Virus record (IMG/VR): IMGVR_UViG_2695420685_000005
DNA: 34,095 nucleotides
Reading direction: 5' to 3' (one strand)
DNA from: a virus
Taxonomy: Duplodnaviria; Heunggongvirae; Uroviricota; Caudoviricetes
The position numbers and the translations under genes are program-made. Under the pieces are notes generated by a model. That model worked only from the letters and a program-made list of their open reading frames with translations. It did no database searches and had not been told where the DNA came from. Every line of letters starts with the position of its first letter. Positions within the stretch are counted from its first letter, which is position 1. Of the stretch, positions 1 through 34,095 are shown piece by piece.

Positions 1-142
1 CGGTGGCGGCGGCACAGTTGGTGTGGCGGCCTCAGTCCGGAACAATTTGAAAACAAGAACCTCGCTTAGGCCTGTGTCCATATTACGTGGGTAGGATCAG
101 TGGTCAATGGAAGACGGTTACCAGAGATAGGGCTTATGCATA

Positions 143-169
143 AAAAAATAAGCCCGTGTAAGGGAGATT
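143..169. repeat. attL: attL core: 27-bp direct repeat aaaaaataagcccgtgtaagggagatt
   Basis: Identical 27-mer recurs at 31924-31950, where it forms the 3' terminator end of cyaR; integrase gene lies immediately inside. Confidence 0.8.
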
Positions 170-248
170 TAGGGTGTCACCAGTAGGGGCTTTCAACGGT
201 ACAATGCGGGTTTGAGCGGCATAAATTACCACTGAAAGCCCTTAAACG

Positions 249-1262
249 TTACTCTACTGTGGACACTGTGTGGACACTCTCGGCTTCAGTACCACCTCTT
301 AGCGGATTAAGAGAAATGGCGTCCTGAAGGTACTCTGGCGCAAAATGAGCGTAAACCATAGTTTGCTCAATCCGCGTGTGACCTAGTATCCGTTGTAGCG
401 TGATAATACTTCCTCCATTAATCATGAAATGAGTGGCAAAGCTGTGCCTTAGTGCATGTGTGGCTTGCCCCGTTGGCAAATCCGGTTTTATTGCTTTCAT
501 TGTTCGTCTGAAGCGAGGGTAATCAGCATCAGGGAATAAAAAACCTCGTTTGTTATCCGCGATCATTTTGGCAACAGCCTCTGAGATCGGGACGGTGCGT
601 GGTTTGTTTGTTTTCGTTTTAACAAACGTGACGCGGTTATGGATGATATTTTCTGCTTTCAAACGAGCTGCTTCTCCCCAACGTGCTCCTGTACTCAGGC
701 AAAGAATCGCAATCTTTTTGTTGTCGCCGTCAAGTGCTGCAAGCAGTAAGGCAATTTCTTCCTGTGTGAGATAGCCTGTTTCTGGTTTTTCCTCCTTAAG
801 CCTCTTTGTCCCTCTGATAGGGTGCTCACCAAAGAATAACTCCGCTTCAATCAGGGCTGTAAACATGCCGCTAATACATGTTAAATCACGATTGATACTC
901 GAAGGTTTAATACCCTGACTTCTTCGGGTGGCGCAGTACTGGCTGATAAGGGATTTCGTGATTTGAAATGCGCATGGGTCATTCGTTATTTTTGTGAAGA
1001 TTTCAATTTTTCCAAGATTAGATTTCCCATGCTCTTCGTGTTTACCCTTTAAATCCCACCAGATCTGTGTCAGTTCCGACAGACGTCGTTTGTCTGTTGG
1101 TTTTGATAGCCATTCTTTATTGTGGTGGTTGTACAACGTGTATTTTTCGAAAGCGACAGCTTCGCTTTTCTTATCAAACTTCCTACGGATGCGTTTTCCG
1201 TTACGTCCAGTAGGGCGGATGTCCACTTCATATCGACCATCATCGAGTTTTTTGATTGCCAT
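249..1262 (-). CDS. int: Tyrosine site-specific integrase, P2 Int type (337 aa)
   Basis: Translation carries tyrosine-recombinase C-terminal signatures (HALRHSFATH ... LGH ... Y); size and position next to att match P2 Int. Confidence 0.92.
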   Translation of the reverse strand: MAIKKLDDGRYEVDIRPTGRNGKRIRRKFDKKSEAVAFEKYTLYNHHNKEWLSKPTDKRRLSELTQIWWDLKGKHEEHGKSNLGKIEIFTKITNDPCAFQITKSLISQYCATRRSQGIKPSSINRDLTCISGMFTALIEAELFFGEHPIRGTKRLKEEKPETGYLTQEEIALLLAALDGDNKKIAILCLSTGARWGEAARLKAENIIHNRVTFVKTKTNKPRTVPISEAVAKMIADNKRGFLFPDADYPRFRRTMKAIKPDLPTGQATHALRHSFATHFMINGGSIITLQRILGHTRIEQTMVYAHFAPEYLQDAISLNPLRGGTEAESVHTVSTVE

Positions 1263-1377
1263 CAGAAAACCCTCCGAGTGGTACTTTTTTTTGCTACTAC
1301 TAATCGCTTTTTTCGTGGTGGCTGAAATTTAGCCACCAATAGTAGGCACTTGTGATGAATATATTCACGATAAATTG

Positions 1378-1677
1378 TTAACCAGTCTTTTGACCGGAGT
1401 GGGGCGACGTTGTTTCGTTTTGCCCAAAGTGTGCGAGAGCGGGCGCAATTTGCCCGGCTTCTGGAGCTACCTGATCAGTCATGAACCACAAAGTATATTT
1501 AGTAAATCTGGGATGTTGTAAGACCTTCATTATGGCTTCAACTCCAGCGTTTTTTGACCGGCTCTCATAGCTCGAAAGTGAGCTGTAGGCTACACCAGTT
1601 AATTCACTGAATTCTTTACGGTTTAACCTTTCAGATTCACGGATTAGCTTCAACTTCTCCGAAACGTCTATTGACAT
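1378..1677 (-). CDS. C: Immunity repressor C (99 aa from internal ATG; ORF track extends to a TTG at 1749)
   Basis: C-terminal part (FTKYTLWFMT..QIAPALAHFGQNETTSPHSGQKTG) matches my recollection of the P2 C repressor; divergent from cox; upstream of int on the same strand as in P2. Confidence 0.8.
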   Translation of the reverse strand: MSIDVSEKLKLIRESERLNRKEFSELTGVAYSSLSSYESRSKNAGVEAIMKVLQHPRFTKYTLWFMTDQVAPEAGQIAPALAHFGQNETTSPHSGQKTG

Positions 1678-1798
1678 AATTACTCCGATTGCGTAATTTC
1701 TTGCTGATAGTGTGAAATGTTGTGCTTCTGGAGTTATCCTTTTAGGCAATAATTAGCCATTAGGAGCCATTAGAAGCACTAAGGGAGAATCGTAGCAG
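1678..1798. promoter_or_regulatory. C/cox divergent early control region (Pc/Pe) with direct-repeat operator half-sites AGCCATTAG x2 at about 1755-1763 and 1765-1773
   Basis: Intergenic between divergent C and cox; two identical 9-mers spaced 10 bp apart (one helical turn), consistent with direct-repeat operators of P2-type C repressors. Confidence 0.5.
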
Positions 1799-2074
1799 AT
1801 GAATAGACAGCTTGTAAGCGTGACTGATGCCGTGCCTTATCAGGAGTTTGCAAAACTCATTGGTAAAACTCCAAGAGCTGTAAGGGGCATGATTGAGAAA
1901 GGGAAATTACCAGTTATTGAGATTACTGACCCTCAGTCAGTATCGGGGCGTGCTGGTGAATATTGGGTATACCTTCCGGCATGGAATAACGGACTAAAAC
2001 TGGCTTATGAAAGCCGTCCTAAAGAGATTCGTGACGGCTGGTTGATGTGGTTAGGTCTCGGTGAACCACGTTAA
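1799..2074 (+). CDS. cox: Cox: excisionase / repressor of Pc (91 aa)
   Basis: Translation (PYQEFAKLIGK...GRAGEYWVYLPAWNNGLKLAYESRPKEIRDGWLMWLGL) matches P2 Cox; first gene of the rightward early operon. Confidence 0.88.
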   Translation: MNRQLVSVTDAVPYQEFAKLIGKTPRAVRGMIEKGKLPVIEITDPQSVSGRAGEYWVYLPAWNNGLKLAYESRPKEIRDGWLMWLGLGEPR

Positions 2075-2084
2075 GGAGAACCGT

Positions 2085-2255
2085 ATGAATGAGCCTCGTT
2101 GTATTGCTCAGTTATTGCGTAACGAAAGCCCCAGGGCGATTGACTTCACCATCACCCACGGTAAGGGGCGTAAGGGAATCATTATCCGCACCAAAAAACA
2201 GAGTCCGTTAAAAAAGACTCTGACCTTTCTGAAAAGCCGGAGGGTCTGGAAATGA
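2085..2255 (+). CDS. Small early-operon protein, hypothetical (P2 orf78 position)
   Basis: ORF in track (2061-2255); ATG at about 2085 follows an aaggag ribosome-binding site; syntenic with P2 orf78. Confidence 0.4.
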   Translation: MNEPRCIAQLLRNESPRAIDFTITHGKGRKGIIIRTKKQSPLKKTLTFLKSRRVWK

Positions 2256-2752
2256 CAGTGATGACGCTCAATCTCGTTGAAAAACAGCCAGCAGCTATGC
2301 GCCGGATAATTGGTAAGCATCTGGCCGTCCCTCGCTGGCAGGAGACATGCGATTATTATAATCAGATGATGGAACGCGAACGGCTAACGGTTTGCTTCCA
2401 TGCGCAGTTAAAACAGCGTCACGCAACGATGCGTTTTGAAGAAATGAACGACGTCGAACGTGAACGGCTGGTTTGTGCAATTGATGAACTGCGTGGGGCA
2501 TTCTCAAAACGCCGTCAGGTCGGTGCAAGTGAGTATGCATATATTAGCTTTTTAACTGTCAGTCAGCGCCGTACTTTATTTATGCATGCCGGATTGACTG
2601 AAAAAGAATTCAACCAGCCATACTGGCGAATTAATGAAGAATCATGTTACTGGCGTGATGCCTTATTCCGTGCATTACGTGAATTATTCAGCCTGTTTGA
2701 GTATGCACCGACAATTCTGACGTCGGTAAAACCAGAGCAATATCTGCATTAA
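2252..2752 (+). CDS. B: Replication protein B (166 aa), helicase-loader-like
   Basis: Size and position match P2 gene B; overlaps the upstream stop (translational coupling). Confidence 0.75.
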   Translation: MTVMTLNLVEKQPAAMRRIIGKHLAVPRWQETCDYYNQMMERERLTVCFHAQLKQRHATMRFEEMNDVERERLVCAIDELRGAFSKRRQVGASEYAYISFLTVSQRRTLFMHAGLTEKEFNQPYWRINEESCYWRDALFRALRELFSLFEYAPTILTSVKPEQYLH

Positions 2753-2815
2753 GTAATTAACCAGAGTTTTTAACGCACTTAATTGTGCGGGGCTTCTTTT
2801 TGCCTGGAGAAAGTC

Positions 2816-3040
2816 ATGCATACAGTTTCTGAAAATCAGTGCGGTAAATACGCATTACTGCTGCAACAGGCCAGAACCGAAGCACAGGCCGACGCAGCGA
2901 CGCGCTTTTCTTCTCATCTTGACGCCATGATTCGCCACATCACAAAGGCGGAGTTATCCCGCGTGGAGATAGTCGAGCTGCTCAGTCAGGAGTCGGAAAA
3001 ATTTCACAATATCGGATTGTCTCGCGGGGAGGTGCTTTGA
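2816..3040 (+). CDS. Hypothetical early protein (P2 orf80 position)
   Basis: ORF 2783-3040 in track; ATG at about 2816 preceded by ggagaaag. Confidence 0.45.
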
Positions 3041-3342
3041 TGTCCTGTTCTCGTTCAGTTGTATTACTGAATAACGCCTTAAAAATCACCGTTATGAAAA
3101 ATGGCGATTTATCTCTTATTCAACTTGGTCTTGATAAAGAAAAACGCGAAATAACTGAGTCTGTTATCGCGATTTATCAGAACGAATTAAATCTCCTGTC
3201 TGATGTGGTCAATTTACTTGTTAAACGCGCTGTATTTCACAAGCAAATCTCCTCCGTGGATGAACTGACGAAATTAACGACAGAAATTGCTAGCTATTGC
3301 GCTGATGAATTTAAAAAACTTAACGACAAAAGGAGCTGGTAA
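3037..3342 (+). CDS. Hypothetical early protein (101 aa)
   Basis: ORF in track; start overlaps the upstream stop; AT-leaning codon usage. Confidence 0.45.
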
Positions 3343-3566
3343 TGCCGGACAACGTAGATTTTATTCAGGAACAACAGGCTGAATTACTGGAGCGTCAGAT
3401 TAACGCGGCAAGGGTAAAACATTGCGGTGCTTCTGCGCTGGTTTGCGAAGAGTGTGACGCGCCAATACCTGCTGCCCGTCGTGCGGCTTATCCGTCAGCC
3501 ACGCGTTGTGTTTCCTGCCAGTCAGTCTTTGAAGCAAAAAACAAACATTACCGGAGAACGGCATGA
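3342..3566 (+). CDS. TraR/DksA-like C4 zinc-finger protein (74 aa)
   Basis: Two CxxC pairs (CEEC ... CVSC) in a 74-aa protein; a similar small zinc-finger ORF occupies this position in P2. Confidence 0.6.
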   Translation: MPDNVDFIQEQQAELLERQINAARVKHCGASALVCEECDAPIPAARRAAYPSATRCVSCQSVFEAKNKHYRRTA

Positions 3567-3838
3567 GTATTCGTATTGAAATTGGCGAACGTTATGTCGT
3601 TACCAGTGACAGCTTTCAGTTTATTCTCCACGAGAAAAAGAGAGCGGAAAGCGGTAAAAACGCCGGTCAGGAATGGCTGGCGGTGGTTGGTTATTATCCG
3701 AAATTAAGCCAGCTTGTTTCCGGCCTGATGCATCACGATATTCTGACCGGAAGCGCAAAGTCTTTTGCTGATTTAAACGCGCAGGTTGAGCAACTCAGCA
3801 AGCGTTGTTCAGAGGCTTTTGGCTCATATGGCCGTTAA
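3563..3838 (+). CDS. Hypothetical early protein (91 aa)
   Basis: ORF in track, coupled to the upstream gene; its 3' end overlaps the start of A. Confidence 0.45.
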   Translation: MSIRIEIGERYVVTSDSFQFILHEKKRAESGKNAGQEWLAVVGYYPKLSQLVSGLMHHDILTGSAKSFADLNAQVEQLSKRCSEAFGSYGR

Positions 3839-6113
3839 AGCCTCCGGGCGTTTTGTCCCTCCGTCAGCATTTGCCGCAGGCACCGGTGAGACGTTTACCG
3901 GTGCTTATGCATGGAACGCGCCACGCGAGGCCGTCGGGCGCGAAAGACCCCTTACACGTGACGAGATGCGTCAGGTGCAAGGTGTTTTATCCACGATTAA
4001 TCGCCTGCCTTACTTTTTGCGCTCGCTGTTTACTTCACGCTATGACTACATCCGGCGCAATAAAAGCCCGGTGCACGGATTTTATTTCCTCACATCCACT
4101 TTTCAGCGCCGTTTATGGCCGCGTATTGAGCGCGTGAATCAGCGCCATGAAATGAACACCGACGCGTCGTTGCTGTTTCTGGCAGAGCGTGACCATTATG
4201 CGCGTCTGCCGGGGATGAATGACAAGGAGCTGAAAAAGTTTGCCGCCCGTATCTCATCGCAGCTTTTCATGATGTATGAGGAACTCTGCGATGCATGGGT
4301 TGATGCACATGGCGAGAAAGAATCGCTGTTTACAGATGAGGCGCAGGCGCATCTGTATGGTCATGTTGCTGGCGCTGCACGTGCTTTCAATATTTCCCCT
4401 CTCTACTGGAAAAAATACCGTAAAGGACAGATGACCACGAGGCAGGCATATTCTGCCATTGCCCGTCTGTTTAACGATGAGTGGTGGACTCATCAGCTTA
4501 AAGGCCAGCGTATGCGCTGGCATGAGGCGTTACTGATTGCTGTCGGGGAGGTCAATAAAGACCGTTCTCCTTATGCCAGTAAACATGCCATTCGTGATGT
4601 GCGTGCACGCCGCCAGGCAAATCTGGAATTTCTTAAATCGTGTGACCTCGAAAACAGGGAAACCGGCGAGCGCATCGACCTTATCAGTAAGGTGATGGGC
4701 AGTATTTCTAATCCTGAAATTCGCCGGATGGAGCTGATGAACACCATCGCCGGTATTGAGCGTTACGCCGCCGCAGAGGGTGATGTGGGGATGTTTATCA
4801 CTCTGACCGCGCCGTCAAAGTATCACCCGACACGTCAGGTCGGAAAAGGCGAAAGTAAAACCGTCCAGCTAAATCACGGCTGGAATGATGAGGCATTTAA
4901 TCCAAAGGATGCGCAGCGTTATCTCTGCCGCATCTGGAGCCTGATGCGCACGGCATTCAAGGATAATGATTTACAGGTCTACGGTTTGCGAGTCGTCGAG
5001 CCACACCACGACGGAACGCCGCACTGGCATATGATGCTTTTTTGTAATCCACGCCAGCGTAACCAGATTATCGAAATCATGCGTCGCTATGCGCTCAAAG
5101 AGGATGGTGACGAAAGAGGAGCCGCGCGAAACCGTTTTCAGGCAAAACACCTTAACCGGGGCGGTGCTGCGGGATATATCGCGAAATACATCTCAAAAAA
5201 CATCGATGGCTATGCACTGGATGGTCAGCTCGATAACGATACCGGCAGGCCGCTGAAAGACACTGCCGCGGCTGTTACCGCATGGGCGTCAACGTGGCGC
5301 ATTCCGCAATTTAAAACGGTTGGCCTGCCGACAATGGGGGCTTACCGTGAACTACGCAAATTGCCTCGCGGCGTCAGCATTGCTGATGAGTTTGACGAAC
5401 GCGTCGAGGCTGCACGAGCTGCCGCAGACAGTGGTGATTTTGCGTTGTATATCAGCGCGCAGGGTGGGGCAAATGTTCCGCGCGATTGTCAGACTGTCAG
5501 GGTTGCCCGTAGTCCGTCGGATGAAGTTAACGAGTACGAGGAAGAAGTCGAGAGAGTGGTCGGCATTTACGCGCCGCATCTCGGCGCGCGTCATATTCAT
5601 ATCACCAGAACGACGGACTGGCGCATTGTTCCGAAAGTACCGGTCGTTGAGCCTTTGACTTTAAAAAGCGGCATCGCCGCGCCTCGGAGTCCTGTCAATA
5701 ACTGTGGAAAGCTCACCGGCGGTAATACTTCGTTGCCGGTTCCCACGCCTTCTGAGCACGCCGCAGCAGTGCTTAATCTGGTTGATGACGGTGTTATCGA
5801 ATGGAATGACCCGGAGGTCGTGAGGACGCTCAGGGGTGCATTAAAACACGGACTGAGAAGACCAAACCGTCAGCAAAGAAACGGAAGCCCGTTAAAACCA
5901 CATGAAATTGCACCATCGGCCAGACTGACCCGGTCAGAAAGAATGCAAATTACCCGTATCCGCGTTGACCTTGCTCAGAACGGTATCAGGCCGCAGCGAT
6001 GGGACCTTGAGGCGCTGGCGCGTGGCGCGACCGTAAATTATGACGGGAAAAAGTTCACATATCCGGTCGCTGATGAGTGGCCGGGATTCTCAACAGTAAT
6101 GGAGTGGACATGA
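3828..6113 (+). CDS. A: Replication initiation protein A, HUH rolling-circle endonuclease (761 aa from ATG at 3828; ORF track opens at 3786)
   Basis: HUH motif (PHWHMMLF) and paired active-site tyrosines (GYIAKYISK); N-terminus MAVKASGRFVPP matches P2 gpA. Confidence 0.92.
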   Translation: MAVKASGRFVPPSAFAAGTGETFTGAYAWNAPREAVGRERPLTRDEMRQVQGVLSTINRLPYFLRSLFTSRYDYIRRNKSPVHGFYFLTSTFQRRLWPRIERVNQRHEMNTDASLLFLAERDHYARLPGMNDKELKKFAARISSQLFMMYEELCDAWVDAHGEKESLFTDEAQAHLYGHVAGAARAFNISPLYWKKYRKGQMTTRQAYSAIARLFNDEWWTHQLKGQRMRWHEALLIAVGEVNKDRSPYASKHAIRDVRARRQANLEFLKSCDLENRETGERIDLISKVMGSISNPEIRRMELMNTIAGIERYAAAEGDVGMFITLTAPSKYHPTRQVGKGESKTVQLNHGWNDEAFNPKDAQRYLCRIWSLMRTAFKDNDLQVYGLRVVEPHHDGTPHWHMMLFCNPRQRNQIIEIMRRYALKEDGDERGAARNRFQAKHLNRGGAAGYIAKYISKNIDGYALDGQLDNDTGRPLKDTAAAVTAWASTWRIPQFKTVGLPTMGAYRELRKLPRGVSIADEFDERVEAARAAADSGDFALYISAQGGANVPRDCQTVRVARSPSDEVNEYEEEVERVVGIYAPHLGARHIHITRTTDWRIVPKVPVVEPLTLKSGIAAPRSPVNNCGKLTGGNTSLPVPTPSEHAAAVLNLVDDGVIEWNDPEVVRTLRGALKHGLRRPNRQQRNGSPLKPHEIAPSARLTRSERMQITRIRVDLAQNGIRPQRWDLEALARGATVNYDGKKFTYPVADEWPGFSTVMEWT

Positions 6114-6307
6114 TGGCAAAAATTCACGAGGTAAAGCTGCACGCAAAATATTTCGACCTTGTGCTGGAAGGAAAGAAACGCGCAGAGTTTCGGAAAAATG
6201 ACCGTAATTATGAGCGCGGGGACACGTTGATTTTGCATGAATGGGTGCAGGGTGTGTACACGGGGCGAAAGGTTGAAGCCCGGATAACAGATGTTACTGA
6301 CCTGTAA
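6110..6307 (+). CDS. Small ASCH/DUF3850-like (PUA-fold) protein
   Basis: Translation (KIHEVKLHAKYFDLVLEGKKRAEFRKNDRNYERGDTLILHEW) fits the DUF3850/ASCH pattern as I remember it; ATG overlaps the A stop codon. Confidence 0.5.
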   Translation: MMAKIHEVKLHAKYFDLVLEGKKRAEFRKNDRNYERGDTLILHEWVQGVYTGRKVEARITDVTDL

Positions 6308-6328
6308 GACTGGCTGGTAGATTATGTC

Positions 6329-6565
6329 TTGCTAAGTATTGAGCTGCTTAATACAGGCGCATATGAGATTGTGAACTGGAAAGAACTTAGTGAGCGTGGT
6401 CTGGTATTCAGAATTAATCATGAAATTATGCATCAGCTCGGCCTTGCTGTTATGTATGAACCAGAGACGGGGATGTCTGGCGGGGCAATGGTTGCCACGG
6501 ATGGAGCATGGAACTATTCAGATGAACAGGTGGAGCGTGCAAAGCAAAATGGGTGGCTTGGATAA
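6329..6565 (+). CDS. Hypothetical protein (78 aa)
   Basis: ORF in track, same strand and operon context downstream of A; no recognisable motif. Confidence 0.4.
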   Translation: MLSIELLNTGAYEIVNWKELSERGLVFRINHEIMHQLGLAVMYEPETGMSGGAMVATDGAWNYSDEQVERAKQNGWLG

Positions 6566-6771
6566 TGCACAGAATACCAGGCGAGATACCGCACCATAAA
6601 ACTAAAAATATCAAGCTGATGGCCATTGTTCACCGTCTACAGCAGATTATGGTCAACGAAAATCTGACGCCCGATGAGCTAGTCGGGTGTGCCGAAATAG
6701 TCCGGGATAATTACGGGCGGTTTAACTATATCGGTCAGTCCAGAGTTGCGCCACCACCACGCAGACGATAG
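6553..6771 (+). CDS. Hypothetical protein (72 aa)
   Basis: ORF in track overlapping the upstream stop; no recognisable motif. Confidence 0.35.
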   Translation: MAWIMHRIPGEIPHHKTKNIKLMAIVHRLQQIMVNENLTPDELVGCAEIVRDNYGRFNYIGQSRVAPPPRRR

Positions 6772-6928
6772 AGAACGCCGCCAGTCGTGAAACTTGTTTT
6801 CAGGGTTGGCGGGGTGAACAACTCATCTGCGGAGGCGTTAGCATACTAGGTGATAATCTTGAGCATTGAACCTTTTGCATAGATCCCTTATTGTTCTGGG
6901 GATTTTTTACCGCTTCGTAGGGAAAGTG

Positions 6929-8056
6929 ATGGAAACTGGAATCGTTACGTTCTTTGATATCAAGGCTTGTGGTTTTTACAGACTGAAGAAAAACGCAGAA
7001 GAATTAGAGCATAAATTCGGAACACTTGATGAGATCTTTGACGCGTTGCAGGCTTGGCTTGATGACAAAAGCGTTGAGGAGTCAATTCCGTGGGATACGG
7101 GAACTCATCCGCTAAGAGCCAGAACTTACTCACGAGGAGTGGCTGTCGATCCCGATACAAAAGATCGGGTGATGGTAATGTATCGCGCATTAGGTTCCGC
7201 GAAGGGACGTTTGCACGCTGTTAAAAAAAACGCACCTGTTGGTGCTACAGAAAATGATACAGTAAAGACAGAAACGAATGGAAAAGACTATATTTGGGTT
7301 GAGCCATGTTATTATTGGGTAATTCCTGAATATAACAAGATTGCATCCATTATATTTCCTCATTCAGGTGCAGATACACCGAGGTTAAGCAATTATATTT
7401 TTAATTTTGTAGTAAATCACGGTGATTTTGGTAGGGAAAAGGATACTACCTCATTTACTAGAGCTCGTTCTTCATGTTCGGAAGATGACATTCTTATTTC
7501 TAAAACAATTTTCAAGCATGTAGATGAAAATGGACGCAAGTGTAATTGCGTTTTTAAATTTAAGGCTGAAGTGACGAAGGTTAATAAACCAGGGACGAAT
7601 ATTCTTGATGTACGAGATAAAATTGTTCAGACAATTATTCGTGATACTACGGTCGCAAAAGTTGAGGATACCCGGCAACCGTTATTACGTCTGGTGAGTA
7701 ATGTACTATCGGATTTCTTGGGAACAGAACAAACCAAGTTTACAAAACCTAAAAAAATTGAGGTTCGAGTAGATGGTGCTCCTTCGGAAGAGGAGATAAA
7801 ACAACTATTGGATAGAAATGTAGATGATGTTGACTGGGTTGATGTTGGCTTTGTTCTTAAAGATTCATCTCGCCCATTATGGTTAAAAAAATATATGGCG
7901 AGAACTGCATTAATTGTCAGCGATTCTACCGGGGATGAGCATTTCTCTCCAGAAAAACTCCTTCATGAAATAAAGGCTGTCCGTGATGATTTACTCCAAA
8001 CAATCCTTTATAATGAAGAGGTGGAAGAAAAATCTTTAAAAACGGCGGAGGCATAA
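6929..8056 (+). CDS. AT-rich cargo gene 1: soluble protein of unknown function (375 aa from ATG at 6929; 396 aa if the upstream TTG at 6866 is used), candidate defence component
   Basis: Long ORF with sharply lower GC than the flanking phage genes; no transmembrane segments or classical P-loop seen; stop overlaps the start of the next gene (taaATG); sits at the P2 tin/old hotspot. Confidence 0.6.
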   Translation: METGIVTFFDIKACGFYRLKKNAEELEHKFGTLDEIFDALQAWLDDKSVEESIPWDTGTHPLRARTYSRGVAVDPDTKDRVMVMYRALGSAKGRLHAVKKNAPVGATENDTVKTETNGKDYIWVEPCYYWVIPEYNKIASIIFPHSGADTPRLSNYIFNFVVNHGDFGREKDTTSFTRARSSCSEDDILISKTIFKHVDENGRKCNCVFKFKAEVTKVNKPGTNILDVRDKIVQTIIRDTTVAKVEDTRQPLLRLVSNVLSDFLGTEQTKFTKPKKIEVRVDGAPSEEEIKQLLDRNVDDVDWVDVGFVLKDSSRPLWLKKYMARTALIVSDSTGDEHFSPEKLLHEIKAVRDDLLQTILYNEEVEEKSLKTAEA

Positions 8057-8596
8057 ATGTCACCTCAAACAAGTAAGGATTTAAAGGCATTGATAATACA
8101 ATGGAAATGGAATTTGTTAATTCTATTTCTAATTGCTGTGGCCTCCTATTGGCTGAAAGCTTATGTTAACTATAGTGATATAAAAGATATACTGGGTGTT
8201 TTGCAAAACATATCTGCTGCAATTTTTACCATAGTTGGATTATGGATTGGTTTTTTATATCCGAATGCAATTGCAAGCATTGTCAATGATGATGTTGATT
8301 ACATAAAGAATACGAAAGATGCACCTCGAATTGAAAAGCTAATTTACGTTGTAATTACTTCAGCAGTAGTAATGCTTTCGATTTTGTTTGTTTATCTGTT
8401 TAAATCAATAGGCTCTGTGCTATCGAGTTCAGTGGTGTATTCTGATCTTATTAGAATGATTGGAATCACCTTTGTTTATTTTATGTGCTGGTTACAAATA
8501 AAGTGTGTGTTTAGTGTTATTTTAAGCAACTTATCATTTGCAAACAATCTTCACTCAAGAATAGTAAATGCTAGGTTCTCTCATCATGATGATTGA
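8057..8596 (+). CDS. AT-rich cargo gene 2: small integral membrane protein with about 4 TM helices (179 aa), candidate effector
   Basis: Four hydrophobic stretches (about residues 18-33, 52-72, 95-115, 134-157); translationally coupled to cargo gene 1; same low-GC island. Confidence 0.6.
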   Translation: MSPQTSKDLKALIIQWKWNLLILFLIAVASYWLKAYVNYSDIKDILGVLQNISAAIFTIVGLWIGFLYPNAIASIVNDDVDYIKNTKDAPRIEKLIYVVITSAVVMLSILFVYLFKSIGSVLSSSVVYSDLIRMIGITFVYFMCWLQIKCVFSVILSNLSFANNLHSRIVNARFSHHDD

Positions 8597-8609
8597 TTCC
8601 ATCACTAAA

Positions 8610-8638
8610 ATCATGCGTCAAGTTAATGCATGATTTTG
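8610..8638 (+). terminator. Putative intrinsic terminator after the cargo operon (stem atcatgc/gcatgat then TTTT)
   Basis: 7-bp inverted repeat with an 11-nt loop followed by a short T-run, 14 bp after the gene-2 stop. Confidence 0.4.
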
Positions 8639-8737
8639 CATGCACTAGGTTTCCTTGTTATAGCTGAGAGTAAGCAGACCTGGTGGAAACCTAGAGTGGT
8701 CATGCAACTGCATTAAAACCGACCCATGAAGCGGGCG

Positions 8738-8756
8738 GGCGAGGCGGGGAAAGCAC
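8738..8756. other. cos: cos cohesive-end site, 19-nt ggcgaggcggggaaagcac
   Basis: Matches the P2/186 cohesive-end sequence as I recall it; located just upstream of leftward Q, as at the P2 genome left end. Confidence 0.6.
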
Positions 8757-8898
8757 TGCGCCCTGGCGGTGGTGCTGATTTTATTTTTTCAGCGTCTCAG
8801 CGCGTCGTGACGGCGCTTAGTCTGCCCGTTGAGGCGTTGGTGTGTCTGCGGGGTGTTTTGTGCGGTGGTTAGCGTGTGAGGGCGTGATGACGGGGTGT

Positions 8899-8920
8899 AA
8901 AAAAGCCGCCCGCAGGCGGC
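8899..8920 (-). terminator. Rho-independent terminator downstream of Q (minus strand)
   Basis: Minus strand reads gccgcc-tgcg-ggcggc followed by TTTTTT, immediately 3' of the Q stop. Confidence 0.6.
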
Positions 8921-8925
8921 GATGT

Positions 8926-9960
8926 TCAGCCGTTGTCAGTGTCCAGTGAGTAGTTTTTAAATCGGATGACCTCCTGACCGAGCCAGCCGTTTATCTCGCG
9001 GATCCTGTCCTGTAACGGGATAAGCTCATTGCGGACAAAGACCTTTGCCACTTTCTCAATATCACCCAGCGACCCGACGTTCTCCGGCTTGCCGCCCATC
9101 AACTGAAAGGGGATGCGGTGCGCGTCCAGCAGGTCTGCGGCGCTGGCTTTTTTGATATTAAAAAAATCGTCCTTCGTTGCCACTTCACTGAGCGGGATAA
9201 TTTTAATACCGTCGGCTTTTCCCTGTGGGGCGTAGAGAAATAGGTTTTTAAAGTTGTTGCGGCCTTTCGACTTCACCATGTTTTCGCGGAGCATTTCGAT
9301 ATCGTTGCGATCCTGCACGGCATCAGTGACGTACATGATATATCCGGCATGAGCGCCGTTTTCGTAATACTTGCGGCGGAACAGCGTGGCCGACTCATTC
9401 AGCCAGGCAGAGTTAAGGGCGCTGAGATATTCCGGCAGGCCGTACAGCTCCTGATTGATATCCGGCTCCAGCAGGTGAAACACGGAGCCGGGCGCGAAGG
9501 CTGTCGGCTCGTTGAAGGACGGCACCCACCAGTAAACATCCTCCTCCACGCCACGGCGGGTATATTTTGCCGGTGAGGTTTCCAGTCTGATGACCTTACC
9601 GGTGGTGCTGTAACGCTTTTCCAGAAACGCATTACCGAACACCAGAAAATCCAGCACAAAGCGGCTGAAATCCTGCTGGGACAGCCACGGGTGCGGGATA
9701 AACGTTGAAGCCAGAATATTACGTTTGACGTAAATCGGTGAGCTGTGATGTACGGCAGCACGCAGGCTTTTTGCCAGACCGGTAAAGCTGACCGGTGGCT
9801 CATACCATCTGCCGTTACTGATGCACTCGACGTAATCCAGAATGTCACGGCGGTCGAGTACCGGCACCGGCTCACCAAAGGTGAATGCTTCCATTTTCGG
9901 GGCGCTGGCGGTCATTTTTTTTTCCGCAGGTTGCTGTGTTTTCCCTTTTTTCTTGCTCAT
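8926..9960 (-). CDS. Q: Portal protein Q (344 aa)
   Basis: Size, position and leftward orientation next to cos match P2 Q. Confidence 0.88.
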   Translation of the reverse strand: MSKKKGKTQQPAEKKMTASAPKMEAFTFGEPVPVLDRRDILDYVECISNGRWYEPPVSFTGLAKSLRAAVHHSSPIYVKRNILASTFIPHPWLSQQDFSRFVLDFLVFGNAFLEKRYSTTGKVIRLETSPAKYTRRGVEEDVYWWVPSFNEPTAFAPGSVFHLLEPDINQELYGLPEYLSALNSAWLNESATLFRRKYYENGAHAGYIMYVTDAVQDRNDIEMLRENMVKSKGRNNFKNLFLYAPQGKADGIKIIPLSEVATKDDFFNIKKASAADLLDAHRIPFQLMGGKPENVGSLGDIEKVAKVFVRNELIPLQDRIREINGWLGQEVIRFKNYSLDTDNG

Positions 9961-11732
9961 CAGTAAAACTCCAGAATGGTGGATGTCAGCGGGGTGCTGA
10001 TACCGGCGGTGAGTGGCTCATTTAACAGGGCGTGCATGGTCGCCCAGGCGAGGTCGGCGTGGCTGGCTTCCTCGCTACGGCTGGCCTCATAGGTGGCGCT
10101 GCGTCCGCTGCTGGTCATGGTCTTGCGGATAGCCATAAACGAGCTGGTGATATCGGTGGCGCTGACGTCATATTCCAGACAGCCACGGCGGATAACGTCT
10201 TTGGCCTTGAGCACCATTGCGGTTTTCATTTCCGGCGTGTAGCGGATATCGCGCGCGGCAGGATAGAACGAGCGCACGAGCTGGAACACGCCGACACCGA
10301 GGCCGGTGGCATCAATACCGATGTATTCGACGTTGTATTTTTCGGTGAGTTTGCGGATGGATTCCGCCTGAGTGGCAAAGTCCATGCCTTTCCACTGGTG
10401 ACGCTCAAGTATTCTGAATTTGCCACCGGCCACCACCGGCGGTGCCAGTACCACGCATCCGGCGCTGTCGCCACGGTGTGACGGGTCGTAACCAATCCAT
10501 ACCGGACGTGAGCCGAACGGATTGGCGGCAAACGGCGCATAGTCTTCCCATTCTTCCAGCGTGTCGACCATGCAGCGTTGCAGCTCCTCGAACGGGAACA
10601 CCGACGCCTTGTCGTCAACAAATTCACACATGAACAGGTTTTTAAAATCGTCGGCGCTGTTTTCACGTTTGAGCTGTTCAATGTCGAACAGCGTGCAGCC
10701 GCCTTTCAGGGCGTCCTCAATGGTGACAATCTGCCGCCACTGGCCGTCCGCACAGAGAAGCCCACCGGCAAGGGCGTTATGACTGACGTCGATTTCCACG
10801 CGTTCGGCGGCGCTGGCGCGTCCCCGGTTAAACAGTTCACCCGACCAGAACGGGTAGGCGTCGTGCGCCAGCGTGGACGGGGTGGAGAAATAGGTCGAGC
10901 GCAGGTGACTCTGTGAGGCCATACCTGATGCCACCTTACGCAGTACCTGAAAATTCGGGATCCAGAAAATCTCGTCGACGTACAGGTCGCCGTTATGACT
11001 TTGTGCGGTGTTGGAGTTGGTGCCGAGAAAAATCAGTTTTGCGCCGTTATTGCCCAGGACAATCGGGTCACCGGTAAGGTCAACGTCAACCAGACGGGCA
11101 AAGGCGATGATGTATTCGCGGAACACATACGCCTGCGTTTTACTGGCCGACAGAAAAATCTGGTTATGACCTGTTTTCAGGGCGCGCAGCAGCGCCTCGC
11201 GGGAAAAATAAAACGTCGCGCCAATCTGGCGGGATTTCAGGATATCGCGGATGCGGTGCTCAAGCCCGGCGCGATACCAGTGCAACTGATATTCGAAAGA
11301 CTGCTCAAAGAAAATCTGCTCCAGCTTTTCGATAGCCTCGTCGCTGAAAAAATTCTTTTTCGGTTTGCGACGCCCGCCTTTGTTGCGGTTAGCGACGTTC
11401 GGATTAAGGTCTGCCTCGTTGCCGGTCTGGCTGTAGCGGTTTACCCGTGCCAGTCGTTCAATCTGGCGTCCGAGCAGGTCAATTTCCTTGAAGTCACCGC
11501 CGGTTTTCTGCGGTTTGATAATGAGCTGGGTCAGCCGCGCTTCCAGACTCATTTCGACACGGCTGATGGGGGCAACGCTGTCCCAGCCGTCGCGCTGTTT
11601 CCAGCTCTGCACCGTCGGGCGTTTCATCTGCAACATGGCGGCAATCTGCGGCACGGAAAACCCCTGCCAGTACAGCAGCGCCGCCTGACGACGCGGGTCG
11701 TGCAAAAGAGTGGTGTCTGTGGTGATGGTCAT
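9960..11732 (-). CDS. P: Terminase large (ATPase/nuclease) subunit P (590 aa from ATG at 11732)
   Basis: N-terminus MTITTDTTLLHDPRRQAALLYWQGF matches P2 P; paired with Q on the minus strand. Confidence 0.9.
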   Translation of the reverse strand: MTITTDTTLLHDPRRQAALLYWQGFSVPQIAAMLQMKRPTVQSWKQRDGWDSVAPISRVEMSLEARLTQLIIKPQKTGGDFKEIDLLGRQIERLARVNRYSQTGNEADLNPNVANRNKGGRRKPKKNFFSDEAIEKLEQIFFEQSFEYQLHWYRAGLEHRIRDILKSRQIGATFYFSREALLRALKTGHNQIFLSASKTQAYVFREYIIAFARLVDVDLTGDPIVLGNNGAKLIFLGTNSNTAQSHNGDLYVDEIFWIPNFQVLRKVASGMASQSHLRSTYFSTPSTLAHDAYPFWSGELFNRGRASAAERVEIDVSHNALAGGLLCADGQWRQIVTIEDALKGGCTLFDIEQLKRENSADDFKNLFMCEFVDDKASVFPFEELQRCMVDTLEEWEDYAPFAANPFGSRPVWIGYDPSHRGDSAGCVVLAPPVVAGGKFRILERHQWKGMDFATQAESIRKLTEKYNVEYIGIDATGLGVGVFQLVRSFYPAARDIRYTPEMKTAMVLKAKDVIRRGCLEYDVSATDITSSFMAIRKTMTSSGRSATYEASRSEEASHADLAWATMHALLNEPLTAGISTPLTSTILEFY

Positions 11733-11905
11733 GAATACCTCGCCGTGATGAATACACGGCAAGGCTACTGAGTCGCGCCCCGCGATTCGCTAAGGTGCTG
11801 TTGTGTCAGTGATAAGCCATCCGGGACTGATGGCGGAGGATGCGCATCGTCGGGAAACTGATGCCGACATGTGACTCCTCTAATCACTATTCAGGACTCC
11901 TGACA

Positions 11906-12760
11906 ATGGCAAAAAAAGTCTCAAAATTCTTTCGTATCGGCGTTGAGGGTGACACCTGTGACGGGCGTGTCATCAGTGCGCAGGATATTCAGGAAATGGC
12001 CGAAACCTTTGACCCGCGAGTCTATGGTTGCCGCATTAACCTGGAACATCTGCGCGGCATCCTGCCTGACGGCATTTTTAAACGTTATGGCGATGTGGTC
12101 GAACTGAAGGCCGAAAAGATTGATGACGATTCGGCGCTGAAAGGCAAATGGGCGCTGTTTGCGAAAATCACCCCGACCGATGACCTTATCGCGATGAACA
12201 AGGCCGCGCAGAAGGTCTACACCTCAATGGAAATTCAGCCGAACTTTGCCAACACCGGCAAATGTTATCTGGTGGGGCTGGCCGTCACCGATGACCCGGC
12301 AAGCCTCGGTACGGAATACCTGGAATTCTGCCGCACGGCAAAACACAACCCCCTGAACCGCTTCAAATTAAGCCCTGAAAACCTGATTTCAGTGGCAACG
12401 CCTGTTGAGCTGGAATTTGAAGACCTGCCTGAAACCGTGTTCACAGCCCTGACCGAAAAGGTGAAATCCATTTTTGGCCGCAAACAGGCCAGCGATGACG
12501 CCCGTCTGAATGACGTGCATGAAGCGGTGACCGCTGTCGCTGAGCATGTGCAGGAAAAACTGAGCGCCACTGAGCAGCGCCTTGCTGAGATGGAAACCGC
12601 CTTTTCCGCACTTAAGCAGGATGTGACTGACAGGGCGGATGAAACCAGTCAGGCATTCACCCGCCTGAAAAACAGTCTCGACCACACCGAAAGTCTGACC
12701 CAGCAGCGCCGCAGTAAAGCCACCGGCGGTGGCGGTGACGCCCTGATGACGAACTGCTGA
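11906..12760 (+). CDS. O: Capsid scaffolding protein O (284 aa from ATG at 11906)
   Basis: Starts MAKKVSKFFRIGVEGDT; first gene of the rightward late head operon, divergent from P. Confidence 0.85.
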   Translation: MAKKVSKFFRIGVEGDTCDGRVISAQDIQEMAETFDPRVYGCRINLEHLRGILPDGIFKRYGDVVELKAEKIDDDSALKGKWALFAKITPTDDLIAMNKAAQKVYTSMEIQPNFANTGKCYLVGLAVTDDPASLGTEYLEFCRTAKHNPLNRFKLSPENLISVATPVELEFEDLPETVFTALTEKVKSIFGRKQASDDARLNDVHEAVTAVAEHVQEKLSATEQRLAEMETAFSALKQDVTDRADETSQAFTRLKNSLDHTESLTQQRRSKATGGGGDALMTNC

Positions 12761-12818
12761 CCGGTGTCAGTCAGTCCGGGAAAACCTTCACGATTAACCC
12801 TTAATTTCAGGAAAAACT

Positions 12819-13892
12819 ATGCGCCAGGAAACCCGCTTTAAATTTAATGCCTACCTGTCCCGTGTTGCCGAACTGAACGGCATCGACGCCGGTGATGTGT
12901 CGAAAAAATTCACCGTTGAACCGTCGGTCACCCAGACCCTGATGAACACCATGCAGGAGTCCTCTGACTTTCTGACCCGCATCAACATTGTGCCGGTCAG
13001 CGAAATGAAAGGGGAAAAAATTGGTATTGGTGTCACCGGCTCCATCGCCAGCACCAGCGACACCGCCGGTGGCACCGAGCGTCAGCCGAAGGACTTCTCG
13101 AAGCTGGCGTCAAACAAGTACGAATGCGACCAGATTAACTTCGATTTTTATATCCGCTACAAAACGCTTGACCTGTGGGCGCGTTATCAGGATTTCCAGC
13201 TCCGTGTCCGTAACGCCATTATCAAACGCCAGTCCCTTGATTTAATCATGGCCGGTTTTAACGGCGTGAGGCGTGCCGAAACCTCTGACCGCAGCAGTAA
13301 TCCGATGCTACAGGATGTGGCGGTCGGCTGGCTGCAGAAATACCGCAATGAAGCACCGGCGCGCGTGATGAGCAAGGTCACTGACGAGGAAGGGCACACC
13401 ACCTCTGAGGTTATCCGCGTGGGTAAGGGCGGTGATTATGCCAGCCTTGACGCACTGGTGATGGATGCGACCAACAACCTGATTGAGCCGTGGTATCAGG
13501 AAGACCCTGACCTTGTGGTGATTGTGGGACGTCAGCTACTGGCGGACAAGTATTTTCCCATCGTCAACAAGGAGCAGGACAACAGCGAAATGCTGGCCGC
13601 TGACGTCATCATCAGCCAGAAACGCATCGGTAACCTGCCGGCGGTACGCGTCCCGTACTTCCCGGCGGATGCGATGCTCATCACAAAGCTGGAAAACCTG
13701 TCCATCTACTACATGGATGACAGCCATCGCCGCGTGATTGAGGAAAACCCGAAACTCGACCGCGTGGAGAACTACGAGTCAATGAACATTGATTACGTGG
13801 TGGAAGACTACGCCGCCGGTTGTCTGGTGGAAAAAATTAAGGTCGGTGATTTCTCCACACTGGCTAAAGCGACCGCAGAGCCTGGAGCGTAA
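12819..13892 (+). CDS. N: Major capsid protein N (357 aa)
   Basis: Size and synteny with P2 N; follows scaffold gene O. Confidence 0.9.
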   Translation: MRQETRFKFNAYLSRVAELNGIDAGDVSKKFTVEPSVTQTLMNTMQESSDFLTRINIVPVSEMKGEKIGIGVTGSIASTSDTAGGTERQPKDFSKLASNKYECDQINFDFYIRYKTLDLWARYQDFQLRVRNAIIKRQSLDLIMAGFNGVRRAETSDRSSNPMLQDVAVGWLQKYRNEAPARVMSKVTDEEGHTTSEVIRVGKGGDYASLDALVMDATNNLIEPWYQEDPDLVVIVGRQLLADKYFPIVNKEQDNSEMLAADVIISQKRIGNLPAVRVPYFPADAMLITKLENLSIYYMDDSHRRVIEENPKLDRVENYESMNIDYVVEDYAAGCLVEKIKVGDFSTLAKATAEPGA

Positions 13893-13895
13893 CCG

Positions 13896-14639
13896 ATGAC
13901 GAGTCCCGCACAGCGCCACATGATGCGGGTCTCGGCAGCGATGACCGCGCAGCGGGAAGCCGCCCCGCTGCGACATGCAACTGTCTATGAGCAGATGCTG
14001 GTTAAGCTCGCCGCAGACCAGCGCACACTGAAAGCGATTTATTCAAAAGAGCTGAAGGCCGCGAAAAAACGCGAACTGCTGCCGTTCTGGTTGCCGTGGG
14101 TGAACGGCGTGCTGGAGCAGGGCAAAGGTGCACAGGATGACATTCTGATGACGGTCATGCTGTGGCGTCTGGATACCGGCGATATTGCCGGTGCGCTGGA
14201 GATTGCCCGTTATGCCCTGAAGTACGGTCTGACCATGCCGGGTAAACACCGCCGTACCCCGCCGTACATGTTCACCGAGGAGGTAGCGCTTGCGGCCATG
14301 CGCGCTCACGCTGCCGGTGAGTCTGTGGATACCCGCCTGCTGACGGAGACCCTTGAACTGACCGCCACGGCTGACATGCCTGATGAAGTGCGCGCAAAGC
14401 TGCACAAAATTACCGGTCTGTTTCTGCGTGACGGTGGTGATGCCGCCGGTGCGCTGGCTCACCTGCAACGTGCGACACAGCTCGACTGTCAGGCAGGCGT
14501 CAAAAAAGAGATTGAACGACTGGAGCGGGAGCTGAAACCGAAGCCGGAGCCGCAACCCAAAGCGGCCACCCGTACCACGCGTAAGACCCGGAGTGCGACA
14601 CCGGCAAAACGTGGACGCCCGAAAAAGAAAGCCAGTTAA
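13896..14639 (+). CDS. M: Terminase small (endonuclease) subunit M (247 aa)
   Basis: Size and synteny match P2 M; basic Lys/Arg-rich C-terminal tail. Confidence 0.85.
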   Translation: MTSPAQRHMMRVSAAMTAQREAAPLRHATVYEQMLVKLAADQRTLKAIYSKELKAAKKRELLPFWLPWVNGVLEQGKGAQDDILMTVMLWRLDTGDIAGALEIARYALKYGLTMPGKHRRTPPYMFTEEVALAAMRAHAAGESVDTRLLTETLELTATADMPDEVRAKLHKITGLFLRDGGDAAGALAHLQRATQLDCQAGVKKEIERLERELKPKPEPQPKAATRTTRKTRSATPAKRGRPKKKAS

Positions 14640-14738
14640 CAACCGAATGCGCCCCGCGCCAGGGCGGCACGCCGGTCTGTGAGGGTGAATCACCTGACAC
14701 TGTACCGGCGTCCACCGCCCGACTTTTCAGAGGTAGTC

Positions 14739-15248
14739 ATGATGACGCTGATTATTCCGCGAAAGGAGGCTCCCGTGTCCGGTGAGGGTACGGTGGTCAT
14801 CCCGCAACCGGCAGGCGATGAGCCGGTGATTAAAAACACGTTCTTTTTTCCCGATATCGACCCGAAGCGCGTCCGGGAACGTATGCGCCTTGAGCAGACC
14901 GTCGCTCCCGCCCGTCTGCGTGAGGCCATCAAGTCAGGCATGGCTGAAACGAATGCGGAGCTGTACGAGTACCGCGAACAGAAAATTGCTGCCGGTTTTA
15001 CGCGTCTGGCGGACGTCCCGGCGGACGACATCGACGGTGAAAGCATCAAAGTTTTTTACTACGAGCGCGCCGTGTGTGCGATGGCGACCGCGTCGCTTTA
15101 TGAGCGTTATCGCGGCGTGGATGCCAGTGCGAAAGGCGACAAGAAGGCTGACAGCATTGACAGCACCATCGATGAACTGTGGCGGGATATGCGCTGGGCA
15201 GTGGCGCGCATCCAGGACAAGCCGCGCTGCATCGTGAGTCAAATCTGA
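14739..15248 (+). CDS. L: Head completion/stabilisation protein L (169 aa from ATG at 14739)
   Basis: Synteny and size match P2 L; stop overlaps the X start (ATGA). Confidence 0.8.
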   Translation: MMTLIIPRKEAPVSGEGTVVIPQPAGDEPVIKNTFFFPDIDPKRVRERMRLEQTVAPARLREAIKSGMAETNAELYEYREQKIAAGFTRLADVPADDIDGESIKVFYYERAVCAMATASLYERYRGVDASAKGDKKADSIDSTIDELWRDMRWAVARIQDKPRCIVSQI

Positions 15249-15451
15249 TGAAGGCTTTTGCGCTACAGGGCGACACGCTCGACGCCATTTGTGTCCGGTA
15301 TTACGGGCGCACTGAGGGCGTGGTCGAGGCTGTGCTCGCCGCAAATCCGGGACTGGCTGAACTGGGCGCGGTGCTGCCACACGGCACCGCCGTCGAACTG
15401 CCCGACGTTCAGACCGCGCCCGTGGCTGAAACTGTCAATCTGTGGGAGTAA
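15248..15451 (+). CDS. X: Tail protein X (67 aa)
   Basis: MKAFALQGDTLDAICVRYYGRTEGVVEAVLAANPGLAELGAVLPHGT... matches P2 gpX in size and position. Confidence 0.8.
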   Translation: MKAFALQGDTLDAICVRYYGRTEGVVEAVLAANPGLAELGAVLPHGTAVELPDVQTAPVAETVNLWE

Positions 15452-15454
15452 CGC

Positions 15455-15736
15455 ATGACAGCAGAAGAAAAAAGCGTCCTGTCGCTTTTCATGATTGGGG
15501 TGCTGATTGTTGTCGGCAAGGTGCTTGCCGGTGGTGAACCCATCACCCCGCGTCTGTTTATCGGGCGCATGTTGCTCGGTGGTTTTGTCTCGATGGTTGC
15601 CGGTGTTGTTCTGGTGCAGTTTCCTGACCTGTCACTGCCTGCGGTGTGCGGCATCGGCTCCATGCTGGGTATCGCCGGTTATCAGGTGATTGAGATTGCC
15701 ATTCAGCGCCGCTTTAAGGGCAGGGGGAAACCGTAA
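15455..15736 (+). CDS. Y: Holin Y (93 aa)
   Basis: Small protein with hydrophobic helices and a charged C-terminus (RRFKGRGKP), immediately upstream of the endolysin. Confidence 0.85.
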   Translation: MTAEEKSVLSLFMIGVLIVVGKVLAGGEPITPRLFIGRMLLGGFVSMVAGVVLVQFPDLSLPAVCGIGSMLGIAGYQVIEIAIQRRFKGRGKP

Positions 15737-16233
15737 TGCCAGTAATTAACACGCATCAGAATATCGCCGCCTTTCTCGACATGCTGGCCGTGTCCGAAGG
15801 GACGGCGAATCATCCGCTGACGAAAAACCGGGGCTATGACGTGATAGTCACCGGACTGGACGGGAAGCCGGAAATCTTCACCGACTACAGTGACCACCCG
15901 TTCGCACATGGCCGACCGGCGAAGGTGTTTAACCGTCGCGGTGAAAAATCCACGGCCTCCGGTCGCTATCAGCAGCTTTACCTGTTCTGGCCGCACTACC
16001 GCAAACAACTTGCCCTGCCGGATTTCAGTCCGTTGTCACAGGACAGACTTGCCATTCAGTTGATCCGCGAACGCGGTGCACTGGATGACATCCGGGCGGG
16101 ACGCATTGAGCGCGCCATTTCACGCTGTCGCAATATCTGGGCGTCCCTGCCGGGTGCCGGTTACGGTCAGCGTGAGTATTCACTGGAAAAACTGGTCACC
16201 GTCTGGCGTACCGCTGGCGGCGTACCGGCTTAA
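15736..16233 (+). CDS. K: Endolysin K (lysozyme-like, 165 aa)
   Basis: Size and position match P2 K within the lysis cassette. Confidence 0.85.
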   Translation: MPVINTHQNIAAFLDMLAVSEGTANHPLTKNRGYDVIVTGLDGKPEIFTDYSDHPFAHGRPAKVFNRRGEKSTASGRYQQLYLFWPHYRKQLALPDFSPLSQDRLAIQLIRERGALDDIRAGRIERAISRCRNIWASLPGAGYGQREYSLEKLVTVWRTAGGVPA

Positions 16234-16247
16234 ACGGAGTAAACACC

Positions 16248-16673
16248 ATGAAGAAATTATCTCTTTCACTGATGCTGAACGTGTCGCTGGCGCTGATGCT
16301 GGCACTGTCCCTGATTTACCCCCAGAGCGTGGCCGTCAGTTTTGTCGCTACCTGGGCGATTCTGGCGACGGTTATCTGTGTGGTTGCCGGTGGTGTCGGC
16401 GTGTATGCCACAGAGTATGTACTGGAACGCTACGGGCGGGAGCTGCCGCCGGAATCGCTGGCCGTGAAGATTGTCACGTCGCTGTTTTTGCAGCCGGTGC
16501 CGTGGCGCAGACGGGCGGCGGCTCTGGTAGTGATGGTGGCGACGTTTATCTCGCTGGTCGCTGCCGGGTGGATTTTTACCGCGCTGATTTATCTCGTGGT
16601 ATCGGTGTTCTTCCGGTTGATACGTACGGCCTGCCGTCAGCGTTTTGAGGGGCGGGAACCATGTCAAAGCTGA
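16248..16673 (+). CDS. lysA: Lysis timing protein LysA (141 aa, multi-TM)
   Basis: Hydrophobic membrane protein directly after K, as in P2. Confidence 0.75.
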   Translation: MKKLSLSLMLNVSLALMLALSLIYPQSVAVSFVATWAILATVICVVAGGVGVYATEYVLERYGRELPPESLAVKIVTSLFLQPVPWRRRAAALVVMVATFISLVAAGWIFTALIYLVVSVFFRLIRTACRQRFEGREPCQS

Positions 16674-17086
16674 TGACTGTGCTGGTTGTGTTGTTATCAC
16701 TGGCGGTGGCCGGTCTGTTTCTGGTGAAACATAAAAATGCCAGCCTGCGCGCCTCGCTGGACAGGGCGAACAACGTCGCCAGCGGGCAGCAGGCGACCAT
16801 CACCATGCTGAAAAATCAGCTTCATGTTGCCATCACCAGGGCAGACAAAAACGAGCTGGCGCAGGTTGCACTGCGTCAGGAACTGGAAAACGCCGCGAAG
16901 CGTGAAGCACAGCGCGAGAAAACCATCACGAGGTTACTCAATGAAAACGAAGATTTTCGCCGCTGGTACGGTGCTGACCTGCCTGATGCTGTGCGCCGGT
17001 TGCACCAGCGTCCGGCCTGCACCGACGCCAGTGATTGTCGCCAACGCCTGCCCGAAAGTGAGTCTTTGCCCGATGCCGGGCAGTGA
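16661..17086 (+). CDS. lysB: LysB, Rz-like inner-membrane spanin (141 aa)
   Basis: N-terminal TM helix (MSKLMTVLVVLLSLAVAGLFLV) followed by a coiled-coil-like, charge-rich periplasmic region. Confidence 0.8.
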   Translation: MSKLMTVLVVLLSLAVAGLFLVKHKNASLRASLDRANNVASGQQATITMLKNQLHVAITRADKNELAQVALRQELENAAKREAQREKTITRLLNENEDFRRWYGADLPDAVRRLHQRPACTDASDCRQRLPESESLPDAGQ

Positions 17087-17231
17087 CCCGCAGACGAACG
17101 GCGATTTAAGTGCTGATATCAGGCAGCTTGAGAACGCGCTGGCACGCTGTGCCAGCCAGGTAAAAATGATTAAACACTGTCAGGACGAAAACGATGCTCA
17201 AACCCGACAGCCTGCGCAGGGCGTTGACTGA
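16941..17231 (+). CDS. lysC: LysC, Rz1-like outer-membrane lipoprotein spanin (96 aa), embedded out of frame in the lysB 3' end and overlapping the R start
   Basis: Internal start MKTKIFAAGTVLTCLMLCAGC gives a lipoprotein signal peptide with lipobox Cys; Pro-rich mature part. Confidence 0.75.
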   Translation: MKTKIFAAGTVLTCLMLCAGCTSVRPAPTPVIVANACPKVSLCPMPGSDPQTNGDLSADIRQLENALARCASQVKMIKHCQDENDAQTRQPAQGVD

Positions 17232-17661
17232 TGCCGTCACGGTGCTGAAAACTAACCCCGATATGCTGCGGATATTCGTGGATAACGGGAGTATTGCCTC
17301 CACACTGGCGACGTCGCTGTCGTTCGAAAAGCGTTACACGCTCAATGTGATTGTGACCGACTTTACCGGTGATTTTGACCTGCTCATCGTGCCGGTGCTG
17401 GCGTGGCTGCGGGAAAATCAGCCCGACATCATGACCACCGACGAAGGCCAGAAAAAGGGCTTCACGTTTTATGCAGACATCAACAATGACAGCAGCTTTG
17501 ATATCAGCATCAGCCTGATGCTGACCGAGCGCACGCTGGTCAGTGAGGTGGACGGCGCGCTGCATGTGAAGAATATCCCGGAACCCCCGCCGCCGGAGCC
17601 GGTCACCCGCCCGATGGAGCTTTATATCAATGGCGAACTGGTGAGCAAGTGGGATGAATGA
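17194..17661 (+). CDS. R: Tail completion protein R (155 aa)
   Basis: Size and synteny with P2 R. Confidence 0.85.
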   Translation: MLKPDSLRRALTDAVTVLKTNPDMLRIFVDNGSIASTLATSLSFEKRYTLNVIVTDFTGDFDLLIVPVLAWLRENQPDIMTTDEGQKKGFTFYADINNDSSFDISISLMLTERTLVSEVDGALHVKNIPEPPPPEPVTRPMELYINGELVSKWDE

Positions 17662-18106
17662 GTTTAAGCGTTTTGAAGACCGGCTGACCGGACTGATTGA
17701 GTCGCTGTCACCGTCAGGGCGTCGGCGACTGAGTGCAGAACTGGCGAAACGTCTGCGGCAGAGTCAGCAGCGCCGGGTGATGGCACAGAAAGCCCCGGAC
17801 GGCACACCCTATGCGCCACGCCAGCAGCAGAGCGCCAGAAAAAAGACCGGTCGTGTTAAGCGAAAAATGTTTGCGAAACTTATCACCAGTCGTTTTTTGC
17901 ATATCCGCGCCAGCCCGGAACAGGCAGCAATGGAATTTTACGGCGGGAAGTCACCGAAAATCGCCAGTGTGCATCAGTTCGGTCTGTCGGAAGAAAACCG
18001 GAAAGACGGTAAGAAAATTGATTATCCGGCGCGTCCTCTGCTCGGCTTTACCGGTGAGGATGTGCAGATGATTGAAGAGATTATTCTGGCTCACCTCGAC
18101 CGTTAG
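17654..18106 (+). CDS. S: Tail completion protein S (150 aa)
   Basis: Size and synteny with P2 S. Confidence 0.85.
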   Translation: MNEFKRFEDRLTGLIESLSPSGRRRLSAELAKRLRQSQQRRVMAQKAPDGTPYAPRQQQSARKKTGRVKRKMFAKLITSRFLHIRASPEQAAMEFYGGKSPKIASVHQFGLSEENRKDGKKIDYPARPLLGFTGEDVQMIEEIILAHLDR

Positions 18107-18172
18107 TTGTGCCATTCCCGACACCTCATCGTCACATTGCCGCCGGTATGACCCGGCGGCATCCTTCCCGTT

Positions 18173-18808
18173 ATGAACACTCTCGCAAATATTCAGGAAC
18201 TCGCGCGCGCACTGCGCAACATGATTCGCACCGGTCTTGTCGTCGAAACCAACCTTAAAGCCGGTCGCTGCCGTGTGCAGACCGGTGGCATGTGCACCGA
18301 CTGGCTTCAGTGGCTGACCTGTCGTGCCGGTCGTTCGCGCACATGGTGGGCACCTTCCGTGGGGGAACAGGTGCTGATTCTGGCCGTGGGCGGTGAACTT
18401 GACACGGCGTTCGTTCTGCCGGGGATTTATTCCGGTGATAACCCCGCGCCGTCTGCGTCGGCGGATGCCCTGCATATCCGTTTCCCTGACGGGGCGGTGA
18501 TTGAGTATGAACCCGAAACCAGTGCACTCACGGTAAGCGGAATTAAAACGGCCAGCGTGACGGCTTCTGATTCTGTTACTGCCACGGTGCCGGAGGTCAC
18601 GGTGAAAGCATCAACCCGCGTCACCCTGGACACACCAGAGGTGGTCTGCACCAACAGGCTGATTACCGGCACGCTGGAAGTGCAGAAGGGCGGGACGATG
18701 CGCGGCAACATTGAACATACCGGCGGTGAACTCTCATCAAACGGTAAAGTACTGCATACCCATAAACACCCCGGCGACAGCGGCGGCACAACCGGGAGTC
18801 CTCTATGA
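18173..18808 (+). CDS. V: Baseplate spike/assembly protein V (211 aa)
   Basis: Size and synteny with P2 V; starts the V-W-J-I-H-G operon. Confidence 0.85.
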   Translation: MNTLANIQELARALRNMIRTGLVVETNLKAGRCRVQTGGMCTDWLQWLTCRAGRSRTWWAPSVGEQVLILAVGGELDTAFVLPGIYSGDNPAPSASADALHIRFPDGAVIEYEPETSALTVSGIKTASVTASDSVTATVPEVTVKASTRVTLDTPEVVCTNRLITGTLEVQKGGTMRGNIEHTGGELSSNGKVLHTHKHPGDSGGTTGSPL

Positions 18809-19152
18809 CAGCGCGTTATCTCGGAATGAATCGCAGTGATGGCCTGACTGTCACTGACCTTGAGCATATCAGCCAGAGTATCGGCGATATCCTGCGCACA
18901 CCGGTCGGCTCACGGGTGATGCGTCGTGATTACGGCTCGTTGCTGGCGTCAATGATTGACCAGCCGCAGACCCCGGCGCTTGAGTTGCAGATTAAGGTCG
19001 CCTGTTACATGGCGGTGCTGAAATGGGAACCCCGCATCACCCTGTCATCCGTCACCACTGAGCGCGGTTTTGACGGGCGAATGACTGTCACTTTGACCGG
19101 CCAGCACAACGACACCGGCCAGCCACTTTCGTTAACCATCCCTGTGAGTTGA
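18805..19152 (+). CDS. W: Baseplate wedge protein W (115 aa, gp25-like)
   Basis: Size and synteny with P2 W. Confidence 0.85.
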   Translation: MTARYLGMNRSDGLTVTDLEHISQSIGDILRTPVGSRVMRRDYGSLLASMIDQPQTPALELQIKVACYMAVLKWEPRITLSSVTTERGFDGRMTVTLTGQHNDTGQPLSLTIPVS

Positions 19153-19156
19153 AACC

Positions 19157-20065
19157 ATGCCGATTATCGACCTGAACCAGCTACCTGCACCGGATGTGGT
19201 CGAGGAGCTGGACTTTGAAACCATTCTTGCCGAACGCAAGGCGACACTGATTTCCCTTTACCCGGAAGACCAGCAGGAGGCGGTCGCCCGTACCCTGACG
19301 CTGGAATCCGAGCCTCTCGTCAAACTGCTGGAGGAAAATGCTTATCGTGAGCTTATCTGGCGTCAGCGTGTGAATGAGGCCGCACGGGCGGTAATGCTGG
19401 CCTGTGCCGCCGGTAATGACCTTGATGTGATTGGTGCCAATTACAACACCACGCGCCTGATTATCACCCCGGCAGATGATTCGACCCTCCCGCCGACACC
19501 GGCAGTGATGGAATCTGACACGGATTATCGTCTGCGTATTCAGCAGGCGTTTGAAGGTTTAAGCGTCGCCGGGTCGGTGGGGGCCTATCAGTATCATGGT
19601 CGCAGTGCCGACGGGCGTGTCGCGGATATTTCTGTAACCAGTCCGTCTCCGGCCTGCGTCACCATCTCTGTGCTGTCACGTGAAAATAACGGTGTCGCAT
19701 CCGAAGACCTGCTGGCGGTGGTGCGTAACGCCCTTAATGGCGAGGACGTCAGGCCGGTGGCCGACCGCGTGACCGTGCAGTCTGCCGCCATCGTTGAATA
19801 CCAGATAAACGCCACGCTTTACCTTTACCCTGGTCCCGAAAGCGAACCCATTCGCGCTGCCGCCGTGAAAAAACTGGAAGCGTATATCACGGCACAGCAC
19901 CGGCTGGGGCGCGACATCCGTCTGTCTGCCATTTATGCCGCTTTGCATGTGGAAGGTGTGCAGCGTGTCGAACTGGCTGCACCACTGGCCGACATCGTGC
20001 TCAACAGTACGCAGGCGTCTTTCTGTACCGAATACCGCGTCGTGACCGGAGGCTCGGATGAGTGA
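19157..20065 (+). CDS. J: Baseplate protein J (302 aa)
   Basis: Size and synteny with P2 J. Confidence 0.85.
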   Translation: MPIIDLNQLPAPDVVEELDFETILAERKATLISLYPEDQQEAVARTLTLESEPLVKLLEENAYRELIWRQRVNEAARAVMLACAAGNDLDVIGANYNTTRLIITPADDSTLPPTPAVMESDTDYRLRIQQAFEGLSVAGSVGAYQYHGRSADGRVADISVTSPSPACVTISVLSRENNGVASEDLLAVVRNALNGEDVRPVADRVTVQSAAIVEYQINATLYLYPGPESEPIRAAAVKKLEAYITAQHRLGRDIRLSAIYAALHVEGVQRVELAAPLADIVLNSTQASFCTEYRVVTGGSDE

Positions 20066-20588
20066 TTCGCGACTGCTGCCGACCGGCTCATCACCGCTTG
20101 AGGTCGCCGCCGCAAAAGCCTGTGCGGAAATTGAAAAAACGCCGGTCAGTATTCGTGAGCTGTGGAACCCGGACACCTGTCCGGCAAATCTGCTGCCGTG
20201 GCTGGCGTGGGCGTTTTCGGTCGACAGGTGGGATGAAAAGTGGCCGGAAGCGACAAAACGCGCCGTTATCCGCGATGCGTATTTCATCCACTGTCATAAA
20301 GGCACTATAGGTGCAATCCGGCGTGTGGTGGAGCCGCTCGGCTATCTCATCAACGTGACGGAGTGGTGGGAAAACAGTGACCCGCCCGGCACCTTCCGGC
20401 TTGATATTGGTGTACTGGAAAGTGGCATCACAGAGGCAATGTATCAGGAAATGGAACGGCTGATTGCTGATGCCAAACCTGCAAGCCGCCACCTTATTGG
20501 CCTGAACATTACCCGGGACATTCCCGGCTACCTGTTCGCCGGTGGTGTGGCTTACGACGGCGATGTAATTACGGTTTACCCCGGATAA
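20058..20588 (+). CDS. I: Baseplate/tail protein I (176 aa)
   Basis: Size and synteny with P2 I. Confidence 0.85.
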   Translation: MSDSRLLPTGSSPLEVAAAKACAEIEKTPVSIRELWNPDTCPANLLPWLAWAFSVDRWDEKWPEATKRAVIRDAYFIHCHKGTIGAIRRVVEPLGYLINVTEWWENSDPPGTFRLDIGVLESGITEAMYQEMERLIADAKPASRHLIGLNITRDIPGYLFAGGVAYDGDVITVYPG

Positions 20589-20598
20589 GTGAGGAATA

Positions 20599-22728
20599 AT
20601 GAGCACAAAATTCAAAACCGTTATCACCACTGCCGGTGCAGCAAAGCTGGCAGCGGCAACCGCACCGGGAGGGCGGAAGGTCAACATTACCACGATGGCC
20701 GTCGGGGATGGCGGTGGTAAATTGCCTGTCCCGGATGCCGGACAGACCGGGCTTATCCACGAAGTCTGGCGACATGCGCTGAACAAAATCAGTCAGGACA
20801 AACGAAACAGTAATTATATTATCGCAGAGCTGGTTATTCCGCCGGAGGTGGGCGGTTTCTGGATGCGTGAGCTTGGCCTGTACGATGATGCGGGAACATT
20901 AATTGCCGTGGCGAACATGGCCGAAAGTTATAAGCCAGCTCTTGCCGAAGGCTCAGGGCGTTCGCAGACCTGTCGCATGGTCATCATCGTCAGCAGTGTG
21001 GCCTCAGTGGCGCTGACCATTGACACCACAACGGTGATGGCGACGCAGGATTACGTTGATGACAAAATTGCAGAGCACGAACAGTCACGACGTCACCCGG
21101 ACGCCTCGCTGACCGCAAAAGGTTTTACTCAGTTAAGCAGTGCGACCAACAGCACGTCTGAAACACTGGCCGCAACGCCGAAAGCGGTAAAGGCCGCATA
21201 TGACCTTGCTAACGGGAAATATACTGCGCAGGATGCCACCACGGCGCGAAAAGGCCTTGTTCAGCTCAGTAGTGCGACTAACAGCACGTCTGAAACGCTC
21301 GCCGCAACGCCAAAAGCAGTAAAGACAGCATATGACCTTGCTAACGGGAAATACACTGCACAGGACGCCACCACAGCGCGAAAAGGGCTTGCTCAGCTCA
21401 GTAGCGCCACCAACAGCGATTCTGAAACGCTTGCGGCAACGCCAAAGGCGGTAAAGGCAGCATATGACCTCGCTAACGGGAAATATACCGCACAGGATGC
21501 CACCACGGCGCGAAAAGGTCTTGTCCAGCTCAGTAGCGCCACCAACAGCGATTCAGAAACGCTTGCGGCAACACCAAAGGCGGTAAAGGTCGCGTATGAC
21601 CTTGCTAACGGGAAATATACTGCGCAGGATGCCACCACGGCGCGAAAAGGCCTTGTTCAGCTCAGTAGTGCGACTAACAGCACGTCTGAAACGCTCGCCG
21701 CAACACCAAAAGCGGTGAAGTCTGCCTATGACAATGCTGAGAAACGTCTTCAGAAAGATCAGAACGGTGCGGATATTCCTGATAAAAGATTATTCCTGCG
21801 CAATATTGGTGCAACAAATTCAACAACCATGTCTTTTAGTGGTGGTACAGGATGGTTCAGGCTGGCAACTGTAACCATGCCACAGGCCAGTTCCGTGGTT
21901 TACATAAGTCTGATTGGTGGTGCTGGATATAATGTTAACTCCCCTATGCAGGCTGGTATATCTGAACTTGTTCTTCGTGCGGGAAATGGAAATCCAAAAG
22001 GTCTTACTGGTGCGTTATGGCGACGGACATCGGTTGGATTTACTAATTTTGCATGGGTGAATACATCCGGTGATACCTATGATGTTTATGTTGAAATAGG
22101 TAATTACGCCACAGGTGTTAATATTCAGTGGGATTATACCAGTAACGCCAGCGTAACGATTCATACATCACCATCTTATACAGCGAATAAACCAACAGGC
22201 CTGACAGATGGAACTGTATATGTAATTTACAGTTCGCACATTAAACCGACTGCTGCTGATGTTGGGGCGTTGTCATTATCTGGAGGTCAATTGAATGGTG
22301 CACTGGGCATCGGAACATCCAGTGCTCTTGGCGGTAACTCGATTGTTTTGGGTGATAATGACACAGGCTTTAAACAAAATGGCGACGGTAATCTGGATGT
22401 TTATGCTAATAACGTTCATGTTATGCGCTTTGTCTCCGGTAGCATTCAAAGTAATAAAACCATAAATATTACGGGGCGTGTTAATCCCACTGATTACGGT
22501 AACTTTGACTCCCGCTATGTCCGGGATATCCGGCTTGGTGGTGCCGCCACATACAAACCTGCGAACAATGGCATGACATGGACACATCAGGTACCGTCAG
22601 GGTGTGTATATACCGGCATTATTGTTCAGGATACCGGCTCAAACTCTGCCGATAACATTGGTGGCGTATATTACAGACCGGTGCAGAAATACATTAACGG
22701 GACATGGTATAACGTGGCGCAGGTATAA
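20599..22728 (+). CDS. H: Tail fibre protein H (709 aa) with conserved N-terminus, internal 40-aa repeats and a lower-GC C-terminal receptor-binding region
   Basis: N-terminus matches P2 H; five tandem 40-aa repeats; GC drops in the 3' third. Confidence 0.88.
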   Translation: MSTKFKTVITTAGAAKLAAATAPGGRKVNITTMAVGDGGGKLPVPDAGQTGLIHEVWRHALNKISQDKRNSNYIIAELVIPPEVGGFWMRELGLYDDAGTLIAVANMAESYKPALAEGSGRSQTCRMVIIVSSVASVALTIDTTTVMATQDYVDDKIAEHEQSRRHPDASLTAKGFTQLSSATNSTSETLAATPKAVKAAYDLANGKYTAQDATTARKGLVQLSSATNSTSETLAATPKAVKTAYDLANGKYTAQDATTARKGLAQLSSATNSDSETLAATPKAVKAAYDLANGKYTAQDATTARKGLVQLSSATNSDSETLAATPKAVKVAYDLANGKYTAQDATTARKGLVQLSSATNSTSETLAATPKAVKSAYDNAEKRLQKDQNGADIPDKRLFLRNIGATNSTTMSFSGGTGWFRLATVTMPQASSVVYISLIGGAGYNVNSPMQAGISELVLRAGNGNPKGLTGALWRRTSVGFTNFAWVNTSGDTYDVYVEIGNYATGVNIQWDYTSNASVTIHTSPSYTANKPTGLTDGTVYVIYSSHIKPTAADVGALSLSGGQLNGALGIGTSSALGGNSIVLGDNDTGFKQNGDGNLDVYANNVHVMRFVSGSIQSNKTINITGRVNPTDYGNFDSRYVRDIRLGGAATYKPANNGMTWTHQVPSGCVYTGIIVQDTGSNSADNIGGVYYRPVQKYINGTWYNVAQV
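21118..21720 (+). repeat. Five tandem copies of a 120-bp (40-aa) unit inside H, phage tail-fibre repeat type
   Basis: Unit KGLVQLSSATNS[T/D]SETLAATPKAVKxAYDLANGKYTAQDATTAR repeated in frame, with copies starting near 21118, 21238, 21358, 21478 and 21598. Confidence 0.85.
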
Positions 22729-22731
22729 TTT

Positions 22732-23259
22732 ATGCAGCATTTAAAAAATATTACGGCGGGTAATCCAAAAACGGTTGAACAATATCAATTGACAAAGGAC
22801 TTTGATGTTGTCTGGTTTTTTTCAGAAGATGGTAAGAACTGGTACGAAGAACAAAAGTATTTTGCTGATGACACGATAAAAATAGCGTACGACAAAGATA
22901 ATATCATCCGCTATGTGGAAAAGGATGTGACAGCTATCAGACCGGATGGATTAAGTGTTGTTGAAGTGACGGATATTACTGCTAACCGACGGGCGGACAT
23001 TTCAGGGAACTGGATGTTTAAGGATGGCACAGTGATTAAACGAATTTATACGGCAGAGGAATTGCAGCAGCAGGGAGAAAATCGGAAAGCCAGACTTCTA
23101 GCAGATGCTGAATCCGTGATTTTGCCGCTGGAGCGTGCTGTCAGGCTGAATATGGCAACAGATGAGGAGCGTAGCCGACTTAAAACATGGGAACGCTACA
23201 GCGTTCTGGTCAGTCGTGTGGATCCTGCCAATCCTGAATGGCCGGAAATGCCGCAATAA
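22732..23259 (+). CDS. G: Tail fibre assembly chaperone G (175 aa)
   Basis: Directly downstream of H; size matches P2 G / Tfa-type chaperones. Confidence 0.8.
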
Positions 23260-23624
23260 GTTGTATGAGCTTACATATCTATAGCACAGAGTAAAGTCTA
23301 CTCTGACAGTCTGCTCTGTGCTAGGAGCAGATGTAGTTAATATCATAGTATCTGTTGAACAAATTAGAGCGAGCAAGGGAGAATTGTGTATAATTTTGTT
23401 TGAGTATTTCTATACATGTGTTATAGATATTTAAAAGTTGATGCGTTAATTTTATTCGGAGGTCTAATGTCTGTAGGTGCGTATGAAAATGATTATTTAG
23501 ATGAGTTGAGATAGTTTGTGCAGAAAAAAGAAAATAGTATTTTTATGCACTCCAAGAAAGAATTAAATATTATAACATTTTTCATCCAACTTCCATTGAG
23601 AAGATAAAATAAAGAGGTTTTTGA

Positions 23625-24953
23625 GTGAAACTTGAATTTTTGGTTCTTGTCACAAATGATGATTCTTTTTGCAATAGTAAAAAAGCTTTTATTGACTTTC
23701 TAAAAATTGACTCGCTTATCTCAATCACGGGGCGCAAACTAACATATAAGAAAACCCCAAGATCGAATCCGTTAATTACGGTTAAATTCAATGTTGAAAC
23801 GAATAACATCCCATCCAACAAAGAACGTTATTTCATAATTGCATTGGAAAACACAAGCGAAGAATTAATTGATGAATTTTCTGAGGTTGGAGATAAAATA
23901 AAAGAATTATGCAAAAGGATAAACCCTGAATCTACAGTAATAAATATTCTTTGGGATGATATTGGAAGATATTATGCGCATAAGTCTTACCCTATAATAA
24001 ATGATGTTGAAAACGTAATGAGGAAATTAATAAGTAAATTTATGCTTATTAATGTAGGCATGGCTTGGTCAAAGGAAGCCATTCATCCAGACTTAGTGAA
24101 AAAAATCGAAAAATTTGAAGAAGATGATGTGTATTTGAATGATCTTTACAAGCTTGATTTCATAAATCTATCAGAAGTTTTGTTCCAAAAGAAGAGAGAT
24201 ATAACTCTGGATGAGCTTGATAGGATTCTTATCAAAACGAATTTTGATGAGTCCGATAAAAATAAAATACTTAAATATGTACCCAAATCAAATTGGGAGA
24301 AGTATTTCTCTACTCTCCTGGAGGAGAACTCGCAACATCTTGAAAGAAAATGGGAGCGACTTTACAAATTGAGAAATAAGGTTGCACATAACAGATTTTT
24401 AACTAAACAGGATTTTTGTGAAATAAGAAGTTTATCAAACCAAGTAAAAGAAATCCTCAATGGTGCAATAAACAAGCTAGGGGAGATTGATCTTGATGAG
24501 GAAGACCGCAATCAAATTATATATAGTTATCAATCCCAAAATCCAATTGCAATAGAACATTTGGCCGAAAAATCTGTTGCGGAATTTTACATAAGAAATG
24601 GATTCGAAGTTGACCTGTCACCCTCTTTGGGATGTAGGCCAACTATAGATTTAATAGTTAAAAAAGAAAGTGATGTTATTGCTGTGGAAATTAAAAGCTT
24701 TTCTTCTCGGGGTTTATTGACCTCAATGAGGACTCGCTTATTTTCTGCTATCCAACAGCTTGAAAAGTTTTTAGAGCGGGAAGATATAACACAAGGAGAA
24801 ATTATAGCTGTAGTGAGGGGTGGTATTGATGAGGAATTAATGCCTAAACTCATAGGGCTATTAACTTTTATCAGAAGTACAGTAAACTCTACAATTTCCA
24901 TCAATATTGGTACTCTAGATATTGATGATAATTTTGAACTAATTGATTTATAG
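23625..24953 (+). CDS. AT-rich cargo gene at the Z/fun position: 442 aa protein with a HEPN-like Rx4H motif and a C-terminal PD-(D/E)xK-like nuclease motif, candidate single-gene defence/abortive-infection protein (GTG start)
   Basis: Very low GC against the flanking tail genes; motif LYKLRNKVAHNRF (R-x4-H); C-terminal RPTIDLIV...DVIAVEIK (D...ExK); aagagg ribosome-binding site about 8 nt before the GTG. Confidence 0.6.
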   Translation: MKLEFLVLVTNDDSFCNSKKAFIDFLKIDSLISITGRKLTYKKTPRSNPLITVKFNVETNNIPSNKERYFIIALENTSEELIDEFSEVGDKIKELCKRINPESTVINILWDDIGRYYAHKSYPIINDVENVMRKLISKFMLINVGMAWSKEAIHPDLVKKIEKFEEDDVYLNDLYKLDFINLSEVLFQKKRDITLDELDRILIKTNFDESDKNKILKYVPKSNWEKYFSTLLEENSQHLERKWERLYKLRNKVAHNRFLTKQDFCEIRSLSNQVKEILNGAINKLGEIDLDEEDRNQIIYSYQSQNPIAIEHLAEKSVAEFYIRNGFEVDLSPSLGCRPTIDLIVKKESDVIAVEIKSFSSRGLLTSMRTRLFSAIQQLEKFLEREDITQGEIIAVVRGGIDEELMPKLIGLLTFIRSTVNSTISINIGTLDIDDNFELIDL

Positions 24954-25094
24954 CTATATAAATATTTAAAAAACAAACCATGGTTTACTAATCGTGTGAC
25001 CATGTCCGCTCCTCGCTCAAAGCAGACTGTCAGATTTGATAACTTTTGGGCTATGTAAATTGTCAGTCGGAAAATGAGTGAGTACAAATCAAGG

Positions 25095-25123
25095 CAGGCG
25101 GGCTGATTGCCCGCCTTTTCTTT
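25095..25123 (+). terminator. Rho-independent terminator between the cargo gene and FI
   Basis: ggcgggc-tgatt-gcccgcc stem-loop followed by ttttctttat. Confidence 0.55.
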
Positions 25124-25219
25124 ATCTGTTGTTTCATCCACTGACCAGCCAGGTCAAATAGCGTCTCATGCACTACCCAACGGAAAATAGTTGCACCCAT
25201 TAACCACGGAGTTAAACGG

Positions 25220-26410
25220 ATGAGTGACTATCATCACGGCGTGCAGGTGCTGGAAATTAACGACGGCACCCGCGTCATTTCCACCGTATCCACGGCCATT
25301 GTCGGCATGGTCTGCACGGCCAGCGATGCAGATGCGGAAACCTTCCCCCTCAATAAACCTGTGCTGATTACCAATGTGCAGAGTGCAATTGCAAAGGCTG
25401 GTAAAAAAGGCACGCTGGCGGTATCGTTGCAGGCCATCGCTGACCAGTCAAAACCGGTCACCGTTGTTGTGCGTGTGGAAGACGGCACCGGCGACGACGA
25501 GGAAACGAAACTCGCGCAGACCGTTTCCAATATCATCGGCACCACCGACGAAAACGGTCAGTACACCGGACTGAAAGCCCTGCTGGCGGCGGAGTCGGTA
25601 ACCGGTGTTAAACCACGAATTCTCGGCGTACCGGGACTGGACACCAAAGAGGTGGCTGTTGCACTGGCATCAGTCTGTCAGAAGCTGCGTGCTTTCGGGT
25701 ATATCAGCGCATGGGGATGTAAGACCATTTCCGAGGTGAAAGCCTACCGCCAGAATTTCAGCCAGCGTGAGCTGATGGTCATCTGGCCGGATTTCCTCGC
25801 ATGGGATACGGTCACCAGTACCAACGCCACCGCGTATGCCACCGCCCGTGCGCTGGGTCTGCGCGCTAAAATCGACCAGGAGCAGGGCTGGCATAAAACG
25901 CTGTCCAACGTCGGGGTAAACGGTGTTACCGGCATCAGCGCATCTGTATTCTGGGATTTGCAGGAGTCCGGCACCGATGCTGACCTGCTTAACGAGTCAG
26001 GCGTCACTACGCTGATTCGCCGCGACGGTTTCCGATTCTGGGGTAACCGTACCTGCTCTGATGACCCGCTGTTCCTCTTTGAAAACTACACCCGCACCGC
26101 GCAGGTGCTGGCCGACACGATGGCTGAGGCGCACATGTGGGCGGTGGACAAGCCCATCACCGCAACGCTGATTCGCGACATCGTTGACGGCATCAATGCC
26201 AAATTCCGTGAGCTGAAAACAAACGGCTATATCGTGGATGCGACCTGCTGGTTCAGCGAAGAATCCAACGATGCGGAAACCCTCAAGGCCGGAAAACTGT
26301 ATATCGACTACGACTATACACCGGTGCCTCCTCTTGAAAACCTGACCCTGCGCCAGCGTATTACCGATAAATACCTGGCAAATCTGGTCACCTCGGTTAA
26401 CAGCAATTAA
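25220..26410 (+). CDS. FI: Tail sheath protein FI (396 aa)
   Basis: Size and synteny with P2 FI. Confidence 0.9.
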   Translation: MSDYHHGVQVLEINDGTRVISTVSTAIVGMVCTASDADAETFPLNKPVLITNVQSAIAKAGKKGTLAVSLQAIADQSKPVTVVVRVEDGTGDDEETKLAQTVSNIIGTTDENGQYTGLKALLAAESVTGVKPRILGVPGLDTKEVAVALASVCQKLRAFGYISAWGCKTISEVKAYRQNFSQRELMVIWPDFLAWDTVTSTNATAYATARALGLRAKIDQEQGWHKTLSNVGVNGVTGISASVFWDLQESGTDADLLNESGVTTLIRRDGFRFWGNRTCSDDPLFLFENYTRTAQVLADTMAEAHMWAVDKPITATLIRDIVDGINAKFRELKTNGYIVDATCWFSEESNDAETLKAGKLYIDYDYTPVPPLENLTLRQRITDKYLANLVTSVNSN

Positions 26411-26422
26411 GGAGCCTGACCG

Positions 26423-26941
26423 ATGGCAATGCCGCGCAAACTCAAGTTAATGAACGTCTTTCTGAACGGCTACAGCTATCAGGGCGTCGCGAAGTCCGTC
26501 ACGCTGCCAAAACTGACCCGTAAGCTCGAAAACTATCGCGGTGCTGGTATGAACGGCAGCGCACCGGTAGACCTCGGCCTTGATGACGATGCGCTGTCAA
26601 TGGAGTGGTCGCTCGGTGGCTTCCCGGATTCGGTTATCTGGGAGCTTTACGCCGCAACCGGTGTGGATGCCGTACCGATTCGTTTTGCAGGCTCTTACCA
26701 GCGCGACGATACCGGCGAAACGGTGGCCGTCGAGGTGGTCATGCGTGGACGTCAGAAAGAAATCGACACCGGCGAGGGTAAACAGGGAGAAGACACCGAG
26801 TCGAAAATCTCCGTGGTCTGCACCTATTTCCGGCTGACGATGGACGGTAAGGAGCTGGTCGAAATCGACACCATCAACATGATTGAGAAGGTGAACGGCG
26901 TCGACCGGCTGGAGCAACACCGCCGAAATATCGGCCTGTGA
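26423..26941 (+). CDS. FII: Tail tube protein FII (172 aa)
   Basis: Size and synteny with P2 FII. Confidence 0.9.
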   Translation: MAMPRKLKLMNVFLNGYSYQGVAKSVTLPKLTRKLENYRGAGMNGSAPVDLGLDDDALSMEWSLGGFPDSVIWELYAATGVDAVPIRFAGSYQRDDTGETVAVEVVMRGRQKEIDTGEGKQGEDTESKISVVCTYFRLTMDGKELVEIDTINMIEKVNGVDRLEQHRRNIGL

Positions 26942-26997
26942 TTTTCATCCGGTCAGCCTGGCTGACCGGTTAACCCTGATTCAGAAGTGAGAAAACC

Positions 26998-27273
26998 ATG
27001 AACAAAGAAAATGTCATTACCCTGGACAATCCGGTCAAGCGTGGTGAGCAGGTTATCGAACAGGTCACGCTGATGAAACCTAATGCCGGGACGCTGCGCG
27101 GTGTCAGTCTGGCAGCGGTCGCGAACTCCGAAGTCGATGCACTGATTAAGGTGCTGCCGCGCATGACGGCACCGATGCTGACCGAGCAGGAAGTCGCCGC
27201 GCTGGAACTGCCTGATCTTGTGGCGCTGGCCGGTAAGGTGGTCGGTTTTTTGTCGCCGAACTCGGTGCAGTGA
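26998..27273 (+). CDS. E: Tail assembly chaperone E (91 aa)
   Basis: Size and position before the tape-measure gene; carries the slippery site near its 3' end. Confidence 0.85.
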   Translation: MNKENVITLDNPVKRGEQVIEQVTLMKPNAGTLRGVSLAAVANSEVDALIKVLPRMTAPMLTEQEVAALELPDLVALAGKVVGFLSPNSVQ

Positions 27274-27425
27274 CGTTTCCGAAAAATCTCTCGGTCGATG
27301 ACCTGATGGCGGATGTGGCAGTGATATTTCACTGGCCGCCATCAGAACTGTATCCCATGAGCCTGACCGAACTCATCACATGGCGCGAAAAGGCGCTCCG
27401 GCGAAGCGGAAACACGAATGAGTAA
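26998..27425 (+). CDS. E': E+E' fusion made by a programmed -1 frameshift at T_TTT_TTG (27246-27252); the -1 frame continues for 57 codons to a TAA at 27423-27425
   Basis: Slippery heptamer in the right phase near the end of E; the -1 frame stays open across the apparently non-coding gap up to the T start codon; same architecture as P2 E/E' and lambda G/GT. Confidence 0.75.
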
Positions 27426-29865
27426 CAATGTAAAATTACAGGTATTGCTCAGGGCTGTTGACCAGGCATCCCGCCCGTTTAAATCCATCCGCACAGCGAG
27501 TAAGTCGCTGTCGGGGGATATCCGGGAAACACAAAAATCACTGCGCGAGCTGAACGGTCAGGCATCCCGTATTGAGGGATTTCGCAAGACCAGTGCACAG
27601 CTCGCCGTGACTGGTCATGCACTTGAAAAGGCACGGCAGGAGGCCGAAGCCCTTGCCACACAGTTTAAAAACACCGAACGTCCGACACGTGCTCAGGCGA
27701 AAGTGCTGGAATCAGCAAAGCGAGCGGCGGAGGACTTACAGGCGAAATATAACCGCCTGACGGATTCCGTTAAACGCCAGCAGCGGGAACTGGCCGCTGT
27801 GGGAATTAATACCCGCAATCTTGCACATGATGAGCAGGGGCTGAAAAACCGTATCAGTGAAACCACCGCACAGCTTAACCGTCAGCGCGACGCACTGGCG
27901 CGTGTCAGTGCACAACAGGCAAAACTTAACGCAGTAAAACAGCGTTATCAGGCCGGAAAAGAACTGGCAGGAAATATGGCCTCAGTGAGCGCTGCCGGTG
28001 TGGGGATTGCTGCTGCGGGAACGATGGCCGGTGTTAAGCTGCTGATGCCCGGTTATGAGTTTGCGCAGAAAAACTCAGAATTGCAGGCTGTGCTCGGTGT
28101 GGCAAAAGACTCCGCCGAAATGGCCGCATTACGCAAACAGGCGCGCCAGCTCGGCGACAATACCGCCGCCTCGGCAGATGATGCAGCCGGTGCGCAGATT
28201 ATTATTGCGAAAGCCGGTGGGGATGTTGATGCCATTCAGGCGGCAACGCCGGTCACGCTGAACATGGCGCTGGCGAACCGCCGCACGATGGAAGAAAACG
28301 CCGCCCTGCTGATGGGGATGAAATCCGCCTTTCAGCTTTCAAACGATAAGGTCGCTCATATCGGGGATGTTCTCTCCATGACGATGAACAAAACCGCCGC
28401 CGATTTTGACGGCATGAGCGATGCGCTGACCTATGCCGCACCTGTGGCAAAAAATGCCGGTGTCAGCATTGAAGAAACCGCCGCAATGGTCGGGGCGCTG
28501 CATGATGCAAAAATTACAGGCTCAATGGCGGGGACGGGAAGCCGTGCCGTGTTAAGCCGCCTGCAGGCACCGACGGGAAAAGCATGGGATGCACTCAAAG
28601 AGCTTGGAGTGAAAACCTCAGACAGCAAGGGAAACACCCGGCCAATATTTACCATTCTGAAAGAAATGCAGGCCAGTTTTGAGAAAAACCGGCTCGGTAC
28701 TGCCCAGCAGGCTGAATACATGAAAACTATTTTCGGGGAGGAGGCCAGCTCAGCCGCCGCCGTGCTGATGACTGCCGCCTCAACCGGAAAGCTGGACAAA
28801 CTGACCGCTGCGTTTAAAGCCTCAGACGGCAAGACCGCCGAGCTGGTAAATATCATGCAGGACAACCTAGGCGGTGACTTTAAAGAGTTTCAGTCCGCTT
28901 ATGAGGCGGTGGGGACTGACCTGTTTGACCAGCAGGAAGGCGCGCTGCGTAAGCTCACGCAGACGGCCACAAAGTATGTGTTAAAACTCGACGGCTGGAT
29001 CCAGAAAAACAAATCACTGGCGTCAACCATCGGCATCATTGCCGGTGGCGCGCTGGCGCTGACTGGCATCATCGGTGCAATTGGTCTTGTAGCCTGGCCG
29101 GTTATCACCGGCATCAATGCCATCATCGCGGCAGCAGGCGCAATGGGGGCAGTCTTCACGACGGTTGGCAGTGCCGTTATGACCGCCATCGGGGCGATTA
29201 GCTGGCCGGTTGTGGCCGTGGTGGCCGCTATTGTCGCCGGGGCGTTACTTATCCGTAAATACTGGGAGCCTGTCAGCGCATTCTTTGGCGGTGTGGTTGA
29301 AGGGCTGAAAGCGGCATTTGCGCCGGTGGGGGAGCTGTTCACGCCACTTAAGCCGCTGTTTGACTGGCTGGGTGAAAAGTTACAGGCCGCGTGGCAGTGG
29401 TTTAAAAACCTGATTGCCCCGGTCAAAGCCACCCAGGACACCCTGAACCGTTGCCGTGACACGGGCGTCATGTTCGGGCAGGCACTGGCTGACGCGCTGA
29501 TGCTGCCGCTTAATGCGTTCAACAAACTGCGCAGCGGTATTGACTGGGTACTGGAAAAACTCGGTGTTATCAACAAAGAGTCAGACACACTTGACCAGAC
29601 CGCCGCAAGGACTCATGCCGCCACGTATGGCACAGGTGATTATATTCCGGCGACCAGCTCTTATGCGGGGTATCAGGCTTACCAGCCGGTCACGGCACCG
29701 GCTGGCCGCTCTTATGTGGACCAGAGTAAAAACGAATATCACATCAACCTGACGGGCGGTACTGCGCAGGGGACACAGCTTGACCGCCAGTTACAGGATG
29801 CGCTCGAAAAATACGAGCGGGATAAACGTGCGCGCGCCCGTGCCAGCATGATGCATGACGGTTAA
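27418..29865 (+). CDS. T: Tail tape-measure protein T (815 aa)
   Basis: Long Ala/Gly-rich protein with hydrophobic central segments; size and synteny with P2 T. Confidence 0.9.
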   Translation: MSNNVKLQVLLRAVDQASRPFKSIRTASKSLSGDIRETQKSLRELNGQASRIEGFRKTSAQLAVTGHALEKARQEAEALATQFKNTERPTRAQAKVLESAKRAAEDLQAKYNRLTDSVKRQQRELAAVGINTRNLAHDEQGLKNRISETTAQLNRQRDALARVSAQQAKLNAVKQRYQAGKELAGNMASVSAAGVGIAAAGTMAGVKLLMPGYEFAQKNSELQAVLGVAKDSAEMAALRKQARQLGDNTAASADDAAGAQIIIAKAGGDVDAIQAATPVTLNMALANRRTMEENAALLMGMKSAFQLSNDKVAHIGDVLSMTMNKTAADFDGMSDALTYAAPVAKNAGVSIEETAAMVGALHDAKITGSMAGTGSRAVLSRLQAPTGKAWDALKELGVKTSDSKGNTRPIFTILKEMQASFEKNRLGTAQQAEYMKTIFGEEASSAAAVLMTAASTGKLDKLTAAFKASDGKTAELVNIMQDNLGGDFKEFQSAYEAVGTDLFDQQEGALRKLTQTATKYVLKLDGWIQKNKSLASTIGIIAGGALALTGIIGAIGLVAWPVITGINAIIAAAGAMGAVFTTVGSAVMTAIGAISWPVVAVVAAIVAGALLIRKYWEPVSAFFGGVVEGLKAAFAPVGELFTPLKPLFDWLGEKLQAAWQWFKNLIAPVKATQDTLNRCRDTGVMFGQALADALMLPLNAFNKLRSGIDWVLEKLGVINKESDTLDQTAARTHAATYGTGDYIPATSSYAGYQAYQPVTAPAGRSYVDQSKNEYHINLTGGTAQGTQLDRQLQDALEKYERDKRARARASMMHDG

Positions 29866-29879
29866 GGAGGTGACGAAAA

Positions 29880-30359
29880 ATGATGCTCGCGTTAGGTATG
29901 TTTGTTTTTATGCGCCAGACGCTGCCACACCAGACCATGCAGCGTGAATCGGATTATCGCTGGCCGTCAAATTCCCGTATCGGTAAACGGGATGCCTTTC
30001 AGTTTCTCGGTGTAGGTGAGGAAAACATCACGCTGGCCGGTGTGCTTTATCCCGAACTGACCGGCGGAAAGCTGACGATGACCACGCTCAGACTGATGGC
30101 AGAGGAAGGCCGGGCGTGGCCGTTGCTGGATGGCACCGGCATGATTTACGGCATGTATGTCATCAGCAGGGTGAGTGAAACAGGGAGTATTTTCTTTGCA
30201 GACGGCACACCCCGAAAAATTGATTTTACGCTGTCGCTCACCCGCGTTGATGAATCACTGGCCGCGCTTTATGGCGATATCGGTAAACAGGCAGAATCGC
30301 TCATCGGTAAGGCTGGCAGTATGGCGACTAAATTCACGGATATGACGGGGGCGGGATAA
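29880..30359 (+). CDS. U: Tail protein U (159 aa)
   Basis: Size and synteny with P2 U. Confidence 0.85.
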   Translation: MMLALGMFVFMRQTLPHQTMQRESDYRWPSNSRIGKRDAFQFLGVGEENITLAGVLYPELTGGKLTMTTLRLMAEEGRAWPLLDGTGMIYGMYVISRVSETGSIFFADGTPRKIDFTLSLTRVDESLAALYGDIGKQAESLIGKAGSMATKFTDMTGAG

Positions 30360-31522
30360 TGCTGGATGCACTGACATTTGATGCAGGCAGTACGCTGACG
30401 CCGGATTACATGCTGATGCTCGACAGCAGGGATATTACCGGCAATATCAGCGACCGTCTGATGAGCATGACCCTGACGGATAACCGGGGCTTTGAGGCTG
30501 ACCAGCTTGATATTGAACTGAACGATGCCGACGGGCAGGTCGGGCTGCCGGTTCGTGGCGCTGTCCTGACGGTGTATATCGGCTGGAAAGGTTTTGCCCT
30601 GGTATGCAAAGGGAAATTTACCGTTGATGAGGTTGAACACCGGGGCGCGCCGGATGTGGTTACCATCCGCGCCCGGAGTGCAGATTTTCGCGGGACGCTC
30701 AATTCCCGCCGGGAAGGCTCATGGCATGACACCACGCTCGGTGCGATTGTTGAGGCGATAGCCTCCCGTAACAGGCTGGAAGCCAGTGTCACTCCGTCAC
30801 TGGCCGGAATTAAAATCCCGCACATCGACCAGTCGCAGGAGTCTGATGCGAAATTCCTGACCCGTCTTGCTGAACGCAACGGCGGCGAGGTGTCGGTAAA
30901 AATGGGAAAACTGTTGTTTCTCAAAGCGGGGCAGGGGGTGACGGCCAGCGGTAAAAAAATCCCGCAGGTCACCATAACCCGCAGCGACGGCGACCGCCAT
31001 CATTTTGCGATTGCTGACCGTGGAGCCTATACCGGCGTAACGGCAAAGTGGTTACACACCAAAGATCCGAAACCACAAAAGCAGAAGGTAAAACTGAAAC
31101 GCAAAAAGAAAGAAAAACACCTGCGCGCACTGGAGCACCCGAAAGCAAAACCGGTCACGCAGAAGAAAGCGCCAAAAGTACCGGAAGCGCGCGAAGGTGA
31201 ATACATGGCCGGTGAGGCTGACAACGTTTTTGCCCTGACTACGGTATATGCCACGAAAGCGCAGGCCATGCGCGCCGCTCAGGCGAAGTGGGATAAACTG
31301 CAACGGGGGGTGGCGGAGTTCTCCATCAGCCTGGCTACCGGTCGGGCTGATATTTACACGGAAACGCCGGTCAGAGTGTCAGGCTTTAAGCGCGTCATAG
31401 ACGAGCAGGACTGGACAATCACTAAGGTGACACATTTTCTGAATAATAGCGGCTTCACGACGTCCTTAGAGCTTGAGGTCAGGCTTTCTGATGTGGAGTA
31501 CGAAACAGAAGATGATGAGTGA
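30359..31522 (+). CDS. D: Tail protein D (387 aa, late gene D)
   Basis: Size and synteny with P2 D; last gene of the tail operon. Confidence 0.9.
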   Translation: MLDALTFDAGSTLTPDYMLMLDSRDITGNISDRLMSMTLTDNRGFEADQLDIELNDADGQVGLPVRGAVLTVYIGWKGFALVCKGKFTVDEVEHRGAPDVVTIRARSADFRGTLNSRREGSWHDTTLGAIVEAIASRNRLEASVTPSLAGIKIPHIDQSQESDAKFLTRLAERNGGEVSVKMGKLLFLKAGQGVTASGKKIPQVTITRSDGDRHHFAIADRGAYTGVTAKWLHTKDPKPQKQKVKLKRKKKEKHLRALEHPKAKPVTQKKAPKVPEAREGEYMAGEADNVFALTTVYATKAQAMRAAQAKWDKLQRGVAEFSISLATGRADIYTETPVRVSGFKRVIDEQDWTITKVTHFLNNSGFTTSLELEVRLSDVEYETEDDE

Positions 31523-31606
31523 TGTTTTTATTTTATCTGTTTGTTTTATAAGGATAAATTAACTAAAATGGCACCATCAACAAAACCGGAAGAGGTGCTC
31601 GCGATG

Positions 31607-31822
31607 TTTCATTGTCCTTTATGCCAGCATGCCGCACATGCGCGTACAAGTCGCTATATCACTGACACGACAAAAGAGCGTTATCACCAGTGTCAGAACG
31701 TGAATTGCAGCGCCACGTTCATCACTTATGAGTCGGTACAGCGATACATCGTGAAGCCGGGAGAAGTCCACGCCGTAAGGCCGCACCCGTTGCCGTCAGG
31801 GCAGCAAATTATGTGGATGTAA
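31607..31822 (+). CDS. ogr: Ogr, zinc-finger late-gene transcription activator (from internal ATG at 31607; ORF track opens at 31541)
   Basis: MFHCPLCQHAAHARTSRYI...YHQCQNVNCSATF carries the Cys4 zinc-binding pattern of P2 Ogr; last phage gene before attR. Confidence 0.9.
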   Translation, partial: FHCPLCQHAAHARTSRYITDTTKERYHQCQNVNCSATFITYESVQRYIVKPGEVHAVRPHPLPSGQQIMWM

Positions 31823-31832
31823 TTACAAACAG

Positions 31833-31859
31833 AAAGCCCCTCAGTCGAGGGGCTTTTTT
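31833..31859 (+). terminator. Rho-independent terminator after ogr
   Basis: aaagcccctc-agtc-gaggggcttt stem-loop followed by a T-run. Confidence 0.7.
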
Positions 31860-31923
31860 GTCGATGTGGTCAATGTGTGGACGTGACCAGAAATAAATCC
31901 TTTTATTTCAATTTGTTGTACGT

Positions 31924-31950
31924 AAAAAATAAGCCCGTGTAAGGGAGATT
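31924..31950. repeat. attR: attR core: second copy of the 27-bp direct repeat
   Basis: Identical to 143-169; coincides with the 3' terminator of cyaR. Confidence 0.8.
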
Positions 31951-32010
31951 ACACAGGCTAAGGAGGTGGTTCCTGGTACAGCTAGCATTTTATGGGTTAT
32001 GTTTTTCAGC
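31924..32010 (-). ncRNA. cyaR: CyaR (RyeE) Hfq-dependent sRNA, about 87 nt
   Basis: Minus strand reads GCUGAAAAACAUAACCCAUAAAAUGCUAGCUGUACCAGGAACCACCUCCUUAGCCUGUGUAAUCUCCCUUACACGGGCUUAUUUUUU, matching the E. coli CyaR sequence as I recall it, with a 3' stem-loop and U-run. Confidence 0.85.
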
Positions 32011-32094
32011 GAAACGGATGATAACCTTAATAAATGCAGCTGTATGTGATCGGTTTCTAAGAATTTTCCATCCGGGAAAAATAATCGAAATTAA

Positions 32095-33456
32095 TCACTT
32101 ACCGTGTGGGTTACGCGTGGTTTCCCCGGAGAAATTACGCATCAGCAGAGCGTAATTGAGCTCAAGATCCTGCGGGACCGGGAGCCACACAGTATAACCA
32201 TCGCCTGGTGCGACCGGCATCGCTTCACCTTTGGCGTTTTCCATGTGCTCAAGGGTAAAGTTAATGTTGCCTTGCGGCGTCATCAGCTCAAGGCTGTCGC
32301 CAACGGAGAATTTATTTTTCACCGCTACCGCCGCGAGGTCCCCCTTGCGCTCACCGGTAAACTCACCAACAAACTGCTGGCGGTCAGAAACTGAATAACC
32401 GTATTCGTAGTTCTGATAATCGTCGTGAGTATGACGACGCAGGAAACCTTCGGTATAGCCACGATGCGCCAGACCTTCCAGAGTTTCCAGCAGGCTGGTA
32501 TCGAACGGTTTGCCCGCAGCGGCGTCATCGATAGCTTTACGGTAAACCTGTGCGGTGCGTGCGCAATAGTAGAAAGATTTAGTACGGCCTTCGATTTTCA
32601 GCGAATGCACGCCCATTTTGGTCAGGCGTTCTACATGGGCGATGGCGCGCAGATCTTTCGAGTTCATGATGTAAGTGCCGTGCTCATCTTCAAACGCGGT
32701 CATATACTCGCCCGGACGCTGGGCTTCTTCGATCATAAACACTTTGTCGGTTGGCGCGCCGATACCCAGCGTCGGCTCAACATTTTGCACCGGAATCGGC
32801 TCGTACTTGTGTACGATGTTGCCAACGTCATCTTCTTTCCCTTCCTGGACGTTGTACTCCCAGCGGCAGGCGTTGGTGCAGGTACCCTGGTTCGGATCGC
32901 GCTTGTTGATATAGCCAGAGAGCAGGCAGCGACCGGAGTAGGCCATGCACAGTGCGCCGTGAACGAAGATCTCGATCTCCATATCCGGCACCTGATTGCG
33001 GATCTCTTCAATCTCTTCCAGCGACAGCTCGCGAGAGAGGATCACGCGGGTCAGGCCCATTTGCTGCCAGAATTTCACCGTCGCCCAGTTTACGGCGTTA
33101 GCCTGCACCGAGAGGTGGATCGGCATTTCAGGGAAGTGCTCACGCACCAGCATAATCAGCCCTGGATCGGACATAATCAGCGCATCCGGCCCCATTTCCA
33201 CCACCGGTTTCAGGTCACGGATAAAGGTTTTCAGCTTGGCGTTGTGCGGTGCAATGTTGACCACGACATAAAACTTTTTCCCCAGCGCGTGGGCTTCATT
33301 GATGCCGAGCTGAAGATTTTCGTGGTTGAATTCGTTGTTGCGCACACGCAGGGAGTAACGCGGCTGGCCCGCATAAACAGCATCTGCGCCATAAGCGAAA
33401 GCGTAACGCATATTTTTCAGCGTTCCCGCCGGGGAAAGGAGTTCCGGTTTAAACAT
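32095..33456 (-). CDS. yegQ: Host peptidase-U32-family protein YegQ/TrhP (453 aa)
   Basis: N-terminus MFKPELLSPAGTLKNMRYAFAYGADAVYAGQPRYSLR matches E. coli YegQ; in E. coli K-12 yegQ neighbours cyaR and a P2 remnant. Confidence 0.85.
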   Translation of the reverse strand: MFKPELLSPAGTLKNMRYAFAYGADAVYAGQPRYSLRVRNNEFNHENLQLGINEAHALGKKFYVVVNIAPHNAKLKTFIRDLKPVVEMGPDALIMSDPGLIMLVREHFPEMPIHLSVQANAVNWATVKFWQQMGLTRVILSRELSLEEIEEIRNQVPDMEIEIFVHGALCMAYSGRCLLSGYINKRDPNQGTCTNACRWEYNVQEGKEDDVGNIVHKYEPIPVQNVEPTLGIGAPTDKVFMIEEAQRPGEYMTAFEDEHGTYIMNSKDLRAIAHVERLTKMGVHSLKIEGRTKSFYYCARTAQVYRKAIDDAAAGKPFDTSLLETLEGLAHRGYTEGFLRRHTHDDYQNYEYGYSVSDRQQFVGEFTGERKGDLAAVAVKNKFSVGDSLELMTPQGNINFTLEHMENAKGEAMPVAPGDGYTVWLPVPQDLELNYALLMRNFSGETTRNPHGK

Positions 33457-33602
33457 AATTCTCTCGTTCTGATGACAGGTCAGATCCGCTTCACCTGATG
33501 AAGCGGTTAGGGGAGTGCCCCCACTTTAAGGGCGGGCATTGTAGCGCTGTGGGGGGATCTGGTAAAGCGCCGGACGCCAACAACCCACGCCCGGCATCGT
33601 AA

Positions 33603-33935
33603 TTACGTATTGTCTTTCACCGTCTGGCTTGTGCCATTGGCTTTAACGGAGGCAATTCCGGTTTCACGAGATTGCGCGGTGGCGTACATCTGGCTGGAGC
33701 CGATAATTTGATGATTAGCGGCTTTCAGATTGAAATAGAATTTGCCGTTACTTGCCGTTTTTTTCTCATAGCGTTCTTCTTGCGGGCTGTTGCTACGCAC
33801 CGACGCGATGCCCTTTTCCGCAGAGGCTTTTGAGGTATAAAGCTCGCTGGTGAGGATAGTCTCACCATTGCCCGCTTTTAGCACAAACCGGAACTGATTA
33901 TCACTGCTCTTACTGAGTTCAAACCAACCAGCCAT
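33603..33935 (-). CDS. yegP: Host YegP, DUF1508/UPF0339 tandem-repeat protein (110 aa from internal ATG; ORF track opens at 33974)
   Basis: MAGWFELSKSSDNQFRFVLKAGNGE... with two internally similar halves; adjacent to yegQ as in E. coli. Confidence 0.75.
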   Translation of the reverse strand: MAGWFELSKSSDNQFRFVLKAGNGETILTSELYTSKASAEKGIASVRSNSPQEERYEKKTASNGKFYFNLKAANHQIIGSSQMYATAQSRETGIASVKANGTSQTVKDNT

Positions 33936-34095
33936 AATGACTCCTTGATTGAAATTGTGTATCGAAAACAGCATCTAAAGGTGTAATGCCAGTCAGTTAA
34001 GCAACTGACTGGCTCTTTTTCGGGGCTGTGGGGTATTTCCAGGGCCTCTCCTTTACCACTCTCGGGAAGGCCCTTTCCCTTCTTGTCGGTAATTT

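Follow-up and report, generated by a model that had tools for sequence, protein, structure and literature searches.

Phages that integrate in the 3' end of an RNA gene include phage 186, found in tRNA-Ile, and Fels-2 and SopEPhi, found in ssrA (PMC3448106), and the Salmonella sdsR locus (ryeB in PMC3603311) is also a prophage target (PMC3333887, PMC3603311). The small RNA gene cyaR has been listed as 'cyaR RNA' among P2 prophage insertion sites, for Wphi2 in strain W, ogr-D' in K-12 and P2*B in strain B (PMC3032704), and under its other name, ryeE, it has been described as 'previously known to be targeted by phages' (PMC3603311). Integration of P2 at cyaR is already known and well documented, and the case described here is correct but ordinary. 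In the stretch of DNA analysed, 34,095 nucleotides long and referred to below as the window, a 31.8-kb P2-like prophage lies between the two copies of a 27-bp repeat (Table 1). We consider it close to certain that this is a P2-like temperate phage (Peduovirus) that was integrated by its own tyrosine integrase at the standard P2 site, the terminator of cyaR, and nothing in the window sequence contradicts this reading.

The sequence anatomy of the two junctions is directly observed. The repeat, AAAAAATAAGCCCGTGTAAGGGAGATT, is exact, occurs in only two copies in the window and matches the annotated phage P2 attP core base for base, which bears out the proposal of the first-pass annotation that a prophage sits in the 3' end of cyaR with the terminator rebuilt from a phage-borne core. 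The layout is B-O-P' at attL and P-O-B' at attR. With both core copies included the prophage extends from 143 to 31950, and the excised genome is predicted to be 31,781 bp long. When attL and attR are recombined in silico, the products are a P2-type P-O-P', with one mismatch in each arm, and a real B-O-B'. Window positions 143-300 differ from P2 24356-24513 (158 nt) only at position 285, just outside the P' arm part. On the host side, 90 bases of the B' flank containing cyaR are identical to K-12. All of positions 1-142 had been taken as the left flank, of which 100-142 is indeed the native B arm, while 1-99 is IS3: the K-12 alignment diverges left of position 100, so this part is not native flank, the transposase coding sequence ends at about 69, and the element terminus, ...GGATCA, is at 99. 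The IS3 insertion point is between yegR and the att site.

Table 1. Features of the prophage, its attachment sites and the flanking host DNA, in window coordinates
Feature	Position	Strand	Evidence or remark
IS3 right end	1..99	+	annotated IS3 transposase under match; multicopy in E. coli
Native bacterial B arm	100..142		identical to K-12 and empty-site strains
attL core (O)	143..169	+	27 bp, identical to P2 attP core
P' arm	170..283	+	collinear with P2 24383-24496, no indels
Cox-binding region (predicted), P' arm	186-259		position transferred from P2 annotation
Int arm-type sites (predicted), P' arm	257-283		position transferred from P2 annotation
int, tyrosine integrase	249..1262	-	99.7% identical to P2 Int
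Lysis-lysogeny switch	1381..2074	both	C repressor homologue and cox
C repressor homologue	1381-1677	-	64.6% identity to P2 C
cox	1799-2074	+	83.5% identity to P2
Early operon: orf78, B, orf80-83, A (3828-6113), cut orf91	2085..6334	+	95-100% aa identity
Variable hotspot replacing P2 tin/old	6334..8708	+	37% GC; small ORFs and two-gene cargo
Two-gene cargo	6866/6929-8056 and 8057-8596	+	
cos, 19-nt cohesive end	8738..8756	+	identical to P2
Late genes, overall span	8926..23259	both	
Late genes Q, P	within 8926..23259	-	
Late genes O N M L X Y K lysABC R S, V W J I H G	within 8926..23259	+	
Variable hotspot replacing P2 Z/fun	23322..25004	+	32% GC
Single 442-aa ORF of Z/fun hotspot	23625-24953	+	
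Tail operon FI FII E T U D and ogr (31604-31822)	25220..31822	+	98-100% aa identity
Terminator hairpin of ogr and F operon	31833..31856	+	
P arm	31861..31925	+	one mismatch vs P2 in 118 nt
Int arm-type sites (predicted), P arm	31861-31888		position transferred from P2 annotation
IHF site (predicted), P arm	31892-31925		position transferred from P2 annotation
attR core (O), also last 27 nt of cyaR	31924..31950	+	repeat and P2 core comparison
cyaR (ryeE) sRNA gene	31924..32010	-	Rfam, folding, terminator scan
CRP-like site TGTGA-N6-TCTAA	32045..32060		host B' DNA, untouched by prophage; read from sequence only
Host gene yegQ/trhP	32095-33456	-	
Host gene yegP	33603-33935	-	

The small RNA gene is complete at attR, as had been claimed. 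The alignment to the Rfam family CyaR_RyeE (RF00112), on the minus strand at 31927-32012, covers all of model positions 1-85 of 85 at 100.7 bits (gathering score 47), and the sequence is identical to those of the empty site and of K-12. Its terminator hairpin (31932-31959) has an 11-bp stem and a 6-nt loop followed by UUAUUUUUU, and its predicted fold (-18.9 kcal/mol, z = -4.57) is the same in the lysogen and in the empty site. The start of cyaR at 32010, which we take from the Rfam alignment and from the known K-12 transcript, places the CRP-like site about 42.5 nt upstream, measured from its centre. A generic sigma-70 scan found no promoter in this region, as expected because the promoter would be activator-dependent. 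The gene is under CRP control (PMC3333887).

The 27-bp core had been equated with the terminal stem-loop and U-tract of CyaR. This applies to the loop, the 3' arm and the U-tract, while of the 5' arm the core holds just 2 nt and the other 9 nt sit in the host B' DNA. Since the repeat holds only these parts, attL does not carry the 'terminator-only copy' that had been suggested; its fold (-9.7 kcal/mol, z = -0.38) is no better than that of shuffled sequences, and a terminator scan at attL called no terminator. The attL copy, lacking the 5' arm, is a predicted non-functional fragment. By analogy with established P2 biology, Int, together with IHF on the P arm, would have exchanged strands between attP and attB within their identical 27-bp cores, with the chemistry of recombination and the parts played by IHF and Cox as in P2. 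This would join the host-derived 5' arm to the phage-derived core segment at attR, giving an unchanged cyaR that its own promoter, in host DNA, still drives, and at attL the displaced part of the host core would be left next to int without its partner arm and without the sRNA body.

The empty site exists in real genomes. The flanks joined through one core copy match an actual allele at 288 of 288 positions in four genomes, which carry the same neighbouring IS3 as the window, so that the empty-site allele could be reconstructed as had been anticipated. Among 5,426 complete E. coli genomes 4,219 show the native empty junction, 812 that of attL and 1,222 that of attR; P2-type occupancy of the cyaR site is found in roughly one in six. 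The attR junction outnumbers the attL junction by about 400 genomes, which shows that decay is frequent here.

Prophage completeness is observed gene by gene. In a tblastn search with 42 P2 proteins, 37 align over their full length without stops, orf91 has a stop and aligns over only 75 of 109 aa, and no match was obtained for orf30, Z/fun, tin or old. The genes of the early operon are full length except for orf91, which is cut by a cargo insertion, and orf30 is annotated as nonessential in P2. At the nucleotide level P2 matches 78% of window positions 143-25000 (the first 24.9 kb) at 96.1% identity. The C-terminal part of gene H is divergent and carries five 132-bp repeats. The hairpin that ends ogr and the F operon, which also scores on the minus strand, is positioned between the phage late genes and cyaR. 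Judged from its sequence the prophage is apparently intact, with all conserved P2 genes at full length. Two P2 hotspots are occupied by low-GC cargo that is rare, and the two-gene cargo in the first of them (6866-8596) is PDC-M18-like. For the cargo proteins NCBIfam gave nothing and Pfam gave sub-threshold matches only.

Could the prophage be defective and immobile, a younger version of the K-12 remnant and not a functional phage? The interrupted orf91, the missing orf30 and the excess of attR over attL junctions, as a sign that decay at the site is common, all point in this direction. Against this, the essential P2 genes (Q P O N M L X Y K R S V W J I H G FI FII E T U D ogr int C cox B A) are all full length with no internal stop, cos is intact, as are the two arms and the two cores, and we regard a defective prophage as improbable. 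That the repeat arose by chance, or as a target duplication made by another mobile element, has practically no likelihood: no point speaks for it, a search that allowed up to three mismatches gave no match in 100 dinucleotide-preserving shuffles (the chance expectation is none), the repeat is identical to an experimentally annotated attP core with conserved arms, and matching sites, empty or occupied, number in the thousands. Besides a chance repeat and a transposon target duplication, we also considered and rejected a P4-like satellite.

A different question is whether integration measurably changes CyaR in its termination efficiency, Hfq-binding tail or read-through, as the sequence past the stem is now phage DNA. 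The run after the stem has seven U in the matching empty site and six at attR, the downstream sequence differs, and the K-12 terminator, which has the attR form, is reportedly leaky, with a read-through of 41% (PMC9765468). We nevertheless find such a change very improbable, more so than a defective prophage. The 27-nt core, and with it the entire hairpin and six U, does not change on integration, and neither does the predicted fold. The host side has six A in 49 of 102 attL junctions from IMG/VR, which places the difference between six and seven within natural host variation, and the well-studied, functional CyaR of K-12 is itself of the attR form. In the window, integration leaves the CyaR sequence unchanged except for the base after the U-run, and the suggestion of the first-pass annotation that CyaR expression depends on phage sequence finds no support there. 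We retain the reading of a P2-like phage integrated at the cyaR terminator.

In other lysogens the attR core is not the same as the host allele that remains at attL. Where the two copies differ within one IMG/VR contig, core positions 9 and 13 go with the B/P side and position 24 with the P'/B' side. We infer from this that strand exchange may take place between core positions 13-15 and 24, the interval that encodes the invariant terminator loop, although these three single-base differences could also be post-integration mutations; the literature searched gave no mapped P2 Int cleavage positions. In two Enterobacter-hosted prophages (L113 and L163) a phage core of the E. coli type creates a C.A mismatch in the CyaR terminator, with a predicted energy of -12.0 kcal/mol vs -17.4 kcal/mol for the native allele. 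Pattern scans of IMG/VR for their attL with the displaced host C at core position 15 gave either L318, an unrelated Enterobacter P2-like attL, or nothing, so the comparison behind this chimera is with species-representative genomes only. Three further candidates (L110, L118 and L146), which combine the core GCCTGCGT with an E. coli B' arm, were withdrawn as chimeras because Escherichia sp. E1V33 natively has this combination with no phage arm. We speculate, as an unlikely but slightly less improbable idea than a defective prophage, that P2-family phages impose their own allele of the CyaR-terminator 3' arm on the lysogen; if the mismatches alter termination or Hfq loading, a core regulatory sRNA would thereby undergo lysogenic conversion. 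Separately, and at the same low likelihood, the PDC-M18-like cargo may represent an anti-phage system not yet characterised.

Beyond correct annotation these results carry little weight, and the window is a clean, complete textbook example of P2 at its preferred site. For annotation, cyaR should be recorded as intact beside the prophage and the left 99 bases as IS3, and the 27-bp copy at attL should not be taken as a second terminator or as a functional fragment of the sRNA. The side results are perhaps more useful, namely the rare low-GC pair of cargo genes in the old/tin hotspot and the evidence that, in other hosts, a phage-borne core can alter individual bases of the CyaR terminator.

Compared with phage P2 (NC_001895), the prophage has the same 27-bp core, cos and gene order, a nearly identical Int, and P and P' arms that are each one base off. 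It differs in its low-GC cargo in place of tin/old and Z/fun, in the absence of orf30, and in the divergence of the C-terminal part of H, of all of G and of the C repressor. The cryptic remnant ogrK-D' (yegZ) that had been placed at the same site in K-12 was found there, as ogrK and a fragment of D. It shares with the window the locus, a full attR core and the orientation of ogr next to cyaR, while only ogr and the end of D are kept and its P arm is a different sequence variant. At the left junction of K-12 only nucleotides 1-20 of the core remain, and the deletion therefore ran from within attL into D. This K-12 scar is explained by P2 integration at the cyaR terminator. Wphi2 of E. coli W and P2*B of E. 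coli B, which are other members of the group, are P2-type prophages in the same sRNA gene (PMC3032704). The phages that integrate in tRNA genes, in the tmRNA gene or at sdsR use the same strategy, in which the phage carries the 3' end of the RNA gene and the gene survives integration, whereas the target in the window is the terminator of an Hfq-dependent sRNA and the duplicated part is only half of a hairpin.

The 27-mer AAAAAATAAGCCCGTGTAAGGGAGATT is present in two exact copies in the window, with no further copy there when up to three mismatches are permitted, and none of 100 dinucleotide-preserving shuffles had a 27-mer match. Because the Rfam model CyaR_RyeE matches here at full length and untruncated (100.7 bits against a gathering score of 47), the right copy is the 3' end of the sRNA gene cyaR, which confirms what the first-pass annotation had observed of the repeat and its sRNA identity. 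The same 27 bp are the annotated attP core of P2 (24356-24382). At the left end (attL) a bacterial arm is followed by the core and the P2 P' arm, and at the right end (attR) the P2 P arm is followed by the core and cyaR. Compared with the annotated Int arm, IHF and Cox sites of P2, the putative sites differ at a single base over 118 nt on the P side, and again at one base over 158 nt on the P' side. Joining the flanks through one core (window 1-142 plus 31924 onward) reconstructs the empty site expected from the first-pass annotation, and four complete E. coli genomes have this sequence with 288/288 identity. The gene order of strain 2013C-4991, which has an empty site, is yegR - IS3 - att - yegQ - yegP. 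Since the joined-flank match has IS3 between yegR and att, the first 99 nt of the window are an IS3 right end; the element is inserted between yegR and cyaR, 43 bp from the core, and only the next 43 nt are native left flank. The same IS3 lies next to a P2-like attL in six other genomes. With an empty att site, the query with this IS3 allele is covered in seven genomes, four of them at 100% identity.

The CyaR terminator has an 11-bp stem (AGCCUGUGUAA / UUACACGGGCU) and a 6-nt loop, followed by UAUUUUUU. The claim that the repeat equals the terminal stem-loop and U-tract stands for everything from the loop through the 3' arm to the U-tract, but of the 5' arm the core holds just the two final bases, the other nine being in host B' DNA. 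An intact cyaR is indeed kept at attR, where the Rfam match is full length and the terminator has the same fold as at the empty site (-18.9 kcal/mol). The proposed terminator-only copy beside int was not borne out: at attL, P2 P' sequence stands in place of the 5' arm, the fold (-9.7 kcal/mol, z = -0.38) is equalled or bettered by 62 of 200 shuffles, and a terminator scan found no terminator there. The sole change to cyaR on integration in this window is the base after the U-run, from 7 U + AUGC in the matching empty site to 6 U + ACGU at attR. This difference is within natural variation, because the host side already reads 6 A at 49 of 102 attL junctions from IMG/VR. The cyaR promoter region is in host DNA and includes, as read from the sequence, a CRP-like TGTGA-N6-TCTAA centred near -42.5, while the ogr/F-operon terminator hairpin lies between the phage late genes and the convergent cyaR.

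In P2, Int and IHF recombine attP with attB, and excision needs Cox. The sequence shows the attL/attR anatomy and intact arms, int, cox and cyaR, and attB exists. In a lysogen, CyaR would take its U-tract and the base of its 3' arm physically from phage DNA, with the crossover falling inside the core interval that encodes the terminator loop. Among IMG/VR stretches with an exact P2 P' arm (102) or P arm (94), the window's core is present in 93 of the attL cores and in 74 of the P-arm stretches (73 adjoining cyaR, one attP). Three IMG/VR prophages have both ends on one contig (stretches L007/L161, L095/L155 and L086/L176). In each, one core position (9, 13 or 24) distinguishes attL from attR, and the attR copy is the standard sequence in all three. 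Positions 9 and 13 behave as host-versus-phage (B-versus-P) differences and position 24 as P'-versus-B', which suggests strand exchange between 13 and 24, the interval encoding the loop, although these three single-base differences may also be later mutations. They are consistent with cyaR having received the phage allele.

Core positions 18-27 (AAGGGAGATT, plus strand; loop and flank) do not vary among representatives of 119 Enterobacteriaceae species, and the stem positions covary. Among the species representatives (L198-L317), a few have mismatched cyaR terminator stems (near -14 kcal/mol) that integrated elements might have left behind as chimeras. L113 and L163 are contigs of P2-type prophages in Enterobacter-like hosts; their host flanks share 97.9% identity with Enterobacter quasihormaechei. 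At their attR, next to cyaR, the 5' arm is that of Enterobacter and the core is of the E. coli type, with T at position 15. The terminator stem therefore has a C.A mismatch and folds at -12.0 kcal/mol, whereas the native Enterobacter allele reaches -17.4. Their attL junctions, sought to confirm the chimera, were not found in IMG/VR scans. In one IMG/VR stretch (L195) a P2-like attR at a non-cyaR site has the same first 23 core nucleotides and then diverges (…GGGACTAT), probably a secondary attachment site. In nine others (L112, L122, L126, L137, L140, L144, L148, L186, L188) the P-arm Int-site sequence is exactly that of P2 and a wholly different sequence (…AAAAAATGTCACCAATAACTGAC…) fills the place of the core. 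These phages have arm sites in common with P2 and a swapped core specificity.

Coordinates of features in the window
Feature	Position	Strand	Remark
IS3 right end	1-99
Native left flank	100-142
27-bp core, attL	143-169
attP core-int-C-cox-B-A	143-6333		piecewise map vs P2
C repressor homologue	1381-1677	minus
Cox	1799-2074	plus
Two-gene cargo	6334-8708		in place of P2 tin/old
Cargo ORFs	6866/6929-8056 and 8057-8596
cos-Q...S	8738-18108		piecewise map vs P2
V...H	18173-21326		piecewise map vs P2
Gene H	20599-22728
Phage_fiber_2 repeats	20985-21776
Inverted repeat	23297-23331 and 25005-25039		35 nt
Single-gene cargo	23322-25004		in place of P2 Z/fun
Cargo ORF	23625-24953	plus	442 aa
FI...D-ogr-attP core	25005-31950		piecewise map vs P2
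ogr/F-operon terminator hairpin	31833-31856
27-bp core, attR	31924-31950
Rfam CyaR_RyeE match	31927-32012	minus

By megablast, genomes of P2 and other Peduovirus phages cover 77-79% of window 143-25000, with an identity of about 96%. Mapped piecewise onto P2 (NC_001895), the prophage falls into the segments listed above. Of 42 P2 proteins, 37 align at full length without a stop codon; orf91 is cut, and orf30, Z/fun, tin and old, nonessential by the P2 annotation, are absent from the prophage. Int is 99.7% and Ogr 100% identical to those of P2, and the 19-nt cohesive end is the same base for base. The C homologue is only 64.6% and Cox 83.5% identical to their P2 counterparts, with the neighbouring int and B at 99%; the immunity may therefore differ from that of P2, and the region is probably mosaic and heteroimmune. 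The H/G region looks like a swapped host-range module: the C-terminal part of H, the tail-fibre gene, is unrelated to that of P2, and G is only 74% identical. H also has five tandem 132-bp (44-aa) Phage_fiber_2 repeats. The two-gene cargo (37% GC) lies where P2 phages are known to have a defence hotspot (PMC9122126). Its hits are PDC-M18 A (5.6e-38) and B (3.3e-16), a candidate system of PADLOC, and PHROGs of unknown function; the second of its proteins shows about four hydrophobic segments. None of 5,426 complete E. coli genomes matches 6845-8708 by megablast, and among 50,697 phage records the match to the cargo region is limited to its first ~510 nt. The single-gene cargo (32% GC), flanked by an inverted repeat, encodes a protein with sub-threshold HEPN_Swt1 and AHJR-like nuclease matches, named HEPN domain-containing protein in RefSeq; it is found in five of the 5,426 genomes and in none of the phage records.

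The cyaR site is in use across the family. With native flanks, the same 5,426 genomes have the B-O-B' (empty-site) junction in 4,219, B-O-P' (attL) in 812 and P-O-B' (attR) in 1,222, attR exceeding attL because remnants such as that of K-12 exist. A P2-like P arm lies directly beside cyaR in at least 14 of 120 species representatives, where the core usually matches the local allele. The remnant placed by the first-pass annotation at this locus in K-12 is there, with ogrK and a D fragment between yegR and yegQ; its core is complete at attR and the left junction keeps only the first 20 nt. In sequence its P arm is another variant than the window's, so the remnant records an integration event of its own, by a related phage. 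Archer et al. 2011 name 'cyaR RNA' among P2 prophage sites, with Wphi2 (strain W), ogr-D' (K-12) and P2*B (strain B) (PMC3032704), and Bobay et al. 2013, citing Wassarman 2001, describe ryeE in E. coli as 'previously known to be targeted by phages' (PMC3603311). The finding is therefore already known: the first-pass reading is correct and well located, and the arrangement is an ordinary and documented one.

Follow-up and report, generated by a model that had tools for sequence, protein, structure and literature searches.

The window, by which we mean the whole 34,095-nucleotide stretch analyzed (IMG/VR virus record IMGVR_UViG_2695420685_000005), is, judged by its sequence, a complete P2-like (Peduovirus) prophage. 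Its ORFs conform to the P2 gene set and, as assigned by Pfam and PHROG, keep the P2 gene order whole. The region considered here is the host-recognition end of the late operon, which runs V-W-J-I-H-G; gene I (20058-20588; PF09684) is followed by H, G, and FI, G starts 4 nt past the H stop codon, and the ORF after G codes for a HEPN-domain protein. Relatives of H carry the RefSeq annotation "tail fiber protein," and H matched 60 PHROG families; NCBIfam assigned no family to H or G, and Rfam gave no match within the region. The features are as follows.

20599-22728, + strand: gene H, tail fiber protein of 709 aa (ORF; N-terminal PF12571 plus five PF03406 matches)
20599-21120, + strand: N-terminal (baseplate-proximal) domain of H, aa 1-174 (PF12571), constant in P2-like phages
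21121-21738, + strand: Phage_fiber_2 array of 132-bp units, four of them full and a fifth partial (TRF, PF03406, codon-register walk)
21393-21638, - strand: antisense ORF of 81 aa with a GTG start, within units 3 and 4; a by-product, not a gene
21739-21786, + strand: linker NAEKRLQKDQNGADIPDK, aa 381-396, common to class-A Peduovirus H and the constant part of Mu S
21787-22503, + strand: middle variable module, aa ~397-635, of low GC (matches to Mu-, P1-, lambdoid, and T-even fibers; block map)
22351-22389, + strand: conserved island GDNDTGFKQNGDG in the middle module
22504-22539, + strand: conserved island FDSRYVRDIRLG, aa 636-647, left border of the tip and G cassette, kept in the window, P2, P88, and Mu S
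22525-23130, + strand: tip and chaperone cassette of ~600 bp, codons ~643-709 of H and 1 to ~133 of G, delimited by identity between the window and the locus L023
22540-22674, + strand: fiber tip, aa 648-692, for which E. coli P2-like phages have two alleles; covaries with G and maps onto HR2 of P88
22675-22728, + strand: conserved C terminus RPVQKYINGTWYNVAQV and stop codon; shared by the window, P2, and P88 apart from V/I and T/I substitutions, with a similar end in Mu S
22732-23259, + strand: gene G, tail fiber assembly protein of 175 aa (PF02413, E = 3.8e-33)

Residues 1 to 174 of H share 96.6% identity with P2 H, and PF12571 matches aa 1-151 (E = 1.7e-58). The amino acid identity of this domain is 98-100% in 80 IMG/VR loci, 74-94% in 22 other enterobacterial loci, and 55% in a partial Serratia match. 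H is assigned to the P2-type gpH proteins by its PF12571 N terminus, its position between I and G, and the Phage_fiber_2 repeats that follow the N-terminal domain. By homology, H would be a trimeric virion tail fiber that mediates adsorption, with the constant N-terminal domain presumably docking on the baseplate; in the P2-like phage P88, the role of the tail fiber in adsorption has been established by experiment (PMC5285337).

The repeats form a tandem array in frame, as the preliminary description had it, but their period is 132 bp (44 aa) and not 120 bp, and the five repeats claimed are in fact four full units (21121-21252, 21253-21384, 21385-21516, and 21517-21648 in codon register) and a partial fifth (21649 to ~21738) of ~0.65 of full length. 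TRF calls the array at 21139-21732 (score, 873), and Pfam finds five PF03406 matches in H (E = 9.5e-99), the first at aa 170-210. Nor are the units near-identical in DNA, as had been thought: the full ones share 83-92% of their nucleotides and 91-95% of their amino acids with one another, the differences being mostly synonymous, and the longest exact in-register runs between units are 11-56 nt. In all relatives, successive motifs lie exactly 44 aa apart, and the array is the only family of direct repeats of any length in 20599-25300. The preliminary description had also dismissed the antisense ORF as a spurious product of the repeats, and we agree. In the usual unit, GTT-CAG gives an antisense TGA; unit 4 has a synonymous GTC for GTT, which removes this stop and opens the frame. 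No Shine-Dalgarno sequence lies upstream, and of 12 five-copy relatives, 2 have an interrupted frame.

The repeats had further been proposed as a substrate for length variation, and here the proposal holds up. Counted by looser motif matches together with a register walk (a strict LSSATNS regular expression undercounts units), the copy number is 4, 5, and 6 in alleles of 665, 709, and 753 aa that share the same distal module, 2 in P2 H, and 0 to 3 (robust count) in relatives from other genera; repeat number is not invariant. Class-A arrays have 4 units in 47 loci and 5 units in 15, while P2-type arrays have 2 in 16 of 16. In E. coli complete genomes, 111 of which carry this module, the span among the matches listed is either 1,301 bp (5 units) or 1,169 bp (4 units). 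Eight 5-copy and six 4-copy alleles from complete genomes interleave by DNA distance, so that copy number is nonmonophyletic, and the best position for the indel varies from pair to pair. The H protein of P0008 differs from the window protein by an additional 44-aa block and 6 substitutions, and unit 1 of PSS-11 equals window unit 1 in its 5′ half and window unit 2 in its 3′ half. Some allele pairs differ by one 44-aa block alone, with the indel at several places, and some of these stem from draft assemblies in which repeat collapse is possible. Hybrid units such as that of PSS-11 probably mark in-register unequal exchange: homologous exchange of this kind (or slippage) between 132-bp units would add or remove whole 44-aa blocks and so alter the length of the shaft, more repeats presumably giving a longer fiber. 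As the unit is a multiple of 3, the frame would never be shifted. Given units that are 83-92% identical, with exact runs of no more than 56 nt, such exchange should be infrequent.

Could the differences in copy number be artifacts of assembly, through collapse or expansion of tandem repeats? Collapse would likewise yield hybrid units, and several of the pairs with zero amino acid mismatches outside the 44-aa indel include draft or metagenome proteins. However, both copy classes, 4 and 5, are represented by many RefSeq "complete genome" chromosomes of unrelated strains, there are many distinct sequences within each copy class, the exact in-register runs in the window are below the usual assembler k-mers and reads, and the P2 reference itself carries 2 units; we therefore consider an assembly artifact very unlikely. 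Somewhat less so, but still unlikely, is that the array acts as a contingency locus, switching length rapidly and in a quasi-programmed way within a lineage, instead of being a slowly evolving polymorphism. The pairs that differ by a single block at one of several positions, and the nonmonophyly of copy number in complete genomes, would suit such a switch. Against it, the units have diverged, mostly at synonymous sites; orthologous units in different alleles are more alike than paralogous units within one allele, and concerted evolution is therefore weak; no dedicated recombinase, invertase, or reverse transcriptase lies nearby (the search for the last being nonexhaustive); and the closest complete-genome pairs of unlike copy number are separated by at least 22 differing sites in H. 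A slipped-strand, simple-repeat contingency locus was rejected, the unit being a multiple of 3 and the copies only 83-92% identical. A related and admittedly doubtful idea, which we rate slightly above the switch, is that the array is an adaptive length rheostat in which 44-aa blocks are gained and lost faster than point substitutions. If so, it would tune the reach of the tip through O-antigen or capsule independently of the tip carried. The single-block allele pairs, the varied indel positions, and the nonmonophyletic copy number are compatible with this idea but do not demonstrate it. The series of 4-, 5-, and 6-copy alleles lends itself, as a natural experiment, to asking if adsorption depends on the length of the shaft.

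The close DNA resemblance to P2 ends inside the repeats. P2 and the window are colinear over V-W-J-I-H, at 96.8% nucleotide identity, up to position 21326 within repeat unit 2. H is thus not colinear with P2 H throughout, and its distal part occurs in other types of phage, in keeping with the horizontal exchange first suggested for it. The linker is covered by an alignment to residues 105 to 175 of 5YVQ_A, and a junction (J1) lies just after K396; in relatives, at least three alternative continuations are found directly after NGADIP(D/G)K. The middle module that follows is 82% identical in amino acid sequence to Sv of the Muvirus vB_YpM_5, 62% to the P1-like SJ46, 65% to the lambdoid phi458, and 35-45% to T-even gp37. 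The distal part is shared with a Muvirus (beside hin), a Punavirus (beside pin), a lambdoid Stf, and T-even gp37. To judge from the alleles compared, the middle module is assorted independently of the tip and G, and homologous recombination at short conserved islands could swap it. Candidate islands are the repeats with the linker, GDNDTGFKQNGDG, FDSRYVRDIRLG, the conserved 3′ end of H, and the conserved 3′ third of G; the partners in such exchange would be other P2-like phages as well as unrelated phages of the Mu, P1, lambda, and T-even types.

At the far end of H, a smaller cassette comes into view. Nucleotide identity between the window and L023 is at least 90% up to ~22520, falls at ~22525, is 23-80% over 22530-23130, and is at least 87% past 23130, with a conserved patch of ~90 nt (22680-22770; 77-97% identity) between the variable parts of the tip and G. 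Of 77 loci, 74 show the allele of G covarying with the final 60 aa of H. When the two alleles are compared, identity in G is 67-69% over aa 1-90 and 81-85% over aa 91-175. The covariation may in part reflect the physical linkage of neighbors, but the identity stretch at 22680-22770 could have separated them. The preliminary description envisaged the exchange of a receptor-binding domain paired with its chaperone. Joint exchange is borne out for the last ~60 aa of H with G, but not for the whole distal domain, the middle of which is independent: H distal clusters 0, 1, and 4 are each found with both G alleles, and we have rejected a single exchanged pair of whole distal domain and G. Recombination at the islands would instead swap the tip and G cassette separately from the middle module, the replaceable tip of ~45 aa being set between two conserved motifs.

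G is 74% identical to P2 G and 72% to Mu U, which it matches full length (PDB 5YVQ_B; residues 1-175 to 1-175, E = 5e-83). Its PF02413 domain and full-length Tfa match, its position directly 3′ of the fiber gene, and its variable N-terminal and conserved C-terminal halves place it among the Tfa proteins. In Tfa-Mu, as summarized in PMC9608196, the variable N-terminal domain binds the fiber and the conserved C-terminal domain serves trimerization. By homology, G should be a Tfa-type chaperone whose N-terminal domain binds the fiber tip and whose C-terminal domain drives trimerization. [quoted passage not shown]

The shift toward AT noted earlier through distal H and G is confirmed by measurement. 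Local GC ranges from 0.55 to 0.58 before the drop; it is 0.556 in the N terminus of H, 0.547 in the repeats, 0.442 in distal H, and 0.439 in G, while GC3 falls from 0.60 in the proximal part to 0.29-0.43 in the distal part (middle module: GC, 0.42; GC3, 0.29). It might be argued that fiber tips are low in GC through protein or codon constraint and not through foreign origin. P2 indeed drops at the same place (to 0.475 and 0.438), and the drop is therefore a trait of the family and not a recent event in the window prophage. Yet it is strongest at third codon positions, it starts at or just before the homology breakpoint, and the same modules are present in unrelated phage families, all of which makes constraint an improbable explanation. 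Site-specific inversion, the mechanism of Mu, P1, and P2-like P88, might alternatively switch host range. The distal module is, after all, 82% identical to one in an invertible segment beside Muvirus hin, P88 has an inverted second fiber and chaperone set with an invertase, and the peptide LFLRNIG is homologous to the LFIQNLG encoded by Mu gix. Scans for inverted repeats and Din-type cores, together with comparison with gix and cix loci, speak strongly against this: 20599-25300 contains no inverted copy of distal H or G and no long inverted repeats; the HEPN protein, and no invertase, comes after G, whereas hin, pin, or an invertase is present at the Mu-like, P1-like, and P88 loci; and the junction lacks a crossover-site core, with AAACCATGGTTT occurring just once, at 24975, which is at chance level. 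We regard inversion here as almost certainly excluded. A diversity-generating retroelement or other templated mutagenesis was also rejected, there being no pair of template and variable repeats in 20599-25300 and the ORFs fitting the P2 gene set.

We conclude with considerable confidence that H and G make up a mosaic host-recognition module of a P2-like prophage, in which a variable repeat shaft is combined with swappable modules. H may accordingly be read as five parts: a constant N terminus, a shaft of 44-aa units, a Mu S-type linker, a replaceable middle, and a replaceable tip. Interchangeable pieces and a variable repeat block are a well-known route by which phages change hosts, and this is textbook tail-fiber mosaicism. 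Our understanding of tail-fiber evolution is unchanged, and the value of the locus is practical only: it offers exact junctions that are used in nature (after K396, at the FDSRYVRDIRLG island, and at ~codon 133 of G) for the engineering of P2/P4-based delivery particles or tailocins. Of H, only the ~45-aa tip should have to be transferred along with its matching G.

As with P2 gpH and gpG (NC_001895), reportedly described by Haggard-Ljungquist, Halling, and Calendar in 1992 (J Bacteriol 174:1462; reference 10 in PMC13100340), the window genes lie at the end of V-W-J-I-H-G and share the Pfam domains, conserved islands, C-terminal end, and GC drop. DNA identity is 96.8% over the N-terminal domain and first repeat, and G is equal in length and 74% identical. 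Unlike the window, with 5 repeat motifs, P2 has 2; its last repeat is followed by "class B" sequence (TVMDETNKK...) and an unrelated middle module, and it carries the other allele of the tip (38-43% amino acid identity) and of the N-terminal half of G (67-69%). P88 (Xuanwuvirus) has a fiber of the same family with the same conserved motifs as window H but differs in its 2 repeat motifs, its P2-type tip allele, and its invertible second fiber and chaperone set with an invertase.

The distal part has its closest counterparts elsewhere. Mu S and U (PDB 5YVQ) resemble the window proteins in the single Phage_fiber_2 unit and NGADIP.K linker of Mu S, in the motifs FDSRYVRD.RLG and QK.INGTWYNVA, and in the 72% full-length identity of U to G; in the Muvirus vB_YpM_5, the variable part is 82% identical to the distal 332 aa of the window protein. 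Mu-type phages carry the module within an invertible segment flanked by gix sites, beside gin or hin and with a second, inverted set. In the window, by contrast, it is fixed, lacks an invertase and crossover sites, and is joined to a P2-type N terminus through the 5-unit array. The lambda-type Stf/Tfa of phage phi458 has the same repeat motif 5′ of the same distal module (65% amino acid identity over ~200 aa) and a chaperone of the Caudo_TAP family, but differs in its siphovirus side-fiber N-terminal attachment domain and in the sequence at the junction past the repeat. It was in lambda Stf that Pf2 was originally recognized, and other repeat domains of prophage fibers are likewise polymorphic in length (PMC3368898).

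The 34-kb window is a complete P2-like prophage, with the gene order integrase, A, Q/P, head and lysis genes, V-W-J-I, H, G, FI/FII, T, U and D. The parts of H listed here were distinguished by a block-wise identity map of the protein against representatives of ten distal types.

Features of the prophage and of its tail fibre protein H
249-1262, minus strand: integrase
20599-22728: H, tail fibre gene, 709 aa
21121, 21253, 21385, 21517, 21649: starts, in codon register, of the five repeat units of H, the fifth partial
21393-21638, antisense: spurious ORF
22732-23259: G, assembly chaperone gene, 175 aa
H, to about aa 395: constant region
H, aa ~397 to ~635: variable middle
H, aa 585-597: conserved island GDNDTGFKQNGDG
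H, aa 636-647: conserved island FDSRYVRDIRLG
H, aa 648-692: tip, with two alleles
H, last 17 aa: conserved C-terminal end

From V (18173) to 21326, inside repeat unit 2, the DNA is 96.8% identical to that of phage P2; homology then stops, and is back only at 22323-22409 (84%) and 22674-23321 (76%) before resuming at 25005. The shift toward AT that had been described for distal H and G is borne out: GC is 0.556 in the H N terminus and 0.547 in the repeats versus 0.442 in distal H and 0.439 in G, and GC3 drops from 0.60 to 0.29-0.43. H and G of P2 have the same GC and GC3 pattern. Past the end of D (30359-31522) lies the CyaR/RyeE sRNA (Rfam RF00112, 100.7 bits; 31927-32012, minus strand), so that the prophage adjoins cyaR, and after the sRNA comes a host gene for a U32 peptidase (32095-33456).

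The preliminary description had proposed five near-identical 120-bp repeats in H. A tandem array is indeed present, but its period is wrong in that account, which is for this reason only partly confirmed. Tandem Repeats Finder returned a single strong array in 21139-21732, with a period of 132 and a slightly lower count of 4.5 copies (score 873), the fifth unit keeping the repeat for only its first ~28 to 30 codons. Each unit encodes 44 aa; H has five matches to Pfam PF03406 (Phage_fiber_2; E = 9.5e-99). Nor are the units near-identical: full units share only 83-92% of their nucleotides versus 91-95% of their residues (e.g., 18 nt versus 3 aa differences), and thus differ mostly by synonymous changes, with exact in-register runs of 11-56 nt between units. 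Since 132 is a multiple of 3, the gain or loss of a unit alters length only.

The suggestion that the array varies in length held up well, as H alleles with 4, 5 and 6 copies occur with one and the same distal module, and P2 H has 2 motifs. Among the best 120 protein clusters, all of which share the distal module of the window, 115 carry 4 motifs each and the other 5 carry 6 (main lengths, 665 and 753 aa); E. coli PSS-11, with the same distal sequence, also has 4. Motif spacing was constant at 44 aa in the 100 fetched loci with the N-terminal domain. Fibres with a Mu-like linker after the repeats (class A) have 4 units in 47 loci and 5 in 15, P2-type (class B) fibres have 2 in 16/16, and other genera have 0 to 3 by a robust count. 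The array and the window's distal module are found together in 111 RefSeq complete E. coli genomes, where, among the matches listed, the span takes two values, 1301 bp for 5 units and 1169 bp for 4. When eight 5-copy and six 4-copy alleles were fetched from complete genomes and compared, the two kinds were intermixed by DNA distance: the nearest allele to 5-copy L112 was 4-copy L118, at 22 differences, with the other 5-copy alleles 39-83 away. The best placement of the 132-nt indel also varied from pair to pair. Together, this interleaving and the varying indel position argue for several independent gains or losses of units. The closest relatives of the window's H allele lie in decaying prophages. 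H of E. coli E275 a differs from it at 3 nt, and its G is truncated and followed by IS2 (L110, 2733-3301); in E. coli G6/7, J is truncated beside ISEc12 (L003, 1-2467). Near-identical RefSeq alleles are labelled "tail fiber protein."

How units might be gained or lost is suggested by hybrids. Unit 1 of PSS-11 matches window unit 1 in its 5′ half and window unit 2 in its 3′ half, and an in-register crossover within the 26-nt identical stretch common to these two units would yield such a hybrid. The 753-aa relative P0008 differs from window H by six substitutions and an additional block of 44 aa; judged by residues, the added unit begins like unit 4 and ends like unit 3, making it a product of the reciprocal (duplication) type. 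Within the window, the first 56 nt of unit 5 are identical to unit 2, and an exact run of 54 nt is common to units 1 and 4, which points to further inter-unit exchange. One block is the sole difference in some allele pairs from draft assemblies, pairs for which assembly collapse is possible.

The antisense ORF at 21393-21638, already regarded as spurious, does exist and arises from the repeats. It is open because a valine codon in unit 4 is GTC rather than GTT, which removes the antisense TGA supplied by every other unit. Given this origin, the absence of a ribosome-binding site and its interruption in 2 of 12 five-copy relatives, we rejected it as a gene.

Class-A fibres have the last repeat and a linker, NAEKRLQKDQNGADIPDK (aa 381-396), in common, and directly after K396, the last linker residue (nt 21786), at least three unrelated continuations begin. 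In window H, the last repeat and linker align with residues 105-175 of Mu S, in which the gix site encodes the peptide coming after the aligned stretch, LFIQNLG; the junction is therefore homologous to the border between the constant and variable parts of Mu S. In PHROG, 60 families match H. In the Muvirus vB_YpM_5, the variable S part, which adjoins hin and starts ~35 nt past the gix site, is 82% identical to the distal 332 aa of window H. Over the proximal ~200 to 240 aa of the distal region, identity is 62% with P1-like SJ46 (beside pin) and 65% with the lambdoid phi458 side fibre, and larger stretches of this part show 35-45% identity with T-even gp37. In four IMG/VR P2-like loci (L071, L035, L026 and L038), H runs from NGADIPGK into DTFTKNIGACRAYS, the junction sequence of the Mu S′ part in PDB 8JU3; P2-like phages therefore sample both Mu Sv and Mu Sv′ module types.

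Such a border could suggest an invertible host-range switch. However, Mu-like, P1-like and P88 loci have an inverted second fibre set, whereas none lies in 20599-25300, and the window also lacks an invertase and a crossover site at the junction; we therefore rejected a switch. In P88 (Xuanwuvirus; L125, 2832-5425), G is followed downstream by a DNA invertase and a second chaperone/fibre-tip set in inverted orientation, an arrangement that is a Mu-type invertible host-range switch within the Peduoviridae. A single perfect palindrome, AAACCATGGTTT (24975-24986), just after the HEPN ORF of the cargo island beyond G, is similar to the Din-invertase crossover core; it is at chance level, with 1.2 expected, and no invertase is present. 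A DGR was likewise rejected, there being no template/variable repeat pair in 20599-25300.

The proposed pairing of a receptor-binding domain with its chaperone stood for only part of H: G is paired with the ~60 C-terminal residues rather than with the low-GC distal domain in its entirety. E. coli P2-like phages carry two main G alleles (74% mutual identity), and distal-domain clusters 0, 1 and 4 each contain both, so that whole-domain type does not predict G. The 60 C-terminal residues of H are predictive in 74 of 77 loci: window-type tips (at least 93% identity) occur with window-type G and P2-type tips with P2-type G, the remaining three loci being of an intermediate type. The G alleles are 67-69% identical over aa 1-90 and 81-85% over aa 91-175. 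Identity between locus L023 and the window is at least 90% to about 22520, 23-80% over 22530-23130 and at least 87% beyond; these borders delimit a putative exchanged cassette of ~600 bp comprising the H tip and the first ~133 codons of G. A conserved patch (22680-22770) interrupts the divergent stretch and could have separated tip from G, yet no recombinants were seen there, and we infer that tip and G are functionally coupled, not merely adjacent. Over its full length, G aligns with Mu U (PDB 5YVQ_B; E = 5e-83), in which binding to the distal fibre is the role of a variable N-terminal domain and trimerisation that of a conserved C-terminal domain (PMC9608196). The window tip aligns with HR2 (aa 716-746) of the P2-like phage P88, replacement of which altered host range, positions 730 and 744 being critical (PMC5285337).

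An island (23332-25004) with a GC of 0.31 separates G from FI, where P2 has fun(Z); the cargo here differs in relatives sharing the window's H and G. Its ORF (23625-24953, plus strand; 442 aa, GTG start, good Shine-Dalgarno sequence) encodes an Rx4H HEPN motif, RNKVAH (aa 250-255), and a PD-(D/E)xK-like C terminus (IDLIV...VEIKS, aa 341-358). It has weak Pfam matches to HEPN_Swt1 and AHJR-like, a PADLOC match to PDC-M34B (4e-7) and none in PHROG or NCBIfam. Its family, uncharacterised ~440-aa "HEPN domain-containing proteins," is widespread in Gamma- and Betaproteobacteria, and we consider the ORF a candidate single-gene anti-phage system. Two inverted copies of a ~45- to 50-nt motif (23281-23331 and 25005-25055; 35-nt core, 83% complementary) bracket the island, and their positions coincide exactly with the end (23321) and the resumption (25005) of P2 homology. 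The pair also flanks fun(Z) in P2 (PSS-11 and G6/7 were examined on the left side only), and the left copy forms a hairpin with a 12-bp stem (z = -2.4); the motif might mark a hotspot boundary, anchor recombination or act as an RNA element. A and Q are separated by a second low-GC cargo region (6866-8596; GC 0.32-0.41), located where P2 has tin/old, with two ORFs (396 and 179 aa) that have no Pfam hit and match the PADLOC candidate system PDC-M18A/B (E = 5.6e-38 and 3.3e-16).

A 1992 study of the P2 H and G genes reportedly described horizontal transfer of tail fibre genes among unrelated phages, and H and G of the window are an instance of that phenomenon. The Phage_fiber_2 repeat was first noticed in lambda Stf, and length polymorphism has been reported for other repeat domains in prophage fibres (PMC3368898). 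The preliminary interpretation is supported, with refinements. Our additions, namely, a precise module map, the series of 4-, 5- and 6-copy alleles with crossover signatures, and the tip/G cassette, are useful details of such a system rather than a new kind of system.

Follow-up and report, generated by a model that had tools for sequence, protein, structure and literature searches.

A foreign gene in the Z-region

The DNA analysed here (the window, 34,095 nt) carries a 442-aa ORF on the plus strand at 23625–24953, with a GTG start and its stop codon at 24951–24953. In a 99.9% identical prophage the identical CDS is annotated by RefSeq as WP_053895392.1, 'HEPN domain-containing protein', and the start residue is common to all homologs, which open with MK(L/I/T)EF. 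The ORF lies among the following features:

22732–23259: Caudo_TAP (tail fibre assembly, G), 5' neighbour of the 442-aa ORF
23297–23331, no strand: left border repeat of the Z-region hotspot, pairing with 25005–25039, with an internal hairpin GTCYGC-N12-GCRGAY
23342–23624, plus strand: cargo-borne AT-rich leader with TATAAT and Shine-Dalgarno, read directly from the sequence
23625–24953, plus strand: CDS of 442 aa, backed by the ORF and RefSeq match, 276 homologs and dN/dS well below 1 in all domains
25005–25039, no strand: right border repeat of the hotspot, partner of 23297–23331, with a hairpin GTCCGC-N12-GCAGAC; P2 backbone from about 25002
25096–25116, plus strand: terminator-like GC hairpin and T run, an 8-bp stem with 7 GC pairs followed by TTTTCTTT
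25220–26410: tail sheath (FI), 3' neighbour of the 442-aa ORF

The gene is a single-gene insert between G and FI, inside the annotated inverted repeats of the P2 Z-region. As about 76 nt past G and the final 218 nt ahead of FI are conserved P2 backbone, the insert can be placed at approximately 23342–25001, and approximately 283 nt of the 365-nt gap between G and the start codon belong to the leader that the cargo brings with it. The GC content of the gene is ~0.32 (range 0.29–0.36) vs ~0.55 (0.52–0.60) in the flanks. A low-GC single-gene cargo at Z/fun, with a GTG start and its own leader, is what the first-pass annotation had described, and the ORF, its GC of 0.29–0.36 and the limits of the insert all agree with that description. 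Homologs of the gene have a GC content of 0.30–0.40 whatever the composition of the host, and of 5426 complete E. coli genomes 1032 have the hotspot flank but just 5 the cargo; together these two properties indicate horizontal transfer. A tblastn search of 50,697 records of sequenced phages did not find the gene. The fun locus is a second defence hotspot of P2 and has yielded defence genes experimentally (PMC9519451). The 442-aa gene is foreign to the P2-type prophage and sits in a slot known for anti-phage genes.

The two border arms form a 35-nt inverted repeat that is 83% complementary, with a spacing of 1673 nt. The P2-EC30 Z-region (GenBank AJ512676) has equivalent repeats around a different cargo, under the annotations 'left inverted repeat' and 'repeat_region', and in Citrobacter islands the inner part of the left border repeat accompanies the gene. 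The leader is likewise kept with the gene at two loci in other genomic contexts (L009 and L012). A Shine-Dalgarno sequence, AGAGG at 23613–23617, lies 7 nt upstream of the GTG, and a perfect TATAAT at 23389–23394, spotted by eye and preceded by TG, is a candidate promoter. In a sigma-70 promoter scan the number of sites was below that in shuffled sequence, with just a weak one at 23506–23535. Start codons are GTG or TTG in eight of nine independent loci, which points to low expression. At the other end, the hairpin at 25096–25116 lies in conserved backbone, past the cargo and ahead of FI, and transcription of the cargo probably stops there.

Several further candidates at the locus were rejected. 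Folding of the leader was no better than that of shuffled sequence (z = +1.45), which speaks against a structured leader RNA, and at E <= 1 Rfam gave two chance-level matches only, the abiF motif RF03085 being absent. An antitoxin RNA of the ToxI kind was dismissed since tandem repeats were not found in the leader. A 184-aa antisense ORF at 24587–25141 is not kept open in homologs and is considered spurious.

A conserved core with an exchangeable C-terminal tail

The 442-aa protein divides into three domains:

23625–23948, plus strand: N-terminal domain (aa 1–108), ferredoxin-like beta-alpha-beta fold, highly conserved
23949–24539, plus strand: HEPN domain (aa 109–305), Swt1/AbiD clade, with R250-N251-K-V-A-H255 at 24372–24389
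24540–24950, plus strand: C-terminal PD-(D/E)xK domain (Hjc/YraN/AHJR-like, aa 306–442), the hypervariable part of the protein
24567–24569, plus strand: E315, PD-(D/E)xK residue
24648–24650, plus strand: D342, PD-(D/E)xK residue
24687–24689, plus strand: E355, PD-(D/E)xK residue
24693–24695, plus strand: K357, PD-(D/E)xK residue

AF2 models of the protein are confident. The central domain folds as an all-alpha up-down helical bundle, and the HEPN fold with an R-x4-H motif that had been proposed from the sequence is real: R250 and H255 are invariant in 116/116 homologs, as are N251, N256 and, on the first helix, E129, N130 and R133. Among 150 cluster representatives (50% identity), conservation of the same residues still exceeds 90%. 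Pfam HEPN_Swt1 scores 20.6 bits on the 442-aa protein vs a cut-off of 27.5, and all Pfam matches of this protein lie below the curated cut-offs (gathering thresholds); across the family, HEPN_Swt1 matches 37 of 40 members at E <= 0.01 (best 1e-6). Identity to the query is 66% in the N-terminal domain, 71% in HEPN and 31% in the C-terminal domain; dN/dS is 0.03–0.16 in the first two, which make up two thirds of the protein, and 0.24–0.56 in the third. Judged by this conservation, the invariant catalytic element is the predicted HEPN site.

The first-pass annotation had missed the N-terminal domain, a conserved unit of 108 aa with a ferredoxin-like fold. Its invariant residues are F15, C16, F22, F25, L26, E67, R68, F70 and E75.

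The C-terminal domain has the core fold alpha-beta-beta-beta-alpha-beta. A PD-(D/E)xK fold had been suggested here too, and it is borne out: E315, D342, E355 and K357 are all present, on the expected elements (alpha1, beta2 and beta3). Pfam matches on the 442-aa protein are below threshold for both AHJR-like (16.6 bits vs 26.1) and PDDEXK_10 (12.7 vs 21.2), and among 40 members Hjc matches three, UPF0102 two and AHJR-like two. The full E-D-[ED]-K set occurs in 79/116 homologs, while E355 and/or K357 is missing in 37/116; E or D stands at position 355 in 95/116 and K at position 357 in 92/116, and D342 alone is invariant. Homologs at 59–67% identity that lack the ExK read AVEVL (P0023), AVDVH (P0046) or AVNIK (P0060) instead. 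Between the query and close homologs, the C-terminal domain accounts for 55–64% of all substitutions. Its dN/dS is below 1, and relaxed constraint instead of an arms race could explain this variability.

Homologs number 276, mostly full length (~440 aa) and spread from Gammaproteobacteria to Betaproteobacteria, and 1192 representatives of 50%-identity clusters match the family profile, 443 of them below 1e-30. Most of the distant representatives align to profile positions 1 to ~305 alone. Local clustering sorted their C-terminal tails into 56 clusters, and ten of the proteins were scanned with Pfam. In the largest (n = 47), 42 tails carry a second R-N-x3-H motif and hence a second HEPN, with which Pfam HepT-like and RiboL-PSP matches are consistent; elsewhere the tail consists of ankyrin repeats (P0168, E = 2.5e-92) or is Zn-ribbon-like. 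Three distant, core-only matches lie on plasmids, from Nostoc, Persicobacter and Clostridium. The N-terminal domain and HEPN form one core unit, and the C-terminal tail is exchangeable.

If the motifs of the 442-aa protein were chance matches, or if the gene were a decaying, functionless remnant, single-sequence Pfam matches that all stay below gathering thresholds and a cargo found in only 5/5426 E. coli genomes would be no surprise. Such a reading is extremely improbable, as a full-length family extends from Gamma- to Betaproteobacteria with 443 representatives below 1e-30, two thirds of the protein is under strong purifying selection (dN/dS 0.03–0.16), AF2 gives confident models and the motifs are invariant. 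We regard it as ruled out by family breadth, invariant motifs, dN/dS and profile matches taken together. Profile and structure searches found both folds, and orthology to a characterised non-defence moron was not seen.

The first-pass annotation had viewed the protein as a fusion of two nuclease-type modules; both folds are real, but a co-equal role of the second is weakened by the loss of ExK in 37/116 homologs and by a tail that evolves fast and is swapped. Read literally, such a fusion would be a dual effector, in which a HEPN RNase and a PD-(D/E)xK DNase are both catalytic and destroy the nucleic acids, RNA as well as DNA, of invader or host. In its favour, all four PD-(D/E)xK residues of the E. 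coli copy are on the correct secondary-structure elements, the full set is kept in 79/116 homologs with D342 invariant, the structural neighbours (Hjc, SfsA, CdiA-CT, PaqCI and McrC) are active nucleases, and HEPN-REase fusions recur in conflict systems (PMC3710099). However, the 37/116 homologs without E355 and/or K357 are intact and full length, some at 59–67% identity, non-nuclease modules (ankyrin repeats) substitute for the domain in relatives with the same core, and an essential catalytic domain is not normally the least constrained part of a protein. We consider two catalytic nucleases unlikely, even though a DNase role of the C-terminal domain is conceivable in the E. coli copy because its E-D-E-K set is intact. 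Its pattern of conservation suggests that the REase-fold domain serves rather in recognition or assembly, whether or not it has kept the ability to cut DNA.

Genomic contexts and a proposed role

Across 12 homolog loci there is no conserved neighbour gene, and the homologs are solitary genes. P2-like prophages have three known variable regions, the Z-region, A-Q/TO and S-V/orf30 (PMC3091744), and homologs use all three: the Z-region in the window, A-Q/TO in Rahnella and S-V/orf30 in Serratia. Further copies adjoin integrases or resolvases. A Citrobacter copy, 93% identical, has as neighbours genes for Septu-like AAA_15+HNH, retron-like RT+ATPase, Mrr and DUF4145. These contexts, and the published status of fun as a hotspot, are in keeping with a role in defence or abortive infection. 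On balance we think it probable that this is an anti-phage system made up of one horizontally mobile gene, most likely acting by abortive infection, which a P2-like prophage carries as a moron in its Z/fun hotspot.

In such a system the HEPN domain would be the effector, presumably an RNase that needs no metal. The N-terminal domain, ferredoxin-like and conserved as a unit with HEPN, probably serves as an RNA- or ligand-binding or regulatory partner, and the Hjc/YraN-like C-terminal module probably recognises an infection cue, which could be a phage protein or a structure in DNA. Alternatively, the C-terminal module may pair two protomers, so that two HEPN domains would form a composite active site. 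In the lysogen the protein would be held at a low level and inactive; infection would switch it on, phage and host RNA would be cut, and the infecting phage would be stopped, presumably by an abortive outcome.

The gene could instead be a non-defence moron, such as an addiction toxin that keeps the prophage or island in place, a weapon aimed at rival bacteria, or a factor with which the element processes RNA for its own use. HEPN domains do also serve as toxins of toxin-antitoxin systems (PMC3710099), the gene is always associated with mobile elements, and the non-ATG starts suggest a dose-sensitive product. Against a non-defence role, the 12 loci have no antitoxin-like neighbour or conserved partner, the leader is free of type III antitoxin repeats and structured RNA, and the antisense ORF (184 aa) is not conserved; a secretion signal and an immunity gene are both absent. 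The occupied slots have given defence genes experimentally, and the closest copy clusters with Septu-like, retron-like and Mrr genes. A non-defence role is in our estimate decidedly unlikely.

A more far-reaching form of the anti-phage reading is one that we hold as possible but doubtful. The ferredoxin-like + HEPN core would be a widespread effector chassis with a C-terminal socket for swappable modules (a second HEPN, an Hjc-like REase fold, ankyrin repeats or Zn ribbons), and in the present branch a Holliday-junction-resolvase-like domain would have exchanged its enzymatic role for that of a fast-diversifying sensor. Binding of branched or phage-specific DNA, or of a phage protein, would cause dimerisation and assemble a two-HEPN RNase site. 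DNA-structure-triggered RNA degradation would then be contained in one polypeptide, encoded by a hairpin-bounded cassette moving between hotspots.

If protective, the gene would be a compact and broadly distributed single-gene defence system of ~1.7 kb including its own leader, found full length in Gamma- and Betaproteobacteria and with core-only relatives on plasmids of Nostoc, Persicobacter and Clostridium. It would offer a clean example of modular evolution, a fixed RNase core joined to a swappable, fast-evolving C-terminal module, and the natural C-terminal series provides ready-made swaps for learning what is sensed. With ExK missing from a third of its members, the family would show a resolvase-like fold used for recognition and not catalysis. 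For P2 biology, one cassette appears in all three variable slots of P2-like prophages as well as in non-phage islands, and its hairpin-repeat bounds bear on how hotspot cargo is exchanged.

Comparison with known systems

No characterised defence family matching the 442-aa protein was found. P2 Fun(Z) and the three PD systems of Vassallo et al. at fun occupy the same G–FI slot within the same inverted repeats, but their proteins are unrelated to the 442-aa protein, and the PADLOC PD-T4, PD-T7 and PD-lambda profiles do not match it. Literature searches on WP_053895392 and on Swt1-HEPN in phage defence did not find a characterisation of the present family, and in the searched part of the DefensePredictor study supplements WP_053895392 and four peptide strings were absent.

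The lactococcal abortive infection proteins AbiD/AbiD1/AbiF (Abi_2) are likewise encoded by single genes on mobile elements. They share with the present HEPN a common clade (Abi2/Swt1), to which they were assigned by Anantharaman et al. 2013 (PMC3710099), and the R-N-x3-H motif; the clade has been structurally linked to the HEPN domains of Cas13 (PMC12165695). PADLOC AbiD matches 3/40 family members, and Pfam Abi_2 at E <= 10 does not match the 442-aa protein. Compared with AbiD/AbiF, the present protein adds the ferredoxin-like N-terminal and PD-(D/E)xK C-terminal domains, and the similarity is marginal.

EC042_2821 (WP_001222856, E. coli 042) has a like plan, with ~437 aa comprising an N-terminal region, HEPN and a C-terminal REase fold, and its gene is, as are the present homologs, solitary, adjoining an integrase in a genomic island. 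That family combines a DUF3644 HEPN with an EC042_2821-like REase C-terminal domain and also has HTH and Zn ribbon fusions (PMC3710099); the present superfamily too has HTH extensions (P0088 and P0103) and Zn-ribbon-like tails. Yet homology between the two families is not detectable (hhalign probability 0.1), and EC042_2821 matches DUF3644 (PF12358) at 5e-47 as well as PF18740, neither of which the present protein matches. These profile comparisons indicate that the present protein is an independent, convergent HEPN-REase fusion.

Among defence-database profiles, PADLOC PDC-M34 protein B is the sole one to match all 40/40 members (best E 9e-9). It is also the sole PADLOC match of the 442-aa protein, covering 49 residues (aa 120–168, the first HEPN helices) at positions 60–108 of a 192-position profile. 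PDC-M34 is a multi-gene candidate for which experimental validation was not found in the literature, whereas the present homologs have no conserved partner gene in 12 loci.

The logic of a HEPN RNase under an appended sensor is shared with DS-11 (CBS+HEPN), DS-38 (HEPN plus Zn ribbons), ApeA, Csm6/Csx1 (CARF+HEPN) and Cas13. A HEPN RNase in such single-protein systems requires two adjacent R-x4-H motifs, and the major branch of the present superfamily has two HEPN domains per chain, as in Cas13. DS-11 and DS-38 are validated E. coli systems (PMC13092281). In sequence, the likeness to these systems ends at the motif: identity with DS-38 (BLASTP E = 1.7) or with DS-28B (hhalign probability 7%) was rejected, neither being homologous. 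The candidate sensors here are the ferredoxin-like N-terminal domain and the Hjc-like C-terminal domain and not CBS, CARF or crRNA. Altogether, the protein is one more candidate of a familiar general class, of moderate surprise to a specialist.

The prophage and its cargo locus

The window holds a complete P2-like prophage, tail genes included, with cargo in two places.

Features of the prophage and its cargo
249-1262: integrase
3786-6113: gpA
6866-8056: first gene of the old/tin cassette (396 aa)
8057-8596: second gene of the old/tin cassette (179 aa)
8926-9960: portal
9960-11762: terminase
22732-23259: tail-fibre assembly gene (Caudo_TAP), 5' neighbour of the cargo
23297-23331 and 25005-25039: inverted repeat around the insert (35 nt, 83% complementary)
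23625-24953, + strand: cargo ORF, GTG start, 442 aa
25220-26410: sheath gene, 3' neighbour of the cargo

GC is 0.29–0.36 across 23300-25000 as against 0.52–0.60 on either flank, and AGAGG lies 7 nt 5' of the cargo GTG. The GC drop, the ORF and its flanking genes confirm the AT-rich, GTG-started single-gene insert between G and FI described in the first-pass annotation. Comparison with P2-like phages bearing other cargo places the insert limits at ~23342-25001. By megablast, the hotspot flank is conserved in 1032 of 5426 complete E. coli genomes, and the cargo occurs in only five of the 5426, every copy at least 99.7% identical (RefSeq product label: 'HEPN domain-containing protein'). In one of these five, E. 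coli E275a (NZ_CP035865; locus L001, 4137-6000), G, immediately 5' of the cargo, is split by IS2; this prophage is in all likelihood defective, yet its HEPN gene is intact. Elsewhere in the window, tail fibre protein H (20599-22728) has five tandem copies of a ~44-aa repeat (…TAQDATTARKGLVQLSSATNSTSETLAATPKAVKAAYDLANGKY…), and GC falls to ~0.41–0.47 in the 3' third of its gene, a drop which suggests a swapped receptor-binding tip. The prophage's other hotspot, the old/tin slot between gpA and portal (6866-8596), likewise carries low-GC cargo (0.39–0.41). The two proteins of this cassette lack Pfam matches; in PADLOC they hit the candidates PDC-M18A (E = 5.6e-38) and PDC-M18B (E = 3.3e-16). Counting the HEPN cargo, the prophage thus holds two uncharacterised defence candidates.

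Each border element of the insert is itself a hairpin, GTCYGC-N12-GCRGAC, and a leader of ~300 nt and a trailer of ~85 nt travel with the gene. Because an unrelated ORF in the GenBank entry for the P2-EC30 Z-region is annotated with corresponding repeats to its left and right, bracketing inverted repeats are the known architecture of the Z/fun slot. The Citrobacter unit is also bounded by an inverted repeat (24 nt, arms 1657 nt apart); the inner halves of the palindromic element accompany the gene into these non-P2 islands, where two full hairpins lie 3' of the homolog. Copies of the element are found at 878-901, 2559-2582, 2569-2592 and 2612-2635 of the Citrobacter locus L009, and at 83-112 and 1945-1974 of another locus, L016. 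Since the same element flanks P2-EC30 ORF1, a different Z-region cargo, and moves with the gene, our data suggest that cassettes are exchanged by a hairpin-mediated or site-specific route.

Domains and residue conservation of the cargo protein

Searching 5.8 billion proteins yielded 276 homologs, nearly all ~440 aa long and alignable from end to end; their sources are Enterobacterales, Vibrio, Aeromonas, Pseudomonas, Chromobacterium and other genera. The AlphaFold2 model, built on 40 homologs (mean pLDDT 79.6), has three domains. The HEPN and PD-(D/E)xK folds previously proposed are both real, and a ferredoxin-like N-terminal domain is to be added to them; the motifs are not chance matches and the gene is not dead. 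Among 116 full-length homologs R250, N251, H255 and N256 are invariant, as are E129, N130 and R133 of the first HEPN helix. D342 is the sole invariant residue of the C-terminal domain: E315 is found in 109 of the 116, position 355 holds E in 87 homologs and D in another 8, and position 357 is K in 92. The motif is also lost in homologs close to the E. coli protein: AVEVL (P0023), AVDVH (P0046) and AVNIK (P0060).

Divergence by domain (mean identity to the query; pairwise dN/dS, Nei-Gojobori)
N-terminal domain: 66%; 0.03–0.15
HEPN: 71%; 0.04–0.16
C-terminal domain: 31%; 0.24–0.56

Purifying selection acts on the whole gene. Column entropy is ~0.5–1.5 bits, rising to 2–3 bits past residue 320, and the C-terminal domain (31% of the length) accounts for 55–64% of the differences from the five closest homologs; it is by far the least constrained part. 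The N-terminal domain and HEPN form a tightly conserved core, in which the HEPN catalytic motif is invariant; the C-terminal domain, of resolvase-like fold, is a fast-evolving, exchangeable module, and its active site is dispensable in many members. The earlier picture of two co-equal nucleases is better replaced by a HEPN effector core joined to this variable module, as the E-D-[ED]-K set is complete in only 79 of 116 homologs. In the main rival reading the C-terminal domain, too, acts as an effector, a working DNase; we regard this as unlikely given the losses, though it keeps some likelihood for the E. coli copy, in which the E-D-E-K set is intact.

Relatives and their genomic settings

Run against 1.84 billion cluster representatives, the family profile gave 1192 matches at E <= 1e-3, 443 of them at E <= 1e-30. 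Of the best 150, 20 are full-length matches that take in the REase-fold tail, and 93 match the N-terminal domain and HEPN alone (profile positions 1 to ~305) before at least 60 unrelated residues. In the biggest tail cluster (47 members, P0157-P0268, tails after about residue 305) a second R-N-x3-H motif is present in 42 tails, as against ~4/123 shuffled tails, and some match Pfam HepT-like or RiboL-PSP HEPN. The commonest architecture of the superfamily is therefore N-terminal domain, HEPN, HEPN. Like Cas13, the biggest branch has two HEPN domains in a single chain, the second one short, behind the same ferredoxin-like domain; in the E. coli branch the resolvase-like domain occupies the place of the second HEPN. 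Other tails include a long ankyrin-repeat array (P0168, 619 aa) and a cysteine-rich, Zn-ribbon-like one (P0185); still others have no assignment.

As no conserved neighbour gene was found among the twelve homolog loci inspected, the cargo gene is a single-gene unit.

Settings of homologs
Rahnella (L002, 8001-9329): P2-like prophage, between portal and gpA (A-Q/TO, old-tin slot)
Serratia marcescens (L015, 9001-10368): P2-like prophage, between S and V (orf30 slot)
Providencia (L003): adjoins the integrase of another prophage
Klebsiella (L013): moron on the opposite strand in a phage replication module
Pseudomonas, Vibrio, Serratia fonticola, Raoultella: islands bearing integrases, resolvases or IS elements
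Citrobacter (L009-L011, 93% identical copy): adjoins AAA_15+HNH (Septu-like), RT+ATPase (retron-like), Mrr and a DUF4145 HEPN gene

One gene family occupies three accessory slots in three genera (Z-region in E. coli, A-Q/TO in Rahnella, S-V in Serratia), exactly the known foreign-gene regions of P2-like phages, namely Z-region, TO-region and orf30 (PMC3091744); the fun locus is, according to a published report, a second P2 hotspot enriched in defence genes (PMC9519451). Gene GC is 0.30–0.40 throughout, with host flanks at 0.34–0.57. The gene is solitary, mobile and found in places where defence genes live. Its start codon is GTG or TTG at eight of nine independent homolog loci (L001-L012); such conservation of weak start codons is unusual and fits selection for low expression, and the codons themselves suit a dose-sensitive, potentially toxic product. 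In Thiofilum sp. (L006, 9496-10473; L007, 1649-2626) the genes directly downstream match UQ_con (ubiquitin-conjugating E2) and Cofilin_ADF, eukaryote-type Pfam families, and IS605/TnpB-like genes come after them; a cofilin-like gene is odd for a bacterium.

Proposed action and comparison with known systems

HEPN enzymes are metal-independent RNases whose active site comprises two R-x4-6-H motifs, supplied by a dimer or by two domains of one chain, e.g. Cas13, and many are abortive-infection or toxin effectors (PMC3710099). Since the E. coli protein has one HEPN only, two copies of it would have to pair to complete the site. Hjc-type domains bind DNA structures as dimers, which makes the C-terminal domain a good candidate for two tasks, cue recognition and the joining of two HEPN domains. 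Once activated, the protein would cleave RNA, and the infected cell would be arrested. We lean towards this view, in which the protein serves defence, HEPN is the effector and the C-terminal domain is a module for recognition or assembly. A non-defence toxin or moron role seems quite improbable, as no antitoxin-like gene, repeat or structured RNA was found. The first-pass interpretation is thus supported in part: the two folds stand and the defence role is likely, but the "two nucleases" idea should yield to the effector core with its variable module, and the ferredoxin-like domain comes in as a third. More speculatively, and on balance doubtful, a DNA-structure-sensing, catalytically optional resolvase fold might gate a HEPN RNase on a plug-in chassis common to ~1200 protein clusters.

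The HEPN domain falls in the Swt1/Abi2 clade; AbiD and AbiF are the members of this clade characterised in defence. Abi_2 membership was ruled out for the cargo protein, and the abiF RNA motif is also absent. The EC042_2821 family, described from computational work as HEPN plus REase, is laid out in the same way, but EC042_2821 from E. coli 042 has no detectable homology to the cargo family and matches different Pfam families, so the architecture has arisen at least twice. EC042_2821 itself (437 aa, DUF3644 HEPN plus REase-like C-terminal domain; L017, 3189-4502) is found at the ssrA island, directly after an integrase and beside a DNA methyltransferase; it is a candidate convergent HEPN-REase single-gene system. 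PDC-M34B matches locally over 49 residues only, PDC-M34 being an unvalidated multi-gene candidate, and the validated E. coli HEPN systems DS-11, DS-38 and DS-28 are related by motif alone. We found no mention of the cargo protein in the literature; it is of the single-protein HEPN abortive-infection/defence type and a good candidate for a simple phage challenge.
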